DNA of 64,000 nucleotides. It comes from an uncultured Gammaproteobacteria bacterium (GTDB taxonomy: Bacteria; Patescibacteriota; Microgenomatia; UBA10105; UBA927). The stretch spans positions 98,435 to 162,434 of the forward strand of contig CAZGOA010000001.1 in assembly GCA_964527425.1 (NCBI GenBank), read 5' to 3'. Made by a program: the position numbers and the translations under genes. Below the pieces are notes generated by a model, which was not told the origin of the DNA, made no database searches, and saw only the letters and a list, made by a program, of their open reading frames with translations. Shown one piece after another: positions 1-64,000 of this stretch. Positions within the stretch are counted from its first letter, which is position 1, and each line of letters begins with the position of its first letter.

Positions 1-282
1 TATTTTTTCTATTTCTGTTTTTAATTGATCTGTTATTACTTCATCTATGTCAATGTATAAAATCCAATCATTTGTTGCTTTTTGAGCTCCTGCCATTCTT
101 AATTTAGAAAAATCTTTATCCGGAATAGATACAACTGTAGCCCCAAATTGCCTTGCGATGTTAACACTACTATCCGTTGATTCATTATCTACAACAATAA
201 TTTCATCGGCCCATTCTAATTGCTGCAGACATTTCATTAATCGCTGTTCTTCATTTTTAATGATAACAATAGCTGACAACAT
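1..282 (-). CDS. Glycosyltransferase family 2, N-terminal part (the gene continues past the window start)
   Basis: I translated the minus strand from the ATG at 280-282 myself: MLSAIVIIKNEEQRLMKCLQQLEWADEIIVVDNESTDSSVNIARQFGATV... This is a typical GT-A/GT2 N-terminus with a DxS/DxD region. The ORF runs off the window edge. Confidence 0.65.
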   Translation of the reverse strand, partial: MLSAIVIIKNEEQRLMKCLQQLEWADEIIVVDNESTDSSVNIARQFGATVVSIPDKDFSKLRMAGAQKATNDWILYIDIDEVITDQLKTEIEKI

Positions 283-290
283 ATTCTCTA

Positions 291-1202
291 TTACTCCTTT
301 TTCTTTCCCCACCTACCTAATAAAGCATCTGTAATTGCTTTTTTTTGAGTATCAGAACCACTACCAAACATTCTCAATGCTTCTTTGCATAATGCAATCA
401 CTGTTCTCGTTGATCCATACCTATATCCAAATAGCAATCTATTTCTCGTCATGTAATATTCATGAACTTTGTTTCCTGGTCCACCTGTTGATCCTGCATT
501 TTTATGCCATATCTTTGAAGCAGGTACATATATTACTTTGTAACCAGCATGTGTTACTTTTTGACAAATATCCATATCTTCTAAATATGCAAAATACTTG
601 TTATCAAATCCACCAGTTAACTCTAAACATTGACGAGTAATCATCATTGAACATCCAGTAACAAATGCTGTTTCTTCTTCAGTGTCATACTGACCCGTAT
701 CAACTTCATCAACACCCCTATGACTTCCATAAATATTCTTCCAATCTATTATTCCTCCTGCATACCAAAGCACTTTGCCTAATTCATGTGAAGCATAACG
801 TGATTTATGATACTCATGATGCTTCATAAAATATATTTTTGAACCTGCAACACCAACAGATGGATCATGAAACGTTTGCAACAAAAACATTAAGGACTTA
901 GAATCGACTATCGTATCATTATTTAAAAACCACACGTACTCAGACTCGTTTTTAAAAGCCTCTAATACCCCTATATTATTTGCACCTGTAAATCCTTCAT
1001 TTTCAACTAAAGAAATAATACTAACTCCAGGAAAATGCTTTTTTATTTGTACAACTGAATTGTCTTTTGATGCATTATCCACAACGATAATATCTAAATC
1101 TACTTGCGGATGTTCCAAGACTGAGATTGATTGCAGACATTTCAGTGTATCGTGATAACTATTCCAATTAACCAATATAATTGATATTTTTGTCGTTTTC
1201 AT
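291..1202 (-). CDS. Glycosyltransferase family 2 (WbbL/rhamnosyltransferase-like)
   Basis: 303 aa. SIILVNWNSYHDTLKCLQSI...VVDNASKDNS and a later YLEDMDICQKV motif (the ED/DxD region of GT2). Its start abuts the preceding GT2 gene, as in an operon. Confidence 0.8.
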   Translation of the reverse strand: MKTTKISIILVNWNSYHDTLKCLQSISVLEHPQVDLDIIVVDNASKDNSVVQIKKHFPGVSIISLVENEGFTGANNIGVLEAFKNESEYVWFLNNDTIVDSKSLMFLLQTFHDPSVGVAGSKIYFMKHHEYHKSRYASHELGKVLWYAGGIIDWKNIYGSHRGVDEVDTGQYDTEEETAFVTGCSMMITRQCLELTGGFDNKYFAYLEDMDICQKVTHAGYKVIYVPASKIWHKNAGSTGGPGNKVHEYYMTRNRLLFGYRYGSTRTVIALCKEALRMFGSGSDTQKKAITDALLGRWGKKKE

Positions 1203-1206
1203 ATAT

Positions 1207-1815
1207 TTATTCAGTAGTGAGGATTATTCGAGCATTATGAAGCACGGCTTCATACCCCATCGTTGATTTCATCATAACTCTATATGTTTTTTTTCCTTCT
1301 TCTAAATTAATTATAGCTTCTCTCTTTGTTACGGTATTTGTTTCCATTTTTACTTCACTAAACCATACATCTCGCTTATCTGTTGCATTCACAAGCTTTG
1401 CGTACGCAAACCCGTTGGCAGTGGGAATTGAAAGAAATACTTCAAATACTACTTTTTTGATGTTAGGATAATTCCCTGTATCGATCGTAATTTCTGCTCC
1501 AGGAATTTCTTTCCAGTCAACTGAAATTGTAGATCCAGAACCGAGAGTTAAAATAAATTCTTTTGGAGTTGCTTTTTTCTCATAGAATGGTGTACTTACA
1601 ACCATCTGTGTTGGTGTGCGATCTGAAAAATCTTCAGTTAGTATATTCTGACAGGTATCATCACACACATCTATTCCAGAATCGTTTGTAATTATTACCC
1701 TTGATTCTTCTTCTGCCCTACTTGATGCTTTAAGTACAAACAAATTAATAATTGTTACGTTTAGTACTAACAATAACGTAAGAAAAAACATACCAGTTTG
1801 AACCAAATTATTCAT
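1207..1815 (-). CDS. Hypothetical N-terminally membrane-anchored extracytoplasmic protein
   Basis: 202 aa with one N-terminal TM helix (FFLTLLLVLNVTIINLFVL) followed by a soluble domain. No recognisable motif. Embedded between GT2 genes. Confidence 0.35.
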   Translation of the reverse strand: MNNLVQTGMFFLTLLLVLNVTIINLFVLKASSRAEEESRVIITNDSGIDVCDDTCQNILTEDFSDRTPTQMVVSTPFYEKKATPKEFILTLGSGSTISVDWKEIPGAEITIDTGNYPNIKKVVFEVFLSIPTANGFAYAKLVNATDKRDVWFSEVKMETNTVTKREAIINLEEGKKTYRVMMKSTMGYEAVLHNARIILTTE

Positions 1816-1821
1816 ATACCA

Positions 1822-2721
1822 TTATATTAATTTTCTTTTCAGCTTTAACATCATTTTCATGAAGGGGTTAGTGGATGCTATTATCATTCTAGTCAATCTC
1901 CAATATGATAGTTGTTTTGAAGCGTATTTAAATTCTTCCTCAAGCATATGAGAAGATATCTCTTTTTCAATAAACTTGTGTTTTTCCCACAGTTTTGCAA
2001 ATACAACAAATGAATACATACTTTGAAAAAGTGCAAGGACTAATCCATGAAGTCCATCTTCATAACCCTTCTTGGAAAAATATATAGAGAAAAAATCAGC
2101 AAGAGGATAACGAATTGCATCATGCCAATGCAGCTTGTATCCATTTCGAAATTTTAGTTCTACTTCATTTTCAGTATATAGTGTATTTAATTTTGTTAAA
2201 TATTGAGAAACTGACTGATAATTTTCGTGGACAAAAGGTGTTTTTAATTCACTAATCGTACCTTCAATTTGAATATATTCATGTACGTGTATACATGGGA
2301 ACTTGCCCTTATTTTTTTTAAATAACCGTATTTGATAATCTGGCCACCATAAACCGTTTTTAATCCACTTGCCAAAAATAATATTTTTTCTTGGAATTCT
2401 GTATCCTTCAGAAGCAGATTCTGAACGAATAGTGTTAAGTATTTCTTCTTTAAGATTGACGGGTATGCGTTCATCTGCATCAAGATTTAAAATCCAATCG
2501 TGACTAGCATGGGTAAATCCAACATTCTTATTTATGTTTAGCATTGCCTTATTAGGTTTTGTTATGACTTTTGCTCCAAGTGAACGCGCTATTTCTTTTG
2601 TTTTATCTGTAGATTGATTATCAACAACTATGATTTCATCAGCCCAATCTACAGAGCGTAAACACTCACCAATCATGTGTTCTTCATTATAAGCAGATAT
2701 AACAACTGATAATTTACTCAT
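1822..2721 (-). CDS. Glycosyltransferase family 2
   Basis: 299 aa. LSVVISAYNEEHMIGECLRSVDWADEIIVVDNQSTDKTKEIA...LNLDADERIP. Canonical GT2 N-terminus with a DxD motif. Confidence 0.8.
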   Translation of the reverse strand: MSKLSVVISAYNEEHMIGECLRSVDWADEIIVVDNQSTDKTKEIARSLGAKVITKPNKAMLNINKNVGFTHASHDWILNLDADERIPVNLKEEILNTIRSESASEGYRIPRKNIIFGKWIKNGLWWPDYQIRLFKKNKGKFPCIHVHEYIQIEGTISELKTPFVHENYQSVSQYLTKLNTLYTENEVELKFRNGYKLHWHDAIRYPLADFFSIYFSKKGYEDGLHGLVLALFQSMYSFVVFAKLWEKHKFIEKEISSHMLEEEFKYASKQLSYWRLTRMIIASTNPFMKMMLKLKRKLI

Positions 2722-2724
2722 AGT

Positions 2725-4170
2725 TCATCTCTTTCTAAATGCAAATAGTAATGCTTTGATTTGATCCTTACGAACATACCAAACAATACCTGAATAAATA
2801 GCCATTCCTAACATACCAACTAAAATCAGTGGTAGTATGGTATGGGGAACACGATTTATTAAGAGAACCAATACGATAGCTTGTGTTAAAGCAGCAATAG
2901 ACTGTACAGAAATTTGAGGGAGAAATGAAATAGGTATATATCTTTTTATAACTGCTACTACAACAATTACAGTCCAGGATATTACCATTAATGCCATAGC
3001 AAATCCATGATAGCCAATTAGCTGAACGAATGTCAGTACTAAAACCCATGTAAACACTATCCACATTAGCATTAACCCTAGTGTGATTTTTACTTTTCCA
3101 ATAGCATTTAAAGCATTTGTTAAGGGAGTAGATAAACTAGCTGCAATTGATGTAATACATAAAAAATAAAATGACAATAAAGCACCTTCCCACTTTTGAT
3201 ATTTTGGTACCACTTCCATAAACGGACGTATAAAAAATATCATATTGATATACAGAGGAAAAACTATTAAAGCAATACCGAATGTTGCTTTTTCTAGGGC
3301 TTTTACTAATAATGCGGTGTCATGTTGTAAACGGGAAAACGCCGGAAACGTCACACGCATAACATTATCCATTACAGTCCGTAAAGGCAACTCAGCTAAA
3401 CGCTTTGCCAGAAAAATAAATCCCATTTGATCTAATGTTAATAACCTTCCTAACACAAGAAACAGTAAATCATCTTTAATTAAGGCTAATAAAGAGTTTG
3501 ATTGAAAGGGTATACCAAATCGAAACAGTGATTTTGCAACTGACAATGAAATACCGATTTGGAATCTCCAAGGTGCAATAACATACAAACAGATAAAACC
3601 TACTACTCCTCTGAGTAAAACAGCCCAAGCAAAACTCATTATGCCGTATCCTTGTATTGCAAGCACTACGGCTACAAGATTAAACACTACTGTCTCTAGA
3701 ATTTGTGGAATTATGAGTTTTTGAAATTCTAGTTTTCTTTCCAACAATATTGAGGGGATCGTCTTTAAAGATGAAAACACAAAAGAGACTAAGAGCGCCC
3801 AATATAGCCCTGTGCTTGTGCTGTCTAATCCATAGAACCTCTGAATAACAGGAGTAAGGATCAATCCTATACATATGAGACATACGACTAGTATTTGTTG
3901 AATAGTAAAGGTTGTTTTTAAATCTTCTCCTGTTAATGATTCTTTTTTCTGAATCAGCGCTGCTGCTAAACCAATATCAGAAAAATACGCAAAAAATCCA
4001 ATAACTGCGTTTACAACACCAAATACACCAAATATTGAAGACTCTAAATAATAGGCTAAAACAAACGTGGAAATGGCACTTATTATCTGAAGTAAAAAAC
4101 TACGTTGAACAAGAGCAATCATGCCTCTTGTTGATCGGCTTATTATTTGAGTAACATCTAATTCACTCAT
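2725..4170 (-). CDS. wzx: Wzx-type oligosaccharide/polysaccharide flippase (MOP superfamily)
   Basis: 481 aa and polytopic (about 12-14 TM helices). The N-terminus, RSTRGMIALVQRSFLLQIISAISTFVLAYYL...GVFGVVNAVIGFFAYFSDIGLAAALIQ, is characteristic of polysaccharide biosynthesis protein (Wzx/RfbX) N-termini. Confidence 0.7.
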   Translation of the reverse strand: MSELDVTQIISRSTRGMIALVQRSFLLQIISAISTFVLAYYLESSIFGVFGVVNAVIGFFAYFSDIGLAAALIQKKESLTGEDLKTTFTIQQILVVCLICIGLILTPVIQRFYGLDSTSTGLYWALLVSFVFSSLKTIPSILLERKLEFQKLIIPQILETVVFNLVAVVLAIQGYGIMSFAWAVLLRGVVGFICLYVIAPWRFQIGISLSVAKSLFRFGIPFQSNSLLALIKDDLLFLVLGRLLTLDQMGFIFLAKRLAELPLRTVMDNVMRVTFPAFSRLQHDTALLVKALEKATFGIALIVFPLYINMIFFIRPFMEVVPKYQKWEGALLSFYFLCITSIAASLSTPLTNALNAIGKVKITLGLMLMWIVFTWVLVLTFVQLIGYHGFAMALMVISWTVIVVVAVIKRYIPISFLPQISVQSIAALTQAIVLVLLINRVPHTILPLILVGMLGMAIYSGIVWYVRKDQIKALLFAFRKR

Positions 4171-4904
4171 GATTTATGAAGCTGTTGCCAAGGTCGAGTG
4201 AAAAAAAGGCGCCAGAGACCTTCTAAATCTCCTTGTGCTGTTTTTATCACACGAACAGTAGAACCGGGATTATCGATCCACGTTACTGGCTCTTCATAAA
4301 TTCGATATCCTGACTTTTCAGCAACCATTAACAACTCAGTATCAAAAAACCATTCGTTATCTTTTACAGAGGGTATAATATTTGTTACTACTTTGCGGGT
4401 TACTGCCTTAAATCCACATTGTGCATCAGAAAAATGTACAAAGAAAAATAACTTAATCAGGAAAATATATCCCTTTGAAGTAATAGTCCTTAATAATCCA
4501 CGTTTATACACTCTGCTTCCTGATGCGTTTCTTGTTCCTATAGCTATATCATAGCCTCTTAATAACGATCTTACTAATGAGGGAAAGTGCTTTAAATCTG
4601 TAGACAAATCAACATCCATATAGGCTAAAATATCATGATTGCAGTTAGTCCAGACTTTCTTTACAGCTCTTCCTCTACCTTTTTTATCAATATGAATAGC
4701 CTCAACATTTGCTAAATTTTTACTTAATCTTTTTGCTATTGCCAAAGTTTGATCGGTAGAGGCATTATCTGCAATACTAATTGTCCAGTTAAAATCCTCT
4801 AGATGTAACCGCAAATACTCAGCAAGAGTTTTCACACTATCTTCAAGCTCTAGTTCTTCATTATATACAGGGATAACAATGTTAAGAGATGGTTTTTTTG
4901 CCAT
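4167..4904 (-). CDS. GT2 polyprenyl-phosphate sugar synthase (DPM1/GtrB-like)
   Basis: 245 aa. LNIVIPVYNEELELEDSVKTL...ISIADNASTDQTLAIAKRL...YMDVDLSTD. DPM1-like GT2 with a 4-bp overlap onto the downstream flippase gene. Confidence 0.75.
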   Translation of the reverse strand: MAKKPSLNIVIPVYNEELELEDSVKTLAEYLRLHLEDFNWTISIADNASTDQTLAIAKRLSKNLANVEAIHIDKKGRGRAVKKVWTNCNHDILAYMDVDLSTDLKHFPSLVRSLLRGYDIAIGTRNASGSRVYKRGLLRTITSKGYIFLIKLFFFVHFSDAQCGFKAVTRKVVTNIIPSVKDNEWFFDTELLMVAEKSGYRIYEEPVTWIDNPGSTVRVIKTAQGDLEGLWRLFFTRPWQQLHKS

Positions 4905-6540
4905 AAATGTATATTAATACTACCACGAAGACGAAGCTGATCAAATTACCTATTGTTCGAATTGGAGTGTTGGTAAATTTTGCTTCCAAGGTGCTAAAAT
5001 CCCTTGGGATAGTAATCACTGGTTTACCACCATTAAGTATAATAGGCTGCTCTTTTCCATTTACAATATAAATCCATCCCGGAAAATGAACCATCTGCAA
5101 CGTAATTTGTGTTTCGTTCTGGGCCCTAAATTCATACTTCTTAAACGTTTCCTTTTCTGTTATTTGTTTATGAGTAAATATTGGGTTCTCAATAATCGTT
5201 GTGTTTGCAATATCCTCAACTCTCGTTGGCTTCATAAAATCAGGCGGTAAATACTCATCTGATATTTTTGAAACTCTAAATTTTAATTCTTCTTGAGTTT
5301 CAAATTCCGAAACATTTCTATCATATATATATTGTGGACGAGCTAATTCATTACCTTTCCAGTAGATTAACGCTAAAACAATCACTAACAACAACAGTTT
5401 AATTAGTTTCTTTTCAGACAGCATCACTATTCCACCTGCAATAAACGCCATTGGTATCATCATTAATGTCAAAAACCTCCAAGGATACTGAAGATATTCA
5501 AACCTCGGTATTATTTCCCATACAGGTAGTGATATTGAAGTCATTAGGAATAATGAAATAATCCAAATTCCTCCAGCAATAAAAAGAAACTGCTTATGTT
5601 GTGAGAGAGTTGCTTTACTAAATAATATAACTCCCCCTAGTAAGCTTATAATGATAAATGCTTTTCCTAAAGCAAATGATAAACCATCTTGACAGCCTAA
5701 TTGAGAACCTCCAAATCCCCATTGTGAATACCATAATTGAGATAAACATACAAAATGATCACGAAAATCTGCAGTACTACTTACTTGCCCACTTACTGAT
5801 GTATAGTGCATTTCAAATAATGCAGGCATCCAAAAAAATGAAGATATTCCTAAACCAATAACGATGCCCCATAAAATCGTAAAACTAAAATGTGTTAGTT
5901 TAGATGATTTATAGATAGAGAAAAGAAAAACACCTAGCAAATACAACAACAGAATGATTAACGTTACATATCCAAGTAAGGTATGAGACAAAATCGTACC
6001 TGCTAAACCTACGCCTATGAGCAATCTGCTTAACCAATTTTTATGCTTAAAGGATTCATATATTCCTAAACATATTAATGGTAAAAAAATACTAGCCCAA
6101 TATTCTCCTATTGCCCCTCTTACGTATAATTGCACAGAATGATAGGGCATATATACATAAAACACACCTGATATTAATCCACCCATTTTCCCAAATATTC
6201 GAGATGCACACCAATACATGATATATGCTGCAGATAGTATTCCAATTCCAATCATAATTTTAGTAGCAATAAGTCCTGAAAATCCGAAGGAATAAAGAAG
6301 TCCACCAACATAATAAGGAAGAGGACCATAAAAATTAAATAAAGGGTAACCGTATCCATAACCTAAATCACTTACCCAACGCACAGGAAATTGTCCGTTT
6401 CTTAACGCTTTCCCCATAGCAACTACCCTTCCTACCTGTGTATCATCGTGCATAGGAAAAAATCCTGGTGTTGTTAGTATTCTAATTTGCGTCATTATTG
6501 TGAAACAAATAAGAATAAACGCAATAATATGTGTCTTCAT
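4882..6540 (-). CDS. Polytopic membrane protein, GT-C-like glycosyltransferase candidate (paralog A)
   Basis: 552 aa with more than 10 TM helices. The first extracytoplasmic loop carries acidic residues (FFPMHDDTQVGRV) and the motif GQFPVRWVSDLGYGYGYPLFNFYGPLPYYVGGL, which is shared with the next gene. A C-terminal soluble domain follows. Confidence 0.45.
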   Translation of the reverse strand: MKTHIIAFILICFTIMTQIRILTTPGFFPMHDDTQVGRVVAMGKALRNGQFPVRWVSDLGYGYGYPLFNFYGPLPYYVGGLLYSFGFSGLIATKIMIGIGILSAAYIMYWCASRIFGKMGGLISGVFYVYMPYHSVQLYVRGAIGEYWASIFLPLICLGIYESFKHKNWLSRLLIGVGLAGTILSHTLLGYVTLIILLLYLLGVFLFSIYKSSKLTHFSFTILWGIVIGLGISSFFWMPALFEMHYTSVSGQVSSTADFRDHFVCLSQLWYSQWGFGGSQLGCQDGLSFALGKAFIIISLLGGVILFSKATLSQHKQFLFIAGGIWIISLFLMTSISLPVWEIIPRFEYLQYPWRFLTLMMIPMAFIAGGIVMLSEKKLIKLLLLVIVLALIYWKGNELARPQYIYDRNVSEFETQEELKFRVSKISDEYLPPDFMKPTRVEDIANTTIIENPIFTHKQITEKETFKKYEFRAQNETQITLQMVHFPGWIYIVNGKEQPIILNGGKPVITIPRDFSTLEAKFTNTPIRTIGNLISFVFVVVLIYIYGKKTIS

Positions 6541-8150
6541 GCTCTTCTATTTTTAAATACTTTTCTTACTTTTTTTGTACGCTCATGAGGAGATTCATGC
6601 ATTAACATAACTACTTCTTTACGAATCTTCATTTTAATAGACAATGGGATTAGCATTGCTGAAACATATAATAATCCACTAACTATCGATATCATCGTTG
6701 CAATAAAGCGTGGAACTGTTTCTCTAAACTCTGTAATAAGTCTAAATTGTCCTTTAGGAACCGGAAACATAACAACGCCTTTAGGATTATCATAAGTAAT
6801 TGTTACTGGTACTCCGTTTAAAAATACACCCCATCCAGGATAATAAATACTATTGATCTGAATCACACTATCTTCAATTGTTTCGATATTTGCTATCACT
6901 TTATTCGTCGTTATTACAGCATCTTTTATCACTCCTTTACCACTAAAAAACTCGATTTCTGACGACGCTCTTTGACTAGGAAATTCCCTTACCCATCTAG
7001 GCATATATTCATTCGCAACCGTAGTTGATGCTTCATTCGTAGTATAAAATGTTTCTGGCTGATTTGTTCTTTTGATATTTCTATATGTATTAACAAGTGA
7101 TGGTATGAGTAAGACAATACATACAACAATAAATAATTGTTTAAACGGTTTTTGAAGTTTATCAATAGTAATAGCCGTTAGTAATGACCCAATTAGTATA
7201 AGAAGACTTAAGAATCTATATGGGAACTGAAAAAGTCTAGTAAAAGAATCAACTGACCATAGAACTGAAGTAACAGGTAAACTAAGAAATAGTAAAAAGA
7301 CAAAAGAGACAATTAAAAAACGGTATGTAATAGTTTCTTTTTTCCAGTTGAACAATAACACAATAGCCGCTATTACATGTGAGATAGTTATGAGTATCCA
7401 CTGTGAATTTATAGAAAAATACTGAAATGGATCAGAAACGCTAATGGTATCAAAACGAACATATCTTCGCTCAATTAATGCTGGAATCCAGAAAAAACTT
7501 GTTATACCTAGTGCAAGTATTGTTGATATAAAAACGTGAATTCTTCCTCGTACTAATCCATATAAAAAAATAAAAGGCATTGATATTATTGCTACAGAGT
7601 TATGACTTAGAATTAATATAGAAAGAGCCAGAGTAAATAAATGTTGTTTTCGACTTTCTATTGCATACAAAGACATAGATGCCATTGCGATTGCAAGCAC
7701 CTCACCTACAGATCCTCTGCGAAATAAATCAAAACCTAAATAGGGTGATAATAAAAAAGTCAACACACCTACTAAACTTGCAACACTTGTCGTAAATCGT
7801 TTTAACCACAAAAACAAAGCAATACTTGCTATAAGGACAGATCCGATCAAGATTATTTTTATTGTTTCAATAAAAGGAATCCCCAGCACATGAATAAATG
7901 AACCAATGTATAAAAATCCTGGATACAAAAAATTCGCTACAGGATATCCGTAACTATAATTTAACCTTCCTAATAACCGTACTGGAAACTGACCTTCTCT
8001 AAAACTCTGATAAAATGCAGATAGACGTATAATCATCCAATCACCATCATCTGTTTCGATGAAACCTGAACGGAAAAAAGGCCATACTAGTAAGAGACTA
8101 AAACATACTATTAATAATATATATAAAACCAGTTGTTTGGATAACTTCAT
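6537..8150 (-). CDS. Polytopic membrane protein, GT-C-like glycosyltransferase candidate (paralog B)
   Basis: 537 aa. Same architecture and motif as the previous gene: ETDDGDWMIIRL...GQFPVRLLGRLNYSYGYPVANFLYPGFLY. Overlaps the paralog by 4 bp. Confidence 0.45.
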   Translation of the reverse strand: MKLSKQLVLYILLIVCFSLLLVWPFFRSGFIETDDGDWMIIRLSAFYQSFREGQFPVRLLGRLNYSYGYPVANFLYPGFLYIGSFIHVLGIPFIETIKIILIGSVLIASIALFLWLKRFTTSVASLVGVLTFLLSPYLGFDLFRRGSVGEVLAIAMASMSLYAIESRKQHLFTLALSILILSHNSVAIISMPFIFLYGLVRGRIHVFISTILALGITSFFWIPALIERRYVRFDTISVSDPFQYFSINSQWILITISHVIAAIVLLFNWKKETITYRFLIVSFVFLLFLSLPVTSVLWSVDSFTRLFQFPYRFLSLLILIGSLLTAITIDKLQKPFKQLFIVVCIVLLIPSLVNTYRNIKRTNQPETFYTTNEASTTVANEYMPRWVREFPSQRASSEIEFFSGKGVIKDAVITTNKVIANIETIEDSVIQINSIYYPGWGVFLNGVPVTITYDNPKGVVMFPVPKGQFRLITEFRETVPRFIATMISIVSGLLYVSAMLIPLSIKMKIRKEVVMLMHESPHERTKKVRKVFKNRRA

Positions 8151-8153
8151 AAG

Positions 8154-9662
8154 CTACTGAGCAGGTTCATATCCTAATAATTTATACAATCGTAGACTAA
8201 TTGTTGGATTATTTGGTTTAGGATATTCGGCAATGAGTTCTGTTTTCCATTCTTTAGATGTTATTCCGTTTACATTCATAAGTAAAAAGGTTGGTTTTTG
8301 ATTTAACTGCTCCATCATATCTTCAGATGGTACTTGTGGCATAGGCCATACTCCTTTTACATACAAATTTGGATTATTCCCGTGATAGATTTCTATTGCA
8401 TAAGGTAGTAAGCCAAAAGTTCCATCGGTAAATACAGCAATACTTCCTTTTTCTAATTCTTGACGAATAATCTCATTTACTTCGTTTATTCCGTAACCAG
8501 ATGGCCAATCACTAATTAGTTGCCCTTTATCAGCATACGGAAGCGGAGCATATATTGGTTGAAATAGTATGTAGTATGAAGATCGGATTGAAGAAATTAC
8601 AATTGCTGCTATTAATAATATACTCCGGATCTGTTTTCCCCAATGATTTAGGATAGCATGTATAGCATAAGCACTCAGTGTAAAAAGGGGCACTATCATA
8701 AACAAAATATATCGAGGATACAACACTTTCCCAAAGTATGCCAATCCAATCATTGGGAAAATACACCAAAAACTAATAAGCAATTTTTCTCTCCATTTAT
8801 TCTTCCCGCTTACCAAGCCAACTATCATAGAAAGAACAATTGGAATAGTAAGGTACGTTATAAACCAATCCAAGATTCCGTTCATATTTCCTTTAAAAAA
8901 TCTCCAGGTGTAAAATACTTGACTAAACGGATACACAAATACAGAATCTTTTTGCGCAATCATGTGAAAATATGGTGAGAGTCGTAATACGCCATAGATA
9001 ACTTGAGATACAATCGCTGCAATAATTACATACCCAGTCCATTTTGTTAACTTTCGAATCCTTTGAGAATCTTTCCAATTAAAAAGAATTAATGTTAAGG
9101 GAAGGAGGTAAAGACTCAAAAAACCGGATGTTTTATTTATCATCCCAAATCCCAGTACCATTCCTAATAACAATGCTATATCAAGCTTAACTTCTCTTAC
9201 TAACCGAATTGCAAAGTAAAGTGACCAAACCGAAAATGTTGTAGATAAAGAATCATATAAAGCTAAACGGTCATACATGAGTGTAAATGGCGAAATAATA
9301 TACAAAATAGAAGTAATGACAGTAATCCGTTGAGATTTAAAAAGTAATCTGGTTAAGAAAATAAGTCCAATAAGAGTAGCAAAACCAGCGCCGACTGATA
9401 CCATTCTCCCTGCAATAAGCGGATCTGAAAAAATACGTAAAGACACCATTGTAAACCAGGTATATAAAGGTTGTTTTCCATCTGTTAATGAAATAAACCT
9501 CCAGGAAGCATCATTACCCCCTATTTGTGACCATCGAATATATATAGCTTCATCGGTAAAAATTGGAAGAATATCAAGATTAATCAGCCTTGTAAATCCA
9601 TACCCAATAATCAATAACAAACCTATGAGTATTAGCTTCCAGTGCTTAAGTAGAGAATTCAT
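8154..9662 (-). CDS. ArnT/PMT-like GT-C glycosyltransferase (GT39/GT83-like, polyprenyl-P-sugar dependent)
   Basis: 502 aa and polytopic. The first loop has the PIFTDEAIYIRWSQ motif (DE motif of ArnT/PMT family transferases). A C-terminal soluble domain is present. Confidence 0.65.
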   Translation of the reverse strand: MNSLLKHWKLILIGLLLIIGYGFTRLINLDILPIFTDEAIYIRWSQIGGNDASWRFISLTDGKQPLYTWFTMVSLRIFSDPLIAGRMVSVGAGFATLIGLIFLTRLLFKSQRITVITSILYIISPFTLMYDRLALYDSLSTTFSVWSLYFAIRLVREVKLDIALLLGMVLGFGMINKTSGFLSLYLLPLTLILFNWKDSQRIRKLTKWTGYVIIAAIVSQVIYGVLRLSPYFHMIAQKDSVFVYPFSQVFYTWRFFKGNMNGILDWFITYLTIPIVLSMIVGLVSGKNKWREKLLISFWCIFPMIGLAYFGKVLYPRYILFMIVPLFTLSAYAIHAILNHWGKQIRSILLIAAIVISSIRSSYYILFQPIYAPLPYADKGQLISDWPSGYGINEVNEIIRQELEKGSIAVFTDGTFGLLPYAIEIYHGNNPNLYVKGVWPMPQVPSEDMMEQLNQKPTFLLMNVNGITSKEWKTELIAEYPKPNNPTISLRLYKLLGYEPAQ

Positions 9663-9702
9663 AGTCGAATTATATCGTAATTTTGTTTATGAGATTTGTA
9701 TT

Positions 9703-10845
9703 TCATGATATTACTCTTTTTCTCAATAAAATACCCAGACTTATTACGATACCGAGTGTAAAAAATCCATATATCAAGCTTTGTTGAATACTCAAACCTC
9801 TTGCTGTATATGTACCTATATACAGTAGTGGCGAGTAACTCAGTACCAATCCTACTGAAACAAAAAATATGATTATTTGTAATACTCTTGCATTAGGAAT
9901 TAAACTTGAAAATGGAATAATCCATACGAAATACCATGGTAAAAATTCTCTCCGCAGTAATACGGCTCCAAGACCTGTAAGCAAAGCTCCAACAGCTAAC
10001 CATCTTTTCCATCCGATAAAAAGTAAGAAAATCAAAGGAAATGTCATCAATTTTATTGCAACAGAAAGAGCAAGGAAAAATAAAGCAGTATATTTTTTAT
10101 GTAACAAATAGAAATGATAAGAAAGGAGTGCAAACATCATCATAACGATATCGTTATGACCACTCACTACACATTCAATAATTATTAATGGATTTAGTGC
10201 GAATAATACCGTTCCTAATAAAGCGTGTTTCTTATCTTTTATCATCAAGATACTGTTAATGACATGAATAGATACGATGTACGAACTTACAGCAATCATT
10301 TTAATTGTGAAAAGAGATAACAATAAACTGTTAAAACTGAATAGATACAACGGAATGGTAAGTATTATCCATAAGGGCGGATATGCACTCGGCAAATGTG
10401 TCCATCGCATAAAAGAAAGCATTGAATCTATACCTTGGAAATGGAGTGGTGTCATTGCATACGGATTCGTTTTGTACAACACAACTGTCTTTGCGGTAAA
10501 AATGTAATTAAAAATATCATATGAGAAAGCTGCTGGAAAAGAAAAGAATACTACAAACGTCGTTATACCAATAATGATATAAAGTTGTTTTCGATTTATT
10601 TTATTGTTGTACACAGCATACAGAAGTAAAAAAAACTGAATGCATAATCCAAGCACATTTCCTAAAAACCAGACTGTCGCAATGGGTCTCTGATAAAATC
10701 CAACATGCTGAAACACTGATTGTATATCTTTAGCAATACTTTGTTGTGATAACGTGAGATTTAAATCAACTTGTGTGTAAGAAAAAAACAATAGGGAAAG
10801 AGATATTAAGATTGAAAAAACTATACTTGTTCGAAAATAATTCAT
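9703..10845 (-). CDS. Integral membrane protein, possible GT87/DUF2029-type polyprenyl-P-mannose-dependent glycosyltransferase
   Basis: 380 aa with about 10 TM helices and an NPLIIIECVVSGHNDIVMMM motif. It lies immediately downstream of a DPM1-like GT2. Confidence 0.35.
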   Translation of the reverse strand: MNYFRTSIVFSILISLSLLFFSYTQVDLNLTLSQQSIAKDIQSVFQHVGFYQRPIATVWFLGNVLGLCIQFFLLLYAVYNNKINRKQLYIIIGITTFVVFFSFPAAFSYDIFNYIFTAKTVVLYKTNPYAMTPLHFQGIDSMLSFMRWTHLPSAYPPLWIILTIPLYLFSFNSLLLSLFTIKMIAVSSYIVSIHVINSILMIKDKKHALLGTVLFALNPLIIIECVVSGHNDIVMMMFALLSYHFYLLHKKYTALFFLALSVAIKLMTFPLIFLLFIGWKRWLAVGALLTGLGAVLLRREFLPWYFVWIIPFSSLIPNARVLQIIIFFVSVGLVLSYSPLLYIGTYTARGLSIQQSLIYGFFTLGIVISLGILLRKRVIS

Positions 10846-10857
10846 ACATAGGTACCA

Positions 10858-11610
10858 CTACCCACTTCTCTTATATGTTCCTTTCCATGCGTTAAGTCTA
10901 ATCCGTACTATATCCATTAAACCGGCAATAGAATCTTTAATCGGATTTACTCTTCTCGTTTCTACATAATGCCATTCAACTGGTACCTCTTTTATAGAGT
11001 AACCTAATCTTTTTGCAATAAATAATACTTCAATATCAAATCCCGCATTGACACTTGCACCAGATACTATTTTTTTATTCCAATGATCTTTTAAGGTATT
11101 AAAAATAATATGACCTACTTCTTTTTTAAAAGCTTTAAAACCACATTGTGTATCTGTAATTCCTTCCAAACCCAATACGGTGCTTCTTAAGAACATAAAA
11201 CCCTGGGCCATTAACTTTCGTGTGAATGGTGCACCTTCTCTTTTTTTGTTTCTTGAACCAATTACTACATCATATCCTTTTTTAAACCATGGAATTATTT
11301 TTTCCAGCTCACTTAAAGGAGTTGCCTGGTCAAGATCACTGAACAGTATGATGTCACCTTTCGCTTTCATTATTCCACTGATGACTGTACCTGCTTTTCC
11401 TAAATGCGGATTAAACTGAATATGATATTGAGTATTTTTTTTAGAAAATTGTTCAAGTAATTGCTTTGTTGAATCTGTTGAGCCATCATCAACGATGATA
11501 ACCTCCCAGGAAAATTGTTGCTTTTCTAAATATCGAGCAACCTTATCAAGCGCCCCGAGGCGAATATTTATTTCTTCATTATATGCAGGTATGACAATAG
11601 AAATATCCAT
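10858..11610 (-). CDS. GT2 polyprenyl-phosphate glycosyltransferase (DPM1/GtrB-like)
   Basis: 250 aa. ISIVIPAYNEEINI...VIIVDDGSTDSTKQLLE...FSDLDQATP. Classic Dpm1-like GT2. Confidence 0.8.
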   Translation of the reverse strand: MDISIVIPAYNEEINIRLGALDKVARYLEKQQFSWEVIIVDDGSTDSTKQLLEQFSKKNTQYHIQFNPHLGKAGTVISGIMKAKGDIILFSDLDQATPLSELEKIIPWFKKGYDVVIGSRNKKREGAPFTRKLMAQGFMFLRSTVLGLEGITDTQCGFKAFKKEVGHIIFNTLKDHWNKKIVSGASVNAGFDIEVLFIAKRLGYSIKEVPVEWHYVETRRVNPIKDSIAGLMDIVRIRLNAWKGTYKRSG

Positions 11611-11624
11611 AAATGTATCTACTA

Positions 11625-13238
11625 TTATAGTTTATTCTCGATTAATCCACTTACTGTAGCGTCTTTCTCATCATAATGGACAAGCTTATAGAGCATAACT
11701 GGGAAAACATATTTTTGCTCTACTATTTCGGCTCTTCCAAATCCTGCTACCTCCCAAAGTGAGTTTCCAAGCGGCTCACAAGAAGGATTCTCACACATTA
11801 CAATGAGTTGATCTGTTACTGTTTTTCGCTCTGGATCAGCGGCAATTTGTTCAATCGTTACTGGAGCTCTATCTTTTATTTCAAGAAAATATCTGTATGC
11901 ATGATCAGAATTCGTCGCAGTTATAAAAGCGAAATTAAATGGTTCTTCGCCAGCCATTTTTATAACTTCTTTGGCAACATTACGAGTTTGCTGTACTTGA
12001 TTGTTTGGCTGATATACAAATGGTCTACCTTGCCAATTATAAAATACTAAACCTAGAAACATTGCACTTGCCATCACTGTTCCTGCTTTTGATCTCATTG
12101 ATTGCCACAAAATTAATCCTACAAGTATAAATGGAGCGGTGTTAAAAATTCCAAAATAATAATCGTATATACCTCTTCGATAAAATCCGAATAATAAGAT
12201 AGAAACACCCATCCATATAAACAGTAATATTGAGGCTTTCCATTGTTCTTTTGAAAGAGAAAATCGCTGATGTAATTGCATAAAGAGTATCTTTTTTTTC
12301 CGTGTGCTATTACTCAAGATAAATGATACTAACAATGCACTTGATACTAACAGAACAGTTCTAATGATTATGACCAGAGTCGTAATAAATGTATCTGAAT
12401 ATTGATTCCACACTTCATAATTTGGCATTCGAAATAATAGTCTTCCAAAACTTCTAAATAATACATCAGCAACAGTACTTACAAATCCTTGAGGGGTGAA
12501 ACCAGTTTCATTCCCTGTAGCTATAAAGCTGAACATAGCTTTAATATTTTGAAAATTATGAATTAATTCAAACAAAATAAACGGACTAAAGGAAATAATA
12601 AACCCAACTACAACAGCAGCGTAGTGTTTTATTAACTGTAAAGGTCTTGCAAATGTAATTAACCAAATACCGCTTATAATGATGAGGAAGGAAAATAAAT
12701 AATGAAACTGTATTCCTAGTCCCCAAATAATACCAATAAAAAAATAATCAAGAAGTTTCTTGTGCAGAGCGCTGCGCCACAAAATAAACATTAATAACAA
12801 ACTAAAAAATGGTACGATATTAGGGTTCCACGAGGAACGAGAGTATGCAATAACGACAGGTGATACCGCATATAATAATGATCCCGTTAAACCCACTATT
12901 GGATGAAACCATTTTGAACCAACGTAGTAGACTAAATATACTGTTGCAATTCCAAATAACGCAACCATAATTGCGGGTCCCACAGGATCATATTGCCACA
13001 ACCACAAAAAAGGAGTCATAAAATAGTAATACATCGGTCCCAAGAAAAATCCTCCGACAGAAGCAGTAGGTCCAAGTAATATAATATCCCCATCTACCAG
13101 CATTCGCTTAATTCGTAGTACATCTCTTCCTTCATCACCTAAAAAAGTTTGGTATTCAGCTATCCTATATAAACGCAAATATGAAGCGAGTATTAGAATG
13201 AGTATTATTGATATTGTAATAAACCATTTTCGATTCAT
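11625..13238 (-). CDS. ArnT/PMT-like GT-C glycosyltransferase (GT39/GT83-like)
   Basis: 537 aa and polytopic. LRLYRIAEYQTFLGDEGRDVLRIKRM carries the DE motif in the first periplasmic loop. The C-terminal soluble domain is about 130 aa. Confidence 0.65.
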   Translation of the reverse strand: MNRKWFITISIILILILASYLRLYRIAEYQTFLGDEGRDVLRIKRMLVDGDIILLGPTASVGGFFLGPMYYYFMTPFLWLWQYDPVGPAIMVALFGIATVYLVYYVGSKWFHPIVGLTGSLLYAVSPVVIAYSRSSWNPNIVPFFSLLLMFILWRSALHKKLLDYFFIGIIWGLGIQFHYLFSFLIIISGIWLITFARPLQLIKHYAAVVVGFIISFSPFILFELIHNFQNIKAMFSFIATGNETGFTPQGFVSTVADVLFRSFGRLLFRMPNYEVWNQYSDTFITTLVIIIRTVLLVSSALLVSFILSNSTRKKKILFMQLHQRFSLSKEQWKASILLFIWMGVSILLFGFYRRGIYDYYFGIFNTAPFILVGLILWQSMRSKAGTVMASAMFLGLVFYNWQGRPFVYQPNNQVQQTRNVAKEVIKMAGEEPFNFAFITATNSDHAYRYFLEIKDRAPVTIEQIAADPERKTVTDQLIVMCENPSCEPLGNSLWEVAGFGRAEIVEQKYVFPVMLYKLVHYDEKDATVSGLIENKL

Positions 13239-13265
13239 GGAGTAGTTATAGTATACCTTGAAGTG

Positions 13266-14375
13266 TCACTTCCATATCACCCTTGAATACATAATATAAT
13301 TCCACATTAACCCAATACTCACACCTAAGAGATAAAACACTCTATATGTTTGATCTCCTGCTAAGTGCGTACCAACCCAAATCGTACTTGCTTGAATAAT
13401 TATTGCACCGACAGAGGTCATATTAAATTGTAAAAACTTATATATTCGTTGTTCTCGTCCTATTCGACGATCCCTGAATGTCCATCTATTATTGAAAAAA
13501 TAGTTCGATATTATCGCACACTCCGCTCCAATAATACTTCCAATTTCTGGGATTGTCCCAATTCCATGAACAAACAACTCTAATACGAGTGTATTTATAA
13601 TAAATCCCAGTAATCCCACAAGTGCAAACTTCTTAAAAGGTCCATGCATTAGTCTGTGAACTCTATTCGTAATAATAAATTCAAAAATGTCTTTTATATA
13701 TTCTCCTACAGCAATTTTTGATTTTCCAAATCGACGATCAGTAAAATGAATTGGAACTTCATGCACTTTTGCACCTTGTCTTATTGCATTATATAAAAAT
13801 GCAATTTGAAACACATACCCGGTATATTGCATGAGTCTATCTTTATTTTGTAAAAAGTATTCTTTTTTTAACGCTCGATATCCTCCAGTCCAATCATGAA
13901 CCTGAAGATAGCCTAGTCCAAATCGCACAATACTATTTCCTACTATACTATAAAGTTTTCTCCGTACACCCCAATTATCGGGTATTGCACCACCTTTAAT
14001 ATAACGACTACCAACAACAAAGTCGTATCCATCATCTATAGCTTTTACAAACTTGTGAAGTACAAAAGGATCATGTGAGAGATCAGCATCCATTTGTATT
14101 AATATTTCTGCATCCAGATTTTCTACACTATAATTCATTCCCCTTAGTAAAGCTCTTCCTAGACCTTCTTTTTTCCCTGTTAAAACATGAACTCTTTTAT
14201 GACTAGATGCATATTCCTTTACAGCCTCTCCCGTTCCATCCGGAGAATTATCATCTACAACAAGGTAATGCACTGTATGTTGAGAGAATGAAGATAAAAC
14301 CTCACGAGCTTGGTCTAGAAGAACGAGAATTGTATCCCGCTCATTGTATGTGGGCAGTATTAGTACAACATTCAT
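13266..14375 (-). CDS. GT2 polyprenyl-phosphate sugar synthase fused to a C-terminal GtrA-like domain
   Basis: 369 aa. N-terminus VVLILPTYNERDTILVLL...VVDDNSPDGT...QMDADLSHDP matches Dpm1/GtrB. The C-terminal four TM helices, FALVGLLGFIINTLVLELFVHG...AECAIISNYFFNNRWTFRD, match the GtrA family signature. Confidence 0.8.
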   Translation of the reverse strand: MNVVLILPTYNERDTILVLLDQAREVLSSFSQHTVHYLVVDDNSPDGTGEAVKEYASSHKRVHVLTGKKEGLGRALLRGMNYSVENLDAEILIQMDADLSHDPFVLHKFVKAIDDGYDFVVGSRYIKGGAIPDNWGVRRKLYSIVGNSIVRFGLGYLQVHDWTGGYRALKKEYFLQNKDRLMQYTGYVFQIAFLYNAIRQGAKVHEVPIHFTDRRFGKSKIAVGEYIKDIFEFIITNRVHRLMHGPFKKFALVGLLGFIINTLVLELFVHGIGTIPEIGSIIGAECAIISNYFFNNRWTFRDRRIGREQRIYKFLQFNMTSVGAIIIQASTIWVGTHLAGDQTYRVFYLLGVSIGLMWNYIMYSRVIWK

Positions 14376-14399
14376 ACTTTGAGCAGTTATTATACTCTT

Positions 14400-15377
14400 T
14401 TATACCCGCTCACGCCAGTAATTTAAGAGATCATTCATCGTTTTTTCGAAAGATATTTCTGGTTTCCAACCTGTAGCTTCTACAAATTTTGTATTATCCC
14501 CAATTAATACTGGAACATCAGAAGGTCTCATTCTGGCTGGATCTTCTTGAATAGTAACTTTTACTTTTGCCAATGAAATAAACATATTCAAAACATCACC
14601 AATTTTTTCTGCATGGCCAGTACAAATGTTATAAACCTCACCTGGAGTACATTTTTCTACCGATAATAAATATCCTCTTACCATATCTCGAACATCAGTA
14701 TAATCACGTTTTGCTTCTAGGTTACCGACTCTAATAATTGGTTCTTGTTTCCCTTTTTCAATGAGCGCGACCTGTTTTGCAAAATTAGATTCTGCGAATG
14801 TATCACCTCTTCTCGGTCCAGTGTGATTAAAACCTCTTGTTCTGATAATTTTTAGACCATAGGATTGATGATACTGATATCCCAGAAAATCCATTGCTAA
14901 CTTTGAAACTGCATACGGAGAAAGAGGTCTTAGTGGATTTGTTTCACGGATTGGAAGTTCATCTTCATATACCATTCCATATTCTTCTGAGGAGCAGGCA
15001 ATTTGTATAACTGTATTTAATTTTGCCTGTTTTACTGCTTCAAAAAGATTAGCTGATCCAACGATATTTACATCTAATGTAACAGCAGGCGATACCCAGG
15101 ATGTAGGAACGAATGATTGCGCAGCTAAATGAAATATGTAGTCTGGCTTTATCTTAGTGATCGTTGAATATAAACTATGTGAATCTAATAAATCTGCATC
15201 TTCTAGATGAAGCTTGTTAACAATACCTTCTAAATGATCCATTTTAGTTCTCGGTCTTGTTAATCCATACACTTCGTATCCTTCTTTAAGAAGCAATTCC
15301 GCCATGTGGCTTCCTACGAAACCTGCTATACCAGTGATCAATACAACTTTATTTGCCATATACCCCCTTAATTCCAA
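14400..15377 (-). CDS. NAD-dependent sugar-nucleotide epimerase/dehydratase (Gmd/Rmd-like, GDP-deoxyhexose pathway)
   Basis: 325 aa. VLITGIAGFVGSHMAELLLKEGYEVYGL is a Rossmann GxxGxxG motif, and YAVSK is the catalytic YxxxK motif. The true start may be the internal Met (MANKVVLITG). Confidence 0.8.
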   Translation of the reverse strand: MELRGYMANKVVLITGIAGFVGSHMAELLLKEGYEVYGLTRPRTKMDHLEGIVNKLHLEDADLLDSHSLYSTITKIKPDYIFHLAAQSFVPTSWVSPAVTLDVNIVGSANLFEAVKQAKLNTVIQIACSSEEYGMVYEDELPIRETNPLRPLSPYAVSKLAMDFLGYQYHQSYGLKIIRTRGFNHTGPRRGDTFAESNFAKQVALIEKGKQEPIIRVGNLEAKRDYTDVRDMVRGYLLSVEKCTPGEVYNICTGHAEKIGDVLNMFISLAKVKVTIQEDPARMRPSDVPVLIGDNTKFVEATGWKPEISFEKTMNDLLNYWRERV

Positions 15378-15466
15378 AATTGTTAATTAATATGCGTTTG
15401 CAAATTAATATCGTCCATCTATTGTATCAAAAACATCGGGACAATATATACTATTAACTTTTACGA

Positions 15467-16765
15467 TTACATTCTACCTACACCATAATACGTGTATCCA
15501 AGTTTTTTTACCTGTTCTGGATCATAAATATTTCGTCCATCAAAAAGCACTCGTTCTTTAAGCGCTTTTGCTAGTTTCACCAAGTCTATCTGTCTAAATT
15601 CATTCCATTCTGTAATGACTGCAATTGCATCTGCATCTTGTGCAGCATCATATGCGTCTTTTGCATATCGAATATCTTTTGGAAGAATTGGTTTTGCGTT
15701 TTCAACAGCTATTGGATCATATACACTTACTGTTGCCCCTTGTTTTAATAATTCTAAGATAATCGTAATTGACGGTGCTTCTCTCATATCATCGGTATCA
15801 GGTTTAAACGATAAACCGAGAATTGCAATTTGTTTCCCTTTGAGATTTCCATTGAAGTGGTTTGAAATCTTAGACACAAACCGTTTTCTCATAGAAGCAT
15901 TTATTTCATCTACAGCTTTCAGCAATGTAAAATCATATCCTGCTCTATCGGAAAGGGCAATTAACGCTTTTACATCTTTAGGGAAACAACTTCCACCGTA
16001 TCCTACTCCTGCATATAAGAAACTTCTACCTAATCTGTTATCAAGACCTACTCCTTCTAGTACTTTTTCCGCATCTGCACCAACTTTTTCTGCCACTATA
16101 GCAATAGCATTTGCAAACGATATTTTCGTGGATAAAAGAGAATTGGAAGCATATTTAATTAATTCTGCTGTTTCTACATTACATAATACTAGTTCAGTAT
16201 TAATTGGTTTATGAAGCTCAACTAATAAATTTCTTGCACGATCAGAAGTCGTACCAATAACGACACGATCTGGCCTCATTGTATCGGAAATAGCCGAACC
16301 TTCTCTTAAAAATTCTGGACAAGAGGCAATCGCAAACGAAGAACCAGCTGGTTTATGTTTATTTAATAATTCTCCGACTTTTTGATTAGTACCTGGCGGA
16401 ACTGTACTTTTCGTAACGACTACTTTATATCCTGTTAAATTTTTAGCAATTTCTTCTGTTGCTGCAAAAACATTTGTTAAATCCGCTTCTCCATTTGATT
16501 TGGGTGGTGTACCAACAGCAATAAAGATGATTTCAGAAGGTACTACAGCTTCTTTATAATCAAGTGTAAAAAGTAATCGACCTGCATCTACATTTCGTTT
16601 TACTAACTCAGATAATCCTGGCTCATAAAACGTAGCGATTCCTTTTTTTAAGGTGTCAATTTTTTCCTTCGTTCTACCAACTACCCAAACAGTATTTCCC
16701 AAATCAGCAAATACTGCTGCTGTTACTAAACCAACATACCCGTGTCCGATAAATGATATTGTCAT
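15467..16765 (-). CDS. ugd: UDP-glucose 6-dehydrogenase (UDP-glucose/GDP-mannose dehydrogenase family)
   Basis: 432 aa. MTISFIGHGYVGLVTAAVFADLG...IAVGTPP...GGSCFPKDV carries the catalytic Cys. Full-length three-domain UDPGDH architecture. Confidence 0.9.
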   Translation of the reverse strand: MTISFIGHGYVGLVTAAVFADLGNTVWVVGRTKEKIDTLKKGIATFYEPGLSELVKRNVDAGRLLFTLDYKEAVVPSEIIFIAVGTPPKSNGEADLTNVFAATEEIAKNLTGYKVVVTKSTVPPGTNQKVGELLNKHKPAGSSFAIASCPEFLREGSAISDTMRPDRVVIGTTSDRARNLLVELHKPINTELVLCNVETAELIKYASNSLLSTKISFANAIAIVAEKVGADAEKVLEGVGLDNRLGRSFLYAGVGYGGSCFPKDVKALIALSDRAGYDFTLLKAVDEINASMRKRFVSKISNHFNGNLKGKQIAILGLSFKPDTDDMREAPSITIILELLKQGATVSVYDPIAVENAKPILPKDIRYAKDAYDAAQDADAIAVITEWNEFRQIDLVKLAKALKERVLFDGRNIYDPEQVKKLGYTYYGVGRM

Positions 16766-16783
16766 AGATTGATATAGCCTACC

Positions 16784-17653
16784 TCAGATTTCATTCGCTT
16801 TCAAGAGTGATAACCCTTCTGAAAATGATCGGGGTATTATTCCTAAGTGTTGAATCTTAGCATTGGAAATACGTAATTTTAGAGCGCGCGGAGCTTTATC
16901 CTTATAATAATCACTCGCTGTTGTAGATCGCACTAGTGTAGAATCATATCCAAATGTTTGAGCAATAATTAGGGATGCTTCAAAAGACGTTAGAGGTTGA
17001 CTACCCACTAAGTGATATATTCCAGAGGCATTCTTTTCTATTATCTTTTTTATTCCTATTGCAATGTCTGGCATATATGTAGGAGTGAACACTTGATCTG
17101 TTGGAGCTGAAATGGGCTGATTTGCTTCAAAACGTTCTCGAAGTTTCCCTACAAAATCTTTCTTGGCACCTGTGGTGTGTCCGTAAGGAAACGATAATCG
17201 AACAATGACACCCTGGTCTTTTAGCGTTTGAACACATTTTTCTCCTTCATATTTTGTAATCGCATACCAACCTATAGGTGAAGGAGTATCATCTTCTGTG
17301 TAGATGCGGTCACCTCCAGGAAAAACGAAATCAGTAGAAATATATAGTAATTTTTTATTATATATTTTACATGCGTCTACTAAAATTTTTGTAGCTCCAA
17401 CGTTTACCTTCCACGTACTACTATTTTCACCTTCTGAACGTTCTTTTTCTGCCTCATCAACATCTGTTTTTGCTGCAAGGTGAATAATCCAATTAGCTTC
17501 ACTTTTTGAAACATATGTATGCACTGTATCTGGTTTAGTTATATCCACACCAACTTCTAAACTCAAATTCTCAAATATATACTCATTTTTTAACGTATCA
17601 ACTAGTATACTTCCTACCATTCCTGATAGACCTGTTCCAAGTATTGGTTTCAT
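16784..17653 (-). CDS. rmlD: dTDP-4-dehydrorhamnose reductase (RmlD-like)
   Basis: 289 aa. KPILGTGLSGMVGSILV (glycine-rich Rossmann motif) and YAITK (YxxxK). Size and context next to rmlB support the call. Confidence 0.7.
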   Translation of the reverse strand: MKPILGTGLSGMVGSILVDTLKNEYIFENLSLEVGVDITKPDTVHTYVSKSEANWIIHLAAKTDVDEAEKERSEGENSSTWKVNVGATKILVDACKIYNKKLLYISTDFVFPGGDRIYTEDDTPSPIGWYAITKYEGEKCVQTLKDQGVIVRLSFPYGHTTGAKKDFVGKLRERFEANQPISAPTDQVFTPTYMPDIAIGIKKIIEKNASGIYHLVGSQPLTSFEASLIIAQTFGYDSTLVRSTTASDYYKDKAPRALKLRISNAKIQHLGIIPRSFSEGLSLLKANEI

Positions 17654-17659
17654 AACTAT

Positions 17660-18697
17660 TTATTCCTTCTTCCCATATTGTTCTTCATAAAATTCTTTAT
17701 ATTCTCCTGATTTTACCCGCTTCCACCAATCTTGATTTTCTATATACCATTGCACTGTTTTCTCAAGCCATTCATCAAACGTATGAAGTGGTTGCCAACC
17801 CAACTCTGTATGGATTTTTGACCAATCAATAGCATATCTTCTATCATGACCAGGTCGATCTTTTATATATTCTATCTCATCTATACTTTTTCCCATTAAC
17901 GATACTATTTTCTTGACAATGGTAATGTTGTTAATGTCTTCTGTTACACCACCAACGCAATATGTTTCTCCGATTGTACCTTTAGTTAGTACTGCATCAA
18001 TTGCCCTGCAATGATCTTCTACGTATAACCAGTCACGCACATATAATCCATCACCATATACCGGAACTTTTTTCCCTTCTAAGATATTGGTTATAGCTAA
18101 CGGTATTAACTTTTCTGGAAACATGTAGGGTCCATAATTATTTGAACAATTAGTAATTGTTATGGGCAGATTATAGGTATAATAATAGGCACGTACTACA
18201 TGATCTGAAGCCGCTTTGCTAGCTGAATATGGACTTCTAGGATTATAGGGAGTTTTTTCATTAAAGATATGTTTTTCATCAAGTGACAATGATCCAAACA
18301 CTTCGTCGGTTGATATGTGATGAAACCGTTTTACGGCATGACTTTTAGCAGCTTCAAGCAATACCTGAGTCCCTAATACATTCGTTTTGATAAAAGGTGA
18401 TGGTTCATGGATAGAACGATCTACATGACTTTCAGCAGCAAAATGAACGATAACATCAACTCCCTCCATAGCTTCATTAACCTGAGCGGCATCGGTAATA
18501 TCACCTTTGATAAATGAATAGGATGGGTTGTTGGATACCTCTTTTACATTTTCTAAATTACCGGCATAAGTAAGCACATCATAATTAATGACACTATCTT
18601 CACCATGATTTGTTAACCAATACCTAATAAAGTTAGAACCAATAAAACCAGCACCACCAGTAACTAATAGTTTCATAATAATAGTATACTGCCCCAA
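17660..18697 (-). CDS. rmlB: dTDP-glucose 4,6-dehydratase (RmlB)
   Basis: 345 aa. MKLLVTGGAGFIGSNFIRYWL...HISTDEVFG...YSASKAASDH. The likely true start is the internal MKLLVTG, 7 codons downstream. Confidence 0.9.
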   Translation of the reverse strand: MGQYTIIMKLLVTGGAGFIGSNFIRYWLTNHGEDSVINYDVLTYAGNLENVKEVSNNPSYSFIKGDITDAAQVNEAMEGVDVIVHFAAESHVDRSIHEPSPFIKTNVLGTQVLLEAAKSHAVKRFHHISTDEVFGSLSLDEKHIFNEKTPYNPRSPYSASKAASDHVVRAYYYTYNLPITITNCSNNYGPYMFPEKLIPLAITNILEGKKVPVYGDGLYVRDWLYVEDHCRAIDAVLTKGTIGETYCVGGVTEDINNITIVKKIVSLMGKSIDEIEYIKDRPGHDRRYAIDWSKIHTELGWQPLHTFDEWLEKTVQWYIENQDWWKRVKSGEYKEFYEEQYGKKE

Positions 18698-18750
18698 GCA
18701 GCATGTTTATTGGACCGAGTGAATAGTACTTCTCCAGCTATCCAATAGTG

Positions 18751-19488
18751 TTATATCCTTCCATCTTTTGCCATTTGAGCCACATCAATATTAGCCCTAA
18801 GAAGCTCATCATATGATGTTCCAGCATCAACCCACCAATCTATTAATTCACAATACAGAGTACCTTGTGACAAATATGTATTGTTTAAATCTGTAACTTC
18901 GAGCTCTCCGCGCTGTGAAGGCTTTAATTGGTGAATATATTGAAATACGTTTGAATCATACATATATATACCCGTTTGAGCGATGTCTGATTTAGGCGAT
19001 TCAGGTTTTTCTTCAATTGAACGTACTTTTCCGTCATTATCCATTTCTATCACTCCATACTGACGAGAATCAGTATCTTTATGAACACCAAAAATCATTG
19101 CTCCTTCTACCCGTTCATTAAACCGTTTAACAGATTCACTTAAAGGAAAAGAAAATATATTATCTCCTAATAAGACTAAAACACTTTCATTTTTTGCAAA
19201 GTCTTCGGATAACAAAATAGCATCAGGAATCCCACCTTTGGGATTTTTTTGAATAGCATAATAAAGCGTTAAATCAAAATCTTCTCCACCTTTTAATAAA
19301 CCTGCAAATTGACCTACAGATTCTGGTGTAGTGGTTACAAGCACTTCTTTAATACCAGCCTTTACCATTGCTTCCAATGAATAATAAATCATCGGTTTGT
19401 TATAAATTGGCAATAAATGCTTATTTGTAACCAATGTTAGAGGTCTAAGTCGAGTTGCAAGCCCTCCTGCGAGTATTACACCTTTCAT
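18751..19488 (-). CDS. rmlA: Glucose-1-phosphate thymidylyltransferase-like sugar nucleotidyltransferase (short RmlA form)
   Basis: 245 aa. MKGVILAGGLATRLRPLTLVTNKHLLPIYNKPMIYYSLE is the canonical G(x)GTRL nucleotidyltransferase motif. Confidence 0.8.
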   Translation of the reverse strand: MKGVILAGGLATRLRPLTLVTNKHLLPIYNKPMIYYSLEAMVKAGIKEVLVTTTPESVGQFAGLLKGGEDFDLTLYYAIQKNPKGGIPDAILLSEDFAKNESVLVLLGDNIFSFPLSESVKRFNERVEGAMIFGVHKDTDSRQYGVIEMDNDGKVRSIEEKPESPKSDIAQTGIYMYDSNVFQYIHQLKPSQRGELEVTDLNNTYLSQGTLYCELIDWWVDAGTSYDELLRANIDVAQMAKDGRI

Positions 19489-19490
19489 AA

Positions 19491-19763
19491 TTAAACGAAG
19501 AGCACTGTATAAAGCAACACAAGCCCTACAGCTGCTACGGATACATATTCTACTATGACTCGGGGGTATAAGTCACGTTCTATCACATGAAAAATTATTC
19601 CCCATAACACATATGATAATGCACAGACAAATCCAATTAAGAATTGCAAATCTCGTTTTCCATTTAACACAACAAACGTTACGAGACTCAATCCCAATAT
19701 TATCCCCAACACAATCATATGAAGATGCTTATGGGAGACAATATGTTCTTTTTTATGTGTCAT
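19491..19763 (-). CDS. Small two-TM membrane protein (hypothetical)
   Basis: 90 aa with two hydrophobic helices. Its stop overlaps the upstream gene by 4 bp. Confidence 0.3.
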   Translation of the reverse strand: MTHKKEHIVSHKHLHMIVLGIILGLSLVTFVVLNGKRDLQFLIGFVCALSYVLWGIIFHVIERDLYPRVIVEYVSVAAVGLVLLYTVLFV

Positions 19764-20737
19764 AAGATACTACCTCGCAATACAACATTCATACTTACTA
19801 TCATTATTCCAAAGAACAACATATGGGCAACAGATGATCCTACAGCACGGATTGTTCTTTTTTTCATAGCAACATACATATCTACTAACATAATTCCTAT
19901 TAAGACTCCAGCAAAAGCCATACTAATATCGCGCCTCAATGCTACAATATCAAATTTAGGTGCAATCAAAACCGAGCTAAATGCAGGGAATATTCCAGAA
20001 TTAGGCTGTACTTCTGTTACAGAAGCAACTTCTGGAATAACTACAGGTGCTTGCGTTACTATTGGTGATATTTCTGGTGCTTGAGCTAGCACTGGTGGTA
20101 TAACCTCTTGGGCAATTGGTTGTTGGGAAACTTCTGTTGCAGGTGATGGTTCTGCAGCAACAACAACTCTTCCATTCGGTTGCGATCCAAACATCTGCAC
20201 AACTAAGGTCGTTTCTTCACCTTGAAGTGTGCCATTTACTACAGCAAATCCGACTTCTTTATAATTTGGTTTTAAAAGATTTTCTTTGTGACTTGGAGAA
20301 TTCATCCAGGCATTTACAACACCGTTACTATCTTGAAAATTTTTGGCCAGATTTTCACCAGCGACACTGTACTTATATCCAGCACCATTAATAAAATCCC
20401 ATGGTGTTTTACCGTCTGGAGAAACATGCGCCCAATAATTTTTACCAAACATATCAGAAGCTTTTCCGGCAGCTGCCTGAGAAAGCTGAGGATTAAGACT
20501 TAATGCAGGCAAACCTGCCTCTGCCCTTTTTGCATTGGTTTCGGCAAGTAATTGCTGAACATGAATATTCGTTGCGTACCCTAAAATATCTGGATGATTA
20601 ATGCTAATAACTCTTGTTGCTACATTAAAAATAACAAAGGCAAATGCATAGACAAACATCGCATCGATATGTAATGCTTTTGCTCTGTGATTATTTGAAT
20701 GATGCGGTACGAACCAATGTTTAAGTGTATGAAACAT
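19760..20737 (-). CDS. CAP/SCP/PR-1 (YkwD-like) domain protein with a C-terminal membrane anchor
   Basis: 325 aa. An N-terminal TM helix, then LLAETNAKRAEAGLPALSLNPQLSQAAAGKASDM...YWAHVSPDG...GENLAKN...WMNSPSHKENLL, which is the CAP-domain signature. A Pro/Val-rich linker and C-terminal TM helices follow. Confidence 0.7.
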   Translation of the reverse strand: MFHTLKHWFVPHHSNNHRAKALHIDAMFVYAFAFVIFNVATRVISINHPDILGYATNIHVQQLLAETNAKRAEAGLPALSLNPQLSQAAAGKASDMFGKNYWAHVSPDGKTPWDFINGAGYKYSVAGENLAKNFQDSNGVVNAWMNSPSHKENLLKPNYKEVGFAVVNGTLQGEETTLVVQMFGSQPNGRVVVAAEPSPATEVSQQPIAQEVIPPVLAQAPEISPIVTQAPVVIPEVASVTEVQPNSGIFPAFSSVLIAPKFDIVALRRDISMAFAGVLIGIMLVDMYVAMKKRTIRAVGSSVAHMLFFGIMIVSMNVVLRGSIL

Positions 20738-20786
20738 ACTCTATATTTCATACTAAAGAAGTAAAGTGAAAAAAACCAGAGTCAAA

Positions 20787-21344
20787 TTATACTGGCTTTG
20801 CAAAAACAACCCGACGTTTCTGATCAAAACTACCTTCACACGTATACAATGTTAATTGATCCTCTTTGGATAAAATCACGTCAACATCCGTGGGTTTAAC
20901 CGTTCTTGATTCTGTAACGATGTAGGTATGTTTATTGTTGTTTTGATCTACTTCAATGACATCTCCAGGAGTCAGCTTGTATAAATCTGCCCATAATTGT
21001 TTTCTGTTATGAGCATACAATATAACATTACCTTCTCCTGGAACAGATGATGTTGAAAGCCAAGCGACTGAAGCATCAAACATATCCCACTGATTATCAT
21101 GCACGAGGGCGGCTTGGATAGGTAAATTTTTATTAATTTTCGGAATATAAATACTGGTAGGCTGCTGTTTTGTTACAGGAGTTACACGTATACTTACTGC
21201 TGAAGTTCCAGCCGGATCTATAACCGGCATTTCATTCTTTTTTTCTCTGAAAATATAAAATCCCGCTAGTACAACAAAACCAACAACAACAGAAACTACC
21301 AACGTTTTGATACTCTTAATTATTAATGAAGCATTAGGAACCAT
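20787..21344 (-). CDS. Sortase (transpeptidase)
   Basis: An N-terminal TM anchor, a catalytic His region (VILYAHN) and the TLxTC catalytic cysteine motif (LTLYTCEGSFDQKRR). The start is taken at the internal Met (MVPNAS, codon at 21342..21344) so that it does not run 55 bp into the upstream gene. Confidence 0.7.
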   Translation of the reverse strand: MVPNASLIIKSIKTLVVSVVVGFVVLAGFYIFREKKNEMPVIDPAGTSAVSIRVTPVTKQQPTSIYIPKINKNLPIQAALVHDNQWDMFDASVAWLSTSSVPGEGNVILYAHNRKQLWADLYKLTPGDVIEVDQNNNKHTYIVTESRTVKPTDVDVILSKEDQLTLYTCEGSFDQKRRVVFAKPV

Positions 21345-22440
21345 GAGTTGCTCTGCGGAAATACACAACTCCTGATATAAAGGCTGCAATAATTGCAGTC
21401 ATCCAGGCTATAAATACATTTCGATTATAACTACCCGTTGCTGCTAATACATCAGTTGAAGCACCGAGCACCTGACCTTGACTTGTTGAAACGCCAAGTA
21501 CCTGTCCTCCACTGGTTGAACTCTCTGAAGAAGCATCTCCAGGAGTACAGTCATTAACTGCTCTGACAATAAAAAAGTAGTTAGCGTTAGGATCAAGTCC
21601 TCCAACAGTATAGATAGTTACGTTTCCTGTAGAAGGTACGCCGTATTGATAATTTCCTGAACTCGTTCCGTAGGAAATAGCATAACTTGTAGCATTGCTT
21701 GCTTGTGTCCAGGTTAGTTGAACAGTAGAACCACTTGTTCTTTGCACTGAGGTAATGCTTGGAGTACCCGGTTTTGATGCGGTACATGGTGTTGGTTGAC
21801 TATTGTTTACAGTACTTGAGCTGCCACCACCATTGTTGTTATTATTTCCCGGTGTTGGAGTTGGAGTAATAATTCCAGTTGGTGTTGGTGTTACCGTCAC
21901 TTCCGGACAAGATTCTCCTTGGGTTATACGTACTCCGTCAACATCATAGCCGTCTGCAGTATCATCAACGAAATTATCTGGACTGCTGATATCTGTAATG
22001 CGTACGTATCGAACACAAACGGATGATTCACCCTGAGATAATTCTCCAGTTTGGGTAACTGAACCTAAATTGGTCCATGTTGCATTATCTGAAGATACCT
22101 CAACTTGAGCTTCTTCTGAAGGATAGCCAGGGTTGGTTGATTCTACGACAACAACTCCACCCATAACTGGATTATTAAATTGAAGTTTAATCGTCCCACC
22201 AAATCCTAAAGAAAAAAATGTTCCATCGACAATCGTTTCTTCTGCAACGCCAACTGCCTGACTTGCATCACTGCGTATTCCTGGAACTGGACTCCCATTT
22301 TTCATGAGTCCTTGAGAAGAACTTACAACACTATCAGCCCATGGACCTGATCCATCAGGGGCTGCTGCTAAAGCAGTTGTTGCCGACAAAGAACAAATAA
22401 CAAAAAGAACAAAGGTTAAAAATCCCGTATATAATTTCAT
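21334..22440 (-). CDS. Secreted cell-wall-anchored protein: unknown N-terminal domain, fibronectin type III domain, and a LAATG sortase sorting signal
   Basis: 368 aa. Signal peptide MKLYTGFLTFVLFVICSLSATTALAAAP. A shared ~170-aa N-terminal domain. A Pro/Thr/Asn/Gly linker. An FN3-like module (TSVQRTSGSTVQLTWTQASNATSYAISYG...YFFIVRAVN). C-terminus LAATGS + hydrophobic helix + FRRATHGS, which is the classic sorting-signal architecture. Confidence 0.6.
   Translation of the reverse strand: MKLYTGFLTFVLFVICSLSATTALAAAPDGSGPWADSVVSSSQGLMKNGSPVPGIRSDASQAVGVAEETIVDGTFFSLGFGGTIKLQFNNPVMGGVVVVESTNPGYPSEEAQVEVSSDNATWTNLGSVTQTGELSQGESSVCVRYVRITDISSPDNFVDDTADGYDVDGVRITQGESCPEVTVTPTPTGIITPTPTPGNNNNNGGGSSSTVNNSQPTPCTASKPGTPSITSVQRTSGSTVQLTWTQASNATSYAISYGTSSGNYQYGVPSTGNVTIYTVGGLDPNANYFFIVRAVNDCTPGDASSESSTSGGQVLGVSTSQGQVLGASTDVLAATGSYNRNVFIAWMTAIIAAFISGVVYFRRATHGS
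21855..22365 (-). repeat. Duplicated ~0.5-kb coding segment (copy 1), encoding the shared N-terminal domain of the two secreted paralogs
   Basis: Long stretches of nucleotide-level identity with 22793..23303. For example gcagcccctgatggatcaggtccatgggctgatagtgttgtaagttcttctcaagg in gene 1 matches gcagcgccagatggattaggcccatgggctgatagtgttgttagttcttctcaagg in gene 2. Confidence 0.55.
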
Positions 22441-22556
22441 AATTTTTATAGATTTATAATATATCTATGGGATATTATACAATATCTCATAATTATTAAC
22501 AAGCGCTCTAGTATAACCCCTTATTGAGAAGACTGAAGGCATGTATTCCTCTAGAT

Positions 22557-23384
22557 TTAGTTCCCTCCAATAACAACCTGTATATTTCCACTATCGCAAC
22601 AGCCACAACCTGTTAAGGCATTATTGCCACCCAACACAGTAACGTTAGTTTTTGCTTTCGCATTTCCTGTAACAAAACTATTTGTACCTCCTACTGTATT
22701 TTTTATTTTATTTTTTCCAGTTTTAGCTTTATTTACTATACTATTTCCCACATTTGTTACAGACGCTTGTGAAACAGTACATGTAGAACTTTTGTTAATT
22801 ATTACTGTACTAGAGCCACTATTCCCTCCACCTTCGGGAGGTGAGCATGGTGTTCCATCTACCGTTTTTACACCATCTACATCATATCCATCAGCAGTAT
22901 CTTCAGCGAATTGTTCTGGATTACTCGTATCTGTAATTCTCACATATTTAGCACAAGGAACTTGAGATGGCATAGATACTTGACCATCAGTTGTTACACT
23001 CCCTGCTGTAACCCAAGTTGATCCATCTGCAGATACCTCAACTTGTGCAGTTTCGTTGGGATATCCAGGATTGGTTGCCTCAACTGCTATGACTCCGCCG
23101 GAAACCGTATTATCAAAAGATAAAGTAATTGATCCTCCAAATCCTAAAGAATAGAATGTTCCCTCAATAGTTGTATCTTCTGCAACACCCAATGCTTGAC
23201 TTGCATCGCTACGTATTCCAGGAACTGAAACACCATTTTTCATGAGACCTTGAGAAGAACTAACAACACTATCAGCCCATGGGCCTAATCCATCTGGCGC
23301 TGCTGCGTAAGCACTGGAAGAACAAAAGAATACGAACGCTCCCACAACAGAGAGCAATGTTAACTTGGGCAGTAGTTTATTCAT
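22557..23384 (-). CDS. Secreted protein paralogous to the N-terminal domain of the preceding sortase substrate, with no anchor
   Basis: 275 aa. Signal peptide, then AAPDGLGPWADSVVSSSQGLMKNG...ADGYDVDGV, which is highly similar to the 21334..22440 N-terminus. The C-terminus is Gly/Asn/Thr/Lys-rich and ends in a CGCC motif. Confidence 0.5.
   Translation of the reverse strand: MNKLLPKLTLLSVVGAFVFFCSSSAYAAAPDGLGPWADSVVSSSQGLMKNGVSVPGIRSDASQALGVAEDTTIEGTFYSLGFGGSITLSFDNTVSGGVIAVEATNPGYPNETAQVEVSADGSTWVTAGSVTTDGQVSMPSQVPCAKYVRITDTSNPEQFAEDTADGYDVDGVKTVDGTPCSPPEGGGNSGSSTVIINKSSTCTVSQASVTNVGNSIVNKAKTGKNKIKNTVGGTNSFVTGNAKAKTNVTVLGGNNALTGCGCCDSGNIQVVIGGN
22793..23303 (-). repeat. Duplicated ~0.5-kb coding segment (copy 2)
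   Basis: Same as copy 1. This indicates a recent tandem gene/domain duplication. Confidence 0.55.
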
Positions 23385-23454
23385 ACCTTATATATATAGG
23401 AAGATACCTTCAAGAAACAAGCACTAAAATATCCCGTATTAAAGGGATATATAA

Positions 23455-24573
23455 TCAAGTAGTTTTTATATACTTTACTGCGATTGAAGACAATATTGTG
23501 GATATAGGAACACCTAATACTAATCCAAAACTACCAGATAACGTTCTGACTACTTCTTCAGCTATAAACTCACTATTGAAAATTACCCATGCTGGTTGAT
23601 TTTGCGGATTAAGCACAAAGAAAATAAATAAGGGAAAAGAAACACCTGCATAAGCTAAGACTAACGTATTTACCAAAGAAGCAATGTGTTCTCGTCCAAG
23701 TGAAAAGCCTCTCACAATTAAATCTTTTACTGAAAGTTGTCGGTTTTCTTTATATAAAGCAAATAGTGCTGCAACTTGACTTGTGGTTACATCATCCAAT
23801 ATACCCAAAATACCTAAAATCATTCCTCCTAATAATAGTCCGCGTAAATTTAAATCAGGCAATTGTCCTACTTGTAACAAATACGCTTCTTCTGATCCTG
23901 TCCCTGAGAGCATTAATACCGATACAGCAATATATGAAATACATCCTGCAATAAGAAGAGTGAAAGCCGTTGCCACTAATGAAACAGCTGTCTGCCATTT
24001 AAATCCATGTGCTAAAAACATAGTGACTACTAACATGACTATAGCTCCAAGAATAGATACCGTTACAGGGTTTGCTCCATTTAAAATCTGAGGAACTACA
24101 AATTGCAAAATAACAATCGCACTAACAAGTAACCCAATTAATGATCCTAATCCTTGCTTTCCAGCTATAATAATAACCAAAATAATAAATAAGATTGTAA
24201 ATACTCTAAGACCAGGTAATCTATATCTATCGATAATTCGAAGTTGCTCTTTATTTTCTTGACTTATATCTCTTTGCAAAACAACACTGTCATTTACTGT
24301 TAATAATTGATCGGAACGTAATGTTTGATCTGTACCATAATCTACAATAAATTCATTATCTTTCCGCTCACCTTGCATAACTCGTACTTTTAATCTCTGA
24401 TATGGTTGTTTTTGTTCTAAAACTGTTAACTCTCCACTATCTATTATTTGTACGACAGAAACAGGCAAAAATTCTTCAGAAGAATTACTACTCTGAGGCA
24501 TTATTCTCAATAATCCCCAGAGACTAATTATTAACACTACAATCAGAAACAACTGTTTCCTTAAAGATTTCAT
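23455..24573 (-). CDS. YibE/F-like polytopic membrane protein
   Basis: 372 aa. An N-terminal TM helix, a ~120-aa extracytoplasmic domain, then about 7 Gly-rich TM helices (LLGGMILGILGILDDVTTSQVAALFALY), which is the architecture of the YibE/F family. Confidence 0.45.
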   Translation of the reverse strand: MKSLRKQLFLIVVLIISLWGLLRIMPQSSNSSEEFLPVSVVQIIDSGELTVLEQKQPYQRLKVRVMQGERKDNEFIVDYGTDQTLRSDQLLTVNDSVVLQRDISQENKEQLRIIDRYRLPGLRVFTILFIILVIIIAGKQGLGSLIGLLVSAIVILQFVVPQILNGANPVTVSILGAIVMLVVTMFLAHGFKWQTAVSLVATAFTLLIAGCISYIAVSVLMLSGTGSEEAYLLQVGQLPDLNLRGLLLGGMILGILGILDDVTTSQVAALFALYKENRQLSVKDLIVRGFSLGREHIASLVNTLVLAYAGVSFPLFIFFVLNPQNQPAWVIFNSEFIAEEVVRTLSGSFGLVLGVPISTILSSIAVKYIKTT

Positions 24574-24647
24574 TGATGCATTATACCACTAGGTTCAATT
24601 TGATGAGCTCCAGACAACAAATTGTATTTTCATAGTCATATATAGAA

Positions 24648-25910
24648 TTAATGTTGTACTGTAAATGACTTTAACTTTGAAAGTAATCCTTGTATAGAAT
24701 ATAGTATTTTTTCAATAATATTCTTGGTTGGTCTTATAACTGTAATATTTCTAATCTCTATTTCTTTAGAGAGTCCTAATTCAAAAGTATGTGCTTGAAA
24801 TTCATCATTTTTAGATACTTCAATTTTTGTCAATGTCCCAGGCAATGGAAGAGAATATCTTCCTTCTTTATCTGTGTATCGAACTATTGATCCTTCTAGT
24901 GCAGAAATTTTTGCATTGCTAATTCTATTACCAAATTGATCTGACACCACACCTTTAAGCTCTGGACTATTGAAAAATGAATGAATTACATCTACAGCTC
25001 TTTTAGGCTGTAATGTTTTCTCATCAAATAAGGTTGTACTGCCACCGAATGCAGTCCAATAATTAACACCTTGAACAATATCTCCTAATGCGACAACTTT
25101 TGCCAGATTTTCTTGAATGTATGAAGATTGCTGGGTTTCTGTGAATGTTCCATGAATATCTGGAATTGGAGCCCCAAATTCTCCTAATACTATGGGTGCA
25201 TCGTATTTTTCGTGTAGTGATTTGATATCAGCAATTAATTGATCTGATGTTTTTACAAAGTGATCTATAACAACCACATTACCTGTTTTCTTAACCATCT
25301 CTTTCGTAAATATCTCGCGAGCGATATCCCCATTAACAGAGTAGTATCCACATATTATTTTTATATTTATTATTTCTGCTGCTTTTAAACACGTATCGTA
25401 TGACTCAATAAGAAATTCTCTGAATGCTTGTGCTTTAACAGAACTTCCTCTTGGATCGCCTGGTCCACCATTTTCTGCTTCTGGCACTGGTGTAAAAATA
25501 TCCCCATCTTTAAATAACTCTGGATGAGTAGTTATAAATTCAAACGTTTTACGATGATGATCTTTGGGATCTTTAAATGTTTCATATCCAAACCAACCTT
25601 CCCATTCTGACCAATTTCCTCGATACCAAATATTCATCCCATATTTTCTTGCCTCATTTACCCAAGTTGATAAGACTGAATAAAATTCTTCGTTGTACGG
25701 TGTTGCCACGACAATATGCGTTGGATCCATACTTGCTACTAAGTTTACCCACGTTGGAATTCGCTCGTTTACATCCGGTTCTCTAGAAATATCCCGAGAA
25801 TATTTCATTGTATCTATAGACTGAATTGGCCAAAATGCTACAGCAGATATGCTAGTGGTAGGTATACATAATAATATCCATCCAATAATGAGAATAACTC
25901 CATTTCTCAT
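24648..25910 (-). CDS. Secreted TIM-barrel glycoside-hydrolase-like protein with a C-terminal CarbopepD_reg/Cna-B-like beta-sandwich
   Basis: 420 aa with a signal peptide. NIWYRGNWSEWEGWFG and VPEAENGGPGDP resemble the clan GH-A catalytic acid/base (NEP-like) region. The C-terminal GVVSDQFGNRISNAKISALEGSIVRYTDKEGRYSL is typical of carboxypeptidase-regulatory-like domains. Confidence 0.35.
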   Translation of the reverse strand: MRNGVILIIGWILLCIPTTSISAVAFWPIQSIDTMKYSRDISREPDVNERIPTWVNLVASMDPTHIVVATPYNEEFYSVLSTWVNEARKYGMNIWYRGNWSEWEGWFGYETFKDPKDHHRKTFEFITTHPELFKDGDIFTPVPEAENGGPGDPRGSSVKAQAFREFLIESYDTCLKAAEIINIKIICGYYSVNGDIAREIFTKEMVKKTGNVVVIDHFVKTSDQLIADIKSLHEKYDAPIVLGEFGAPIPDIHGTFTETQQSSYIQENLAKVVALGDIVQGVNYWTAFGGSTTLFDEKTLQPKRAVDVIHSFFNSPELKGVVSDQFGNRISNAKISALEGSIVRYTDKEGRYSLPLPGTLTKIEVSKNDEFQAHTFELGLSKEIEIRNITVIRPTKNIIEKILYSIQGLLSKLKSFTVQH

Positions 25911-25912
25911 AA

Positions 25913-27499
25913 TTAATCCCTTCTCTTAAACACTAAAATGTCTGGAGAGGTATACACTTTATCAAAATGAGCATATAGTCTGGCTTCAATTTCAGGTTTT
26001 TCTAGCATTGCATTCCATATCGCATCACTTTTCTGCAAAACAATCCATCGAGCATGTTTTTCCGGAGTAACCAGTGATTCTTCCCAATATGGCTTAGTAC
26101 CAATATAAATAATTTTTTTCATGGGTATTCCACTTCGAACGACACTAACAGTGCGTGCATAATCATCAAACAGTACTAATCCACCGTCATAATTATGATA
26201 CATCCATTGTTCAGCATCTGGCTTTTTAGCATGAGATAAACCTTGTATTCCATCGATATAGCTAATTGCTTTGGAGTATCCTACTCCATAAAAAAAGTAT
26301 TGCAGACAAAATAAACTGATTATCATTAGTTTACCTAACCGCTGTACTTTAAAAAACAAATAACCTACAAACACAGCAACTACTGGAATCATCATCACAC
26401 CATATCTTACATTGAATAATCTCCATTCAAAATCTTTTGGTGTAATGTGAGGAATAAATATTACCGATTGACCGACGTATAATGTAATGACATAGAACAA
26501 AAATGGAGCAACCATCAATCCACCTATCATGAGTCTTTCAATACGGTTTTCTCTTTTAAAGGCAAAACGGAAAAAACCAACAATACTTAAGAAAAAAAGG
26601 AGAAATCCACTGTTGCTCATAGAAGTCGTAAAGTAGTATAAAAATGAAAGCCAGATATCTTTATATGCGGGAAGTTGGCCTTTAGCAAGCCAAGCTTGCT
26701 GCTGTGTTCGAGCACTAAATTCACTTTGGGTAAAATAGAATGCATTTCCTAATATAAGTTGTCCCCACAATAACCACAGAAATATTCCAAAAAAAGCAAA
26801 TGTACAAAATATAACTACAGATCCTTCAATTTTTTTCCAGGGTGACTTCTTAAGGAGACCTAATATAACAATAATAGCCGCCTGCATCATTACCAAGAAC
26901 CATCCATCGTATCGACTTAATACTGCCAAAAATCCAAATCCTGCAGATAATATTAGAGACTGCATTGCTTGAATATTTTTTATGTAACGGATAAAAAAGT
27001 AACTTGATAAGATGAAAAAAGCAATCAATGGTAATTCTGTCATTGCAGTTGACTGTAGATACAAAATATTAGGATTTAACATGAAAATCCAAGAAGAAAC
27101 AACAGATGCTGTTCTGTTTTTCGTAATTAACATTACTAATTTGTAAAGTGTAATAGTCGTAATTACGTAACAAAACCCAGAAACAATAGAACCTGCAAGT
27201 CCTGTTCTCCACAAAAAATCAGACCAAATAAAAGGAAGCATCATAATATGTGGAACTGGAAGCCATATTCCACCCAATTGTGCTGCCCCCGGAGTAAGAC
27301 TTGTTACTACACGTTTAGCAATGTTTAAATGAGATTCAGTATCTCCATAAGCAACTAATTCACCCTTACTAAAAAATATTCCAGTAGCAATAATTGCAAA
27401 AGCTATTGATGGAACTATCACTAAATATACCCAAGGCACATTGGTAAACCATTCTATTATTTCTTTTATTTTTTGTGTTGGTATTGTAATACGAATCAT
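25913..27499 (-). CDS. GT-C-like polytopic membrane glycosyltransferase candidate (PMT/ArnT-like)
   Basis: 528 aa with more than 10 TM helices. The acidic first loop (VAYGDTESHLNIAKRV) resembles a DE motif. A C-terminal soluble domain is present. Confidence 0.45.
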   Translation of the reverse strand: MIRITIPTQKIKEIIEWFTNVPWVYLVIVPSIAFAIIATGIFFSKGELVAYGDTESHLNIAKRVVTSLTPGAAQLGGIWLPVPHIMMLPFIWSDFLWRTGLAGSIVSGFCYVITTITLYKLVMLITKNRTASVVSSWIFMLNPNILYLQSTAMTELPLIAFFILSSYFFIRYIKNIQAMQSLILSAGFGFLAVLSRYDGWFLVMMQAAIIVILGLLKKSPWKKIEGSVVIFCTFAFFGIFLWLLWGQLILGNAFYFTQSEFSARTQQQAWLAKGQLPAYKDIWLSFLYYFTTSMSNSGFLLFFLSIVGFFRFAFKRENRIERLMIGGLMVAPFLFYVITLYVGQSVIFIPHITPKDFEWRLFNVRYGVMMIPVVAVFVGYLFFKVQRLGKLMIISLFCLQYFFYGVGYSKAISYIDGIQGLSHAKKPDAEQWMYHNYDGGLVLFDDYARTVSVVRSGIPMKKIIYIGTKPYWEESLVTPEKHARWIVLQKSDAIWNAMLEKPEIEARLYAHFDKVYTSPDILVFKRRD

Positions 27500-29121
27500 A
27501 TTTTAATCCTTAATTTTTTGCTCACAAACCGTAAACCTTTTCGAAGATAAAAAAATTCTGGAAAATGGTACCCTTCTGGTCTTTGCGTGATACTTTCTAT
27601 TAACAGTAAAATGAATACAGTTGTATTGATTATTGCTAATAATACAGCTCCATATTGAGACAACGTAATACTATTGCTGAACCATTCTTTATACGCGAAA
27701 ACTCCCGTTTTCCCTTCAAATAAATAGAATAAATTAGCAATGTAGTTATACTGTAATCCTAAAGGTATACCTTCAACTTTTGGTGGAATAACATTTGTCG
27801 TCAATACTCCTAACACAGAAATAGCAGTTGAAAAAATAAAAAGTGGAATAAATACGAATCTCCCTACCCAAGGCAGAAAAAATTTGTGAAGAAATATTCC
27901 AACAAATAGTGAAATAAATGCCATCCCCGGAATTAAATATCTTGGTCCATATGCCCATCCCCCCCAAGGATCTCCAAAACTGGCATACAATAAAATATTA
28001 ACTATACATAATGAAATAAGAATATTTTGTTCAAAAGGGTTATATTTCTTTTTGAAAAACCAAGCAATAATTCCAAGTATTAGAACAGGTGAATAAAAGA
28101 ATAAACCACGATCATTAGCGTATGTAAGTGACTCCAATCCCCTCACAACTCGCTCTTCATCGAATACACTAAAAGGATTTGATGTATTTCGACTTGTTTG
28201 TAAAGTACCCGAAATTGTTGCCTCAGCTTCTTTCAATGCTAATTTTGCTTCATATTTTTCTTTCCCTTCGTAGCGAGAAAATGATTGACCAATTTTTTTA
28301 TAATCCCCAAAAGCTATATGATTATAATATCCATGAGCTGCTACCAAAACGATAAAAAATACTGAAGTGAAAATAAAAGCTGGCCTAATTGTGAGAAATT
28401 GTTTTTTATTGTTATCTTCAATATTCAATGAAGAAAGAAAAAAGTAAAACATTATTGGTAATCCTAAAAAAACACTCGGAAAATCTATAAACAAACCGAC
28501 ACCATATGAAAACCAAACCAATGCTGCCCAAAAAAAAGATAAGAATTTTTTTTGTCTAAATCTCCACGCGGCATAAAAAGATAACAACAAAAAGAAAGTT
28601 ATTGGAATATGTTGATATATAGTAACAGCATAACTCCAAGACGTTGTTGCAAATGCCCAAATAATTGGCACGATAGCAGATATCGCTATAGATAAATTCA
28701 ATATTTGTCTACTAATGAAGTATAGAATAACAATACTACCTATTGCATACAAAGAAATTGAGGCATATGAAATTACTTGTGAAAGCTCATAATATTTTCC
28801 AATAGTATAAAATGGATATAGTATAAATGACACTCCAGGTGGAAAAAGAATAAAATATTTACCATTAGTAATACCAACATCTGGTGAGCCGAATTCTGCC
28901 AATTCTTCACTTAAATTTATTTGTTTATTATTAACAATTGATAGTAATAAAGCATATGGAGCACGCTCATGTGATGATTCAAAAGGCATACCAATAGATG
29001 TAAAACGCTTACCTGATGTATGATCAATATCACCCCTGACACCACGAACTGTAGCGCTATAGAGCACTATTGAAATTATTACAATAAAAACTAAACTAAC
29101 AAAGGAAAATAAAGTCCGCAT
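27496..29121 (-). CDS. Polytopic membrane protein, possible GT-C glycosyltransferase
   Basis: 541 aa with more than 10 TM helices and a central soluble loop. No definitive motif. Overlaps the downstream GT-C-like gene by 4 bp. Confidence 0.35.
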   Translation of the reverse strand: MRTLFSFVSLVFIVIISIVLYSATVRGVRGDIDHTSGKRFTSIGMPFESSHERAPYALLLSIVNNKQINLSEELAEFGSPDVGITNGKYFILFPPGVSFILYPFYTIGKYYELSQVISYASISLYAIGSIVILYFISRQILNLSIAISAIVPIIWAFATTSWSYAVTIYQHIPITFFLLLSFYAAWRFRQKKFLSFFWAALVWFSYGVGLFIDFPSVFLGLPIMFYFFLSSLNIEDNNKKQFLTIRPAFIFTSVFFIVLVAAHGYYNHIAFGDYKKIGQSFSRYEGKEKYEAKLALKEAEATISGTLQTSRNTSNPFSVFDEERVVRGLESLTYANDRGLFFYSPVLILGIIAWFFKKKYNPFEQNILISLCIVNILLYASFGDPWGGWAYGPRYLIPGMAFISLFVGIFLHKFFLPWVGRFVFIPLFIFSTAISVLGVLTTNVIPPKVEGIPLGLQYNYIANLFYLFEGKTGVFAYKEWFSNSITLSQYGAVLLAIINTTVFILLLIESITQRPEGYHFPEFFYLRKGLRFVSKKLRIKI

Positions 29122-29142
29122 AATCGTAATATATAACCTATA

Positions 29143-29171
29143 ATTATATACTATAAATAGTTTCTCGGCAA
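29143..29171 (-). promoter_or_regulatory. Putative sigma70-type promoter for the operon starting at 29121
   Basis: Minus-strand reading gives TTGCCG, then 17 bp, then TATAAT (perfect -10 at 29143..29148; -35 at 29166..29171). It sits in a 153-bp intergenic gap where base composition changes. Confidence 0.3.
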
Positions 29172-29274
29172 TGCTTACTTACTGCTTAAAAAGTCTAATT
29201 TGCATTTATTACTCTATCTTTAAGCTAATAATTTTCAGTTTAGAAAGTGTACCATGACTAATTTAGTATATTGA

Positions 29275-30570
29275 TTATGCATTTGTATGATTTAGTGAAG
29301 ATTTTGGTGAGCTAAATACTGTTCTTAATACTTCTATGTTGTTTTTTGCTTTATGGAGATATGCAGGGAGTGATTTTTTTAGTACTTCTCTATATAACTT
29401 TCTCCCATTTACTAAATTGTTAAAAGTATAGTCTAACGTATCTAGTGACACTTGATTTATTGGAATAACCCACTCACTTAAATTTAAATCTTTCATAATT
29501 CCAATAGTTTTATTCTCATAGGCTATTGCAATTGTAGGGACATACCCGGTTAGTGCAAGAATAGCTGAATGCATACGAGTAGCAACTAAATAATTTGCAG
29601 ATTCATATAGAGATTTAATTTCATATGTCGATAGTTCTTCTTTAATAACAATAACTTTGTCTGGTGATTTTAGCTTATTAATTAATGTATTAATTACTTT
29701 GCTGTCATCATCATTATGTAAAGTAGATGTACATTGAGGTACTAATACTACCTGGATATTGTTATTTAACAAAAGCTTTTCGATAAATAACTGTATAGAT
29801 TTTAAATAATATGAATAAATTGGTTCTTTTAAACGCTTAACAGTAATCATTACAACAGTTTTTTTTGTATTTATTCCAAATCTATTAAATAACATTAAAG
29901 ATGAAAATTTTATAGTGGATTTAAAAAGAAATGCCGCATCTACAGATCGATAAATAATATTTGGTTTAACTCCGATTTTTTTTAGATACGACATAGATAT
30001 ATCTTCTCTGACTAGAATTGCTTGAGTAAAATTTAAGATATATGATACATACCATTCTTGTAATTTTGATTTAAATGAACCAATAGATTGTGAGTATAAA
30101 CATACAGGTTTTCTGAGTATTTTTGCAAGTAAAAATACATGTAGATGAAGTATGAGAGTTATATAGGTATTTATCGATTTATCACCTACTAAATATCCTC
30201 CACCTGTTCCAATAACTAAATTAGATTTTTTTAACTTTAATAAAAATGTATTTAATTCTGCTGAAAAAAGAAAATAAATATTTATACCAATAAACTTATT
30301 AAGCAAAGCCCAAATGAGTGTGTTTGAGATTAGATAGCATGTTTTTATAAATCTTAAAATACTATTACTATGCTTATAAATCGCTTCATAAAAAATAGAA
30401 GTCAATAATAAGACTTCTTTATCTATTTTAGATTCTTCTAAACCTGCCATTGAAGATATCGATACATTTACATTTGGATATACTTTCCTTAACTGTGCGA
30501 TTAGACTGATGAGGATTGCAGCGTCTCCTTTATTTTTATTAGAATAATAGTTAGTAATTAATACATCCAT
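29275..30570 (-). CDS. Polysaccharide pyruvyl transferase (CsaB/WcaK family)
   Basis: 431 aa. The N-terminal LITNYYSNKNKGDAAILISL matches the GxxNxGD motif of PS_pyruv_trans. The C-terminal VATRMHSAILALTGYVPTIAIAYENK matches the conserved RxH...G.P...Y..K block. Confidence 0.6.
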   Translation of the reverse strand: MDVLITNYYSNKNKGDAAILISLIAQLRKVYPNVNVSISSMAGLEESKIDKEVLLLTSIFYEAIYKHSNSILRFIKTCYLISNTLIWALLNKFIGINIYFLFSAELNTFLLKLKKSNLVIGTGGGYLVGDKSINTYITLILHLHVFLLAKILRKPVCLYSQSIGSFKSKLQEWYVSYILNFTQAILVREDISMSYLKKIGVKPNIIYRSVDAAFLFKSTIKFSSLMLFNRFGINTKKTVVMITVKRLKEPIYSYYLKSIQLFIEKLLLNNNIQVVLVPQCTSTLHNDDDSKVINTLINKLKSPDKVIVIKEELSTYEIKSLYESANYLVATRMHSAILALTGYVPTIAIAYENKTIGIMKDLNLSEWVIPINQVSLDTLDYTFNNLVNGRKLYREVLKKSLPAYLHKAKNNIEVLRTVFSSPKSSLNHTNA

Positions 30571-30571
30571 A

Positions 30572-31669
30572 TTAATTACCTTTCACAAACTGGAGATAGG
30601 AAGAATATTGTTCTGTTACCGTATCCCAAGAAAATTGACTTGAAATCCCCATACAATTTCTTTTCAATACGTCTCTTAATTTTTTGTTTTTAATTATTTC
30701 TACAATATTATGGCCCAGTTTAAATTCATCAAAGGGCTTTGTCTTTATAGAGACTTTATTACTAAGCCACTTAAGGCCATCAATATCAAAACAAATTATT
30801 GGCGTAGCTGAAACGATAGATTCTATAGCTGTTAGACTTTGTCCTTCAAATCTAGAGGGCATTAGTAAACAGATTGCATTACTCAGCAATTGTTGTTTAT
30901 TCTTTCCTTTTACATAGCCAAGTAATTTTACATTTGATTCTAAATCATATTTTTTTACTAGTTTTTTTATTATTTCGGTATCTTGCTCTGAACCTGTTCC
31001 AGCTATATACAACATCGTTTTACATTTTTTTACTACATTAGAAAAAGCAGGAATCAACAAATCTAATCCTTTTTGTGCTATTTCCAATCTACCCATAAAT
31101 AAAACATAATTTTCTTTAGACTTTGAAATCTTTTTTATGGGTACTAGATCCGTTGCATTGGAAATTACTTTTACATTACATGACTTATTTATTTTCAGTA
31201 TTTTTTCTTTCTGGTTTTCTGTAAGTGCAATTATGTATTTATATTGTCTTATACCTAGCCTCTCAATCCATGTAAATGGTAGTTTATATTGTTTTGATTT
31301 CTGTTCTGCATCTAGAAAATGAGTCACTCCAATTACCGGTTTTTTTGTAAAAATAGGTAAAAAGGAAGTGGTAAAAGGCGGTGTAAAACTCTCAATCCAA
31401 ATATCATGTTTTTCAATTAATACATAAAAAGGAAGTATTACAGAATAAATTAATTGTCCAATTTTAGGTCCAAATATGCTTGTAGAAATGAATTTATACT
31501 TAACACCATTTATTATTCTTGATGATTGAACACCCGGATAAGAACCAGTAATTACTATAACATCGTTATTTTTGCTTAACACAGAAGAAACTTTATTCAT
31601 AACAACAGCACCGCCACCACTATAATATGGGTTTTTTATACTGTCGTATGTAGAAATTAATAGTTTCAT
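30572..31669 (-). CDS. Glycosyltransferase family 4 (GT-B, RfaB-like)
   Basis: 365 aa. FMGRLEIAQKGLDLLIPAF...LYIAGTGSE...LLMPSRFEGQSLTAIESIVSATPII is the GT4 E-x7-E region. Confidence 0.75.
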   Translation of the reverse strand: MKLLISTYDSIKNPYYSGGGAVVMNKVSSVLSKNNDVIVITGSYPGVQSSRIINGVKYKFISTSIFGPKIGQLIYSVILPFYVLIEKHDIWIESFTPPFTTSFLPIFTKKPVIGVTHFLDAEQKSKQYKLPFTWIERLGIRQYKYIIALTENQKEKILKINKSCNVKVISNATDLVPIKKISKSKENYVLFMGRLEIAQKGLDLLIPAFSNVVKKCKTMLYIAGTGSEQDTEIIKKLVKKYDLESNVKLLGYVKGKNKQQLLSNAICLLMPSRFEGQSLTAIESIVSATPIICFDIDGLKWLSNKVSIKTKPFDEFKLGHNIVEIIKNKKLRDVLKRNCMGISSQFSWDTVTEQYSSYLQFVKGN

Positions 31670-31671
31670 GT

Positions 31672-33510
31672 TTAAAATAAACTTTTTTTTGTAGAATTAA
31701 TAACTTGCCACTTAAGAGGAAAATTATTATATTCTTTTCTAGCTTTATACTTTGAATATACTCCGACAATAAAACTTAAGAGACTGGGTAATGGCTTTTT
31801 TATTAATTCAATAAGCTGTGAAGTATACAAATAAAAAATTGGTAATTCATATTCTTCATTAACCAAATTGCCAAAATTTTTCTTTAATAAATGTTTATTC
31901 ATATTGTTACGAGAATTCCATTGAATATACTCAAATAACGTGCTTGGGAAAATGAAATAACCAACAGCTGCACGAACATGCTTATATGTGAATCCGAACT
32001 TTATACAGGATAGATATAAATAACTATCAACATTACCTAATTCTTCTTTGCTTACTATTCCAGATTTTTTTATAAAATCGTTAGATAATACTAGAATTTT
32101 GCCATCGCAAGTATATTTATTATCACCATTGCGATAGAGATATCTTGCTCGCTCATATGCATTAAATGAAGCAAGACACGCTCTTTGAATAAAATTTTTT
32201 GTACCTAAAGGCTGAGGATTTCCACTTACAAGTCCTACATTTGATTCTGATCTAAAAGGTTTTATAAGTTTGTTTAAAAAATTTTTGTCTTTTATTAGGA
32301 CGTCATCATTGATCAATACAAAAACATCAGACTTATTATTTATAATTAATTGTTTAAAAGCTCCCTGAAAACCTAAGCGTTCTTTACCTTCGATAATTCT
32401 TAATTTATTTTTTTTAATTTTTCTCAAAAATTCAAGCGTTGAGTCAGTACTTTTATCACAATAAACAATAATTGATTTATATTTAAATAAAGTAGTTGAC
32501 TGGTTTATAAGAGAATGGACTAAATTTTCTATATTGTCTTGATTATTATAAGTTGGTATTCCAACAGTTAGAGAGAGCTTTTTAGTACTTTTTCTTTCAA
32601 TACTTACTACAGGTTTTTTGGTGGAACTAGATATATGCCAAATCCCATCATTATTTCTATTTATTCTCTTATAAAACTTTGTGTAAATTAAAATAATTAT
32701 ATAGCTTATTAAATGAATAGGTTTTAAAAAAGAATATTTTACTAACATTTTACCTATTGGGACTAGTGGCATATTATATTCCTTTTCAATATCGTTTCCG
32801 AAAAACTTTTTCATTCCATTAACAGAACTCTTAAATCTACTACTTTGTTTTAGATGATCTAAAAAATTATCTGGAAGTCTGTAATATATTTTCGTCCCAG
32901 TAAAATATTCAACATCCATTTTTTTTCTTTTTGCGAAAAAATAAATGTATGCATCAGTTCCAACAGTATTTGGTATATTTATTTGTTTATATAGATTTTT
33001 TTTCATCACTAGAAGCGCCCCTCTAAACGCGTAAACATTTTTACCTTTTCTAAAATTTCTTATGACGAATTCTTTAATTTCTACACTTGTAGAAAGCATC
33101 TTTTCAAAAAAACTGTTAGGTTTGACTGGCATTGCTTGAACTGATAACAATGAAATACTATTGTTATAGTTCAATTTATCAATAATTTTAAAGAGCGTAT
33201 CCTTCCTAAGAAAACAATCAGCATCAACTAGAATAACAAAGTCAGATTTACTTTTTTTAAATATTTGATTCAGTCTATAATATTTTCCTTTTCTTTCTTT
33301 TCCGTTAATTAAATGAATTTTATTGCTTTTGAATGATTTGATTATGTTAACTGTTTTATCAGTGCATCCATCTGATGCAATAATAATCTTATCAAGTACA
33401 TAATTACCAGTTTTTTGATTTAAAATGGCTGAAATAATATTTCCAATATTGTTCTCTTCGTTATATGCAGGTATGCCAATTGATAATGTAACTCTATTTA
33501 TTTTTTTCAT
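31672..33510 (-). CDS. Tandem double-GT2-domain glycosyltransferase
   Basis: 612 aa. Domain 1 is LSIGIPAYNEENNIGNII...IIASDGCTDKT...VDADCF. Domain 2 is LTVGIPTYNNQDNIENLV...YCDKSTDST...INDDVL. That gives two complete GT-A folds in one polypeptide. Confidence 0.75.
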   Translation of the reverse strand: MKKINRVTLSIGIPAYNEENNIGNIISAILNQKTGNYVLDKIIIASDGCTDKTVNIIKSFKSNKIHLINGKERKGKYYRLNQIFKKSKSDFVILVDADCFLRKDTLFKIIDKLNYNNSISLLSVQAMPVKPNSFFEKMLSTSVEIKEFVIRNFRKGKNVYAFRGALLVMKKNLYKQINIPNTVGTDAYIYFFAKRKKMDVEYFTGTKIYYRLPDNFLDHLKQSSRFKSSVNGMKKFFGNDIEKEYNMPLVPIGKMLVKYSFLKPIHLISYIIILIYTKFYKRINRNNDGIWHISSSTKKPVVSIERKSTKKLSLTVGIPTYNNQDNIENLVHSLINQSTTLFKYKSIIVYCDKSTDSTLEFLRKIKKNKLRIIEGKERLGFQGAFKQLIINNKSDVFVLINDDVLIKDKNFLNKLIKPFRSESNVGLVSGNPQPLGTKNFIQRACLASFNAYERARYLYRNGDNKYTCDGKILVLSNDFIKKSGIVSKEELGNVDSYLYLSCIKFGFTYKHVRAAVGYFIFPSTLFEYIQWNSRNNMNKHLLKKNFGNLVNEEYELPIFYLYTSQLIELIKKPLPSLLSFIVGVYSKYKARKEYNNFPLKWQVINSTKKSLF

Positions 33511-34675
33511 ATTTATTCATCCAATTATTTAATGACTCAGCTACACTTCGCCATGTGTGATGTTTTGTGTACTCAATGTTATTTTTCTGAATTACATCCA
33601 TTTCTTTTTTATTCGATGTATTCATTACATACTTAATTTTGTCTGCAAGGGTTTTGCTATCGTTGGTATCTACTAAATATCCATTCACTGCATCTTTCAC
33701 TAAATATTTTAGTGCTGTATTGTTTGCTACAATTACTACTTTTCCTTGACTCATTGCTTCATGTACTACATTGCAAAAACTTTCCCATCGTGCCATATGC
33801 ACCATCATTTCACTGTTGCGAATAAGATAAAATTTATCATCCCCTCTTACTACACCTACGAAGTGAACTCTATTAGTTAATCTTAAAGAGGCAATCATTC
33901 TTTTTAATTTTTCTAAATAATAATAATCACCTATGGGACCGGCTATTACATAATGAATATGTTGAGGAAGTGCTGCTAAAGCTTTTATTGTTGTTTCGTA
34001 ATTTTTAATGGTATAAATTCTTCCAATTTGGATGATATATGGTTTCCAGGAAGCAACATCTTTTATTAACTTATTGTTTACGATACTATCTTTTTCAATA
34101 TATCCTTCATCTTCTATACCATTAGGAATAGTTATAACGTTAGATTTACGTACACCATGTTTAATAATTTCATGTCTTTCCCATTCAGAAACTGCTCTCA
34201 CACTATTTACTGTTGAATTAATCAATACTGTGCCAACTGTATAGTGGTATATCTTCTTAAACAACTTGGTTATTGGTGAAAAAATTTCCCAGTCTGGAGT
34301 AAATCCACCATGAGGAATTAGAATCAGTTTGGGTGTGGGTAAATGAAATAATCTTCTTATTCCAACATATGCCATAAGAAATGCATGAGGAACAATATTA
34401 AAATTATGAAGTGCAACAATATCAGCACCACCCCAGGAAATACTTGGCCAAAAACCATACCACTTCCACAAATAGCGTTTAATTGAAAGGTTTCTTAATT
34501 GTTCTTTTCTTTTTAGAATATTTATCTCAGTTAAAGTATTTGTTGATGTATGTATTACAACATTCCAATTTTTTTCTGCTAATACACTATATGTTTCTAA
34601 CATATTTGTTTCTATGCCTGCTGCCACAGGATAAAAATATTTAACTATAGCATGTACTGTTTTTTTGCTACGCAT
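33494..34675 (-). CDS. Glycosyltransferase family 4
   Basis: 393 aa. FVGVVRGDDKFYLIRNSEMMVHMARWESFCNVVHEAMSQGKVVIV is the GT4 EX7E-type motif. Confidence 0.75.
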   Translation of the reverse strand: MRSKKTVHAIVKYFYPVAAGIETNMLETYSVLAEKNWNVVIHTSTNTLTEINILKRKEQLRNLSIKRYLWKWYGFWPSISWGGADIVALHNFNIVPHAFLMAYVGIRRLFHLPTPKLILIPHGGFTPDWEIFSPITKLFKKIYHYTVGTVLINSTVNSVRAVSEWERHEIIKHGVRKSNVITIPNGIEDEGYIEKDSIVNNKLIKDVASWKPYIIQIGRIYTIKNYETTIKALAALPQHIHYVIAGPIGDYYYLEKLKRMIASLRLTNRVHFVGVVRGDDKFYLIRNSEMMVHMARWESFCNVVHEAMSQGKVVIVANNTALKYLVKDAVNGYLVDTNDSKTLADKIKYVMNTSNKKEMDVIQKNNIEYTKHHTWRSVAESLNNWMNKYEKNK

Positions 34676-35468
34676 ATATTTCTCCTACAATTTTCTTGAT
34701 TGTCCCTCTTACGGCTGTAACTGTTGGAGATGCAAGAACTTTGAATTCTTTAAGTGTGTGACTTCCATCTACACCAATTCTTGGGATTGCAAATTTATTT
34801 GTGTTATTCGTGATGGAGCCATCATCCATAGAAAAAGCTACTTTATATCCTGATTTCGCAACTAACTCAAGAATCTGGTTGTTATACATACCCTTTGGAT
34901 AACAGAAAGCACTGACAGGTTTCCCAATGATTTTTTCAAGTTGTACTTTTGCGCCAATAATTTCTTTATTTAATGATTCTTTATTGCACTGTGTTAATAC
35001 TGGATGTGTTGCTGAATGACAGCCTATATCCCATAGTTCTCCTAATGCTTTTAACTTTTGAGGTGACAGCAAGGTAAGGTTTGTATTTAATACTGATCTA
35101 TTTGCGTTATTAGGATCTGATAATACAAATACCAATGGTTTAATACCTAATTTATTAAGTAAAGGTTTTGTAGAATATATATTTTCATATCCATCATCAA
35201 ACGTAATAAGAAAAGATTTTTCTTTTAATTCTTTTTTCCCAGTAACATATTCATATATATCTTTATATGAAATAGGATTACCCCAATGTACTAATACTTT
35301 CATCTGTTGCTCAAATGATTTTAAAGAAACTGAATAGCGCCAGTTGTCATTAGAAATACTGTGATAACACAAAACAGCAATTCTTGCTTGTCTATTTAAC
35401 ACTGAATCAATAAATGATGCTCCCTGATACACTGTATTACGAATAATATCTATTGGTTTTGCGTTCAT
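34668..35468 (-). CDS. Polysaccharide deacetylase (NodB/CE4 family)
   Basis: 266 aa. RIAVLCYHSIS...ITFDDGYENIY (TFDDG motif)...LVFVLSD...GCHSATHP (H-x-x-x-H-like). These are canonical CE4 motifs. Confidence 0.75.
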   Translation of the reverse strand: MNAKPIDIIRNTVYQGASFIDSVLNRQARIAVLCYHSISNDNWRYSVSLKSFEQQMKVLVHWGNPISYKDIYEYVTGKKELKEKSFLITFDDGYENIYSTKPLLNKLGIKPLVFVLSDPNNANRSVLNTNLTLLSPQKLKALGELWDIGCHSATHPVLTQCNKESLNKEIIGAKVQLEKIIGKPVSAFCYPKGMYNNQILELVAKSGYKVAFSMDDGSITNNTNKFAIPRIGVDGSHTLKEFKVLASPTVTAVRGTIKKIVGEIYA

Positions 35469-36391
35469 ATGTTTTTAGTGCTGACAGCACTCCAAGTATC
35501 TACCTGTTTTTTTATATTCACGGTTACTATCCGAAGCCATGAAAAAATAAATATATACAAGAATGTTTCTAGAGGATGTGTAATTATCAGCATACCTGCT
35601 CTAAAGGCAGCTTTAATTACCGTAATTATTGAAATATTGAATTCTTTGTTAACTAAATCAGAATCAAACACAGTAGTCATTAATTGCTTTGCTTCTGCAT
35701 ATCGAATACTTTGTTTTGTATGATCACTCATAGTACTAGGTAAACGATAAATTACTGACGCATCTACTACATACGAAAAACGCATTCTCCTTGAAATACA
35801 TGAAAAATATGAATACATATCTTCACCTTCATTCATTTCAAATCTAAATTGTGAATACAGTTTTTTTGAAAAGGCTCTGATAGGTCCGTGACAGTGATAC
35901 ACATTACTTCCCTCATTATGAGTTGCAAAAAGAATTGCTTTTAATTTCATGCTCACACTTAAAATATTTTCTAATACTGTTCTTGGTTGCGACTCAAGAA
36001 TTGCACCAGAAGTAAGATCTGCTTGGCGTTTCTTTACAGGTAAAACAATTTTTTCTATCGTTTTTTTGTCAATAATACGAACATCTCCATCAAGTAACAC
36101 GAGTGCATCTGTTGAACTCATTGAAAACAATTCATTTTGTCTAATAGCTTTTCCTAATCTTATTGATCGTTCAACTATATGTATTCTTGGATCTTTAACT
36201 GCTTTTGCTTCTTTTACTGTATTATCTGTACTCCCGTCAGAAATTATTAAAATAGATCTTATGTCTACTGAATCTAATTCTTGATTAAGGATATCTTGTA
36301 TAAGAAGTCTAATAGACTTAGCTTCATTGTAGGCAGGTATTCCAATCGTAACAGTAAATTTTCTCATACTTTTTTTATTGCCTTTACACAA
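35465..36391 (-). CDS. Glycosyltransferase family 2
   Basis: 308 aa. FTVTIGIPAYNEAKSIRLLIQDILNQ...IISDGSTDNTV...LLDGDV. Confidence 0.8.
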   Translation of the reverse strand: MCKGNKKSMRKFTVTIGIPAYNEAKSIRLLIQDILNQELDSVDIRSILIISDGSTDNTVKEAKAVKDPRIHIVERSIRLGKAIRQNELFSMSSTDALVLLDGDVRIIDKKTIEKIVLPVKKRQADLTSGAILESQPRTVLENILSVSMKLKAILFATHNEGSNVYHCHGPIRAFSKKLYSQFRFEMNEGEDMYSYFSCISRRMRFSYVVDASVIYRLPSTMSDHTKQSIRYAEAKQLMTTVFDSDLVNKEFNISIITVIKAAFRAGMLIITHPLETFLYIFIFSWLRIVTVNIKKQVDTWSAVSTKNI

Positions 36392-37068
36392 GTAACACAG
36401 GGAAAATTTGGATCATTAAAATCTAATTCTTCTTTCGTAAGTTCTTCTTGACTCATTCCTACCCAAAAACATTGTCCGCTATATACATTCCCAAAAGTCT
36501 GAATAGTAACATTTTCATTCTTAAATATTTTTTCGAATAATATTTTTGCACCACCTGGCATAATTCTCCAGTTACCAGAGTTTCCTTCAAAAATAGGAGC
36601 AAAGCAGGCGTTCGTTACTAACGCTACTCCACCGGGTTTTAATATTCTATGAATTTCTTTTACGGCTGCAGGTAAATCATTAATTAGACCCAATACATGA
36701 GTTAAAATAATTGTGTCAAATGTATTATCTTTAATATCTACTAAACTTTGTAAATCGCCGTATATCGTAGCTTTTTTATTATCACGATTAATGTCAAGAA
36801 TTTCTCTTTTTGTTACGTGTTCATTACCGAACTGTTTGGTGTATCGATCGTCTCCAATTTCAAGACAAACACCTTTAATAACATTTTTGTGTTTTCGTAT
36901 GAATGACTCAATCCAATATCGATCAATAGGAGTCCCTCTATCGTATCCAAATTTTGTACTTAAAGGTTTTAATTTTTTGGTAACTAAGGGGTATTTATTA
37001 GCTGGATTGATTCTTAATAAAATAACTGCGCGAATGTTAGAAAGTAATATTAATAACTTGTCTTTCAT
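36364..37068 (-). CDS. Class I SAM-dependent methyltransferase
   Basis: 234 aa. VCLEIGDDRY is motif I (E/DxGxG-like), and ILTHVLGLINDLPAAVKEIHRILKPGGVALVT is motif II/III of Methyltransf_11/12 type. Overlaps both neighbours. Confidence 0.7.
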   Translation of the reverse strand: MKDKLLILLSNIRAVILLRINPANKYPLVTKKLKPLSTKFGYDRGTPIDRYWIESFIRKHKNVIKGVCLEIGDDRYTKQFGNEHVTKREILDINRDNKKATIYGDLQSLVDIKDNTFDTIILTHVLGLINDLPAAVKEIHRILKPGGVALVTNACFAPIFEGNSGNWRIMPGGAKILFEKIFKNENVTIQTFGNVYSGQCFWVGMSQEELTKEELDFNDPNFPCVTCVKAIKKV

Positions 37069-38936
37069 AATGAAACTCCTTTTGTGCTAAAGGATTGAAA
37101 GGCACCTAATTGTGATCCAATATCTAATACTGACTGATATCTCAATCTACTTTTGGGATGTGAATTAGTCATCAAATTTTGTAGTGAACAGTTAATCATA
37201 AGACTGGCAATTGGTAGTTGTAAGTTTCTTTTATAACTCTTGGCTAATAATGATTTGAGCAACATTGAAGCCACAGTCAGATTTGTTTTTCGGCTTGATA
37301 TTGATGCAATTACATCATAGTGAGGATAGGTTATTCTCATTTGTTCACAATCAATAATGCCAATATATCCTTTTCCTAAAAATATATTTTCACCATGTAA
37401 ATCCCCATGGGTAAGTACATATTCTTTTTCATTGAGCAATGAAGGAACACCACGCAGCAACAATCCAATTACCCGAATAAACAAAAAGATTTTCTTAGGA
37501 CTCTTTTTGATTAAAACAACTATTACCAATGGCAAGAACAAAAGAAAATGTTTTAGCGTTCTTTGTCCAATAATATATTTTTCTTCCTGTGTTAGATGGT
37601 TGGTTAATTCCTGTAGAAAATCAATTACAGTCTTTACACTTGTTAACTGTGCTTTGGGACTACTAAATGATAGTGTTTCTCTGCCTTCAATATATGAACG
37701 CATTAAGATAAGTCTATTTTGTTGTTCATTATAAGAAATAAATGACGGCAACAATACTTTGCTATTTTTTAATGAACTTGTAACACGTCTAATAGCTTTT
37801 GTTAACACTTGATATACAGCAATTTCATGTCGCAAATTAATATAAGAGAGTGTTTTTCGTTTGCCTTCCCATAGTTTAACAATAACTCGTTCATGTTTTT
37901 TATTCTGGTATACACCTACTGATATATTTGTTTGTTTGTTTGATGAAAGTACATCAACTAGTGCATAACCAGATATTCGTTTTGGTAATCTTGATAGGTG
38001 TTCTTGATTAATTCCGAAGATGACTTCCCTTAGCGCAATACAAATTTTTTTCATAATAGATACCTGCGGTATATACTTGTATTCAGTCGGAATTTTATCT
38101 ATCTCCAATAAAAACTTTATAACACTCTTTCTCATTCTGATTTTTAGATTTCTATCGGTTAAAAAAAGTGTTGCAATAAATATTCCTAAAGAAATATGAT
38201 AATTCGATAGAGTTTTATATTTTAATAAAACCTTTCTCATTTTTGCGTCATCCCATCGGTTAATTAAGAGCATAAGGAAATCCCAATCTTTTACAGTAAA
38301 AGCGGCATATGGCCAATCAACAATTACTTCTTTTTTTCCATGCTTTAGTATGTTTTTGAGGTGTATATCTCTGTGGGCAAAGTATGAAGCTTGTTCTTGA
38401 AATAATTGAATTGCACCATTAATAAATATCTTTAAACTGTGAAAGTAAAGAAAAAATAATTCTGGAAAAGCTATAAGTGCTTTGATTAAGATATATGGAT
38501 AACTCAATACTAATAACCAACCTGGCCTTGAAGGTATTACAGAATTTTTTTTATTTTCTAACTTTTTTGTTAAAGAAGAAATATTTGTAAGCATTCGTAA
38601 TACAGTAGTTATTTTAGTTTTTTGTGAAAAATGAATAAGTTCTTTTGAAGATATATATGGAAACAAAACGATAAATCTCCATTTTTGTTTAACCACACCT
38701 ACAACAGGTAACACAAAGGAGAATTTGTGTTTTTCTAGCAGCTGTAAAATTGCAACCTCTCGTTCTAGCAGTAATCTTTTTTTAGATCGCTGACTTCCAG
38801 AATACCCTTTAGCAAAAAATTTTTTACCATGTTTATCTTTATAAATTGCATAGACATATGCTGTTTGATTTATATATGAAAACCGATTCACAAAATAAGA
38901 ATTATCAATTTTTTCAGGGAATATTGGATCAGTCAT
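37065..38936 (-). CDS. Tandem protein-kinase-like / aminoglycoside-phosphotransferase-like (PKL-fold) double-domain protein
   Basis: 623 aa. Module 1 has FFAKGY (beta3 Lys), HRDIHLKNIL (catalytic loop) and VIVDWPY (DFG-equivalent). Module 2 has VIVKLWEGKRK, HGDLHGENIF (Brenner motif) and IIDCEQM. Two kinase-like catalytic cores in tandem. Confidence 0.5.
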   Translation of the reverse strand: MTDPIFPEKIDNSYFVNRFSYINQTAYVYAIYKDKHGKKFFAKGYSGSQRSKKRLLLEREVAILQLLEKHKFSFVLPVVGVVKQKWRFIVLFPYISSKELIHFSQKTKITTVLRMLTNISSLTKKLENKKNSVIPSRPGWLLVLSYPYILIKALIAFPELFFLYFHSLKIFINGAIQLFQEQASYFAHRDIHLKNILKHGKKEVIVDWPYAAFTVKDWDFLMLLINRWDDAKMRKVLLKYKTLSNYHISLGIFIATLFLTDRNLKIRMRKSVIKFLLEIDKIPTEYKYIPQVSIMKKICIALREVIFGINQEHLSRLPKRISGYALVDVLSSNKQTNISVGVYQNKKHERVIVKLWEGKRKTLSYINLRHEIAVYQVLTKAIRRVTSSLKNSKVLLPSFISYNEQQNRLILMRSYIEGRETLSFSSPKAQLTSVKTVIDFLQELTNHLTQEEKYIIGQRTLKHFLLFLPLVIVVLIKKSPKKIFLFIRVIGLLLRGVPSLLNEKEYVLTHGDLHGENIFLGKGYIGIIDCEQMRITYPHYDVIASISSRKTNLTVASMLLKSLLAKSYKRNLQLPIASLMINCSLQNLMTNSHPKSRLRYQSVLDIGSQLGAFQSFSTKGVSL

Positions 38937-41466
38937 TCCATCCTCCTTGAATTACCATTGATCTCTTTCTCTTTTTTTCTAAAGCTAGTTCGTATGTTGT
39001 TCTCATAACATTTATTAACGTATCTACACGTTCATTCCAGTCAAAAGTTGAAGCCCATTGTTTTGCTTCTTTAGACATACGATTGCGCTCTTTCGAATTT
39101 CGAATGAGTTTCATTATTGCTCTGGCAAAAGCATTTACATTTCCAGAAGATACAAGCATTCCTGTTTTACCTTGCACAATTGAATCTTTTAACCCGTTTA
39201 CATTACTGCCAATGACCGGTGTACCAAATGAATTTGCTTCAATTACGGTTATTCCCCACCCTTCTATTGAAGATGGATGGACAGCAACCCAAGCTGAAGA
39301 AAACAATTCTGATTTTTTGTCTTCTGGGATATGACCTAAAAACTCAACATATTCCTGAATGTTTAATTTTTTTGCAAGTTGTTTTAGATGTCTGCCATAT
39401 TCTCCGTGTCCTGCTATTACTAGCCGTGAAGTGGGAATTAATGGATGAACCTTGGCAAATGCTTTTATAATCACATCTACTCTTTTATATGCTTTTAATC
39501 TTCCAAAATAGAGAATGCTTGGAAATTGAGACTTTTCAGAAATTAGTTGTTCTGAAGGGTTTATGATCCCTGGCTCAATAACAGTTACTCTTTTAGATTC
39601 AGCAAATTTATGCTTCACAATTTCTTTTTTTGATGACTGAGAAACAGTTACTAATAAAGAATCTTTATAGATCCAGGGCATTAGCTTCTTCTCAAGAAAC
39701 ATTGCAACATATGAAAAAGGAAACCATAAATGTTTTTGAAATACGTCTTGATGAACATGATGCACAACTAATACAACAGGAATTCTTGCATAAATGGGAG
39801 AAAAGAAAGGAATCCCATTTTCACAGTCAATAATCATGTCAAATTGACCTCGAAAAGCAAATAAATAATATATAGATGCCCATATATATACGGTATAAAA
39901 ACCACCTCTTCGAACCATTTGCACCCCATCAATTACTTGATTACGTACTGATCGTTGATCATTTCCACAAAACATCGTTACTTTATATCCTCGATCTACT
40001 AACCGTTTTGCAATTTCATGCAAATAAACTTCTGACCCTCCTGCCCACACATGTTTTGTATCTCTCCAGTTTAAAATTAATACTGATGGTTTAGTCTTTT
40101 CTTCTCTAGTTAAGGGGGTTAAAAAGCCCTCAACAGCATCTCGTAAGTTTCGTAATACAGTATCTCCAAATTGTTTATATTTATGTGTAAATATAATTCC
40201 TAATAGATAAAGAATTGCGGTTATTGAAACAACTAAGACAACATCACCCATAGTATTATGTCTAAAACTAATACCAATAAGCATTAGCATTGAAAACAAA
40301 AATCCAACTATAGAAAATAAATGCTGATCTTTTGACTGATAATACGCAACTATCCCGCTAGCAAGTGCAAGACATCCCATCGCAAATGTATACAGACTTG
40401 TATAGGGAGCTACGATCGATAGCAAACCTTCTTTATCCATAAAAAAGAGTGTTGTTTGACTAAATACTCCAAATGTAATCCAGCCAAAGATATTAATTAC
40501 AAATGTAATAATCATTATTGGGAAAATAATGTCTTTATCGTTTCTTCCTTCGCCTTTTCTTTTACTAATTAATGGATTTAAAAATTGAGTAAATAACACC
40601 CCGAGAAAATAAACAATTTTACCTATAAACGACAAGAAAACGTATTGACCTGCTTGTTCAGGAGACAAAAAATGTTTTGCTAATAACACATCGAGGTTTA
40701 AAAAAATAACAGAAGAAAATTTACTTAATAACGAACTAGCTATAAATGTTTTTGACAATGCAGCCTTATTAGATACTTTATTTTTCTTGATTTTTCTTGA
40801 AATACCGAGTGCGATGTACCAACAAAAAAGAAATGAAGTAATTGATGATATTGGAATTGCTATATAAAACCATGCAGATAAACGCATTTCTATAAGGATT
40901 ACCGTAAGCAGTAACTTAACTAGTACTTCTACAATTAATGAAATTGCAATTGCTCTAAATGCTAATACTCCTGATAAGAATCCAGAATCAACTGCAGCAG
41001 TAATACCTATGAGCCATAAAGGTGTTAACAGAATAAAGGGTAATAACCTATCTGTTTGAAAAAATGCTGCTAAAAAAGGTATAGATACTAGCCATACTAT
41101 ACTTATTGCAATCGCTGGAGTAATACTTTTTCTTCGTAATTGTCTCCAAAAATCTACTGGAGGAAACCCATGTTTGCCTAATTGATATGCAGTTGCATGA
41201 ACAATTGATCGTGAATAGGCTGATAATGGAATTTGAGCGATATTTAACAAACTACCTATTAATCCAATTACTCCAAATTCTGCTACTGAAATAACATCTG
41301 ATCGAACAAGGTAAACGCTATATAGCAAATTACAGATGTTTGCAAACATTGAAGCAAAAACAAGAAATATGCCGCTTTTCCAACTTTTTGAAGATTTTAT
41401 ATTTAGAATTAATGATTGAAGTAATACGATCATACCACCTATTGCGTAACTTGAAGTATGTCGCAA
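38929..41466 (-). CDS. Fusion of a Wzx-like MOP flippase membrane domain and a C-terminal GT4 glycosyltransferase
   Basis: 845 aa. The N-terminal ~430 aa is polytopic with the Wzx-type start FASMFANICNLLYSVYLVRSDVISVAEFGVIGLIGSLLNIAQIPLSAYSRSIVHATA. The C-terminal ~400 aa is GT4 (SVLILNWRDTKHVWAGGSEVY...HPSSIEGWGITVIEANSFGTPVIGSNVNGLKD). Confidence 0.6.
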   Translation of the reverse strand: MRHTSSYAIGGMIVLLQSLILNIKSSKSWKSGIFLVFASMFANICNLLYSVYLVRSDVISVAEFGVIGLIGSLLNIAQIPLSAYSRSIVHATAYQLGKHGFPPVDFWRQLRRKSITPAIAISIVWLVSIPFLAAFFQTDRLLPFILLTPLWLIGITAAVDSGFLSGVLAFRAIAISLIVEVLVKLLLTVILIEMRLSAWFYIAIPISSITSFLFCWYIALGISRKIKKNKVSNKAALSKTFIASSLLSKFSSVIFLNLDVLLAKHFLSPEQAGQYVFLSFIGKIVYFLGVLFTQFLNPLISKRKGEGRNDKDIIFPIMIITFVINIFGWITFGVFSQTTLFFMDKEGLLSIVAPYTSLYTFAMGCLALASGIVAYYQSKDQHLFSIVGFLFSMLMLIGISFRHNTMGDVVLVVSITAILYLLGIIFTHKYKQFGDTVLRNLRDAVEGFLTPLTREEKTKPSVLILNWRDTKHVWAGGSEVYLHEIAKRLVDRGYKVTMFCGNDQRSVRNQVIDGVQMVRRGGFYTVYIWASIYYLFAFRGQFDMIIDCENGIPFFSPIYARIPVVLVVHHVHQDVFQKHLWFPFSYVAMFLEKKLMPWIYKDSLLVTVSQSSKKEIVKHKFAESKRVTVIEPGIINPSEQLISEKSQFPSILYFGRLKAYKRVDVIIKAFAKVHPLIPTSRLVIAGHGEYGRHLKQLAKKLNIQEYVEFLGHIPEDKKSELFSSAWVAVHPSSIEGWGITVIEANSFGTPVIGSNVNGLKDSIVQGKTGMLVSSGNVNAFARAIMKLIRNSKERNRMSKEAKQWASTFDWNERVDTLINVMRTTYELALEKKRKRSMVIQGGWND

Positions 41467-43745
41467 TATGATGGCAGGTGAGATATATTTTTGTTATTTT
41501 TATTTGTAAAGGTATATTGTTCTAATACATGTTTAAATCCATCTGACTGATTCTCTTTTTTAAATTTATGTGTTTTTTTAATACGTTGTTTATGCTGTAA
41601 ATGAAATCCATGAACTGTTTTGCTCCAATAAAATGGGCGGTATATCATTTCAAAGAGAGATCGCCATGCAGCAATACTCATAGCTAGCCAATATATAGGT
41701 GTTAATAATGCATATTTAATGAGTTCATAGTATCCACGCTTTACACAACCAATCATATATATATACATATACATAAAATTTCCGAATACTAGAGAAAACA
41801 CTCCTAAATACAAAACAGGACCAGGGTAAAATGACTCAATAGTAGGACCTATAACGGATCTAAAAGCAAAATAAGAAATTGTAATTAACCACATAAATGG
41901 ATTAATTAACATTGATAATACTTTTCCGCCAACTATTAAATGAAAGAGAATTCCATCAGGTTGTGTTACGGTACTTGTAAACTTATGAGAATCTCTAACA
42001 TGCACTAAATAGGTTTGAATATATCCTTTTATCCAACGACTTCGCTGACCATACCAGTTCCAGGCTTTACTCGTTGCTTCTTCCATAGTTGTAGAATCGA
42101 TTACTGCAGTTTTCAATTTTCGCTTTGATAAACGCATTCCCAAATCACAATCTTCTGTTACATTAAATGCATCCCAGCCTTTTAGATCATGTAAATCACT
42201 AACTCTAAAATGATTTGAAGTCCCTCCTAAAGGGATTGGAGCGCCTATCGATTGAAGACCTGGCAATATTAAATCAAACCACAACGAATATTCGGCAGTG
42301 AACATGCGTGTAATAATATTTTGCTGTGGATTATAAAAATTTAGTTTTGCTTGCAAACATACAACATCACTTGAAACTTTATTAAAGGTTATTACTGATT
42401 TTTTTAACTGTAATGGATCTGGAATATCTTCTGCATCATATATCACTGCATAGGTTCCTTTTGCGCGTGATAGACCATAATTAAGAGCTTTTGGTTTAGT
42501 TTTTGGTTTACTATCAGGAACGAGTAATACTTCCATGTATTTTGGAATTGTCATTTTTTTTATATTCTCGATTGATTCAGAATCATCTTCCTCTAATAAC
42601 AGTAGTACTTGAAGTTTATCTTTAGGATAATTCATTTGACTCATTGCCCTAATAAATTGAGGCAGAACTCTCCATTCTTTATAGAGAGGACAAAAAATTG
42701 TATACGTAGGCCAAATATTATCTGGTTGTGAAATTATTTCTTGATCTTTAATATGATACTCATGCTGTGTAGAAAAACTTCGTGATACAAGAAATGCTTG
42801 AAAAAGCACATCTGCAAAATAAAAAAAAGTGAGTACTGCAATCAATATTACAAGTGTTGAGTGCCAAGAAATAATAAACCCGATCGTAAGAAGGAGTATA
42901 AGACCTATTAGTATTACTCCTTGATTAAATGTTAAACGCAGAAACGCTGATTCGGTAAAATCTAACTCTGTATGATGAATATATTCTTTTCCTTTGTGTG
43001 TAAATCCTTTCCCATATTTCTTTTGCTTTTCGGGATGAAAAGGAATTATGTGATTACCTAATAACTTAATGAGTATGGCATCAATAGCCATTGATATACT
43101 TGCCTTCAGTATATTAATCTTTGGTTTACCTGAAAAACGCTTTTCAAATAATATTGGATGAGACGTTAATATATACCCTGCATTTTTTGCTCTATATAAA
43201 AAATCTAAATCAAATTTCCATCCCTTACCTTGAGGTTTAATATGTTCAAGTACACTTTTCCTAAATACTTTTAATCCAGATTGAGCATCAAGCGAAATAT
43301 TAAGTAACTTTTTTACAAAAAAGATACGATACGATTTACTAATGATCGAACGAAGAATTGTAGTATTTCTCTCTTTGCGTTCTGCTATTACTATATCGAC
43401 TTGATCATGTATGAGTGTTTTGACCATTGCAGGAATAGCTTCAGGGGGATATTGTAAGTCAGCATCAATCATTGCAATTATCCCGTTGTTCACCTTAGAA
43501 AAACCGATAAGTAACGATTCTGCCTTGCCACTGTTTCCTAAGTTATCAATAATTTTTATCGGATATGTTTTTGCAAGTCGTTGTATTATAACTTTCGTAT
43601 TATCTGTTGAATGGTCGTTAACGAATATTATTTCATAACTCAGATTAGCTTTTTTGCATGAATTATCAATACGAACGACTAGTGGTTCGATGTTATTTTC
43701 TTCATTAAACGCAGGAATGACAATAGAAATTAAAGGTTGAGACAT
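41439..43745 (-). CDS. Dual GT2 protein: N-terminal DPM1-like GT2 plus a membrane-embedded processive (cellulose/chitin-synthase-like) GT2 with a QxxRW motif
   Basis: 768 aa. Domain 1 is ISIVIPAFNEENNIEPLV...FVNDHSTDNT...IDADLQYPP. TM helices follow. Domain 2 has YDAEDIP (DxD), VTEDCDLG (TED) and GQRSRWIKGY (QxxRW), and ends in C-terminal TM helices. Confidence 0.65.
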   Translation of the reverse strand: MSQPLISIVIPAFNEENNIEPLVVRIDNSCKKANLSYEIIFVNDHSTDNTKVIIQRLAKTYPIKIIDNLGNSGKAESLLIGFSKVNNGIIAMIDADLQYPPEAIPAMVKTLIHDQVDIVIAERKERNTTILRSIISKSYRIFFVKKLLNISLDAQSGLKVFRKSVLEHIKPQGKGWKFDLDFLYRAKNAGYILTSHPILFEKRFSGKPKINILKASISMAIDAILIKLLGNHIIPFHPEKQKKYGKGFTHKGKEYIHHTELDFTESAFLRLTFNQGVILIGLILLLTIGFIISWHSTLVILIAVLTFFYFADVLFQAFLVSRSFSTQHEYHIKDQEIISQPDNIWPTYTIFCPLYKEWRVLPQFIRAMSQMNYPKDKLQVLLLLEEDDSESIENIKKMTIPKYMEVLLVPDSKPKTKPKALNYGLSRAKGTYAVIYDAEDIPDPLQLKKSVITFNKVSSDVVCLQAKLNFYNPQQNIITRMFTAEYSLWFDLILPGLQSIGAPIPLGGTSNHFRVSDLHDLKGWDAFNVTEDCDLGMRLSKRKLKTAVIDSTTMEEATSKAWNWYGQRSRWIKGYIQTYLVHVRDSHKFTSTVTQPDGILFHLIVGGKVLSMLINPFMWLITISYFAFRSVIGPTIESFYPGPVLYLGVFSLVFGNFMYMYIYMIGCVKRGYYELIKYALLTPIYWLAMSIAAWRSLFEMIYRPFYWSKTVHGFHLQHKQRIKKTHKFKKENQSDGFKHVLEQYTFTNKNNKNISHLPSYCDILQVTQ

Positions 43746-43918
43746 GGAGAAATTTTTATCTGTATAATATTTTTTATAGGTTTATAATATACCAATTTGT
43801 ACGTGTGATGTCAATCACGATATAGGAATTAGTATCAATAAAATAAACAAAATTAAGTAAGTAAATTGGAGAATTTAGACAATAATACTTATTATTAGTC
43901 ACAACCTTTGTAAATCTT

Positions 43919-44800
43919 TTACACCTGGAAAGATAGTCTTCTTCGGGAAGAGATATGTTGTGGTTTTGTTGCTTTATTCGCTTTTAATAGTGCGAATTCG
44001 AATAGGTGAATTGATCTAAGGAGAGAATACACCACTACAGATAAAGGATTTGCAATAAATTCCAGGAATAACCGCGTGTAAATATAATACCTTCTTGAAT
44101 GATGTTCTAGTTTACGAATATCTTTATATTGCTGATAAAACTGAGTAAATGAACAATCTGGACGAATATATCCGAAAAGGCTGGTCGTATACTTTATTTT
44201 ACTCTGTGTTTTTTTAATTCGTTTAAACATAAACATTGATGAGACAAGCCTATTTAAAGAAAGTTTATGTACAAAATTGCTGTTTTTTATTGAATAAACG
44301 CCACTAACCATACATAAGGGAATTTGTGTAATATCATAGTATTTTCCAATTACTTTAAAGGCACTTAATCTGCCTGCGACCAAACTTCCGAGTATTGTAG
44401 TTGGATCTTCTGCTTCACATCTTCCTAATACCATGCCTATATCTTTTCTCTCAAATAAGGGATGAACCAATGAGTTTAAGCCTTCTGTGCTAATTCGGCT
44501 TAAAGAAACAGGCATTATTGCGAAAGCATCTGTTTTATATAACCATTTTGAGGCTGAACATTCTTTAAGACTTAATCGTGTGAACTTATCTGGTTGAGAA
44601 TATGGTCGATCATACACCCTGACTTTGGCTTCTGGTGAACGTGAAGATACGTTAATAATACGGTTGACGATAACGTCAGGAGACTGCTCCAGCGCTTGCT
44701 TAATCATCATTAAATGACGATTTCGCAAGTACCCACCGTAAAAAACTAGCGTTACCTGCTTTTTTTCACAAAAAACAGTACTTATTAGATTAATATCCAT
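43919..44800 (-). CDS. Hypothetical basic protein at the edge of the glycan island
   Basis: 293 aa, Lys/Arg-rich in the C-terminal third. No motif recognised. It is separated from the upstream operon by a 173-bp AT-rich gap. Confidence 0.3.
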   Translation of the reverse strand: MDINLISTVFCEKKQVTLVFYGGYLRNRHLMMIKQALEQSPDVIVNRIINVSSRSPEAKVRVYDRPYSQPDKFTRLSLKECSASKWLYKTDAFAIMPVSLSRISTEGLNSLVHPLFERKDIGMVLGRCEAEDPTTILGSLVAGRLSAFKVIGKYYDITQIPLCMVSGVYSIKNSNFVHKLSLNRLVSSMFMFKRIKKTQSKIKYTTSLFGYIRPDCSFTQFYQQYKDIRKLEHHSRRYYIYTRLFLEFIANPLSVVVYSLLRSIHLFEFALLKANKATKPQHISSRRRLSFQV

Positions 44801-44888
44801 AAGCAGATGACTACTATATCACAATATTGCAGTACGTCAAATTTATACGAAGAGTGACATATGTTAAAAAATAAGGGATACTATCGTT

Positions 44889-45218
44889 ATGCTTACTCAG
44901 AAACATTGTGTTCCATGTGAGGGTGGAACTGCCCCGCTAAAAGAAGACGAGATACAAACGTTTTTACCTCAAACACCAGGGTGGACGAGTATTAATAATA
45001 GTATGGCTATCGAACGACAGTTTCGCTTCAAAAACTTTAAAGAAGCCCTAGAATTTGTGAATATTGTGGGAGAATTAGCCGAAAGTGAAGGGCATCACCC
45101 AGATATTAACCTTCAAAACTGGAATACAGTAACGTTAACTCTTTCTACTCATGCCATTGGAGGGTTATCAGAGAATGATTTTATTCTTGCAGCAAAGGTT
45201 AATGAGATTCTGGAATAA
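44889..45218 (+). CDS. Pterin-4-alpha-carbinolamine dehydratase (PCD/DCoH)
   Basis: 109 aa. CVPCEGGTAPL...GWT...FKNFKEALEFVNIVGELAESEGHHPDI...W is the canonical PCD signature, including E-x-x-x-HHP. Confidence 0.85.
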   Translation: MLTQKHCVPCEGGTAPLKEDEIQTFLPQTPGWTSINNSMAIERQFRFKNFKEALEFVNIVGELAESEGHHPDINLQNWNTVTLTLSTHAIGGLSENDFILAAKVNEILE

Positions 45219-45222
45219 TTTA

Positions 45223-45426
45223 TCAACGTCGAAAATTACTTTTTAAATCTTCATAATCCTCTAAAATTGTTGCTAAATCTCTCACAGGAGTACGAGTATG
45301 AGGATTAGCTTCCAAAGTACGAGGTTCTGGTGATGGTACATAGAATGACTCATAAACATCTACAATTGATTGTCCGTTAGGCACCCCAAAACCCGGCAAA
45401 CTTTTTTGTTCTATTGTATTAGACAT
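45223..45426 (-). CDS. Small hypothetical protein
   Basis: 67 aa, acidic and Pro-rich, with no motif. It is convergent with the PCD gene. Confidence 0.25.
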   Translation of the reverse strand: MSNTIEQKSLPGFGVPNGQSIVDVYESFYVPSPEPRTLEANPHTRTPVRDLATILEDYEDLKSNFRR

Positions 45427-45459
45427 TTAAGAAATAATACTACTATAAGTCATTCTTTG

Positions 45460-45840
45460 TCAAGGTTTTGTGCTTAATTTCCATTTATCTTCACCATACT
45501 CTATTTGAGGTAAACTCCCAGGAGGCATTGCATTGATAGGAATGTTGAGTAATGCAGAGAGTGTTCTTGCAATTGCAGCTCCGACTCTAAGCCCTGTAAA
45601 AGAACCTGGACCAGTATGAATTGATATTTCCGTAATATCATTTACTGTTTTTTGTTGTTCAGTTAAAAAATCTTCTAGTTCTGGAAGTATCATTTGAGCT
45701 CGATTTTGGACTCCATCTATCTTTTTTTCACTTTTATTTACTCCGTCATCGAGACGAAGAAGCAATTCTGTTGATTTTGAGGAATCTATATACAATGTAA
45801 GCATATTATTTTTACATTCTTGGTATTTTAGTAATTCCAA
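45460..45840 (-). CDS. tsaB: tRNA t6A biosynthesis protein TsaB (YeaZ), unusually short form
   Basis: LTLYIDSSKSTELLLRL is ASKHA-fold N-terminal strand 1. EISIHTGPGSFTGLRVGAAIARTLS is the conserved TsaB GPGSFTGLR motif. Only ~115-126 aa. The start is probably the internal Met (MLTLYID at ~45804), which avoids overlap with tsaE. Confidence 0.6.
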   Translation of the reverse strand: MELLKYQECKNNMLTLYIDSSKSTELLLRLDDGVNKSEKKIDGVQNRAQMILPELEDFLTEQQKTVNDITEISIHTGPGSFTGLRVGAAIARTLSALLNIPINAMPPGSLPQIEYGEDKWKLSTKP

Positions 45841-46267
45841 TAGTATGTCCCTTTTCGGTAATCTGCATCTGAATATCTATTCGGTTTGAAGGTAAAGAAA
45901 ATCCCAATCTATCTGCCCATTCTATGGCAATAATATTATTTGCATCTGTTATTAATTCTTGAAAAGAAATAGATCTGAGTTCTTCTAGTGAAGTGATTTT
46001 ATATAAATCCATGTGGTAAAACATACGATTTTGAGCTAATTCATATAAACGCATTAGCACAAATGTAGGAGATAATAGTCTATCGTTCAATCCTAAACTT
46101 CTGGCGAATCCTTGCAATAATGTAGTTTTTCCGCTCCCTAACTCTCCATATAAAGCTACGATTCGGGCACCATCTACCTGCTGTTTTTGAATGTATGTTC
46201 CTATTTCGTAACCCAAGCTTTGAGTTTCTTCGGGATTCTCGGTAATAAAAGATTGAGGGAAATCCAT
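45812..46267 (-). CDS. tsaE: tRNA t6A biosynthesis ATPase TsaE (YjeE)
   Basis: 151 aa. TQSLGYEIGTYIQ...RIVALYGELGSGKTTLLQGFARSLG is the TsaE P-loop. HMDLYKI and EW motifs are present. Confidence 0.8.
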   Translation of the reverse strand: MDFPQSFITENPEETQSLGYEIGTYIQKQQVDGARIVALYGELGSGKTTLLQGFARSLGLNDRLLSPTFVLMRLYELAQNRMFYHMDLYKITSLEELRSISFQELITDANNIIAIEWADRLGFSLPSNRIDIQMQITEKGHTIGITKIPRM

Positions 46268-46599
46268 GCAAATCCTGCTCCAATTCCATCAATTATAACA
46301 TCTCTTATATGACCTTCACGTGTTGGAACAAATGTTTGATGTAATTCATCAGAGAGACCATATAATACACAGATTAAAAAACTATATATACCTATCCGGG
46401 CTTTATTAACCGTACTTCCGTATGAAAATGCTCTATACGTAAGTACAAAAAGGGTTGCGTATTCTATGACATGCAGTGTTTTAAAAAATACAAAATTCCA
46501 GGCGTATGTTTCTGATACAGAAATCCGTTGTCTGGTTGATAAAAGAAAAATAACTGAAATCAACAGTAATACAGGAATCCAATACTTAATTTTATTCAT
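46201..46599 (-). CDS. VanZ-like membrane protein
   Basis: 132 aa with four TM helices. LSDELHQTFVPTREGHIRDVIIDGIGAGFAW is the VanZ family signature DE.HQ...P.R...D...D..G. Confidence 0.6.
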   Translation of the reverse strand: MNKIKYWIPVLLLISVIFLLSTRQRISVSETYAWNFVFFKTLHVIEYATLFVLTYRAFSYGSTVNKARIGIYSFLICVLYGLSDELHQTFVPTREGHIRDVIIDGIGAGFAWISLNLLLPRIPKKLKAWVTK

Positions 46600-46646
46600 G
46601 CGATACTATTATTCCTTTTTCTCTCAAGTTCGTAAAGCATTTATCT

Positions 46647-47453
46647 TTATACATCTTCGTGTTTTCTGTTACTGATTTGTAAAACTGAAAATAATGAAAG
46701 TATCCCTGCACCTAAGCCAACCAATCCAAACGGAATGATCATATATGCTTTCTGTTGCACCTGGACTGAAGGGGATGCTTCTGTAAATAATACACTACTT
46801 GGAGTAGCATACTGTTGAATATATTCGCCCAATACTGTTTTTTCATTATTTTTATCAGTTACGGATACTTTTAATGGTAGTGTGGTACTTTGTGTTCTGG
46901 ATGGAATTGGAATTTGTGTATTTACGGCAGTTGGTATTAGTGTGGGTGTTTTACTTGGAGATAGAGTAGGTACAGGAGTATTTGTGGGAACATTTGTAGG
47001 TGTTGGTAAGGGTTTTTCTAAATCTATAGATGCCACTGTTTCTGACCAACGCACACTCGATATATCTCCATCTGATGCAAGTGTATAAAATCCTATTTTG
47101 AATTTATAACTGCCATTATCTGTAAATCCAGAATCACTATAATCTGATTTTACAACTAATGTTCCGTCCCACTCTCCTATTATTACCTTACGCTGATTTT
47201 TTGTTGCAATACTATTTTTTATCCAGGTATCTCCATATTTTGTATAGCCAAAATAATTACTCGATCCTTCTTTAAAGAATGCACCTTTGATATACAGAAT
47301 TTCCTCTGGAGTAAATCCAGATGGTGAAGCTATAACGATCAATTCTTGTTCCCCTTCAAGTAGATCAGTTGAAAGAGTAAACGTCATCGATTTTGCGTAA
47401 ATGACTAAGGGTTGTACAAATAATACTAAGATAACGACAAACCATTTCATCAT
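46647..47453 (-). CDS. Secreted surface protein with a Pro/Thr linker and a C-terminal TM anchor (hypothetical)
   Basis: 268 aa. A signal peptide, a beta-rich domain, a PTPTNVPTNTPVPTLSPSKTPTLIPT linker, and a C-terminal hydrophobic helix plus KHEDV tail. No LPXTG motif. Confidence 0.4.
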   Translation of the reverse strand: MMKWFVVILVLFVQPLVIYAKSMTFTLSTDLLEGEQELIVIASPSGFTPEEILYIKGAFFKEGSSNYFGYTKYGDTWIKNSIATKNQRKVIIGEWDGTLVVKSDYSDSGFTDNGSYKFKIGFYTLASDGDISSVRWSETVASIDLEKPLPTPTNVPTNTPVPTLSPSKTPTLIPTAVNTQIPIPSRTQSTTLPLKVSVTDKNNEKTVLGEYIQQYATPSSVLFTEASPSVQVQQKAYMIIPFGLVGLGAGILSLFSVLQISNRKHEDV

Positions 47454-47532
47454 TACTATAAGTGTAATAATGAAAGATTAAAAAAATATTAAATAATTAT
47501 TCTTTCTATGAGAAAGGACGCAGAGTTTTGAT

Positions 47533-48792
47533 TTACACTCTCGTATACGTTACAACATCAATGATATTTCCAATAGAGTAGTAATCTAAATAATTTAGAT
47601 TATATCCTTCCCAAGGATCGTTCATAATATAGCCATTAGAACCTTTAGAGGTGAGTACTAAAAAATGTTTTCCTTCTGAATTATTAGTTACAATTATTTC
47701 TACAACGACAGGTCTTCCTTCAGATAGTTCACTATCAATTTTACTTATATTTCTACCATATTTCGTCCATTTGAACCCTGATTGTGCAGGCCAAGGAATT
47801 AACATCCAAGATCTAAAAAAATATTGGGGTTGTTGAGCTATTACGCCTGGATTTGTATCAGAACCATTTTTTTTATGTAACATAGCTACTGAAGTTACTA
47901 AACATCCATATTGCCACATAAAACTTGGACTGTTACTCCAACAAGAAGATCCAATACATTGACTTCCCCATCGTTCATCGCGCTGATTAAAATACCAACC
48001 GTCTGGCTGAGGCTGAGCAGGTATAATTCCACCTTTACCTTTTCCTGTAACGAACGCCCGAAAGGCATTTTGTTGTGCCAATGCTTGAGCGAGCAATCGT
48101 TGATAGGTTGCAGCGTCATTTTTGGTTTGTGTAAGTAGTGTTTGTTTTGCTCTTTTTTTTAATTCTAATTCTTTACTTTCTTTTTCTAAATCTATTTGCA
48201 GCTGTTCTTGCTGTTGTTTTTTAGTTTCTCTTAAATCTTTTCTTTCTGAGAAATTATTTTGTGTTGCTTTTAGTTGAAATAATAATTGCGCATCGTCTTC
48301 TTGAACATTGCTGATATATTTTATTCGATGAAGCATATCTGAAAAATTTTCACTTAATAGTACATTTCCAAATTGCGGTGTTTGTGCCCGTTTATAACTC
48401 TCAGGAATACGACGTATCACTAATTCTGAACGTCTCGTTAAAATGGATTCTAATCGCACAATTTCTCCAGCAAGCTCTCCTATTTCATTGTTTATTTTGT
48501 CTATGGCTGATTTAATGGATTCTATTCGAAGCTGAGTAACACTCATTTGTGAGTCTAATAAACCAATTTCGGAAGAAAGCGAATTTTGCTGACCTTGTAA
48601 TTCGGTAATTTTTCTTTGCAACTCTGCAATGTTTGCTTGTGATGATGATGTGGGTGTAACACTAGCTGATGGAGTAGCTGTTTGCGCATGAACTTTACCA
48701 ATCTGCAGGCTAACAGCGAATACAAACGCACCTATCAACCCGATTAAAACGAGGCAGAGAGTCTTATTATTCTCATAAAATTCAACATTCAT
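47533..48792 (-). CDS. PcsB-like peptidoglycan hydrolase: N-terminal coiled-coil plus C-terminal CHAP/NlpC-P60-like cysteine peptidase domain
   Basis: 419 aa. A signal/TM helix, then ~200 aa of heptad-rich sequence (ELQRKITELQGQQNSLSSEIGLLDSQMSVTQLRIESIKSAID...). The C-terminal domain has a candidate catalytic Cys (GCLVTSVAML) and downstream His/Asp residues. It lies directly downstream of ftsE-ftsX. Confidence 0.55.
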   Translation of the reverse strand: MNVEFYENNKTLCLVLIGLIGAFVFAVSLQIGKVHAQTATPSASVTPTSSSQANIAELQRKITELQGQQNSLSSEIGLLDSQMSVTQLRIESIKSAIDKINNEIGELAGEIVRLESILTRRSELVIRRIPESYKRAQTPQFGNVLLSENFSDMLHRIKYISNVQEDDAQLLFQLKATQNNFSERKDLRETKKQQQEQLQIDLEKESKELELKKRAKQTLLTQTKNDAATYQRLLAQALAQQNAFRAFVTGKGKGGIIPAQPQPDGWYFNQRDERWGSQCIGSSCWSNSPSFMWQYGCLVTSVAMLHKKNGSDTNPGVIAQQPQYFFRSWMLIPWPAQSGFKWTKYGRNISKIDSELSEGRPVVVEIIVTNNSEGKHFLVLTSKGSNGYIMNDPWEGYNLNYLDYYSIGNIIDVVTYTRV

Positions 48793-48793
48793 C

Positions 48794-49690
48794 TTACATT
48801 TTAAGATATCTATTTACTGCACTATAGCTTCCTATACATCCTAACAAATATCCAAATGTTGTAAGTACTGCAAAAAAACCTAATGCTGATAGTATAAATA
48901 ACGATCCTGAAGGATTACTTAATAAAGCATTCATTACAGGAACTACTCCTAAAAAAGTTAATAATGCTTCTCTAGCATACAAAACAAGTGCAATAATCAC
49001 AAAAAAGGCAATCATTCCTCCCAGCGCCCCATAAAATCCTCCTTCTATTATAAACGGAGAACGAATATACCACCTTGAGGCACCTACTAATCTTAATATT
49101 TCAATTTCTTCTTTACGCAGTGCAATTTTCATACTTGTTATGGTTAGAATGATCAATACAGCATTTACCGCTAATATTCCCACTAATGCGCCTAAAACAA
49201 TTCTGATTCCACGAGTCCATTTTAGGAGTGATTCAACCACGTCACGCTGGAATACTACTTCTTCTACACCTTGTGCCTGTTTTATTATTGGTTCGATTTC
49301 CGTTAAGTACTCAGGAGCAAGCGGCATAATTTCTAGTGATGCAGGTAAAATATCTGCTGTAACCATTTCCAGTAACAATGGATCATTTTTATTTTGCTCT
49401 TGATACAGTAATAATGCGTCCTCTTTAGAAATAAATTTTGTATTGCTTACCATTCCCGTTTGTTCTAACGTTGCAACCAGGGCATCTGCTTCTGTTTTTC
49501 CTGCTCTATCAGCAAAAAATACGGTAATCTGTGGTTTTCCCTCAAAATATCGCAGCATTTCAATTGATGCCATTGATGTAATCCCAAAAATACCAGCAAG
49601 TAACAGAGTAATAAACATCGTTAAAACAGCTCCTATTGTTTGATAGGGTGATCGTCTTATATGTTTCCAGCTTGTTTTAAATGCTTTCAT
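48794..49690 (-). CDS. ftsX: Cell division permease FtsX
   Basis: 298 aa. An N-terminal cytoplasmic segment, TM1, a large extracytoplasmic loop, then three C-terminal TM helices. RLVGASRWYIRSPFIIEGGFYG is the conserved FtsX motif. Confidence 0.8.
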   Translation of the reverse strand: MKAFKTSWKHIRRSPYQTIGAVLTMFITLLLAGIFGITSMASIEMLRYFEGKPQITVFFADRAGKTEADALVATLEQTGMVSNTKFISKEDALLLYQEQNKNDPLLLEMVTADILPASLEIMPLAPEYLTEIEPIIKQAQGVEEVVFQRDVVESLLKWTRGIRIVLGALVGILAVNAVLIILTITSMKIALRKEEIEILRLVGASRWYIRSPFIIEGGFYGALGGMIAFFVIIALVLYAREALLTFLGVVPVMNALLSNPSGSLFILSALGFFAVLTTFGYLLGCIGSYSAVNRYLKM

Positions 49691-49712
49691 AAGAATGTTG
49701 ATTGCTGACTAA

Positions 49713-50402
49713 TTAACGCTTTTTGATTTCTGTATATTTCCCCTGTTGTTCATCTTTTATGATTTTTCCGTCATGTATAGTAATAGTACGCTTTTTTAGA
49801 AGATTAACGAGTTCTACATTATGGGTGGTCATAATAATCGTTGTACCTAATTTATTAATTTCTTGCAGAATTGTTAGTACATTCCATGCATTTTCTGGAT
49901 CTAAATTTCCGGTTGGCTCATCGGCTAGTAAAATTTTAGGACCCATCACCATTGCGCGAGCAATACTGGTCCTTTGTAATTCGCCGGCTGATAACTGTAT
50001 TGGGAATTTATTTGCTTTATCTGTCAAACCTACAAGCGATAATGCATCAGCAACTTCTTTTTTGACCGAGTTTGGTTTTTTGCCTAAAATTTCTAACGCA
50101 ATCGCCACATTTTCATACACTGTTCTATCTGGAAGTACTTTAAAATCTTGAAAAATCATCCCAACTTTCCGTCTTAAGTGATGAATTTTGTGTCTTGGTA
50201 ATTTATGAAGCTCCCAATCATCAATAATTACTTTGCCTGCTGAGGGGATCATATCTCTAATCATTAAACGCAAAAGAGTAGTCTTTCCTGCTCCTGATGG
50301 TCCGATAAGAAAGACAAAATCACCGTCTGGAAAAGTGACAGTTATATCAGAAAGCGCCGCATGGGTCGCGTAATGTTTGGAGACGTTAATAAATTGAATC
50401 AT
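49713..50402 (-). CDS. ftsE: Cell division ABC ATPase FtsE
   Basis: MIQFINVSKHY...GPSGAGKTTLLRL (Walker A)...LSAGELQRTSIARA (signature)...LLADEPTGNLD (Walker B). The start is chosen at MIQF, giving an ATGA overlap with the upstream gene. The longer ORF start at 50468 is less likely. Confidence 0.85.
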   Translation of the reverse strand: MIQFINVSKHYATHAALSDITVTFPDGDFVFLIGPSGAGKTTLLRLMIRDMIPSAGKVIIDDWELHKLPRHKIHHLRRKVGMIFQDFKVLPDRTVYENVAIALEILGKKPNSVKKEVADALSLVGLTDKANKFPIQLSAGELQRTSIARAMVMGPKILLADEPTGNLDPENAWNVLTILQEINKLGTTIIMTTHNVELVNLLKKRTITIHDGKIIKDEQQGKYTEIKKR

Positions 50403-50896
50403 TCCGTTTGAACTTTCCCTACATCCATGAACCAGGAAACATTGCGGGCTGCCATTGTCTGACCCCACACTGTTACCTTTTGTCCAATAAATTCGTCTAA
50501 ATCAACAACTGATGAAGTCATATACATAGTTTGAGAAGGTCCACCTTCTCGAATAAGCTTATGTGTTCCCTCTCCATCAAAACCCCCAGCTTCTACTATT
50601 CCCGTAGCTGAATCTGAAAATGTTTCACTATCTGAAATACCTACAGTCTTTTTACCATCTGCTGTTTCAGTTACGGAAACACCTGTGTTTGTTTGAGCGG
50701 TAGCGCCATTTCGAGACAGTACATATCCAGTAATCACACCAAACACAACAAGAACAATAAATATTCCATATACAACCGGCTTAATTTCTTTTTCCTCTTC
50801 TTTTTCTTCATCTAAAGAACGAACTGGGTCTAGCTCACTATCTGACAGTTGCGCAGTATTCTCAGGAGGCTGTTTAGTTACGTTTTTGGGTACCAT
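50399..50896 (-). CDS. Hypothetical membrane-anchored protein
   Basis: 165 aa. An acidic N-terminus, one TM helix (VVYGIFIVLVVFGVITGYVL), and a Thr/Gly/Ser-rich extracytoplasmic tail. Confidence 0.3.
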   Translation of the reverse strand: MVPKNVTKQPPENTAQLSDSELDPVRSLDEEKEEEKEIKPVVYGIFIVLVVFGVITGYVLSRNGATAQTNTGVSVTETADGKKTVGISDSETFSDSATGIVEAGGFDGEGTHKLIREGGPSQTMYMTSSVVDLDEFIGQKVTVWGQTMAARNVSWFMDVGKVQTE

Positions 50897-50913
50897 ATAC
50901 CCATTATGCGTAA

Positions 50914-51966
50914 CTATGACATCAGTTTCAAGTATGCCAAGATGAAATCTTCAATATTGCCATCTAGGACGCGATCTGAGTTACTTGTTTCATGCTCCGT
51001 CCGCGTATCTTTTACTAAATGATAAGGATGAAGTACGTATGAACGAATCTGGTTTCCCCATCCTGGAGTTTTATACTCACCCCGCATGTGTTTTTCTTGT
51101 TTTAATCGTTCTTGTTCTGCAATTTCCCATAATTTTGCTCTCAGCAGCTTTAATGCAGATTCTCTGTTTTGTCCTTGCTGTCTTTCTGCCTGGCTCGTTA
51201 CAACTAAGCCACTTGGTTTATGTCTAAGACGCACGGCTGTAGACACTTTGTTGACGTTTTGTCCGCCTTTTCCACCACTTCTATAGAACTCCCATTCTAA
51301 TTCATCTTCTTTAATACTAACGCCTGCATTATCATCAACTACCGGTAACACTTCCACCATAGAAAATGATGTCTGCCGTAAATTATCTGCATTAAATGGA
51401 GATTGTCTTACTAATCTATGAACCCCCGCTTCTGCTTTTAAAAATCCATAGGCATATTCTCCAGTGACTGTAATTGTGACACTTTTAATGCCTGCCTCTT
51501 CACCTGGTGTGTAATCTATTTCTTCTTGTGTCCATCCTTTTTGCTCGATGTATCTAGAATACATTCTAAATAACATAGAAGTCCAATCCATCGCTTCTGT
51601 CCCACCTTGTCCAGCATGAAGGGCTAATATTGCATCTCCACTATCGTATGGTCCAGATAAATACAAGGCAAATTCCATTCTCTCTAACTCTTTTATTACC
51701 TCGTCTTCATTTCCTTCTTCTATCATAAGTTGCAGCATTTCAGCTTCTTCTATTTGTTTTTGAAGATTTGCAATTCTTTTCATTACTTTTGCAGCCTGTT
51801 CATGTGCTTGCCAGAACTCTGGTTTACTACTTTCAATTTCTAAATCTTGAACCGTACGACGCTTTCCTTCTGGATCAAGCTTATGTAATACTGCAAGAGC
51901 TCTTGTTTTAATTTCCTCAGTCATGGGATAATTGTAGCATAGGATCAATCTTTCTGACTGACCCAT
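50914..51966 (-). CDS. prfB: Peptide chain release factor 2
   Basis: SPF tripeptide (RQSPFNADN), which is RF2-specific. GGQ motif (SGGKGGQNVNK). LHAGQGGTEAMDW. The reading frame is continuous, so there is no programmed +1 frameshift. The likely true start is MTEEIKT at ~51924. Confidence 0.85.
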   Translation of the reverse strand: MGQSERLILCYNYPMTEEIKTRALAVLHKLDPEGKRRTVQDLEIESSKPEFWQAHEQAAKVMKRIANLQKQIEEAEMLQLMIEEGNEDEVIKELERMEFALYLSGPYDSGDAILALHAGQGGTEAMDWTSMLFRMYSRYIEQKGWTQEEIDYTPGEEAGIKSVTITVTGEYAYGFLKAEAGVHRLVRQSPFNADNLRQTSFSMVEVLPVVDDNAGVSIKEDELEWEFYRSGGKGGQNVNKVSTAVRLRHKPSGLVVTSQAERQQGQNRESALKLLRAKLWEIAEQERLKQEKHMRGEYKTPGWGNQIRSYVLHPYHLVKDTRTEHETSNSDRVLDGNIEDFILAYLKLMS

Positions 51967-52016
51967 TTACGCAGATATTCATTTAGGAATACTATGATAG
52001 AAGAAGACCCATATTT

Positions 52017-53228
52017 ATGTTGTATTTATCAGAACTGCTCGGTAAAAAAGTCCGTGTGTTGGATAGTAAACTTGTTGGTACATTAACCGACCTTATTTTT
52101 GTATCTTCTGAAGTCCCCTATATCACCAAAATCCAAGTAAAATTCTCAAAAAAAGGTACAGCTCTCTATCCGATTAGTGCCTGGAAACGAATAAATGGAA
52201 CAATAGAAATAGAAAAAACTGAAGATGTTCCTTTGGGAGAAAACGAAGTATTTATGGGGATGAATTTGCTTGATCAACAAATTATTGATATTAAAGGTAA
52301 TAACATCGTTCGAGTCAATGATGTACTTATTCAGGAAAAGCCGACATTTGTTATTTCTGGAATTGATATTGGATGGACTGGAATATTACGATGGTTTGGG
52401 CTTGAAGATAGGCTATCGAGCATCATAAAAAAACCCCTCCCTCACAAGCTTCTCCCCTGGGCAGAAATCCAACCACTTGAACTAGCCAGAGGAAAAGTTG
52501 TTCTTAACAGAGAAGAGAATAAATTAAAATCAATCGCACCAGAAGATCTTGCAGATTACCTTGAAAAAACAACTATTCATAATGCTATTAAAATACTTTC
52601 ATTGGTTAACCAAGAAACAGCAACTGAAGTTATTCAAAATTTGAATATTAACTATCAGACACAAATTTTTCGACAAATGACACCTGAATCTGCTGCACAA
52701 ATTGTAACCTATGCAGATCCTGATGAGGCGACAGATCTGTTACTGACTGCATCTGAGGAAAAAAGAGAACATATACTTACATTATTAAATCCTGAAAAAA
52801 AGAAAGAATTAACATTTTTATTATCTCATGCAGAAAGTGCCATCGGTGAGTTAATGACGACAGAATTTTTAACATTTACACCAGAAGATACAGTTAGGAC
52901 GGTAGTAGACCGGATTAGAAAAGAATCAAGTGGGTACGAAAGCTTTCCATATGGTTATGTGATTAATAAAAAAAATGAATTAATCGGTGTTTTTAGTCTG
53001 CACGAACTATTACTTCAGCCAGAAAATTCTCAGCTTATGAAATTTATGAATCAAAATGTCACTATTATTCATTTAACGACTCCTAAGATACTGGCCATCA
53101 AACGTATGCTTAAATATAAATTACGAGCTGTTCCTGTTATTGACCAACATCGACAAATATTAGGGATAGTAACATTCGATGATGTTATCGAACCGTTACT
53201 AGAACGTTTAACTGAACAAACAGTATGA
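52017..53228 (+). CDS. Cytosolic PRC-barrel + MgtE-N + tandem CBS domain protein (MgtE-like Mg2+ sensor module with no membrane domain)
   Basis: 403 aa. The N-terminal LGKKVRVLDSKLVGTLTDLIF resembles a PRC barrel. The helical MgtE_N region is PEDLADYLEKTTIHNAIKIL...ESAAQIV...DEATDLL. A CBS pair is present (LMTTEFLTFTPEDTVRTVVDRIR...VPVIDQHRQILGIVTFDDV). There are no TM helices. Confidence 0.7.
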   Translation: MLYLSELLGKKVRVLDSKLVGTLTDLIFVSSEVPYITKIQVKFSKKGTALYPISAWKRINGTIEIEKTEDVPLGENEVFMGMNLLDQQIIDIKGNNIVRVNDVLIQEKPTFVISGIDIGWTGILRWFGLEDRLSSIIKKPLPHKLLPWAEIQPLELARGKVVLNREENKLKSIAPEDLADYLEKTTIHNAIKILSLVNQETATEVIQNLNINYQTQIFRQMTPESAAQIVTYADPDEATDLLLTASEEKREHILTLLNPEKKKELTFLLSHAESAIGELMTTEFLTFTPEDTVRTVVDRIRKESSGYESFPYGYVINKKNELIGVFSLHELLLQPENSQLMKFMNQNVTIIHLTTPKILAIKRMLKYKLRAVPVIDQHRQILGIVTFDDVIEPLLERLTEQTV

Positions 53229-54484
53229 AACTTAGAACAATAAAACACTCATTCCAAAAAATGAAACTGAATATCATGCTCATGCTTGCTGTACTAGGGC
53301 CTGGGTTAATTACTGCATTTGCAGATAATGATGCGGGTGGTGTGGCAACCTATACCTCTGCTGCTGCAAAATTTGGATACTATTCACTAATTACGCTTAT
53401 TCCAATCACTATTGTTTTGGCTGTTACACAAGAAATTGGTGCCAGAATTGCTATTGTAACGGGTAAAGGTTTAGCAGATTTAATTAGAGAACGTTTTGGA
53501 GTAAAAACTGCAGTATTTGTTTTCATGACGCTTTTCGTAGTTAATTTTGGCGTCATCTTACAAAATATCGGAGGTTTGAGATCTGGACTGGAATTATTTT
53601 CTATTGATTACCGGATATTTCTACCGATAGTTATTCTTTTTCTTTTTTTCATTATTACGAAATCGAATTATAAAAAGTTACAACAATTCTTTTTTGTACT
53701 TATTTTCTTTTATTTAGCATATTTAGTATCGGCTATTCTTGCAAAACCAAATTGGGTACAAGCAACTCGTGCATTAGTAATTCCTGAAAAAATGCCGTCA
53801 TTTGATTTTCTATTCACTTCTATTGCTGTTCTTGGCACGACAGTAACGGCTTGGGGACAGTTTTTTATTAATAGTTATATTAAAGATAAAAAATTAAAGG
53901 TTGATGACTTACGTTTTTCAAGAATTGAAATTATTTCTGGTGCGATTTTTACCAACTTATTTTCCTTTTTTATGATGGTTGCAGTAGCTGCAACAATTTT
54001 TACCTACAATATTCCCATTAACACTGCATCTGATGCAGCTCGTGCTATGGAACCATTGGCAGGAACTTTTGCGTCTTCTTTGTTTGGATTTGGATTATTG
54101 GTGGCAGGATTTTTAGGATGTGCCATTGTTCCTTTGGCAACAGCGTATGCTTTTTCTGAATTTTTTGGATATCAAGGAACATTAAATGATGACTTTAAGA
54201 AAAGCAGATTATTTTATAGTTTTTTTATCATTCAAATAGTATTGGGTGTACTTATTACATTTATCCCATCAATCTCACTTTTTAATATTACCTTGATTGC
54301 AGATTTTATAAACGGAATGATGCTCCCAATAATTTTTTATTACTTATACAAAATTGCAAACAATGAAGAACTCATGGGTCACTATAAAAACTCTACTTTA
54401 CAGAATATTCTTTTAGTCAGTTCTGGCTTTATTATCAGTATTGGTACCGCTCTGGGAGGATTCGGGAAGCTGTTCGGATTGTGA
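53225..54484 (+). CDS. NRAMP/SLC11-family transporter with non-canonical metal-binding residues (NRMT-like)
   Basis: 419 aa. LAVLGPGLITAFADNDAGGVATYTSAAAKFGYYSLI aligns with the MntH segment [23 protein letters not shown]...FGYQLLW, but DPGN is replaced by DNDAGG. TM6 reads GAIFTN where MntH has GATIMPH, so the Met and His are lost. It overlaps the upstream MgtE-like gene by 4 bp. Confidence 0.7.
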   Translation: MKLRTIKHSFQKMKLNIMLMLAVLGPGLITAFADNDAGGVATYTSAAAKFGYYSLITLIPITIVLAVTQEIGARIAIVTGKGLADLIRERFGVKTAVFVFMTLFVVNFGVILQNIGGLRSGLELFSIDYRIFLPIVILFLFFIITKSNYKKLQQFFFVLIFFYLAYLVSAILAKPNWVQATRALVIPEKMPSFDFLFTSIAVLGTTVTAWGQFFINSYIKDKKLKVDDLRFSRIEIISGAIFTNLFSFFMMVAVAATIFTYNIPINTASDAARAMEPLAGTFASSLFGFGLLVAGFLGCAIVPLATAYAFSEFFGYQGTLNDDFKKSRLFYSFFIIQIVLGVLITFIPSISLFNITLIADFINGMMLPIIFYYLYKIANNEELMGHYKNSTLQNILLVSSGFIISIGTALGGFGKLFGL

Positions 54485-54850
54485 CTTTGAGTTTGTAGAG
54501 AGTGATTGACTTAATGCTTCGAGTATTTTCTGTTGTTGTTCTTCAGGTAGTGAACCAAATTTTGAAATAATAAGTCGTGCAGCATGAGTAACGACAATAT
54601 CTGTTGCATAGTTTTTTATCATTTGAATTCCACTGTCTTTTACATTCTGAGGAGACAACGCCATCACAGACTGTTCATTTGATACTCCTAATACATTTGC
54701 TGCTTGTTGTCCAAATGCGGTAGAACGAACAAATGTATTAACCCCTTCAAGCACCTGCGGTCTTGGTGCAGTAGAAAACCGTGACCACGATAGCGATACC
54801 CCAACTATTGCCAACACTACAACGAAAAACACTAAGAAAAAACGAATCAT
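54413..54850 (-). CDS. Hypothetical N-terminally anchored/secreted protein
   Basis: 145 aa. An N-terminal hydrophobic helix and a Gln/Ser-rich tail. It overlaps the 3' end of the convergent NRAMP-like gene by 72 nt, so its true extent is uncertain. Confidence 0.25.
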   Translation of the reverse strand: MIRFFLVFFVVVLAIVGVSLSWSRFSTAPRPQVLEGVNTFVRSTAFGQQAANVLGVSNEQSVMALSPQNVKDSGIQMIKNYATDIVVTHAARLIISKFGSLPEEQQQKILEALSQSLSTNSKSQSEQLPESSQSGTNTDNKARTD

Positions 54851-54862
54851 ACCACTACAATA

Positions 54863-55276
54863 TTACCCTCTATTTTTTCGAATGAATAGTATTATTCCAC
54901 TTATTAAGGTTATTACAATATATGCAAAAATAATTGATAAAATTGACAACACTGTCCACCAAACCTCAAATGTATTAAATGACACCTGTTGTAAAGCATT
55001 TAATAAATGCACAGATAGAAATGATGGAAGTCCCAAAGAAATTAAAAGTAACTGCTCATACGGTTTAAGTAAACTTGCCCATACTAACGGAGAAATGCAT
55101 GCATCACGGGATGGATAAAAACAGAGCATATACAGCAAACTTGAGAGCAATAAACTGCTCACTATTCCCCAAATCATTGCTAATACAGGACGAAGCAACA
55201 CAGTCTTTGGTGCAATATGCTGTTTATGCGCATTAGTTGTCTTTTTTGTATACCTAACTGTTTTGGATTTTTTCAT
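54863..55276 (-). CDS. Hypothetical membrane protein
   Basis: 137 aa. A basic N-terminus followed by 3-4 TM helices. Confidence 0.3.
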   Translation of the reverse strand: MKKSKTVRYTKKTTNAHKQHIAPKTVLLRPVLAMIWGIVSSLLLSSLLYMLCFYPSRDACISPLVWASLLKPYEQLLLISLGLPSFLSVHLLNALQQVSFNTFEVWWTVLSILSIIFAYIVITLISGIILFIRKNRG

Positions 55277-55321
55277 ATACCCCCCTTAATACATAGTACG
55301 ATACTGTGATATAACACTTCC

Positions 55322-55798
55322 ATGGTTATATTAGGTATTGACCCTGGATATGCAACAATAGGGTGGGGTGTTATACAAAAAAAGGGAACGACAATTTCTT
55401 TTTTGCAATGTGGCTCAATACTAACACCAAAAAATCTTATTTTTGGAGAACGGTTACATATGGTATCTAGAGGTCTTGATACTCTTATTATGAAGTATAA
55501 ACCAGACCAAGTTGCAATAGAACAATTATATTTTTCTAAGAATACTAAAACTGCATTGGATGTTGCTCATGCCAGAGGAGTTATACTATTAAGTTGTTAT
55601 CAGCATAATATTCCAGTTGCATCTTACGGTCCCCTTACGGTAAAACAAACAATAGCAGGTCATGGTAAGGCTGATAAAGAACAGGTACAAACTATGGTAA
55701 AAAGGTTGTTGAAATTGTCTGCCGTACCCAAACCTGATGATGTTGCTGATGCAATTGCTATAGCACTCACTCACGCTTACAGAAACGATGCCGTATAG
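55322..55798 (+). CDS. ruvC: Holliday junction resolvase RuvC
   Basis: 158 aa. MVILGIDPGYATIGWGVIQ (catalytic Asp) ... AIEQLYF ... DVADAIAIALTHA is the RuvC signature. Confidence 0.85.
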   Translation: MVILGIDPGYATIGWGVIQKKGTTISFLQCGSILTPKNLIFGERLHMVSRGLDTLIMKYKPDQVAIEQLYFSKNTKTALDVAHARGVILLSCYQHNIPVASYGPLTVKQTIAGHGKADKEQVQTMVKRLLKLSAVPKPDDVADAIAIALTHAYRNDAV

Positions 55799-55806
55799 TT
55801 ATACAT

Positions 55807-56379
55807 ATGATCTCTCAACTTAAAGGAATTTTGATTGACAATACAGAATCACAAATTACCATTGATATTCATGGTGTTGGGTATGGTGTATATACAACTG
55901 AGCAGTGGCGCACACAACATCAATTGAACGATGAATGTAATGTATATATTTATACCCATGTGAAAGAAGAAGCATTAGAGTTATTTGGATTTGAATCTAA
56001 GCAAGAAAAAAGATTATTTGAGTTATTACTTTCGGTATCCGGAATAGGACCAAAGACAGCTCTTGCCATACTGAATAAAGGTGTAAGTAATGTTGAGGGG
56101 GCAATTATACAAGCTAATGTATCTTTTTTTGGAGGTATCCCTCGAATTGGCAAAAAAAATGCACAAAAAATAATTATTGAATTAAAAAATAAAATTGGAA
56201 GTGTAAATGAACTTAATCTCAATGAAGAGCCAGGAATGGAACAGGATATTGTTGTAGCACTTTCTCAAATGGGATTTTCACGCCAAGAAATAAAACACGT
56301 ACTACAACAGCATTTTGATGCTACTCAGTCAATCGAGCAAAATATAAAAACAGCATTAAAACAATTATCCAGCTCATAA
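55807..56379 (+). CDS. ruvA: Holliday junction DNA helicase RuvA
   Basis: 190 aa. MISQLKGIL...IDIHGVGYGVYT is the OB domain. FELLLSVSGIGPKTALAIL is the HhH motif. Confidence 0.85.
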   Translation: MISQLKGILIDNTESQITIDIHGVGYGVYTTEQWRTQHQLNDECNVYIYTHVKEEALELFGFESKQEKRLFELLLSVSGIGPKTALAILNKGVSNVEGAIIQANVSFFGGIPRIGKKNAQKIIIELKNKIGSVNELNLNEEPGMEQDIVVALSQMGFSRQEIKHVLQQHFDATQSIEQNIKTALKQLSSS

Positions 56380-56382
56380 TTT

Positions 56383-57387
56383 ATGAACGATCCAGTAATT
56401 ACCACATCTGTTATTCAACCAACTGTTCTTTCAACTGAAGAAGAACCACTCTTTACTAATTTAAGAGCTAAATCCTGGCATGAATTTTTAGGGCAAGAAC
56501 CTATTAAAAAAACGCTGCGCATTTCTATAGATGCAGCAAGAAAACGAGCTGAAGCATTAGAACATGTATTACTGTATGGGCCTCCTGGTCTTGGTAAAAC
56601 CACTATGGCACATATTATAGGAAAGGAATTAGGAGTAAATGTTCGTGTTACATCAGGACCGGCATTAGAACGATCTGGAGACTTGGCCTCTATTCTCTCT
56701 AATTTAGAACATCATGATGTTTTATTCATTGATGAAATTCATAGAATAAATAAAGTAGTTGAGGAATCATTATATTCTGCAATGGAAGACTACTGTCTTG
56801 ATATTATAATTGGAAAAGGGCCTGCTGCGAGAACCGTCCGTTTAGACCTTCCTCATTTTACTGTAATAGGTGCGACAACAAGAATTGGTATGCTCTCTTC
56901 TCCACTTAGAGATCGATTTGGGGTAATAAGCAGAATGGAATTCTATACTGCTTATGAATTAACACACATTATTAAGCAGGCAGCTGACAAACTTCATATT
57001 TCTATTAGTCAGTCTGCAATAAAAGCACTTTCTACTCGAAGCAGAGGAACTCCACGTATCGCTCTTAGATTATTAAAACGTGTAAGAGATGTTGCTGAAG
57101 TAGAGGGAGAAGGAAATATTACCGATGCTATATTGGAGAAAGCGCTTCATTTAATGGATGTTGATCATAAAGGACTGGATTTGTCTGATAGACGATATTT
57201 ATTAACTATTTTACAAAAATTTGATGCAGGACCAGTTGGTATTGAAACACTTGCAGCTTCTTTATCAGAAGATATTGGGACGCTTGAGGATGTTATTGAA
57301 CCATATTTGCTTCAGATTGGGTTTATTAAACGTAGTCCAAGAGGCAGAGTTATTACAGAAACTGGTAAATTACATATTAAAAAATAA
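56383..57387 (+). CDS. ruvB: Holliday junction DNA helicase RuvB
   Basis: 334 aa. [13 protein letters not shown]...[18 protein letters not shown] (Walker A)...[11 protein letters not shown] (Walker B)...GATTR is the sensor region. Confidence 0.9.
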
Positions 57388-57427
57388 TAAACTCTCAATA
57401 AACTAATATACCAATCCGCAATAAAAA

Positions 57428-57457
57428 GGAGAGTATTGATATACTCTCCTTCTGTTT
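57428..57457. terminator. Bidirectional rho-independent terminator between ruvB and the convergent dsbA-like gene
   Basis: Perfect 9-bp inverted repeat GGAGAGTAT-tgat-ATACTCTCC (57428..57449), then TTCTGTTT on the + strand and an A-rich run on the other side. Confidence 0.55.
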
Positions 57458-57470
57458 AAAATTGATACTT

Positions 57471-58223
57471 TTATCCGTTTAGCAGTGCATCAATTTCTGT
57501 TTTCATTTGTTCAAGTGGATATGCACCAGGAATTAATCTGGTTTTTCCAGTTTTTGTATTTAAAAGAATATTACCCGGTGTACCCGTAACTCCAACTGCA
57601 GTCCCACCAGACATTTGATCTTCGACTTTTTGAGCAAATTTTCCAGAATCGAGACATTCTGTAAAGCTAGCTTCATTGAGTCCAATCTCTTTTGCGAGTG
57701 GTGCTAACTTATCAAGAGCAAAACCTGTTCCTGTAGCTGTCGTTCTTTCAAATATTGTATCTACATATTTCCAAAACGCATCATTTCCACCCAGTGAACC
57801 GGCACATTCTGCAGCTTCTGCTTCTTTTTGGGCGTTAGCATGAAATGACAACGGATAATGTCTAAATACCCACATTAATTTGCCATCGTAGTCTTCCACT
57901 AATTGTTCAGCGGTAGCATGAAATTGCTGACAAAATGGACATTCTAAATCTGAATATCCTATCAGCGCAATTTCTGCATTTCTATCTCCTCTAACCCAAT
58001 CTTCTGCTGTTGGTCTTTCTACGTCATCTGCTGTTTGTGGTGGAACTGGCTGTGGAGCTTGAGCTGTTGGCTGGCCTGCAGATCCTCCTACACCAGTTCT
58101 TAGTACTTCTACTTCTTTTGTTAACCTACCCAAGAAATACGCACCTCCGATTAAAATGATTACCATTGCCAGTTGCAATGGCCCCATGGTTATTTGCAGA
58201 TTTCTTTTTGACATTTTTTCCAT
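57471..58223 (-). CDS. Membrane-anchored DsbA/BdbD-like thiol-disulfide oxidoreductase (thioredoxin fold)
   Basis: 250 aa. An N-terminal TM helix, a Pro/Gln-rich linker, then IGYSDLECPFCQQFH (CPxC active site) and the cis-Pro region TGTPGN. Confidence 0.7.
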   Translation of the reverse strand: MEKMSKRNLQITMGPLQLAMVIILIGGAYFLGRLTKEVEVLRTGVGGSAGQPTAQAPQPVPPQTADDVERPTAEDWVRGDRNAEIALIGYSDLECPFCQQFHATAEQLVEDYDGKLMWVFRHYPLSFHANAQKEAEAAECAGSLGGNDAFWKYVDTIFERTTATGTGFALDKLAPLAKEIGLNEASFTECLDSGKFAQKVEDQMSGGTAVGVTGTPGNILLNTKTGKTRLIPGAYPLEQMKTEIDALLNG

Positions 58224-58420
58224 GTAATCCCCCTTTTTACTCAGTTTAGTATATAACTCATTCTACCTGATGTAAAAAAAGTAACAAGAATGAATTCTGT
58301 AGTCAAGTTAACTTCACTAAAACGTTGTGCTTGAAACGAACTATCCTGCAATACCACTAACAATACATTACTCATATTCTCATAGCTTAGCTAATTCAAT
58401 AATTCCGATATTACAATTAC

Positions 58421-58457
58421 TTGACATTTTTTAGCAGTCGTTGTATAAGAGTGCTAG
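58421..58457 (+). promoter_or_regulatory. Sigma70-like promoter overlapping a CIRCE-like (HrcA operator) inverted repeat upstream of hsp20
   Basis: TTGACA (58421..58426), then 17 bp, then TATAAG (58444..58449). The motif TTAGCAGTC-N9-GAGTGCTAG (58431..58457) matches the CIRCE consensus TTAGCACTC-N9-GAGTGCTAA at 16 of 18 positions. AGGAGG is the RBS at 58468..58473. Confidence 0.5.
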
Positions 58458-58480
58458 ATACTATAAAGGAGGTGAATTCT

Positions 58481-58885
58481 ATGGCGATTGATCTAGTACC
58501 TACATCATTTTGGAGATTTCCTGTATCAAGATCGGTATGGGATGATGAAGATGATATATCCATGATGTCCACTCCGAGTGGAATATCTATTTCAGAAGAT
58601 GAAACACACGTATATGTAGAAGTAGCGCTCCCTGGAGTAGACCCTAAAGACGTTGACATTACATTTGATAAAGGAACACTTTGGGTTAAGGGGGAAGCAA
58701 AGGTAGAAGAAAAAAAGAAAAAATTCTATCGTAAAGCTACAAGTTCATTTTCATATAGAATTGCTGTCCCTGGTGAAATTGATGCTCAGGTAGACCCAGA
58801 AGCATCTGCTAAGCATGGTGTAATGACAATTACGTTTGCGAAATCAAAATCAACCTTGCCAAAAAAGATTTCTATTAAGGCATAA
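58481..58885 (+). CDS. Small heat shock protein (Hsp20/alpha-crystallin family)
   Basis: 134 aa, taken from the ATG with an AGGAGG RBS 8 nt upstream. The supplied ORF starts 60 nt earlier and has no RBS. ETHVYVEVALPGVDPKDVDITFDKGTLWVKGE...FSYRIAVPGEIDAQ...KHGVMTITFAK is the alpha-crystallin domain pattern. Confidence 0.8.
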   Translation: MAIDLVPTSFWRFPVSRSVWDDEDDISMMSTPSGISISEDETHVYVEVALPGVDPKDVDITFDKGTLWVKGEAKVEEKKKKFYRKATSSFSYRIAVPGEIDAQVDPEASAKHGVMTITFAKSKSTLPKKISIKA

Positions 58886-58903
58886 CAGGGATAAACTGAC
58901 GAA

Positions 58904-58938
58904 AAAGCCCCGTGATTTTCATGGGGCTTTTCTTTTAT
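58904..58938 (+). terminator. Rho-independent terminator downstream of hsp20
   Basis: AAAGCCCCGTGA-ttt-TCATGGGGCTTT hairpin (about a 12-bp stem including one G·U pair), followed by TTCTTTT. Confidence 0.65.
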
Positions 58939-58939
58939 A

Positions 58940-60526
58940 ATGAGATACACTATGAGATTCATTAAGCGTTCAAAGTCGGGAATGACTTCTACAATAAAAA
59001 GGCGAAGAATTGTAAGTAGAAGAAGGATACTACTTATGCAACGAAATATTGTATTGTTTCTTTTGCTTTTTAGTATTTTTGCCTATCTTACAAATCCATT
59101 TAATCGTATAAATGTAGTACGGGATCCTGTTAGCATCATGCTGGAAAGTGGTTATATTACACCTACGTATACTGGAAAATTATTTCTGTTTGATAACGCA
59201 GGAGCTCGATTATTAGGTAACTTTAAAGCTGGCTGGCATATATTAACGAATCATTTCTCTGGAGGTGGAAAACCATCTAGTGCTACAACATTGGATGGCA
59301 TTATCGATGATATTCATGCTCTTAGGTTCAATGCTAATGTGCCATTTTTAATTTCAGGAGACCATTTTAGTGTGTTATATCCTCGTTCATTGGGTATTTT
59401 TTATCACTCTGCACTTGATCCAAGAACTGCACGAAATCAAAAAGACTGGTCACTTCGTCAACAGATATATATGAAGACACTTATCTATGCGTTAGAAACG
59501 TATGAGCGATCAAAACGTCTTTCAACAACAATTATTCCAATAGGTCCTCGATCTGTTACTATTACTAACTACTTTGATCCTCCTTCAGATACGATGTTTA
59601 GCTTGCTCTATGCATTTCGAACTCTTATGAGTACGAAAGAAATAACCTCCATTAATCGATTCAATACGGTTGATACTCCAGTTTATGATTTAGAAACTAC
59701 TAAAGCCGCAGAAAGCTTACTTTCTGAATATAGAGATGTTTTGAGAAGGCACTTTCAACTGTATGTTACTGAGGTTACGGATCCTTCTACAGGATTAGTC
59801 AGAAAAGACATATCACTATCTGGTACGAAAGATTCAGTAAGAAGAAAAAGCAGTTTTTATGACAATGTTATCTTATGGAAAACTCATCAATTAGCACAAG
59901 AACTAGAACTCGTTGAAAAAAATGATGTGTTTTTAGATCAATTAAAATCTACAATTCTTTCTACATTCTGGTTACCTGAGCATGGATACTTTCTCGAAGA
60001 ATTAACTGATAGAGCAATACACAATCGTCATTACTCTTCAGATTGGGTTATTGCTTATCAAACCGGTTTTCTCGATCCCAGAAATGAAAATGAACAACAT
60101 TATTTCACAGAAAGTATTGAGTTTATCAAACAGCAAGGATTAGATCGTCCGTTTGGGTTAATGTACGAACCAGAATCTCAAAAAGCAACGTTACATTGGA
60201 TTCTCTCTGTTGCTGCAAAAAAATATGGAACACAGGCTATATGGAGTAATTTCGGCATGGAATATGCCAAAATTCTAACATCACTTTACCAGGGAAATTG
60301 TGATTCTGCATACTTACAGGAAGCACGATATCAAATAGATAAATATACTGACAATATTGTTACGTATAGAGGGTATCCTGAGGTATACAATGCAGATGGA
60401 AGACCATTCCAAACACCCTTTTATACAAGTATTCATAGAACAGGATGGGTTGTTACCTATGAACAAGCAAAACAAATGTTAGAGTATACTGAAAAACATA
60501 CGCAACGTTATTGTCCTACTACTTAA
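58940..60526 (+). CDS. Membrane-anchored protein, possible (alpha/alpha)6-barrel glycoside-hydrolase-like (GH63/GH15-like) enzyme
   Basis: 528 aa. A basic N-terminus plus one TM helix, then a large soluble domain rich in aromatic residues (FYDNVILWKTHQLAQ, EHGYFLEEL, GFLDPRNENEQHYF). The assignment is tentative. Confidence 0.3.
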   Translation: MRYTMRFIKRSKSGMTSTIKRRRIVSRRRILLMQRNIVLFLLLFSIFAYLTNPFNRINVVRDPVSIMLESGYITPTYTGKLFLFDNAGARLLGNFKAGWHILTNHFSGGGKPSSATTLDGIIDDIHALRFNANVPFLISGDHFSVLYPRSLGIFYHSALDPRTARNQKDWSLRQQIYMKTLIYALETYERSKRLSTTIIPIGPRSVTITNYFDPPSDTMFSLLYAFRTLMSTKEITSINRFNTVDTPVYDLETTKAAESLLSEYRDVLRRHFQLYVTEVTDPSTGLVRKDISLSGTKDSVRRKSSFYDNVILWKTHQLAQELELVEKNDVFLDQLKSTILSTFWLPEHGYFLEELTDRAIHNRHYSSDWVIAYQTGFLDPRNENEQHYFTESIEFIKQQGLDRPFGLMYEPESQKATLHWILSVAAKKYGTQAIWSNFGMEYAKILTSLYQGNCDSAYLQEARYQIDKYTDNIVTYRGYPEVYNADGRPFQTPFYTSIHRTGWVVTYEQAKQMLEYTEKHTQRYCPTT

Positions 60527-61164
60527 CGTTCTGCTTGTGAATGGTCTTTTACGGTTGGGCTGATCCGTTCAGTTTCAATCACTTTCATATTTGGTTCTAA
60601 TACTACTCTCCACGCTTCTCCACGTAATAAATAGGTATCTTTCTTTAATTCATCAATTGTAGCTGTTTGTTTTCCTTCGTGATGCAATGCATCAACTAGA
60701 AACGCAAGTGGATCTCCATGACTTACCAGACAAATTATGCCCTGTTTATACATCTGCATTGCTTCTTTTACTACTTTTATCATTCTTTCTGCCTGTTTAC
60801 TTTCTGGTTCAAGCTGATAATGAAACTGTTCACCAAATTCTTTTTTATATGGATTCCCTAACCTTCTTGCCCAATCAAGAGGTCTACCCACATACCCAAT
60901 TGAGTCCGATTCTTTTAACTCGTCTCGGTAATGTACTATTGTTTTAGGAAAAACACGCAATACTTGTTCTGTTGATTCAACTGTTCTTTTTAAGGGACTG
61001 GAAAATATGGCGTTGGGATTTTCTTCTCGTTCTTTTATACTTTCTGCTAGAGAGTGTATTTGGAGTTTACCTCGGATTGTTAACTCGATATCTCTTACTC
61101 TTCCGTATGTAATATTTAGCGGATTATTTACTTCTCCGTGACGTATAAGATAAAACGTAATCAT
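60523..61164 (-). CDS. Histidine phosphatase family protein (phosphoglycerate-mutase-like)
   Basis: 213 aa. MITFYLIRHGEV is the RHG catalytic motif. LVSHGDPLAF is the second His region. Confidence 0.7.
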   Translation of the reverse strand: MITFYLIRHGEVNNPLNITYGRVRDIELTIRGKLQIHSLAESIKEREENPNAIFSSPLKRTVESTEQVLRVFPKTIVHYRDELKESDSIGYVGRPLDWARRLGNPYKKEFGEQFHYQLEPESKQAERMIKVVKEAMQMYKQGIICLVSHGDPLAFLVDALHHEGKQTATIDELKKDTYLLRGEAWRVVLEPNMKVIETERISPTVKDHSQAER

Positions 61165-61197
61165 AATAATAAATACTTCGAACTAAGTATAGCGTAC

Positions 61198-62409
61198 TTA
61201 TTCATACCTGAGTGCATCAATTGGTGATAAACGTGCAGCACGTCTTGCTGGATATAATCCAAAGATAATACCAACTATCGTGGATACACCTACTGCTATA
61301 AGAATGGCTGGTATACTAACGATAAATGGTACACCGAATAGTATAGAAATAATAAAAGCACCACTTATTCCCAAAAAAATTCCCACTAATCCACCTATGA
61401 GCGTCATAACGATTGATTCAAAAAGAAATTGAGTTAATATATCTCGATCTTTTGCCCCTATTGCCTTTAATAACCCGATTTCTTTCGTTCGTTCAGTAAC
61501 GGATACTAACATAATATTCATTACACCTATCCCCCCCACTAATAGTGAAATCCCTGAAATAGCTGATATCATAGCGGTTAGTAGACCAGTAATTGTTTGT
61601 GCTGTTGTTAATATATCCTGAGCACTTGCTATTCGAAAATCATTATCGTCTCCCTCTTCTAAGTTATGACGATCACGCAACAATGTTTCAACGTCTTCTA
61701 TAGTTTGATTTATCTGATCTGTGTCATGAACACTGATATCAATTTCCTGTAATCTTTCTTCACCAAGTATTTCGTTAATTACAACATTGATCGGTACAAA
61801 AATTGCATTATTAATAAATCCTCCTGCAAGTACACTGGAAGATTCAACAACACCAATTACTTGAAATGTACGATTACTTATTTGAATAGTTTCTCCAACA
61901 GGAGAAGCATCTTCTCCAAAGAAAGTTTCTGAAGCCTCTGCACCTAATACAACAACTCGCTGAGAAGAATCTACATTCTCCTCTGTGATAAATTCACCTG
62001 AGGTAACATCGGGTCGAAGAATTTCTAAAATTTCTGGAGTAATACCATACGTTAACAACTCTTCTTCTTCATTGTTTGCAGCAACAACGACTGATGCTAA
62101 CGCTACAGGTGCAATGCTTTTAATATTTGTTAATGTTGTATCATTTTTTATGGCTTCTAAATCTTCAAATGTTAGTGCATTTGAACCTGCAAATGTACTG
62201 ACCTGACTTGATCCTGGATTAATTTGAAAATAATCGGTACCAAATGATGCGAGTTCATTTGTAATAAATGCAACTGCTCCCTGTCCTATTGAATAAATGA
62301 GGATAACCGAAGTTATACCAATGATAATTCCAATCATGGTGAGTGAAGTTCGCAGAACATTACCTTTTAATGCTTGGAGCGCTGATACAATTATTTCTCT
62401 GTAATTCAT
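61198..62409 (-). CDS. ABC transporter permease, MacB/FtsX-like
   Basis: 403 aa. N-terminal TM helix, large periplasmic domain, then three C-terminal TM helices. LRTSLTMIGIIIGITSVI is typical of MacB/LolE-type permeases. Confidence 0.8.
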   Translation of the reverse strand: MNYREIIVSALQALKGNVLRTSLTMIGIIIGITSVILIYSIGQGAVAFITNELASFGTDYFQINPGSSQVSTFAGSNALTFEDLEAIKNDTTLTNIKSIAPVALASVVVAANNEEEELLTYGITPEILEILRPDVTSGEFITEENVDSSQRVVVLGAEASETFFGEDASPVGETIQISNRTFQVIGVVESSSVLAGGFINNAIFVPINVVINEILGEERLQEIDISVHDTDQINQTIEDVETLLRDRHNLEEGDDNDFRIASAQDILTTAQTITGLLTAMISAISGISLLVGGIGVMNIMLVSVTERTKEIGLLKAIGAKDRDILTQFLFESIVMTLIGGLVGIFLGISGAFIISILFGVPFIVSIPAILIAVGVSTIVGIIFGLYPARRAARLSPIDALRYE

Positions 62410-62410
62410 A

Positions 62411-63106
62411 TTATTTTTTTTGATTTTCTACTATTTGACCATCTACTATTCTGATAATTCTTTTTGCAAACTCTGCTATTTCCGATTCATGTGTAATTAA
62501 TATGATAGTTCTTCCTTTATTATTCAAAGAAGCAAAAATCTCCATAATTTCATGCGAAGTTTTCGTATCTAGATTACCTGTGGGTTCGTCTGCCAATATA
62601 ATTGAGGGATTCATAATCATGGCTCTTGCAATTGCGACTCTTTGAATTTGACCTCCAGAAATATGGTTAGAAATATTCTGCGCTTTATCAGCAATACCTA
62701 CCAGTTCTAATGCTTCCATTGCTCGACTTTTTCGTTCTGATTCTGGAATTGAAGCATAAATCATCGGTCTTTCAACATTCTGTATAACTGTCATTCGAGG
62801 AAGTAAATTAAAGGCTTGAAAGACAAATCCAATTTCTTTATTTCGAATTTCTGCTAACTGATCACTTGAATAGCTGCTGATATCTTTTCCCTTAAATAGA
62901 TATTTCCCACTGGTTGGAGTATCTAGTGCACCTATGATATGCATCATTGTCGACTTACCACTTCCGGATGGACCCATGATGGCACAAAAATCCCCGTCAT
63001 GAATTGTAAGATTAATTCCATTTAACGCTTGATAATATGCACCATCTGCAAGAGGATATCGTTTAATTACATTATCCAAACGTATAATAGGATCTATAGA
63101 CTTCAT
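62411..63106 (-). CDS. ABC transporter ATP-binding protein (MacB/LolD-type)
   Basis: 231 aa. GPSGSGKSTMMHII (Walker A), LSGGQIQRVAIARA (signature), ILADEPTGNLD (Walker B). Confidence 0.85.
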   Translation of the reverse strand: MKSIDPIIRLDNVIKRYPLADGAYYQALNGINLTIHDGDFCAIMGPSGSGKSTMMHIIGALDTPTSGKYLFKGKDISSYSSDQLAEIRNKEIGFVFQAFNLLPRMTVIQNVERPMIYASIPESERKSRAMEALELVGIADKAQNISNHISGGQIQRVAIARAMIMNPSIILADEPTGNLDTKTSHEIMEIFASLNNKGRTIILITHESEIAEFAKRIIRIVDGQIVENQKK

Positions 63107-63109
63107 TTG

Positions 63110-64000
63110 TTAGTTTCCAAAAAGCCCTGAACGTTTGAGCTGATCATTAGAAAGAGAAGTAATTATCATCTGACCTTCTTCTATTCCACTAAGAATTTGT
63201 GTTTTCTCTTTTCCCTTAATTCCAATTTCAACAGGTACATAGGTAACATCTTTTGATTTTGGATCTGGTATTCTGACTGCCCGTTTCCCTTGATATGGTT
63301 TTATTGCCGCATTCGGAACTGCTATGACATCTGTCACTTTATTGGTTGTAATTGTGGCGTCTGCTTTCATACCAGTTCTGAGTTGTTCGTCTGCATTGCG
63401 TATTTCAATATAAATGTTGTATCGAATAACACCCTGAACATTTGTTCCGATAGTATCAACCCTTTTAACAATTCCCTCATAGGTATGACCATTTAAGACA
63501 TTTACATCAAGAACTACCTCCTGGCCTTCTTTAATTTTGGTAATATCTGTTTCGCTTACTGATATCACTACTTCTGCATGAGCAATACCCGCAATAACAA
63601 CTAAGGGCGATACTGCAGAGGCTACCGTCTTAACCGAACTTCCCCGATCAACTGAGAGATTAGCTATAGTTCCATTTGATGTCGCTTTTACCGTTGCATT
63701 TTGCGTTGATTCATAGAGTAAATATGCATTATGAACCGCGATTTGAGCTTGAGATATGACAGCTTGCTGTTTTTTATAGTTGCTTTCTGCGGCAAACCAA
63801 TCTTTTTGAGCAATATGAAATTCTGGAAGTTCGCGCTGTTCTGTTTTGGGTGTTCCGTCAGATTCTTCGTATTTATCACTTTCTGCTAACTGTTTATAAA
63901 TATCCCATTTTGAAAACAAGGCTGATTGTAACGAATGCAGTGTTGCTTGTGCTGTATCTAGTGTATTTTTTGCTGCTAAGTATGCTGCTTGTGCTTGAGC
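63110..64000 (-). CDS. Efflux periplasmic adaptor (HlyD/MacA family), C-terminal part (the gene continues past the window end)
   Basis: The frame stays open upstream of the listed Met to the window edge (…AQAQAAYLAAKNTLDTAQATLHSLQSALFSKWDIYKQL…), and the N-proximal part is coiled-coil-like. Beta-barrel and MP domains are present (GMKADATITTNKVTDVIAVPNAAI). Operonic with the ABC ATPase and permease. Confidence 0.7.
   Translation of the reverse strand, partial: AQAQAAYLAAKNTLDTAQATLHSLQSALFSKWDIYKQLAESDKYEESDGTPKTEQRELPEFHIAQKDWFAAESNYKKQQAVISQAQIAVHNAYLLYESTQNATVKATSNGTIANLSVDRGSSVKTVASAVSPLVVIAGIAHAEVVISVSETDITKIKEGQEVVLDVNVLNGHTYEGIVKRVDTIGTNVQGVIRYNIYIEIRNADEQLRTGMKADATITTNKVTDVIAVPNAAIKPYQGKRAVRIPDPKSKDVTYVPVEIGIKGKEKTQILSGIEEGQMIITSLSNDQLKRSGLFGN

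Follow-up and report, generated by a model that had tools for sequence, protein, structure and literature searches.

The 64-kb stretch of DNA analysed here (the window) encodes a sortase and two secreted proteins with a common N-terminal domain (the head), in three open reading frames that all lie on the minus strand between 20787 and 23384. Together they probably represent a conserved Microgenomates-type cassette consisting of a wall-anchored protein (gene A), a related protein that would be held non-covalently (gene B) and an off-class sortase. The cassette is conserved but fairly ordinary in kind, and the current understanding is not overturned by it. The host is a small uncultured Patescibacteria-type bacterium, in which a wall-anchoring enzyme is encoded beside its own substrate.

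The sortase gene (20787..21344, minus strand) encodes 185 aa plus stop, as confirmed by translation, and its homologs are likewise of ~185 aa. Gene callers, and likewise all homologs, start at the ATG at 21344, and the longest reading frame begins at TTG 21389; the overlap with the 3′ end of gene A amounts to 11 nt from the former and 56 nt from the latter. The protein passes the cut-offs of Pfam PF04203 (peptidase C60; E 3e-24, 85.5 bits, cut-off 26.6) and TIGR01076 (45.2, cut-off 39.35). A putative membrane anchor, TLVVSVVVGFVVLAGFYIF, can be read from the sequence close to the N-terminus (21249..21305, minus strand), which is hydrophobic in 36 of 36 aligned homologs. The catalytic domain (20790..21152, minus strand) contains the stretch QLTLYTCEG and supplies the catalytic His (21009-21011, in YAHN), Cys (20838-20840, in TLYTC) and Arg (20814-20816, in QKRR), which correspond to H112, C169 and R177 and are invariant in the alignment of the 36 homologs. 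By its domain and the H/C/R triad the product is identified as a membrane-anchored sortase, with transpeptidation to peptidoglycan as the predicted reaction. The near-ubiquity of this sortase family in Microgenomates has already been reported (PMC6744442).

Gene A (21334..22440, minus strand) encodes the 368-aa presumptive substrate, and full-length homologs share its architecture, one being 99% identical and many 45-63% identical. A Sec-type signal peptide can be read from the sequence (22366..22440, minus strand), with the predicted cleavage site between TALA and AAPDG, and is followed by the 155-aa CBM32/discoidin-like (galactose-binding-domain-like) head (21901..22365, minus strand), a linker rich in Pro/Thr and Asn/Gly/Ser (21763..21900, minus strand; read from the sequence) and a fibronectin type III domain (FN3; 21517..21762, minus strand, aa 227-308). 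The latter is recognised by PF00041 (E 1.5e-9, 38.3 bits, cut-off 25), and FN3 chains are also among the PDB profile matches of gene A. The extended sorting signal TSGGQVLGVSTSQGQVLGASTDV ends in the pentapeptide LAATG (21433..21516, minus strand; pentapeptide at 21433-21447), after which a spacer SYNR, the hydrophobic helix NVFIAWMTAIIAAFISGVVYF and a basic tail RRATHGS can be read (21337..21432, minus strand), so that the translated C-terminus has the form GQVLGASTDVLAATG-SYNR-NVFIAWMTAIIAAFISGVVYF-RRATHGS. LAATG, a hydrophobic segment of 21 aa and RRATHGS thus make up a cell-wall sorting signal whose tripartite form is kept in the homologs; the NCBIfam LPXTG anchor model found no match in gene A. 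A preliminary description of this DNA, which had reported a TLxTC sortase overlapping the 3′ end of a gene for a secreted protein, an ending of LAATGS, hydrophobic helix and FRRATHGS, an FN3 module, a ~170-aa N-terminal domain common to two genes, a next gene without an anchor and an envelope-glycan setting, is confirmed on all of these points.

Several observations connect this signal with the adjoining enzyme. Among 70 signal-bearing homologs the pentapeptide is LAATG in 37, LGATG in 11 and LASTG and LANTG in three each, and the preceding QVLGASTD(T/V) is nearly invariant. The layout is lineage-specific, with GQVLGxST occurring twice ahead of D-x-L-(A/G)-A-T-G, and the conserved signal in its extended form is GQVLGASTDxL(A/G)ATG; GASTDVLAATGSY and GASTDVLGATGSY are candidate recognition peptides for the sortase. 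An L(A/G)xTG signal is paired with the 185-aa sortase clade in all seven loci compared, and the (L/F)PNTG signal of related proteins with class-F-like sortases in four of four. In at least 14 further cases an A-type gene and a sortase share a contig, the gene order A-sortase-CAP-DUF5656-RmlA is kept in distant genomes, and gene A is the single sorting-signal ORF, and the sortase the single one of its kind, in the 64-kb window. Gene A is almost certainly the cognate substrate of the adjoining sortase and, on the basis of the 64 kb and the synteny, likely a dedicated one.

The genes that surround the cassette encode rhamnose/UDP-sugar functions, GT2, GT4 and GT-C glycosyltransferases and pyruvyl-transferases, and its setting is an envelope-glycan (wall-glycan biosynthesis) locus. 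Gene B is not always next to gene A: it lies 4 kb off in one related locus (L003) and was not found within 6 kb of A in another (L008). Between genes B and A, a promoter-like site TTGTTA-17-TATAAT (22474..22502, minus strand) is the best match of the region (10/12), and it counts as weak evidence because the match total of the promoter and terminator scan was not above shuffle expectation. Scans of the 64-kb window for tRNAs and Rfam families returned no hits.

The preliminary description had called the sorting system class-E-like, which holds for the LAATG motif but not for the enzyme. None of the NCBIfam class models was passed by the sortase, the best score being 55 bits against cut-offs of 140-166 (class C 55.4 vs 160, SrtD 45.4 vs 140, class E 44.4 vs 160, class D 43.5 vs 165 and class F 33.1 vs 166). 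Among its 48 PDB profile matches no class E structure is present, and the closest chains belong about equally to class A (2kw8, 1.7e-11) and class C. The segment VKPTDVDVILSKEDQLTLYTC before the catalytic Cys is short and, compared with S. aureus SrtA, presumably of class A length. Class E sortases differ from class A by an insertion of ~21 aa within the beta6/beta7 loop (PMC5148588), which is accordingly missing from this protein. Class E sortases have a conserved Tyr in the beta3/beta4 loop at the S3 subsite; the stretch that would correspond to it reads VAWLSTS, in which, across the 36 homologs, W95 and L96 are invariant and no Tyr occurs. No covariation was seen between the beta3/beta4 residue and the P3 position of the signal, and because both Patescibacteria sortase clades carry VAW(L/F), a simple single-residue determinant of P3 is not indicated. 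By its model scores, PDB matches and short pre-Cys segment, the sortase belongs to a short Patescibacteria-specific clade outside classes A-F, class E included, and appears to accept Ala or Gly at P3 although it is not a class E enzyme.

The head shared by A and B is N-terminal and spans ~155-173 aa, with 65% protein identity between the two (BLASTP E 8e-75). It is marked by the motifs APDGxGPWAD, SLGFGG and ADGYDVDGV, is unusually conserved, with many residues invariant across both paralogs (the invariant positions include Q18, R31, E75, Y81, E84, D138, D141 and D143 in domain numbering), and carries a net charge of -12 to -16. A galactose-binding-domain-like beta-sandwich is the predicted fold, and most of its nearest structural neighbors are CBM32 and F-lectin modules, with 9-20% identity to solved structures; by its modelled fold, the head is therefore lectin-like, of the CBM32/discoidin kind. 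The fold class also holds non-glycan binders, namely muskelin, IFT25, APC10 and a B12-binding lipoprotein. At the sequence level, the gathering scores of PF00754 and PF22633 are reached neither by the gene A head (25.0 vs 27.8 for F5_F8_type_C_2, and 18.7 vs 28.2) nor by that of gene B (20.6 and 14.5). All 57 family members likewise stay below the Pfam gathering score of the F5/8-type-C models, and 15 of them match at E < 0.01 (best E 7.5e-5). The head found no PDB sequence match, the profile from the A2 alignment returning FN3 chains only, since it included FN3 columns, and the NCBIfam choice-of-anchor models gave no match to it even at E <= 10. The domain had previously been placed in no named family, and indeed no model is passed at threshold, but the 25.0 bits to F5_F8_type_C_2 fall little short of 27.8; the proposed lectin-like binding module is borne out by the CBM32/discoidin fold, if only at sub-threshold level by sequence. 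As for a match to discoidin/F5-8 type C with a defined function, named in the preliminary description as what would speak against its reading, the fold class agrees, with a sub-threshold sequence signal and no defined ligand. In Bacteroidota the head is fused to T9SS sorting tails and is therefore a surface or secreted module there. In some relatives, a sub-threshold 'post-COAP-1' domain follows the head.

Gene B (22557..23384, minus strand) encodes a paralog of 275 aa without a sorting signal, and its full-length orthologs, two at 83% and 69% identity and dozens at ~50-55%, have the same C-terminal module. A signal peptide (23304-23384, minus strand) precedes the CBM32/discoidin-like head (22839..23303, minus strand; HMM 255 bits). 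The C-terminal module (22560..22790, minus strand) is one Asn/Thr/Gly-rich, Cys-bracketed repeat of ~85-95 aa. Its sequence is conserved across 57 B-type proteins, in which some Q, N and G positions hardly vary and Cys residues flank the repeat, and elsewhere secreted proteins contain it in tandem arrays of 2-5 copies (per-repeat E 1e-17 to 1e-25). Its net charge is +6, and the average across the 57 B-type proteins is +6.5. Neither Pfam nor NCBIfam matches the repeat, and the repeat profile found no PDB match at E <= 10. The AF2 model from the 57-sequence alignment reached pLDDT 51 and showed no secondary structure, so that any role for the module is a guess. Gene B was found to have neither a sorting signal nor a TM segment, nor any known domain for wall binding; judging from the conservation of its tail, it nevertheless appears to be a repeat-module protein in its own right and no mere truncated or anchor-less copy.

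In the proposed model, the gene A product would be exported via the Sec pathway and retained in the membrane by its C-terminal tripartite signal (GQVLGASTDV-LAATG, helix, RRATHGS). The sortase, whose clade would have acquired or retained a preference for Ala or Gly at P3, would then cut between Thr and Gly and move A to a wall precursor, by analogy with characterised sortases. The wall-bound protein would carry a stalk formed by the S/T/G segment, FN3 and the PT linker, with the strongly acidic beta-sandwich head turned outward. A glycan is the most likely ligand of this head. The unusual conservation of the head and the fixed position of the cassette within a locus for wall-glycan biosynthesis may favor an invariant polymer over a variable host receptor; a wall polysaccharide of the cell itself, rhamnose-containing or pyruvylated, would be a candidate. 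Gene B would be secreted with the same head fused to a basic repeat in place of FN3 plus anchor. Its attachment is probably non-covalent, with charge or contacts between repeats linking it to an anionic polymer of the wall or to acidic partners.

The preliminary description had regarded the two heads as recently duplicated at high nucleotide identity, neither of which is upheld. Over 180 aligned codons the head DNA is 66% identical, an identity of 80-88% occurring only in a ~150-nt stretch toward the 5′ end (codons ~21-70), for which gene conversion and constraint are candidate explanations. At third codon positions the identity is just 0.3-0.5 across most of the head, near background in two-thirds of it. 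Separate orthologs of A and of B occur across many Microgenomates-type genomes, which makes the duplication old, and the two heads of the window are not sisters in the tree; as far as the sequences tell, A and B are ancient paralogs and not recent copies. That a recent tandem duplication produced an anchored and a simply released copy, with a class-E-like sortase processing the former, is thus hardly credible, even if the 65% protein identity, the ~150-nt stretch and the slightly higher identity of the A head to the B head (67%) than to other A-type heads (55-64%) could be quoted for it, as could LAXTG being the class E motif (PMC5148588). Apart from the separate orthologs, the tree and the third positions, it conflicts with the conserved repeat module of B, which is not a truncation, and its class E part with the sortase scoring 44 bits against 160 and having no class E PDB match. 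It is also very improbable that a pilus-type sortase polymerises A, as a pilin or as the adhesin of a pilus tip, instead of attaching it singly to the wall. Class C does give the best, though weak, NCBIfam class score (55 bits), relatives of the (L/F)PNTG type reside in pilus-like operons together with two sortases and a second substrate, which is Ig-like, and a Lys at the start of FN3 is conserved (CTAxKPGTP). However, the 64 kb contain one sortase and one substrate, no conserved lid motif was found in the variable N-terminal region of the 36 sortase homologs, a recognisable pilin motif is absent, and the class C cut-off of 160 bits is far from reached.

Two further alternatives concern the head and the fate of gene B. 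The head might be a protein-binding or self-assembling unit instead of a lectin, with A and B forming a proteinaceous coat; the protein and cofactor binders in the fold class, the high conservation across both paralogs, which would fit a fixed protein partner, and the pairing of very acidic heads with basic B tails are consistent with this, but it is unlikely given that the nearest structures are mostly CBM32 and F-lectin modules, that the sub-threshold sequence signal leads to galactose-binding F5/8-type-C models and that the neighborhood is glycan-related. Gene B might also be a freely released, soluble scavenger or competitor head whose C-terminal module is a disordered tail, which would agree with its lack of a sorting signal, TM segment and known wall-binding domain and with the unstructured AF2 result. 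We consider this rather doubtful, as the tail is conserved in 57 proteins down to near-invariant Q, N and G and flanking Cys, shares homology with repeats of which entire secreted proteins are composed and is consistently basic. The earlier idea of an anchored and a released version of one module therefore stands as an anchored/non-anchored pair, but not for a B that consists of little else, since it has a conserved C-terminal repeat. As an extension of the anchored-A, retained-B model, A could be the covalent base of a Patescibacteria-specific assembly onto which B and the proteins with 2-5 repeat copies dock to give a coat or sheath of chaplin-like logic, a scenario we regard as quite unlikely; the docking it would entail, onto A or the wall polymer via head-glycan and basic-acidic repeat contacts, is equally so.

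The cassette resembles several known systems in part. The sortase is similar to the class A/E housekeeping enzymes in its PF04203 domain, His/Cys/Arg triad, TLxTC motif and N-terminal membrane anchor, and gene A to LPXTG-type substrates of classes A and E in having a pentapeptide, hydrophobic helix and basic tail, the Ala at P3 being shared with the LAXTG substrates of class E. The cassette departs from class A/E systems in that the enzyme stays below every class cut-off, the sorting signal has an extended, lineage-specific form and the sortase is predicted to be translationally coupled to apparently one dedicated substrate; the short stretch before the catalytic Cys sets it apart from class E and is shared with class A. 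The head differs from CBM32, F5/8 type C and F-type lectin domains in having no attached catalytic domain, no PDB sequence match and motifs of its own. Like the NCBIfam 'choice-of-anchor' domains, it is combined with terminal sorting devices that vary by phylum, a sortase signal in the Patescibacteria and, in Bacteroidota, a T9SS C-terminal domain, although no choice-of-anchor model matches it. Streptomyces chaplins occur in the same organism as long, sortase-anchored (LAXTG) and short, free forms of one module. The likeness of A and B to them would be by analogy only, as an anchored and an unanchored form of one module; unlike chaplins, A and B have no chaplin domain (Pfam) and no hydrophobic amyloid-type sequence, and co-assembly is putative. 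The Patescibacteria 'Pam' pili were considered as a relative and rejected, being built by donor-strand exchange, without a sortase and from a different operon.

A large part of bacterial diversity belongs to the Patescibacteria, which live attached to other cells and of whose surface display almost nothing is known. The near-universal Microgenomates sortase now gains a likely dedicated substrate and an explicit candidate recognition sequence, GQVLGASTDxL(A/G)ATG, and a non-class-E enzyme that apparently takes Ala or Gly at P3 may be useful to protein engineering and to the study of sortase specificity. Also emerging are two widespread extracellular families without a Pfam or NCBIfam model, the ~90-aa repeat and the CBM32-like head, which ranges from Patescibacteria to Bacteroidota and Thermoleophilia and would be a candidate handle on a wall glycan or a partner-cell ligand.

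The cassette at 20787-23384 consists of three open reading frames, all co-oriented on the minus strand. Gene B (22557-23384) encodes a 275-aa protein with a signal peptide, a 155-aa domain, a short linker and a 77-aa Asn/Thr/Gly/Lys-rich C-terminal module that terminates in CGCC...VVIGGN. The 368-aa product of gene A (21334-22440) starts with a signal peptide and the same 155-aa domain, here called the head, followed by a linker rich in Pro and Thr as well as Asn, Gly and Ser, an FN3 domain (PF00041, E 1.5e-9) and a C-terminus composed, in order, of TSGGQVLGVSTSQGQVLGASTDV, LAATG, SYNR, a 21-residue hydrophobic helix and RRATHGS. The third gene encodes a sortase: a membrane helix at the N-terminus precedes a PF04203 domain (E 3e-24), whose His (YAHN), Cys (TLYTC) and Arg do not vary among 36 homologs. 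Its longest ORF begins at TTG 21389; gene callers on identical contigs chose ATG 21344, the homologs are all of about 185 aa, and from this start the gene overlaps the stop of gene A by 11 nt. In the whole 64-kb window there is no other sortase, no other ORF bearing a sorting signal and no third copy of the shared domain. Nearly all descriptive points of the preliminary description (the genes, the sortase, the LAATG/FN3 substrate and the shared domain) hold, and the observation is real and far beyond chance, with all components of the cassette being of known kinds.

The strongest evidence that the sortase reads the Ala/Gly-type signal is the co-variation of motif and sortase clade across loci. 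An L(A/G)xTG substrate lies beside a sortase of the short 185-aa clade in seven of seven loci (the window, L001, L002, L003, L008, L011 and L020), and in four of four loci with (L/F)PNTG-type relatives (L019, L086, L087 and L088) that clade is replaced by a pair of class-F-like sortases (102-118 bits), with an additional, Ig-like substrate. A tripartite C-terminal signal is present in 70 of the 171 domain-bearing homologs, the pentapeptide being LAATG in 37, LGATG in 11, LPNTG in six, and LASTG and LANTG in three each. The nine residues preceding it, QVLGASTD(T/V), are nearly invariable, with a second copy, GQVLGxST, a few residues before them, and within a set of 79 loci this extended motif was confined to shared-domain proteins. 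The same signal is also found on a shorter architecture devoid of FN3. No paper naming the substrate or signal of this sortase was found in the literature.

The segment preceding the catalytic Cys of the sortase, VKPTDVDVILSKEDQLTLYTC, is of class A length when set against SaSrtA. All NCBIfam class models score the protein below their cut-offs (class C 55 bits against 160, SrtD 45 against 140, class E 44 against 160, class D 43.5 against 165 and class F 33 against 166), and a profile built from the 36 homologs finds structures of class A (B. anthracis SrtA, 1.7e-11) and of class C with similar strength and none of class E. Nor are the two features that mark SrtE1 as class E (PMC5148588), a Tyr at beta3/beta4 and an insertion of about 21 residues at beta6/beta7, evident in the sortase, where the beta3/beta4 position reads VAWLSTS. 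The class-E-like assignment made initially is not upheld for the enzyme. In the four loci with (L/F)PNTG-type relatives, the gene A relatives end in repeated FPNTG/LPNTG and belong to a different operon, which also encodes a protein of about 300-340 aa that combines two DUF11/Ig-like domains with a signal of the FPETG/FPSTG type. Of the two class-F-like sortases in it, one is long (~328 aa) and carries a C-terminal TM segment, and the other is shorter; this operon has a pilus-like layout.

The head itself matches no Pfam or NCBIfam model at threshold and no PDB chain by sequence. The best match, F5_F8_type_C_2, scores 25.0 bits where 27.8 are required and is found at E < 0.01 in 15 of 57 family members. 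AlphaFold2 with a 57-sequence alignment predicts a confident beta-sandwich (pLDDT 93.3, pTM 0.89), for which the best Foldseek match is the CBM32 of AlyB (4.4e-5), followed by the F5/8-type-C domains of chitobiase, at TM scores of 0.45-0.58 for these top matches, and the viral structural matches are likewise F5/8-type-C proteins. Taken together, the sub-threshold sequence match, the predicted sandwich and the fold matches place the head, as modelled, in the galactose-binding-domain-like superfamily, where it forms a divergent family that has no name. Many invariant residues are common to A- and B-type proteins, including two Cys and the motifs APDGxGPWAD, SLGFGG, ExTNxxYPxE and ADGYDVDGV, and both copies in the window are strongly acidic (charge -15 to -16).

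When one genome per species was scanned, 130 relatives of the head came up; they are not limited to Patescibacteria but include Saccharibacteria, Thermoleophilia/Solirubrobacterales, Acidobacteriota, Anaerolineae, one Woesearchaeote and many Bacteroidota. In the latter (L047, L053, L056, L058, L073 and L077) the head occurs in conserved tandem arrays of four to five paralogous genes, with products of about 780, 725, 566, 470 and 495 aa; each of the three products tested, from L056, ends with a sorting domain of T9SS type A, and what remains of these proteins matches no family. In this the head behaves as a surface-display module, adopting whichever anchor the lineage provides. In P0115 (Levybacteria) and in Solirubrobacterales L022, L025 and L026 the head is followed by a sub-threshold match to NCBIfam post-COAP-1 (19-26 bits against 40), a name that implies an upstream "choice-of-anchor P" domain; none of the NCBIfam choice-of-anchor models matched the head.

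The two heads in the window had at first been taken for a recent duplication of high nucleotide identity, but they are 65% identical as protein (E 8e-75) and only 66% as DNA across 180 aligned codons, with a third-codon-position identity of 0.3-0.5 over most of the domain, which is about chance level for an AT-rich genome. Over approximately 150 nt at the 5' end of the domain (codons ~21-70; 22230-22380 versus 23170-23320) DNA identity rises to 80-88% and third-position identity to 0.6-0.8, which may reflect local gene conversion between old paralogs, or constraint. Among 5.8 billion proteins, gene A finds 308 relatives labelled Patescibacteria, Levybacteria, Woesebacteria and similar, of which about 40 are full-length A-type (domain, FN3 and anchor; 42-63% identity) and many others, of ~280 aa, lack FN3. 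The full-length orthologs of gene B start at 83% and 69% identity, dozens more follow at about 50-55%, and all of them keep its C-terminal module. In a neighbour-joining tree of 164 heads the window A copy clusters with A-type P0001, P0003 and P0005 and the B copy with B-type P0066, P0073 and P0072, the two not being sisters, and several genomes encode A, B and a third, domain-only paralog of ~210 aa on one contig. The separate orthologs, the tree positions and the three-paralog contigs establish A and B as long-separated paralogs.

Gene B does lack a sorting signal, as the initial term "anchor-less" implied, but it is more than a copy that lost its anchor. Its tail (22560-22790, minus strand) is one copy of an unnamed, Cys-bracketed Asn/Thr/Gly-rich repeat of ~85-95 aa, with the consensus VxQxNxTxVxNxVxxxAxTGxNxAxxNTGGxVxVxTGDAxxxVxVxNxxNxN...C..C...IxGNGxxSxN, which is kept in 57 of 57 aligned B-type proteins. 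Searched exhaustively with this module, 1.84 billion representatives yielded 58 proteins (P0291-P0348), most with a signal peptide and no head, those of ~200 aa having two copies and those of ~400-500 aa three to five, and an HMM built from B tails matches every repeat at 1e-17 to 1e-25. The repeat has no counterpart in Pfam, NCBIfam or PDB, and a single copy is not folded by AF2 (pLDDT 51). B-type tails are basic throughout (mean charge +6.5, range +1 to +9), and in the long stand-alone proteins the repeats carry a strong negative charge (mean -10.5). Gene B is a distinct architecture and not an anchor-deprived A. At their C-termini the stand-alone proteins have unusual hydrophobic/aromatic tails, for instance ...FNLNLSFDLNDLLEALLG. 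Of the genes for such proteins that were looked up, two (L083 and L085) adjoin sortase genes, and one of the two also lies near wall-glycan genes (PMT_2, GH18 and deacetylase).

The gene order in the window agrees with that in distant relatives (53-55% identity), which runs from GT-C-like membrane proteins through a secreted GH-like protein with CarboxypepD_reg, sometimes B, then A, the sortase, a CAP/YkwD membrane protein, a small DUF5656-like protein and RmlA to further dTDP-rhamnose genes, and at least 14 further A-type proteins apparently share a contig with a sortase homolog. The wider neighbourhood holds RmlA, RmlB, RmlD, UDP-glucose dehydrogenase, a GT2-GtrA fusion, a PMT_2 GT-C enzyme, GT4, GT2 and a polysaccharide pyruvyl transferase (29275-30570; PF04230, E 5e-33), and this content justifies the earlier label of an envelope-glycan locus. 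Downstream of the sortase on the minus strand lie a CAP/YkwD protein with membrane helices at both termini (19760-20737), which has a sub-cut-off match to NCBIfam DalA (divisome-associated lipoprotein), and a 90-aa DUF5656-like membrane protein (19491-19763); their conserved order in distant relatives suggests that both share a functional unit with the sortase. Upstream of the cassette, 24648-25910, 25913-27499 and 27496-29121 encode a secreted GH-like protein with weak Glyco_hydro_cc and CarboxypepD_reg matches and two ~530-aa proteins without a Pfam match. Since a weak PMT_2 match occurs among the proteins at equivalent positions in L001, these two are perhaps glycosyltransferases of a divergent GT-C kind that could act on the PT-rich linkers. 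The gene for a YibE/F-family membrane protein at 23455-24573, which separates the GH-like gene from gene B, is missing at that position in syntenic L001 and L008 and is therefore probably a lineage-specific insertion. Several contigs with the cassette (L004, L006, L009, L014, L018-L020 and L024) have Patescibacteria-typical gene content, and the labels "uncultured Gammaproteobacteria bacterium" and "Bacteriovorax sp." in their TPA assembly records are probably taxonomic mislabels.

The analysis establishes the gene anatomy, the fold class, the conservation, the synteny and the co-variation of motif and sortase. By the established sortase mechanism, the gene A protein would be secreted and kept in the membrane by its C-terminal helix until the adjacent membrane sortase cleaves it after the Thr of LAATG and joins it to a wall precursor, so that the FN3 domain and linker would form a stalk with the lectin-like head outermost; much less probably, A is a pilus subunit. 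More tentatively, the head would bind a glycan, and its strong conservation and fixed place in a wall-glycan locus favour an invariant polymer, possibly the cell's own, over a fast-evolving host receptor, the less likely alternative being that the head is a protein-binding coat unit. Similarly, B might be held non-covalently via its basic repeat, or else be freely released. In Gram-positive bacteria, SLH domains bind pyruvylated wall polymers, and with a pyruvyl transferase in the locus the partner of the basic tail could be an anionic wall polymer. The preliminary reading of a sortase with its substrate and of a lectin-like head in anchored and unanchored forms stands in outline, while its views on the recency of the pair, the sortase class and the nature of the paralog do not. 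What deserves to be recorded is a sorting signal of extended Ala/Gly type and the short, unclassified sortase clade that appears to read it, together with two widespread extracellular families that lack a database model.

Follow-up and report, generated by a model that had tools for sequence, protein, structure and literature searches.

A ten-gene, low-GC glycan operon of Gottesmanbacteria-like Patescibacteria, probably inherited vertically beside TsaB

The window analyzed here, a stretch of 64,000 nucleotides, carries on its minus strand ten genes at 29275-43745 (C10, the first, to C1, the last) that are spaced by only -17 to +5 bp. The two gaps that bound these genes are longer than any other intergenic gap of the window, and both have a GC content below the mean of 0.296 over all gaps (Table 1). 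The upstream gap holds, about 40 nt before the C10 start codon, a promoter-like site at 43814-43786 (TTGACA, a 17-nt spacer and a TG-extended TATATT, with 11 of 12 positions matching the consensus). Another such site, weaker and located at 29171-29143, lies ahead of the gene that follows the downstream gap; neither a canonical terminator nor a significant structure was found in this gap, and relative R1 keeps a gap of 212 bp at the same position. A first-pass annotation had described two AT-rich gaps as the borders of the region and had assigned the ten genes; both gaps exist, and Pfam confirms all ten assignments. We conclude that 29275-43745 is a single, discrete ten-gene operon with its own promoter-like site.

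Table 1. The operon and its surroundings in the window, listed in the direction in which the operon is read.
Feature	Position	Strand	Basis or remark
Species-specific segment outside the operon, between TsaB and C10	43919..45426	.	normal GC
Upstream intergenic gap	43746..43918	-	173 bp, GC 0.225, promoter-like site within
C10, first operon gene, dual GT2, 768 aa	41439..43745	-	Pfam, structures, motifs
C9, Wzx-like 10-TM domain + GT4 fusion	38929..41433	-	Pfam, TM prediction
C8, tandem APH-like kinase, 623 aa	37065..38936	-	Pfam; self-alignment
C7, SAM-dependent methyltransferase	36364..37068	-	Methyltransf_11 (Pfam)
C6, GT2, 300 aa per gene callers	35465..36367	-	Pfam
C5, CE4 polysaccharide deacetylase	34668..35468	-	Pfam
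C4, GT4	33494..34675	-	Pfam
C3, tandem GT2 fusion, 612 aa	31672..33510	-	Pfam; self-alignment
C2, GT4	30572..31669	-	Pfam
C1, last operon gene, polysaccharide pyruvyl transferase	29275..30570	-	PF04230 (PS_pyruv_trans)
Downstream intergenic gap	29122..29274	-	153 bp, GC 0.242
Downstream partners: 541-aa and 528-aa polytopic membrane proteins, 420-aa secreted protein	24648..29121	-	conserved neighbours

Residues 5-224 of C10 match the DPMS structure 5mlz (E=1.6e-24) as well as structures of ArnC (about 1e-16) and GtrB sll0501 (1.3e-16), and this N-terminal domain, with its DAD94 motif, is polyprenyl-phosphate-sugar-synthase-like (DPMS/ArnC/GtrB-like). Residues 346-628 match Glyco_tranf_2_3 and Glyco_trans_2_3; the C-terminal domain contains the processive-GT2 motifs TED530, DCD532 and QRSRW567, transmembrane (TM) helices are located at about 267-310 and 599-665, and the match to BcsA structures is weak (E=1e-4). 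The best NCBIfam match of C10 is PgaC_IcaA (109.9 bits against a cut-off of 422), whose best-scoring stretch, residues 3-127, lies within the N-terminal GT2 domain. C10 has more than 3800 homologs, and among the best 120 of these (52-63% identity) the ones with a named source come from Patescibacteria lineages, bar one that carries a Methylomirabilota label; C10 is near-universal in Patescibacteria. C9 has 834 aa from the gene callers' start codon, the ORF reaching 41466, and begins with a region of 10 predicted TM helices. Pfam gives the window copy no score for this Wzx-like region; the Levybacteria ortholog matches Polysacc_synt_3 and Polysacc_synt, and on account of the TM helices and this ortholog we count C9 as a Wzx (MOP-family) flippase candidate, so that the operon has a Wzx-like domain of its own, additional to the Wzx in the left-hand cluster. 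The C10-C9 pair (dual GT2 and Wzx-GT4 fusion) is widely conserved in Patescibacteria.

The C8 kinase and C3 are true tandems, with halves that align at E=2e-18 and 4e-37, respectively. Each half of C8 keeps the HxDxHxxN catalytic loop (residues 188 and 510), and a PDB sequence search with C8 yielded no relative. The named families nearest to C5 are PgaB (78 against a cut-off of 322) and IcaB (70 against 248), both sub-equivalog. C1 matches PF04230 with 115.7 bits (cut-off 25.3) over residues 13-353 and profile positions 1-280 of 280, and scores below the equivalog cut-offs of CsaB (119.6 vs 213) and WcaK (112 vs 399). To judge from these sequence assignments, the set of genes agrees with a separate polysaccharide, one that would be pyruvylated, methylated, phosphorylated and de-N-acetylated.

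Beyond the downstream gap, the 528-aa protein shares 32% identity (E=4e-77) with a protein annotated as PMT_2 and encoded after a dual GT2 in L056, an identity that suggests a relation to PMT_2 GT-C glycosyltransferases; in a Saccharimonadales genome, PMT_2-type GT-C genes with homology to the 528-aa protein come immediately after dual GT2 genes. The 541-aa protein has no Pfam or PDB match, and its hhalign probability against PMT_2 proteins is 43%. The species-specific segment on the other side comprises unk293, which belongs to no family, a plus-strand gene for a pterin-4a dehydratase and a 67-aa ORF. No window protein scanned matches Wzy / O-antigen ligase, Bac_transf or Glycos_transf_4, and no initiating phosphoglycosyl transferase of the WbaP/WecA type was found in the window. 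Another glycan locus (GT2s, Wzx, GT-C, RmlABD and UGDH) occupies 291-19488, and the shift in gene content that had been seen at the operon is therefore overstated, correct as the ten gene calls are. The operon, predicted to serve a decorated polysaccharide of the cell surface, lies within a large neighbourhood of cell-envelope glycan genes.

The GC content is 0.304 in 29122-44800, the range set out in the first-pass annotation, against 0.344 in 1-29121 and 0.356 in 44801-64000, and per gene it is 0.302 in the cassette and 0.354 in the rest of the window (Mann-Whitney p=4e-6). Binary segmentation places change-points at ~27.4, 33.6 and 44.4 kb, which delimit a two-tiered trough with its lowest tier at 27.4-33.6 kb (0.283) and a second tier at 33.6-44.4 kb (0.315), between flanks of 0.359 and 0.357. 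The trough begins one gene to the left of the edge drawn previously, because the 541-aa gene (27496-29121) is included, and the last gene of the previous range (43919-44800) has a normal GC of 0.347; the minimum, 0.262, is in C3. Runs of at least 7 A/T occur at 3.4 per kb in 27.4-33.6 kb, 1.8 per kb in 33.6-43.9 kb and 0.9-1.2 per kb elsewhere, a density that in the block exceeds the shuffled expectation and is 2-3 times that of the flanks. Lys, Asn, Ile, Tyr and Phe make up a fraction of 0.30-0.44 of the cassette proteins, compared to mostly 0.18-0.36 of the others. The visual impression of an AT-rich block with long A/T runs and proteins rich in these residues is thus borne out by computation.

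To trace the source of the GC deficit, composition and codon usage were compared with a host reference consisting of the 64-kb window alone. Amino-acid composition and host codon usage together predict 81% of the deficit, leaving an unexplained residual of -0.009 that equals one standard deviation of normal gene scatter, and codon positions 1 and 2 hold 78% of the deficit. Synonymous codon usage, which had been proposed as a check on the origin of the block, is host-like: chi2/df is ~1.5 in each of five blocks, and the cassette is no more deviant than the others. GC3 shows a slight but significant drop in the cassette (0.198 vs 0.229, p=5e-4), and GC3s is lowest in 27.4-33.6 kb (0.162). The dinucleotide signature distance peaks at 29.1-33.5 kb (53-62 vs 14-39 for other parts). 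That segment is short and of extreme AT content, which inflates dinucleotide measures. We conclude that the AT-richness mainly reflects Lys/Asn/Ile/Tyr/Phe-rich proteins encoded in ordinary host codon usage; C1-C3 may carry a weak non-host signal, namely what little deviation is left in GC3 and dinucleotides.

At least 12 SRA runs yield contigs over parts of the block, with 94-100% nucleotide identity. Gene order and neighbours are identical on all strain contigs that cover the block, and none of the contigs from these runs joins the flanks without it. The divergence between strains is 0.3-0.55% in the cassette, which places it among the least divergent stretches, and only 0.55% in its 3' part, compared to 7-16.6% in nearby hot-spots at 15-19 and 45-49 kb.

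Lineages at only 26-68% protein identity keep the gene order of the operon, with TsaE-TsaB on one side and the 541-aa, 528-aa and 420-aa proteins on the other where contigs extend that far. In R3, the order (with percent identity in brackets) is PrfB(78)-FtsE(86)-FtsX(72)-PcsB(72)-...-TsaE-TsaB-C10(63)-C9(54)-C8(39). In R1, it is TsaE-TsaB-...-C10(61)-C9(54)-C8(33)-C7(48)-C6(44)-C5(48)-C4(53), followed by MT-GT2-GT2-C2(50)-C1(38)-gap-541aa(53)-528aa(66)-420aa(59), and R2 shares this backbone. The R4 contig spans C9-C4 at 54-68% identity, and L057 has the order C10-C9-kinase-MT-GT2-CE4-GT4-GT2-PyrT. C4, which coincides with the internal GC change-point at ~33.6 kb, is the last gene of the conserved order in every lineage whose contig extends that far; the differences between lineages (fusion, fission or replacement) sit after it in the C3/C2 region, the part of lowest GC, where the counterpart of C3 is two separate GT2 genes in R1 and an MT-GT4 fusion stands instead in R2. 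The genes after C4 also hold the GC minimum in the window, R1 and R2, and the GC deficit relative to the respective flanks is -0.050 in the window, -0.024 in R1, -0.047 in R2 and -0.034 in R3; the L057 operon, with a GC of 0.478, is not below the sole flank present (0.361), itself another GT cluster. Ten GTDB species (FtsX 41-54% identical) keep PrfB-FtsEX-PcsB-TsaE(-TsaB) with no operon within 10 kb, and in L015, the closest of them, TsaB is directly followed by CAP-RmlA, with about 24 kb missing. Gain in the ancestor of the window clade and relocation or loss in the other species are indistinguishable with the present data. Since the block is absent from the site in these ten species and its 3' third differs, its variation is on the scale of genera or families and not of strains. 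The cassette had been called strain-variable; variability holds up between lineages, in the 3' third, and is contradicted between strains by the identical order and neighbours and the low divergence on contigs of at least 12 runs.

The reading that we regard as probable is that of a ten-gene operon of Gottesmanbacteria-like Patescibacteria (CPR), inherited vertically at a TsaE-TsaB/GT-C-like site since before the split of lineages whose proteins are now only about 40-60% identical. On this reading, the operon is old and occupies one and the same position in all strains and several related lineages, and it is therefore an ordinary glycan locus of low GC and not a recent island; its GC deficit is of the kind well known from polysaccharide loci and no mark of recent import.

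A partial exchange is possible but doubtful; in this case, the module swapped by recombination between lineages would be limited to the 3' third (C3-C1 and perhaps the 541-aa gene; 27.4-33.6 kb), and the 5' two-thirds would be the core. The change-point at 33.6 kb, the low GC and GC3s and the largest dinucleotide distance beyond it point in this direction, as do the extra MT and split GT2s of R1, the MT-GT4 fusion and extra GT2 of R2, the single GT2 of L057 and an identity of PyrT to its relatives (38-45%) that is lower than that of C10, C4 or C2. However, R1 and R2 retain C2, C1 and the 541-aa gene in unchanged order (38-53% identity), strain divergence there is as low as stated above, and fusion, fission and indels in place can account for the differences.

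An ancient acquisition, by which the operon or the whole 24-kb segment (20.8-45 kb) was inserted beside TsaB in the ancestor of the window, R1, R2 and R3 from another AT-rich Patescibacteria lineage and was then vertically inherited and ameliorated, is unlikely. The direct TsaB-CAP-RmlA junction of L015, the unrelated surface genes after TsaB in more distant Gottesmanbacteria, the slight deviations that remain in GC3 and dinucleotides, most marked in C1-C3, and the presence of C10-C9 modules in different genomic surroundings in Levybacteria and one further lineage are consistent with such an event, but loss or rearrangement in L015 and other species explains the pattern equally well, and the cassette identities to R1 and R3 are in the same range as those of the genes flanking both sides. 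Moreover, C10 is near-universal in Patescibacteria, and the module itself is therefore not foreign to the group.

A recently acquired, strain-variable island with a second polysaccharide cassette, as proposed in the first-pass annotation, is highly improbable and largely refuted: the lower GC, dense A/T runs, AT-rich bounding gaps, equivalent site without the block in ten more distant species and small number of short contigs with the exact C4 protein, a hint of assembly breaks, are outweighed by identical order and context across at least 12 runs where covered, synteny in lineages of 26-68% protein identity that includes the flanks wherever contigs reach them, host-like codon usage, the same GC deficit in relatives and the lack of mobility signatures. 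None of the genes scanned with Pfam across the window has an integrase or transposase domain, in agreement with what had been noted before, there is no tRNA gene in the 64 kb, and a search for flanking direct repeats returned only short, imperfect AT-rich repeats. Uniform GC and codon usage, or conservation in the same context in all relatives, had been named as patterns that would speak against acquisition, and they are largely found: GC is not uniform, but synonymous codon usage is host-like throughout, and the operon is conserved in its context on all strain contigs that cover it and in several related lineages.

For the vertically inherited operon, we infer a biochemical pathway from domain homology and the conserved neighbourhood. 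The processive C-terminal GT2 domain of C10 would polymerise and export a beta-linked, probably HexNAc-rich backbone, which the CE4 enzyme C5 would partially de-N-acetylate. The cytoplasmic GT4/GT2 enzymes would build lipid-linked side units that the Wzx-like domain of C9 may flip across the membrane, and the DPMS/GtrB-like N-terminal domain of C10 would make a polyprenyl-phosphate sugar, to be used by the downstream, putatively GT-C-type membrane proteins in decorating the polymer outside the membrane. Phosphate, methyl and pyruvate-ketal groups would come from the tandem kinase, the methyltransferase and the pyruvyl transferase. Tentatively, the C10-C9 pair might be the conserved core machine for a near-universal, uncharacterised envelope polymer of Patescibacteria, functionally analogous to teichoic acid or a secondary cell-wall polymer. 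If so, backbone synthesis and extracytoplasmic GT-C decoration would be coupled through one fused enzyme (C10), and the 3' tailoring genes, which are specific to lineages (kinase, MT, CE4, PyrT and extra GTs), would provide surface diversity for host attachment of episymbionts.

Low-GC polysaccharide clusters are established for the O-antigen, capsule and EPS loci of many bacteria. The operon resembles them in its co-directional GT2/GT4 genes, flippase and tailoring enzymes, in a GC content a few points below the genome with Lys/Asn/Ile/Tyr/Phe-rich proteins, and in a gene content that varies between lineages at a fixed chromosomal site. It differs from them in that it shows no presence/absence or allelic variation between strains, has 5' two-thirds conserved over very deep divergence and is without a recognisable Wzy, Wzz or initiating phosphoglycosyl transferase. 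Like the CsaB/WcaK pyruvyl transferases, C1 matches PF04230 over its full length and ends a glycan operon, as wcaK does, but it scores below both equivalog cut-offs, and no protein with an SLH domain was seen among those of the window. Synthase-dependent PNAG systems (GT2 synthase PgaC/IcaA with CE4 deacetylase PgaB/IcaB) share with C10 the TED and QxxRW motifs and flanking TM helices of its C-terminal domain, and they supply the best NCBIfam matches of C10 (PgaC_IcaA) and of the CE4 enzyme (PgaB and IcaB). The operon departs from these systems in that every score falls far short of its equivalog cut-off, the synthase carries a second, fused GT2 domain, PgaA/PgaD or IcaC/IcaD are missing, and eight further glycan genes, including the one with the Wzx-like domain, are present. 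Three-component extracytoplasmic glycosylation of the Gtr or CsbB-GtcA-YfhO type combines a polyprenyl-phosphate-sugar synthase, a flippase and a GT-C transferase. The operon resembles it in the matches of the N-terminal domain of C10 to GtrB (sll0501), ArnC and DPMS structures and in the flippase-like domain and putatively GT-C-type membrane proteins that are conserved neighbours of C10; in contrast to the Gtr type, a Wzx/MOP-type domain with a fused GT4 takes the place of GtrA as flippase candidate, and the predicted polyprenyl-phosphate-sugar synthase is fused to a processive GT2.

The window has a GC content of 33.8%, and within it the interval 29122-44800, proposed in the first-pass annotation as a horizontally acquired, strain-variable island, stands at 30.4%, lower than the DNA on its left (34.4%) and on its right (35.6%). 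Gene-level GC is 0.302 in the ten genes of the cassette (C1-C10, numbered from the last gene, a pyruvyl transferase, to the 5'-most, a dual GT2) versus 0.354 in the 45 remaining genes (Mann-Whitney p=4e-6). Binary segmentation in 200-bp bins placed change-points at ~12.8, 27.4, 33.6 and 44.4 kb, with segment mean GC, from left to right, of 0.331, 0.359, 0.283, 0.315 and 0.357, which establishes that the trough is real and two-tiered. Its limits shift, since it starts one gene further left, with the gene of a 541-aa membrane protein included, and the last gene of the proposed range (43919-44800) is compositionally normal (GC 0.347). The accompanying descriptions held: A/T runs of at least seven occur in the trough at 2-3 times the density seen elsewhere, more than in shuffled sequence, the Lys/Asn/Ile/Tyr/Phe fraction rises to 0.44 in C3, the two bounding gaps are the window's two longest intergenic gaps and among its most AT-rich, and every gene call was confirmed by Pfam. 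A shift in gene content had also been claimed; the glycan gene calls are right, but there is no sharp change at 29122, because the DNA to the left is already a glycan locus followed by genes for surface and envelope proteins (see the table). The left GT2/GT-C block, at GC 0.331-0.334, also lies below the housekeeping genes (0.359), and the glycan genes of this genome run AT-rich in general.

Coordinates of the cassette, its surroundings and segments of related contigs
Feature	Location	Content
Left GT2/GT-C block	window 1-13238	
Glycan locus	window 291-19488	GT2s, Wzx, PMT_2-type GT-C proteins, GT87, GT2-GtrA, UXS, UGDH, RmlDBA
Left variable segment	window 15-19 kb	UGDH, RmlD, RmlB
Surface and envelope genes	window 19760-29121	
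Span compared with L015	window 20787-45426	
541-aa membrane protein gene	window 27496-29121	
Cassette, minus strand	window 29275-43745	C1-C10
C3	window 31672-33510	fused tandem GT2
C4	window 33494-34675	GT4
C8	window 37065-38936	tandem kinase
TsaB/C10 junction	window 43919-45426	unk293, pterin-4a dehydratase (opposite strand), 67-aa ORF
Right variable segment	window 45-49 kb	TsaB, TsaE, unk268, PcsB-like, FtsX
R1, gene fusion/fission	L053 7058-8901	
R2, gene fusion/fission	L054 8157-10004	
L057 kinase	L057 13794-14855	single-domain, 353 aa
L015 junction	L015 13232-17905	TsaB, CAP, RmlA
Saccharimonadales dual GT2 paralogs	L056 9001-16749	two copies

Codon positions 1 and 2 hold 78% of the coding GC deficit. 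When the expected GC of each gene was calculated from its own protein sequence, with codons weighted as in the genes outside the cassette, 81% of the deficit was predicted, leaving a residual of -0.009, which matches one standard deviation of the normal scatter between genes. Synonymous codon usage against the rest of the window gave a chi2/df of ~1.5 for all five blocks alike, and by this measure the cassette does not stand out; the comparison bore out the lower GC but not a foreign codon usage. A small signal is left in GC3 (0.198 vs 0.229, p=5e-4), in the GC3s of C1-C3 (0.162) and in the dinucleotide signature, which deviates most at 29.1-33.5 kb. We conclude that the AT-richness of the cassette is mainly due to protein composition, and it recurs in relatives.

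Within the species, contigs from at least 12 SRA runs (94-100% nucleotide identity, recovered via exact-protein look-ups) carried an identical gene set, order and context wherever they were long enough, and none joined the flanks without the cassette. Against a 301-kb contig of a second strain (SRR7051042_52174), the window was 0-0.5% divergent almost everywhere, at 0.31-0.55% over the cassette and 0-0.3% over most of the housekeeping DNA, save for two segments, the left at 7-11.5% and the right at 4.5-16.6%. The strain-variable spots therefore flank the cassette, which is not among them, and the proposed strain variability is not supported; the two variable segments resemble imports by recombination or rapidly evolving surface genes. 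The exact C4 protein was found on only four contigs (L032-L035), three of them 2-4 kb long, and unk293, a family-less gene between TsaB and C10, on 19, RuvB or YibE/F on 23 or more; the few C4 contigs seem to reflect assembly fragmentation in the lowest-GC part or amino-acid microvariation there. No integrase or transposase domain was present in the window proteins scanned, as the first-pass annotation had noted, neither a tRNA gene nor, at gathering threshold, an Rfam family turned up in the 64 kb, and a search for att-like flanking repeats gave only short, imperfect AT-rich ones.

Homolog searches with the cassette proteins uncovered relatives that carry the operon (percentages are protein identities). 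In R3 (L048-50), beside PrfB (78%), FtsE (86%) and FtsX (72%), TsaE-TsaB directly adjoins C10 (63%), C9 (54%) and C8 (39%). R1 (L047+L053, a 170-kb contig) reads TsaE-TsaB-205aa-320aa-HTH, then C10 (61%), C9 (54%), C8 (33%), C7 (48%), C6 (44%), C5 (48%) and C4 (53%), an extra methyltransferase, two GT2 genes (39% and 43%) matching the two halves of C3, C2 (50%) and C1 (38%); beyond a 212-bp gap follow the 541-aa (53%), 528-aa (66%) and 420-aa (59%) proteins and, further on, surf275 (54%). R2 (L054) has an R1-like backbone in which a methyltransferase-GT4 fusion replaces C3 and C2, with an extra GT2 after the pyruvyl transferase, and R4 (L046) covers C9-C4 at 54-68%. A 954-kb contig, L057, carries HTH-C10 (57%)-C9 (49%)-kinase-methyltransferase (54%) and then GT2 (39%)-CE4 (45%)-GT4 (54%)-GT2-pyruvyl transferase; in Levybacteria C10-C9 is retained, with other tailoring genes behind it. 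C3, a fused tandem GT2 in the window, is two genes in R1, and the kinase is a tandem in the window, R1, R2 and R4, single-domain in L057 and cut by the contig end in R3. The identities of the cassette proteins lie in the range seen for flanking genes to the left and right, a pattern that fits co-divergence. The GC deficit against the respective flanks is -0.050 in the window, -0.024 in R1, -0.047 in R2 and -0.034 in R3, and for the window, R1 and R2 the genes following C4 have the lowest GC; the exception is L057, whose operon (0.478) exceeds its sole available flank (0.361), itself another GT cluster. Variation lies between lineages and is concentrated in the 3' third. Lineage differences begin after C4, at the internal GC step at 33.6 kb, which favours an exchange of the C1-C3 module between lineages; set beside the retention of C2 and C1 in the same order in R1, we regard such an exchange as possible but rather unlikely, and prefer vertical descent of the whole operon.

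More distant species were sampled by an FtsX scan with one genome per GTDB species, which found a syntenic locus in ten species, with FtsX 41-54% identical; several of these genomes bear the label Candidatus Gottesmanbacteria or Patescibacteria, and the source of the window is hence probably a Microgenomates-type CPR bacterium. PrfB-unk165-FtsE-FtsX-PcsB-like was kept in 10/10 and TsaE in 8/10, and the cassette was found within 10 kb of the FtsX locus in none, so that the presence/absence comparison shows it kept, as far as the contigs reach, in all strains, R1-R4 and L057 but missing near this locus in the ten distant species. In the closest of these, L015, TsaB directly precedes CAP (50%) and RmlA (71%), and hence ~24 kb (20.8-45 kb) is missing at this site: sortase, fn3 and surface proteins, YibE/F, secreted and GT-C-like proteins, the cassette and unk293. 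The sugar genes that come next to RmlA in L015 (RmlC-like, DegT, PIG-V-like GT-C) differ from those of the window, and in more distant genomes TsaB is followed by sortase, subtilases, matrixin or a giant adhesin. An ancient insertion of the operon in the clade's ancestor would fit this absence, but next to the flank-like identities of the operon-bearing relatives we consider it improbable. We conclude that the operon is conserved and has been passed on vertically at one fixed position; horizontal acquisition is not borne out, given host-like synonymous usage, the lack of mobility signatures and synteny in relatives. The segment at the TsaB/C10 junction, of normal GC and with counterparts in no relative, is the actual species-specific insertion. 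Its gene unk293 was considered as a cassette member and ruled out by its normal GC, its place beyond the promoter gap and its 0 counterparts in relatives. The MAG records of L015 and L020-L023 (CAYVAR01, CAYGWK01, CAZAPL01, CAZRUW01, CAYJLJ01) are titled 'uncultured Gammaproteobacteria'; these titles appear wrong, because the genomes share PrfB-FtsEX-PcsB synteny (most also TsaE) with the window and named Gottesmanbacteria, and their FtsX is 41-54% identical to that of the window.

Spacing between the ten genes is -17 to +5 bp, with a promoter-like TTGACA-17-TG-TATATT ~40 nt upstream of C10 and a weaker site of this type ahead of the 541-aa gene, in the left gap; neither gap has a canonical terminator, and the left gap no significant structure (z=-0.41). 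The N-terminal domain of C10 matches structures of DPMS (E=1.6e-24), ArnC and GtrB, and its C-terminal domain carries TED530 and QRSRW567 with TM helices on either side. Homologs of C10 number >3800; identity is 52-63% for the best 120, almost all of which are of comparable length, and the source-named ones among these 120 are labelled as Patescibacteria lineages, except for one Methylomirabilota label. A Saccharimonadales genome (L056) encodes two paralogous dual GT2 proteins (55% and 53% identity to C10), each directly preceding a homolog of the 528-aa protein; one of the two homologs is annotated PMT_2. This arrangement suggests that dual GT2 and GT-C form a recurring functional pair. C9 fuses a 10-TM Wzx-like domain to a GT4, and C8 consists of two kinase-like halves with an HxDxHxxN loop in each; the internal duplications of the kinase and C3 are true (E=2e-18 and 4e-37). 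The apparent rarity of C8 in a word-indexed search (2 proteins) was a sensitivity artefact, since tblastn found kinase homologs in R1-R3 and an exhaustive HMMER search of 1.84 billion representatives found 550; among the best 150 hits ~8 clusters are of tandem length, and most other listed hits are single-domain (~320 aa). For the tandem kinase in JGI metagenomes, 570 pattern matches gave 0 confirmed. Searches of PDB sequences returned no match for the kinase, the pyruvyl transferase, the 541-aa protein or its 4-sequence profile; single-sequence AlphaFold2 of the 541-aa protein reached a pLDDT of 43.7, too low for use, and its profile aligned to the window's PMT_2 proteins with an hhalign probability of 43%. 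Neither an initiating phosphoglycosyl transferase nor a Wzy could be recognised in the window.

A separate operon for a decorated polysaccharide, as first suggested, is plausible from gene content. Beyond the domain assignments, we infer from sequence that the C10 C-terminal domain would synthesise and export a backbone polymer that C5 would de-N-acetylate, and that cytoplasmic GT2/GT4 enzymes would build lipid-linked side units to be flipped across the membrane by C9. The C10 N-domain would make a polyprenyl-phosphate sugar with which downstream GT-C-type proteins could decorate outside the membrane, and phosphate, methyl and pyruvate ketal would be added by the kinase, methyltransferase and pyruvyl transferase. 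Envelope chemistry is central to the episymbiotic lifestyle of Patescibacteria and, to our knowledge, essentially unknown; a literature search on this operon found nothing relevant. The block has little importance as an island candidate, and its value is as a ten-gene Patescibacteria envelope-glycan operon of deeply conserved order, of which apparently no member is characterised. In an AT-rich genome, a visible GC dip that stems largely from protein composition can pass for a horizontally transferred island, and the low GC here is the usual signature of glycan loci, a well-known kind. The nearest named families for C5 are PgaB and IcaB, both PNAG deacetylases, with scores under their equivalog cut-offs; C1, a pyruvyl transferase of PF04230, likewise stays under those of CsaB and WcaK.

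Follow-up and report, generated by a model that had tools for sequence, protein, structure and literature searches.

Tandem APH-type kinase modules beside a methyltransferase in a predicted glycopolymer assembly cassette of Patescibacteria

Introduction

Two unrelated methyltransferase-kinase pairs make methyl-phosphate caps. WbdD of Escherichia coli O9a and Klebsiella pneumoniae O3 is a single polypeptide composed of a methyltransferase (residues 1 to 210), a kinase resembling Src-type protein kinases (residues 211 to 459), and a long C-terminal coiled coil; the protein is trimeric, brings in the polymerase, and acts together with Wzm/Wzt-CBM (PMC3482155). In K. pneumoniae O7 ORF6-N, a methyltransferase accompanies a kinase whose closest fold is that of the APH-family protein AmiN, so that unrelated parts have given rise to methyl-phosphate capping on more than one occasion (PMC11231755). 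ORF6 differs from the locus described here: a very large coiled-coil protein, it carries GT2 polymerase modules and a single kinase, and its pathway depends on an ABC transporter.

The locus reported here was found in a 64,000-nucleotide stretch of DNA (the window). It resembles WbdD in pairing a predicted SAM-dependent methyltransferase (MT) with a predicted kinase that belongs to the protein-kinase-like superfamily and would use ATP, in having fused and MT-only variants, and in the probable site of action, since WbdD acts on polyprenol-linked glycan at the cytoplasmic membrane. It differs in that the kinase and MT are separate genes in the opposite order, with the kinase upstream (an order shared by the natural fusion P0268), and in that two APH-fold modules are present, with no coiled coil and no ABC exporter.

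Other relevant kinases are more distant. The lipopolysaccharide (LPS) core kinases WaaP, WaaY, and KdkA, which are also protein-kinase-like, add phosphate to the sugars of a lipid-linked glycan on the inner side of the membrane, and the paralogs WaaP and WaaY act on neighboring residues; they belong to another Pfam family (PF06293) and act on Gram-negative LPS rather than in a CPR cassette. The Bacillus spore-coat kinases CotS/CotI (YtaA), encoded beside the GT4 CotSA, have neither a tandem or paired arrangement nor MT or deacetylase partners, and the modules described here score far below that family's cutoff (21 versus 173 bits). Members of the APH family (PF01636; APH(4)-Ia hygromycin B kinase, APH(9), APH(3'), LicA, NahK, and FN3K) are 10 to 18% identical to our modules, which differ in occurring as an A/B pair or tandem fusion, in being basic rather than acidic, and in being embedded in, or fused to, glycan assembly enzymes.

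Patescibacteria (CPR) are ultra-small bacteria that live attached to other cells, and their surface polymers are little known. Here, we define a conserved cassette and an undescribed APH-fold kinase family whose two paralogous subfamilies travel as a pair.

Results

The kinase-like gene overlaps the MT gene by 4 bp (ATGA; junction sequence TTATGAAA), with an AGGAG Shine-Dalgarno sequence upstream. The MT stop codon shares a second 4-nt ATGA overlap with the ATG of the next GT2 gene, and at its start the kinase gene has 8 nt in common with the GT4 gene upstream. Because these junctions all overlap, the genes that meet at them are predicted to be translationally coupled. The GT2 gene likely starts at ATG 36367 rather than at the listed TTG 36391. 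These open reading frames and the 4-bp overlap agree with the preliminary description, as do the two tandem kinase-like cores, with HRDIHLKN (amino acids [aa] 188 to 195) and HGDLHGEN (aa 510 to 517), and the surrounding polysaccharide cluster with its deacetylase and pyruvyl transferase (Table 1).

TABLE 1 Features of the kinase-MT locus and other window genes considered in the comparison
Feature	Coordinates	Strand	Remarks
Polysaccharide pyruvyl transferase	29275..30570	-	Pfam scan
Two paralogous membrane proteins, 541 and 528 aa	25913..29121	-	10 to 13 transmembrane segments; cassette end
Double GT2 (612 aa), GT4 (365 aa), polysaccharide pyruvyl transferase (431 aa)	29275..33510	-	Variable cassette part; includes the pyruvyl transferase at 29275..30570
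GT4	33494..34675	-	Constant cassette member; Pfam scan and conserved gene order
Polysaccharide deacetylase (PF01522)	34668..35468	-	Family-level resemblance best to PgaB/IcaB N-deacetylases
GT2, ~300 aa	35465..36367	-	One C-terminal hydrophobic segment; Pfam Glycos_transf_2, E 2.8e-22
Predicted class I SAM-dependent MT, 234 aa	36364..37068	-	Methyltransf_11
Kinase-like gene, 623 aa	37065..38936	-	Two paralogous modules; stop codon 37065..37067
Kinase module B, aa 314-623, HGD subfamily	37068..37997	-	Beta3 Lys K354; alphaC Glu E371; H510-G-D512, catalytic Asp D512; Asn N517; metal-binding Asp D529
Kinase module A, aa 1-313, HRD subfamily	37998..38936	-	Beta3 Lys K43; alphaC Glu E58; H188-R-D190, catalytic Asp D190; Asn N195; metal-binding Asp D207
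845-aa protein	38929..41466	-	N-terminal ~11-transmembrane polytopic domain and C-terminal GT4
768-aa protein	41439..43745	-	GT2 and synthase-like GT2 with transmembrane segments
Nucleotidyltransferase	18751..19488		Beside rml genes
FtsEX	48794..50468		ABC system
MacB/HlyD-type set	61198..63919		ABC system

Upstream of the kinase gene, the 768-aa and 845-aa proteins correspond to one protein of ~1330 to 1610 aa in relatives, where the membrane domain of the 845-aa protein is weakly MATE/Polysacc_synt-like. At the other end of the cassette, the two paralogous membrane proteins match NF047440 (LA_3751/LA_3752 putative glycosyltransferase; E 4e-17 and 3e-8), their orthologs match PMT_2, and their cassette position is conserved; they are probably GT-C-type transferases. 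Rfam and tRNA scans across the window gave no matches.

Locus contexts were reached through MT homologs. The order giant GT2-GT2-membrane-GT4, kinase A, kinase B, MT, GT2, PgaB-like deacetylase, GT4, GT2s, and two GT-C-like membrane proteins is shared by loci L001, L004, L005 ("Candidatus Woesebacteria," CP066693.1), L010, L020, and L089. The kinase-MT-GT2-deacetylase synteny recurs in diverged genomes from independent metagenomes, and the GT2 gene 3' of MT holds the same position in all cassettes. Two cassettes (L091 and L093) have no kinase and a third (L094) has one; the MT of the kinase-less siblings nests inside the kinase-associated clade. Across 80 metagenome loci of the MT family, a kinase was present in only four. 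We read the cassette as a conserved CPR unit, predicted to be translationally coupled and to serve membrane-associated glycopolymer assembly, and the kinases are an apparently optional addition, dispensable for the cassette rather than part of its core. The catalytic-loop pattern [LF][VT]HGDLHx[EDG]N proved generic when run over genome contigs: it recovered one true relative (L005) in 600 stretches, and L006 to L008 were unrelated APHs.

The two kinase modules align with each other at 23% identity (E 2e-18), their catalytic residues matching column for column, including the lysine and metal-binding aspartate first described in each. All of these residues are invariant in a 60%-identical homolog, against which the two halves are conserved alike (56.5% and 63.5%). 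Across 92 HRD-type and 60 HGD-type modules, the Lys, catalytic Asp, and metal-binding Asp are each 100% conserved, the Glu ~95%, and the Asn ~99%, which argues against the suggestion that one module is a pseudokinase or ruler. The 623-aa protein matches Pfam APH in two stretches (E 3e-18; 66.9 bits versus a gathering cutoff of 23.2), and each half does so alone (26.8 and 44.2 bits; E 5e-6 for module A). At E ≤ 0.1, the Pfam scan gave neither PF06293 (Kdo/WaaP) nor CotH, and none of the characterized NCBIfam equivalogs (such as APH(3'), LicA, ThiK, AmgK, and CotS) was reached, the best scores being 14 to 29 bits against cutoffs of 173 to 550. A PDB sequence search with the single kinase protein returned 0 matches, and the profile returned catalytic-loop matches only. 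Module B is predicted to adopt a bilobal kinase fold with an APH-type helical C-lobe and a compact helical end (pLDDT 94.1); the full-length AF2 model, built from a two-sequence alignment, reached a pLDDT of 35. The hydrophobic stretch at aa 460 to 501 was considered as a transmembrane anchor and rejected, as it forms two well-packed core helices in the model. Together, these features indicate that modules A and B are anciently diverged APH-type paralogs, catalytically intact and apparently active. The APH and Methyltransf_11 matches above their cutoffs, the similarity of the two halves, and the recurring synteny speak against a chance resemblance.

The two subfamilies are distinct and keep company. 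The nearest neighbor was of the same type (HRD or HGD) for 146 of 152 modules, versus 52% expected by chance. Tandem fusion of A and B is the minority arrangement (9 of 151 top representatives), separate adjacent genes being usual in relatives; all nine tandem proteins place the HRD module before the HGD module, and split loci keep this order. The family comprises 559 cluster representatives at E ≤ 1e-3. Literature searches found no description of it, and we regard it as undescribed so far.

Natural fusions connect the family with enzymes of deacetylation, methylation, and glycosyl transfer and with a flippase-like domain. In P0268, a kinase is followed by an MT that shares 44% identity with the MT of the window (E 5e-68). 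Deacetylase-kinase and GT2-deacetylase-kinase fusions also occur (P0198, P0212, P0256, and P0214), as do kinase-GT4, PIG-L-kinase, and kinase-GNAT fusions. The membrane domain of the 845-aa protein is homologous (E 1e-75 to 1e-26) to one that P0160, P0237, P0233, P0173, P0192, and P0171 carry in fusion with HRD-type kinases. Such fusions establish functional linkage without indicating the acceptor. The gene order and fusions support functional coupling of the kinase and MT genes and their participation in glycan biosynthesis. Because recurring synteny and natural fusions couple kinase, MT, and glycan genes, the earlier proposal of a new glycan phosphorylation module fits the locus. We therefore lean toward reading the 623-aa gene as a fusion of an HRD kinase and an HGD kinase that, with the MT, GT2, and deacetylase, would form the tailoring section of a glycopolymer pathway.

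The MT matches only the C-terminal half of the Methyltransf_11 profile (43.8 bits versus a cutoff of 21.2; E 4e-11), and its motif I is atypical (CLEIGDD, lacking the usual GxGxG). It carries the family-specific N-terminal motif GYDRGTPIDRYWIE; E70, D92, and D118 are invariant in the family alignment, D105 is nearly so, and SAM binding is predicted. More than 820 homologs were found.

The proximity of MT and kinase raises the analogy with a WbdD-like terminator, in which the kinase would phosphorylate the nonreducing terminal sugar and the MT would methylate the phosphate, the cap stopping polymerization and licensing export. The two genes are adjacent, translationally coupled, and fused in P0268, and one of the two known capping kinases, that of O7, is itself APH-like (PMC11231755). 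Moreover, distant MT relatives adjoin Wzt ATPases whose Wzt_C domain binds caps, and in some of these relatives the MT is joined to a GT2 and a short coiled coil, so terminator MTs may be among the members of the MT family. Cassettes without and with the kinase also parallel E. coli O8 (methyl) and O9a (methyl-phosphate), respectively. However, homology to WbdD was not found: PDB searches gave 0 WbdD matches with the kinase in phmmer, and WbdD was absent from the best 60 of 218 kinase-profile matches and from the 41 MT matches at E ≤ 10; nor was preferential fold similarity of the kinase module to WbdD detected. A coiled-coil ruler would not fit, since alignments of the two ~310-aa modules fully cover the 623 aa and the MT aligns end to end with its own family (234 aa). 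Wzm/Wzt are absent from the window, as noted earlier, where the only ABC systems are FtsEX and a MacB/HlyD-type set, and a search for ABC ATPase open reading frames in L001 to L005, L010, and L020 found none. One cap does not require two active kinases. Furthermore, the kinase-less sibling cassettes keep a nested MT, so the MT appears not to need the kinase product, and methyl-phosphate chemistry is weakened accordingly. The split WbdD first suggested as a possibility is thus not supported, and membership in the WbdD family fails; a methyl-phosphate cap is possible by analogy, and we judge the terminator as a whole unlikely.

Precursor salvage is an improbable alternative to glycan tailoring. 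The modules would phosphorylate free sugars, as anomeric HexNAc/HexN kinases such as NahK, AmgK, and GlcN kinase do, and so supply an auxotrophic CPR cell with precursors for its nucleotide sugars. Dependence on salvage is a trait of CPR bacteria, and there are weak NCBIfam matches to AmgK and thiamine kinase. No nucleotidyltransferase, however, is conserved in the cassettes compared, the sole window copy lying beside rml genes (Table 1). The fusions to a polytopic membrane domain, a polysaccharide-type deacetylase, and glycosyltransferases point instead to membrane-bound intermediates, and cassettes that are identical in other respects can lack the modules.

A regulatory role as protein kinases is quite doubtful; the modules would then phosphorylate the machinery of glycosyl transfer or flipping and so control polysaccharide assembly, in function comparable to BY-kinases or Hanks kinases. 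The HRD motif, a weak match of the N-half to the Pkinase (PF00069) N-lobe (E 0.001), the fusion to a membrane domain, and the appearance of YihE/SrkA (an APH-like fold and reported Ser/Thr kinase) among the Foldseek matches are consistent with such a role. Nevertheless, the Pkinase score lies below its cutoff (15.7 versus 31.7 bits), and the D-x-H-x-x-N loop, which is typical of APH, occurs in both subfamilies. Because the module model superposes on protein kinases over only ~170 residues (~165 to 175), versus 250 to 260 on APHs, its C-lobe is assigned to the small-molecule type. These results replace the earlier view of one eukaryotic-like and one APH/CotH-like core with two APH-type paralogs, and they make the HRD versus HGD motif an unsafe guide to kinase class.

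The nearest solved folds are enzymes that act on free small molecules, not polymers, the best Foldseek matches being resistance enzymes (APH(4), APH(9), APH(3'), Mph, and corramycin phosphotransferase). The preliminary description had named a small-molecule kinase match with no glycan link as the outcome that would count against it; the aminoglycoside-type match was borne out, but the link to glycans is strong. It is highly improbable that the modules serve in detoxification or in resistance to antibiotics (aminoglycosides, macrolides, or peptides) and only happen to lie in the cluster, given their conserved position inside the cassette, their fusions to cassette enzymes, an NCBIfam APH(3') score of 29 bits versus a cutoff of 205, and a strongly basic median pI of 9.7, classical APHs being acidic, although this pI may merely reflect an AT-rich proteome. 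A phosphocholine reading (choline kinase plus phosphoethanolamine MT) was also dropped: Pfam scans of the window genes examined gave no LicC/LicD-like family, and the matches were generic.

Discussion

In the glycopolymer tailoring reading that we prefer, both modules would bind ATP and Mg and transfer phosphate, as suggested by the motifs seen in both and the fold modeled for module B. The acceptor would be one or two sugar hydroxyls on a lipid-linked or nascent glycan, probably on or beside the amino sugar exposed by the deacetylase, given the deacetylase-kinase fusions and the aminoglycoside-kinase-like fold. The MT would modify the same intermediate. By methylating the phosphate, it may produce methyl-phosphate, as WbdD and the K. 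pneumoniae O7 enzyme do; a kinase-independent methylation at an O or N atom of a sugar is more likely.

A bolder version of this mechanism, which we think unlikely, can be envisaged. KinA and KinB (modules A and B) would form an obligate hetero-pair docked on the flippase-like membrane domain and install a phosphate-based cap or a zwitterionic phospho-amino-sugar on a surface glycopolymer of CPR, which the MT would complete as methyl-phosphate. Such a pair would make up a third independently evolved MT-kinase glycan-capping system, one that gates export without a coiled-coil ruler or ABC transporter and is switched in and out between closely related episymbiont lineages. If the kinases phosphorylate glycan at all, they would represent a new enzyme family for site-specific glycan phosphorylation, and cassettes with two, one, or no kinases would constitute a natural presence/absence series by which surface charge might be related to host attachment.

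The neighborhood of MT and PF01522 deacetylase recalls NodB/NodS- and ArnC/ArnD/ArnT-type logic, in which an amino sugar is deacetylated and then tailored, and the combination of GT2, deacetylase, and GT-C-like membrane proteins resembles the Arn and mycobacterial PpgS systems. Matches to NodB (E 1e-7), ArnC (1e-3), and NodS (1.5) are weak and at family level, and no acyltransferase or flippase orthologs were identified. We therefore take the resemblance as a lead rather than as membership. An orthologous trio of GT2, MT, and deacetylase across phyla was also considered and rejected for GT2, as the GT2 in the window has no specific relationship to that found in GT2-MT fusions. Of the proposed trio, the MT-deacetylase link alone stands: the two genes are neighbors in 18 of 57 MT loci and occur together in 39 of 57, and some loci carry them fused.

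Coupled kinase and methyltransferase genes

The preliminary description had placed a methyltransferase gene in a 4-bp overlap with a gene encoding HRDIHLKN and HGDLHGEN catalytic motifs. The ORF listing, Pfam searches, and reading of the junction confirmed that these reading frames and motifs are real and not due to chance. Pfam assigned the 623-aa protein to APH (PF01636; E = 3e-18) in two stretches and the 234-aa protein to Methyltransf_11 (E = 4e-11). At the kinase/methyltransferase junction (TTATGAAA), the TGA stop of the kinase and the ATG start of the methyltransferase (MT) share ATGA, with an AGGAG Shine-Dalgarno sequence upstream of the MT start. An 8-nt overlap joins the start of the tandem kinase gene to the end of the 845-aa gene upstream of it, and the MT stop shares 4 nt with an ATG of the GT2 gene that follows. 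These junctions show that the kinase, the MT, and the glycosyltransferases are translationally coupled. Because of the last overlap, the TTG listed as the GT2 start (35465..36391, minus strand; TTG at 36391) is probably wrong; the ATG at 36367, which forms the ATGA overlap with the MT stop, also agrees with the 300-aa gene call in locus L002.

Two paralogous kinase modules of the APH superfamily

The two halves of the 623-aa protein (aa 1 to 313 and 314 to 623) are 23% identical over 283 residues (E = 2e-18), and each matched APH separately. Judged by sequence, two paralogous modules stand in tandem within the protein. Alignment with relatives placed a complete catalytic set in the same columns of both halves (K43/K354, E58/E371, H188-x-D190/H510-x-D512, N195/N517, and D207/D529). 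When 1.84 billion representatives were searched exhaustively with HMMER, 559 kinase relatives emerged at E ≤ 1e-3, 341 of them at E ≤ 1e-10. Most of the best 150 of the 559 are single modules of 300 to 350 aa; among the query and these 150, nine proteins, including the query and a close homologue, are tandems, all nine with the HRD-type module preceding the HGD-type module.

Among 160 modules, 92 were HRD type and 60 were HGD type. Lys, Asp, and the metal-binding Asp were kept in 100% of both types, Glu in 90/92 HRD-type and 54/60 HGD-type modules, and Asn in 91/92 and 60/60, respectively. The nearest neighbor was of the same type for 146 of 152 modules, versus 52% by chance, and the two window halves were similarly conserved relative to a 60%-identical homologue (56.5% and 63.5% identity). 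Together, the same-type neighbors, intact catalytic residues, and similar conservation of the halves indicate that the HRD and HGD types are two old paralogous subfamilies, KinA and KinB, respectively. The earlier contrast between a eukaryotic-like HRD core and an APH-like HGD core is therefore withdrawn, and neither module resembles the pseudokinase or ruler domain once suggested for one of them, the catalytic residues being near-invariant in both types.

An AlphaFold2 model of KinB, built from a 135-sequence module alignment, reached a pLDDT of 94.1 and a pTM of 0.91. In fold comparisons, it scored 20.5 against the hygromycin B kinase APH(4)-Ia (262 residues aligned), 17.4 against corramycin phosphotransferase, 17.0 against APH(3')-VIII, 16.6 against APH(9), 16.5 against type II homoserine kinase, 15.5 against both LicA and YtaA, 14.1 against NahK, 13.8 against maltokinase, 13.0 against PknB (174 residues aligned), and 12.2 against glucosamine kinase. 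Profile, fold (KinB model), and catalytic residues all place the window kinase gene in the APH superfamily. These data show that each half of the tandem kinase has an APH-type active site for ATP-dependent phosphotransfer.

KinA-type and KinB-type modules alike are strongly basic (median pI, 9.7), which fits an anionic or membrane-bound partner but may be explained equally by an AT-rich proteome. Two residues distinguish the window kinase from the database representative P0001 (D11A and A577V, window residue first), and near-identical copies occur on contigs of 249 to 301 kb from several sequencing runs, one of them also in NCBI.

A conserved glycan cassette

The window is AT-rich (28 to 36% GC) and contains a long minus-strand glycan island in which the kinase and MT form part of an ordered cassette (see the table).

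Genes of the cassette and of the second glycan region
Feature	Coordinates	Strand	Source or region
Gene 1: GT2 + synthase-like GT2, 768 aa		-	cassette
Gene 2: polytopic membrane domain + GT4, 845 aa		-	cassette
Gene 3: tandem kinase, 623 aa	37065..38936	-	cassette; ORF listing
Gene 4: MT, 234 aa	36364..37068	-	cassette; ORF listing
Gene 5: GT2		-	cassette
Gene 6: PgaB/IcaB-like deacetylase		-	cassette
Gene 7: GT4		-	cassette
Gene 8: double GT2		-	cassette
Gene 9: GT4		-	cassette
Gene 10: pyruvyl transferase		-	cassette
End (11): two membrane proteins, 10-13 TM segments each, matching LA_3751/LA_3752 putative glycosyltransferase family (NCBIfam, below cut-off)	25913..29121	-	cassette
Wzx-type flippase	2725..4170	-	second glycan region
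Two PMT_2 GT-C proteins	8154..9662, 11625..13238	-	second glycan region
GT87-like protein	9703..10845	-	second glycan region
GT2-GtrA fusion	13266..14375	-	second glycan region
UDP-glucose dehydrogenase + rmlA/B/D-like genes	15467..19488	-	second glycan region

The cassette recurs in independent assemblies (loci L001, L004, L005, L010, L020, and L089). The L001 kinase is 60% identical to that of the window, the KinA (333 aa) and KinB (322 aa) genes of L004 are not fused, and L005 is the Candidatus Woesebacteria chromosome CP066693.1. In most relatives (L004, L005, L009, L010, L090, L091, L093, and L094), genes 1 and 2 form one giant protein of 1330 to 1610 aa. The 768-aa and 845-aa proteins are split, with overlapping ends, in the window (38929..43745, minus strand) and in L089. 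The two membrane proteins at the cassette end are adjacent paralogues and probably a GT-C pair. A Pfam scan of both gave no match, their orthologues match PMT_2 weakly, and the pair closes every cassette.

Fusions of the kinase to glycan assembly enzymes

Fusions were surveyed among the best 150 of the 559 kinase representatives. One protein joins a KinA-type module to an MT-family domain with 44% identity to the window MT (P0268; E = 5e-68). Others are deacetylase-kinase (P0198, P0212, and P0256), GT2-deacetylase-kinase (P0214), PIG-L deacetylase-kinase (P0236), kinase-GT4 (P0249), and kinase-Acetyltransf_6 (P0225) fusions. In six more (P0160, P0171, P0173, P0192, P0233, and P0237), a KinA-type module follows a multi-pass membrane domain (~5 to 12 predicted TM segments) whose homologue in the window is the N-terminal part of the 845-aa protein (E = 1e-75 to 1e-26) and which weakly resembles MatE/Polysacc_synt. 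The fusions thus link the kinases to the membrane-bound machinery of glycan assembly, with the deacetylase as the most frequent partner; they show evolutionary coupling of the kinases to deacetylase, MT, GT4, and membrane domain.

The kinases are an optional addition to the cassette

Across the giant-GT cassettes of Patescibacteria (CPR) with readable context, a kinase pair or tandem was present in nine (window/L002, L001, L004, L005, L010, L020, L089, L090, and the P0011 locus), a single HRD-type kinase in L094, and none in L091 (Microgenomates GCA_007376345.1) and L093. In the last two, MT-GT2-deacetylase-GT4 and the pair of membrane proteins are still present, with their order unchanged. 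In a crude neighbor-joining tree with no bootstrap, the kinase-less MTs nest inside the kinase-associated clade. The kinase-less cassettes and this nesting indicate that the kinases are an optional add-on and that the MT is independent of them. L091, L093, and L094 form a natural presence/absence series for the kinases, with gene order otherwise identical. L090 (10422..12208) has two short kinase genes (285 and 290 aa) whose catalytic loops have drifted (QGDFNVAN and HADINASN) but whose Lys, Asp, Asn, and Asp are preserved; they adjoin a 1106-aa GT2-deacetylase fusion, not an MT.

MT homologues carry the source names Woesebacteria, Microgenomates, and Saccharimonadia, so the window very probably belongs to a CPR genome. 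When the MT profile was used to retrieve 80 metagenome loci, only 4 proved to contain kinase modules (L010, L011, L016, and L020). Among the 57 MT loci with enough downstream sequence, 39 contained a PF01522-type deacetylase, directly downstream in 18. Outside CPR, MT fusions were of the GT2-MT, GT2-(short coiled coil)-MT-deacetylase, and deacetylase-MT types. Triple GT2-MT-deacetylase fusions from high-GC organisms (L053, L075, and L077) have a short, Ala/Glu/Arg-rich, helical, coiled-coil-like GT2/MT linker (aa ~250 to 300).

In several of the loci with such MT fusions, all distant relatives, the gene just upstream encodes a Wzt ATPase that bears the cap-binding domain Wzt_C (E = 2e-9 in L037 and 7e-10 in L050), so some MT-family members are plausibly terminator methyltransferases of ABC-transporter-dependent glycans. 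This suggests an uncharacterized terminator methyltransferase family in such pathways outside CPR. MT-family genes directly follow Wzt-type ABC ATPases, some with Wzt_C, in five loci outside CPR (L037, L046, L050, L054, and L062).

Relation to known systems and proposed mechanism

The window kinase falls within no characterized NCBIfam equivalog, and our literature search found no description of the kinase family. The preliminary description had offered a split WbdD, the MT-kinase O-antigen terminator of E. coli O9a, or a new glycan phosphorylation module. The window kinase and MT differ from WbdD in domain order, show no homology to it, lack its coiled coil, and have no Wzm/Wzt partner; these four differences in defining features rule out membership in the WbdD family. 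The glycan-linked kinase/MT module is upheld by the cassette and the fusions, but the split WbdD is not. We conclude that a conserved glycopolymer cassette of CPR includes, as an optional tailoring module, an undescribed family of paired or tandem APH-fold kinases. By analogy, the module may work like MT-kinase cappers or like glycan kinases of the WaaP/WaaY type. What is new here, and testable, is the kinase family with its fusions; the fold and the chemistry are familiar.

In the mechanism that we propose, KinA and KinB would act at the cytoplasmic face on a lipid-linked or nascent glycan, phosphorylating sugar at one or two hydroxyls; the amino sugar exposed by the deacetylase, or a residue beside it, would probably be the site. 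The MT would modify the same glycan intermediate. That the MT persists in cassettes without kinases favors methylation of a sugar O or N atom. Methylation of the phosphate is kept as a second reading; a natural kinase-MT fusion and the precedents of E. coli O8/O9a and K. pneumoniae O7 (PMC3482155, PMC11231755) speak for it.

Other features of the window

A second glycan region with several GT2s occupies 1..19500 on the minus strand. Between 19700 and 24600, GC content rises to 0.38 to 0.395, versus 0.28 to 0.34 in adjoining stretches; this segment encodes a CAP-domain protein, two proteins with fn3 / F5_F8-type-C-like domains, and a YibE/F membrane protein.
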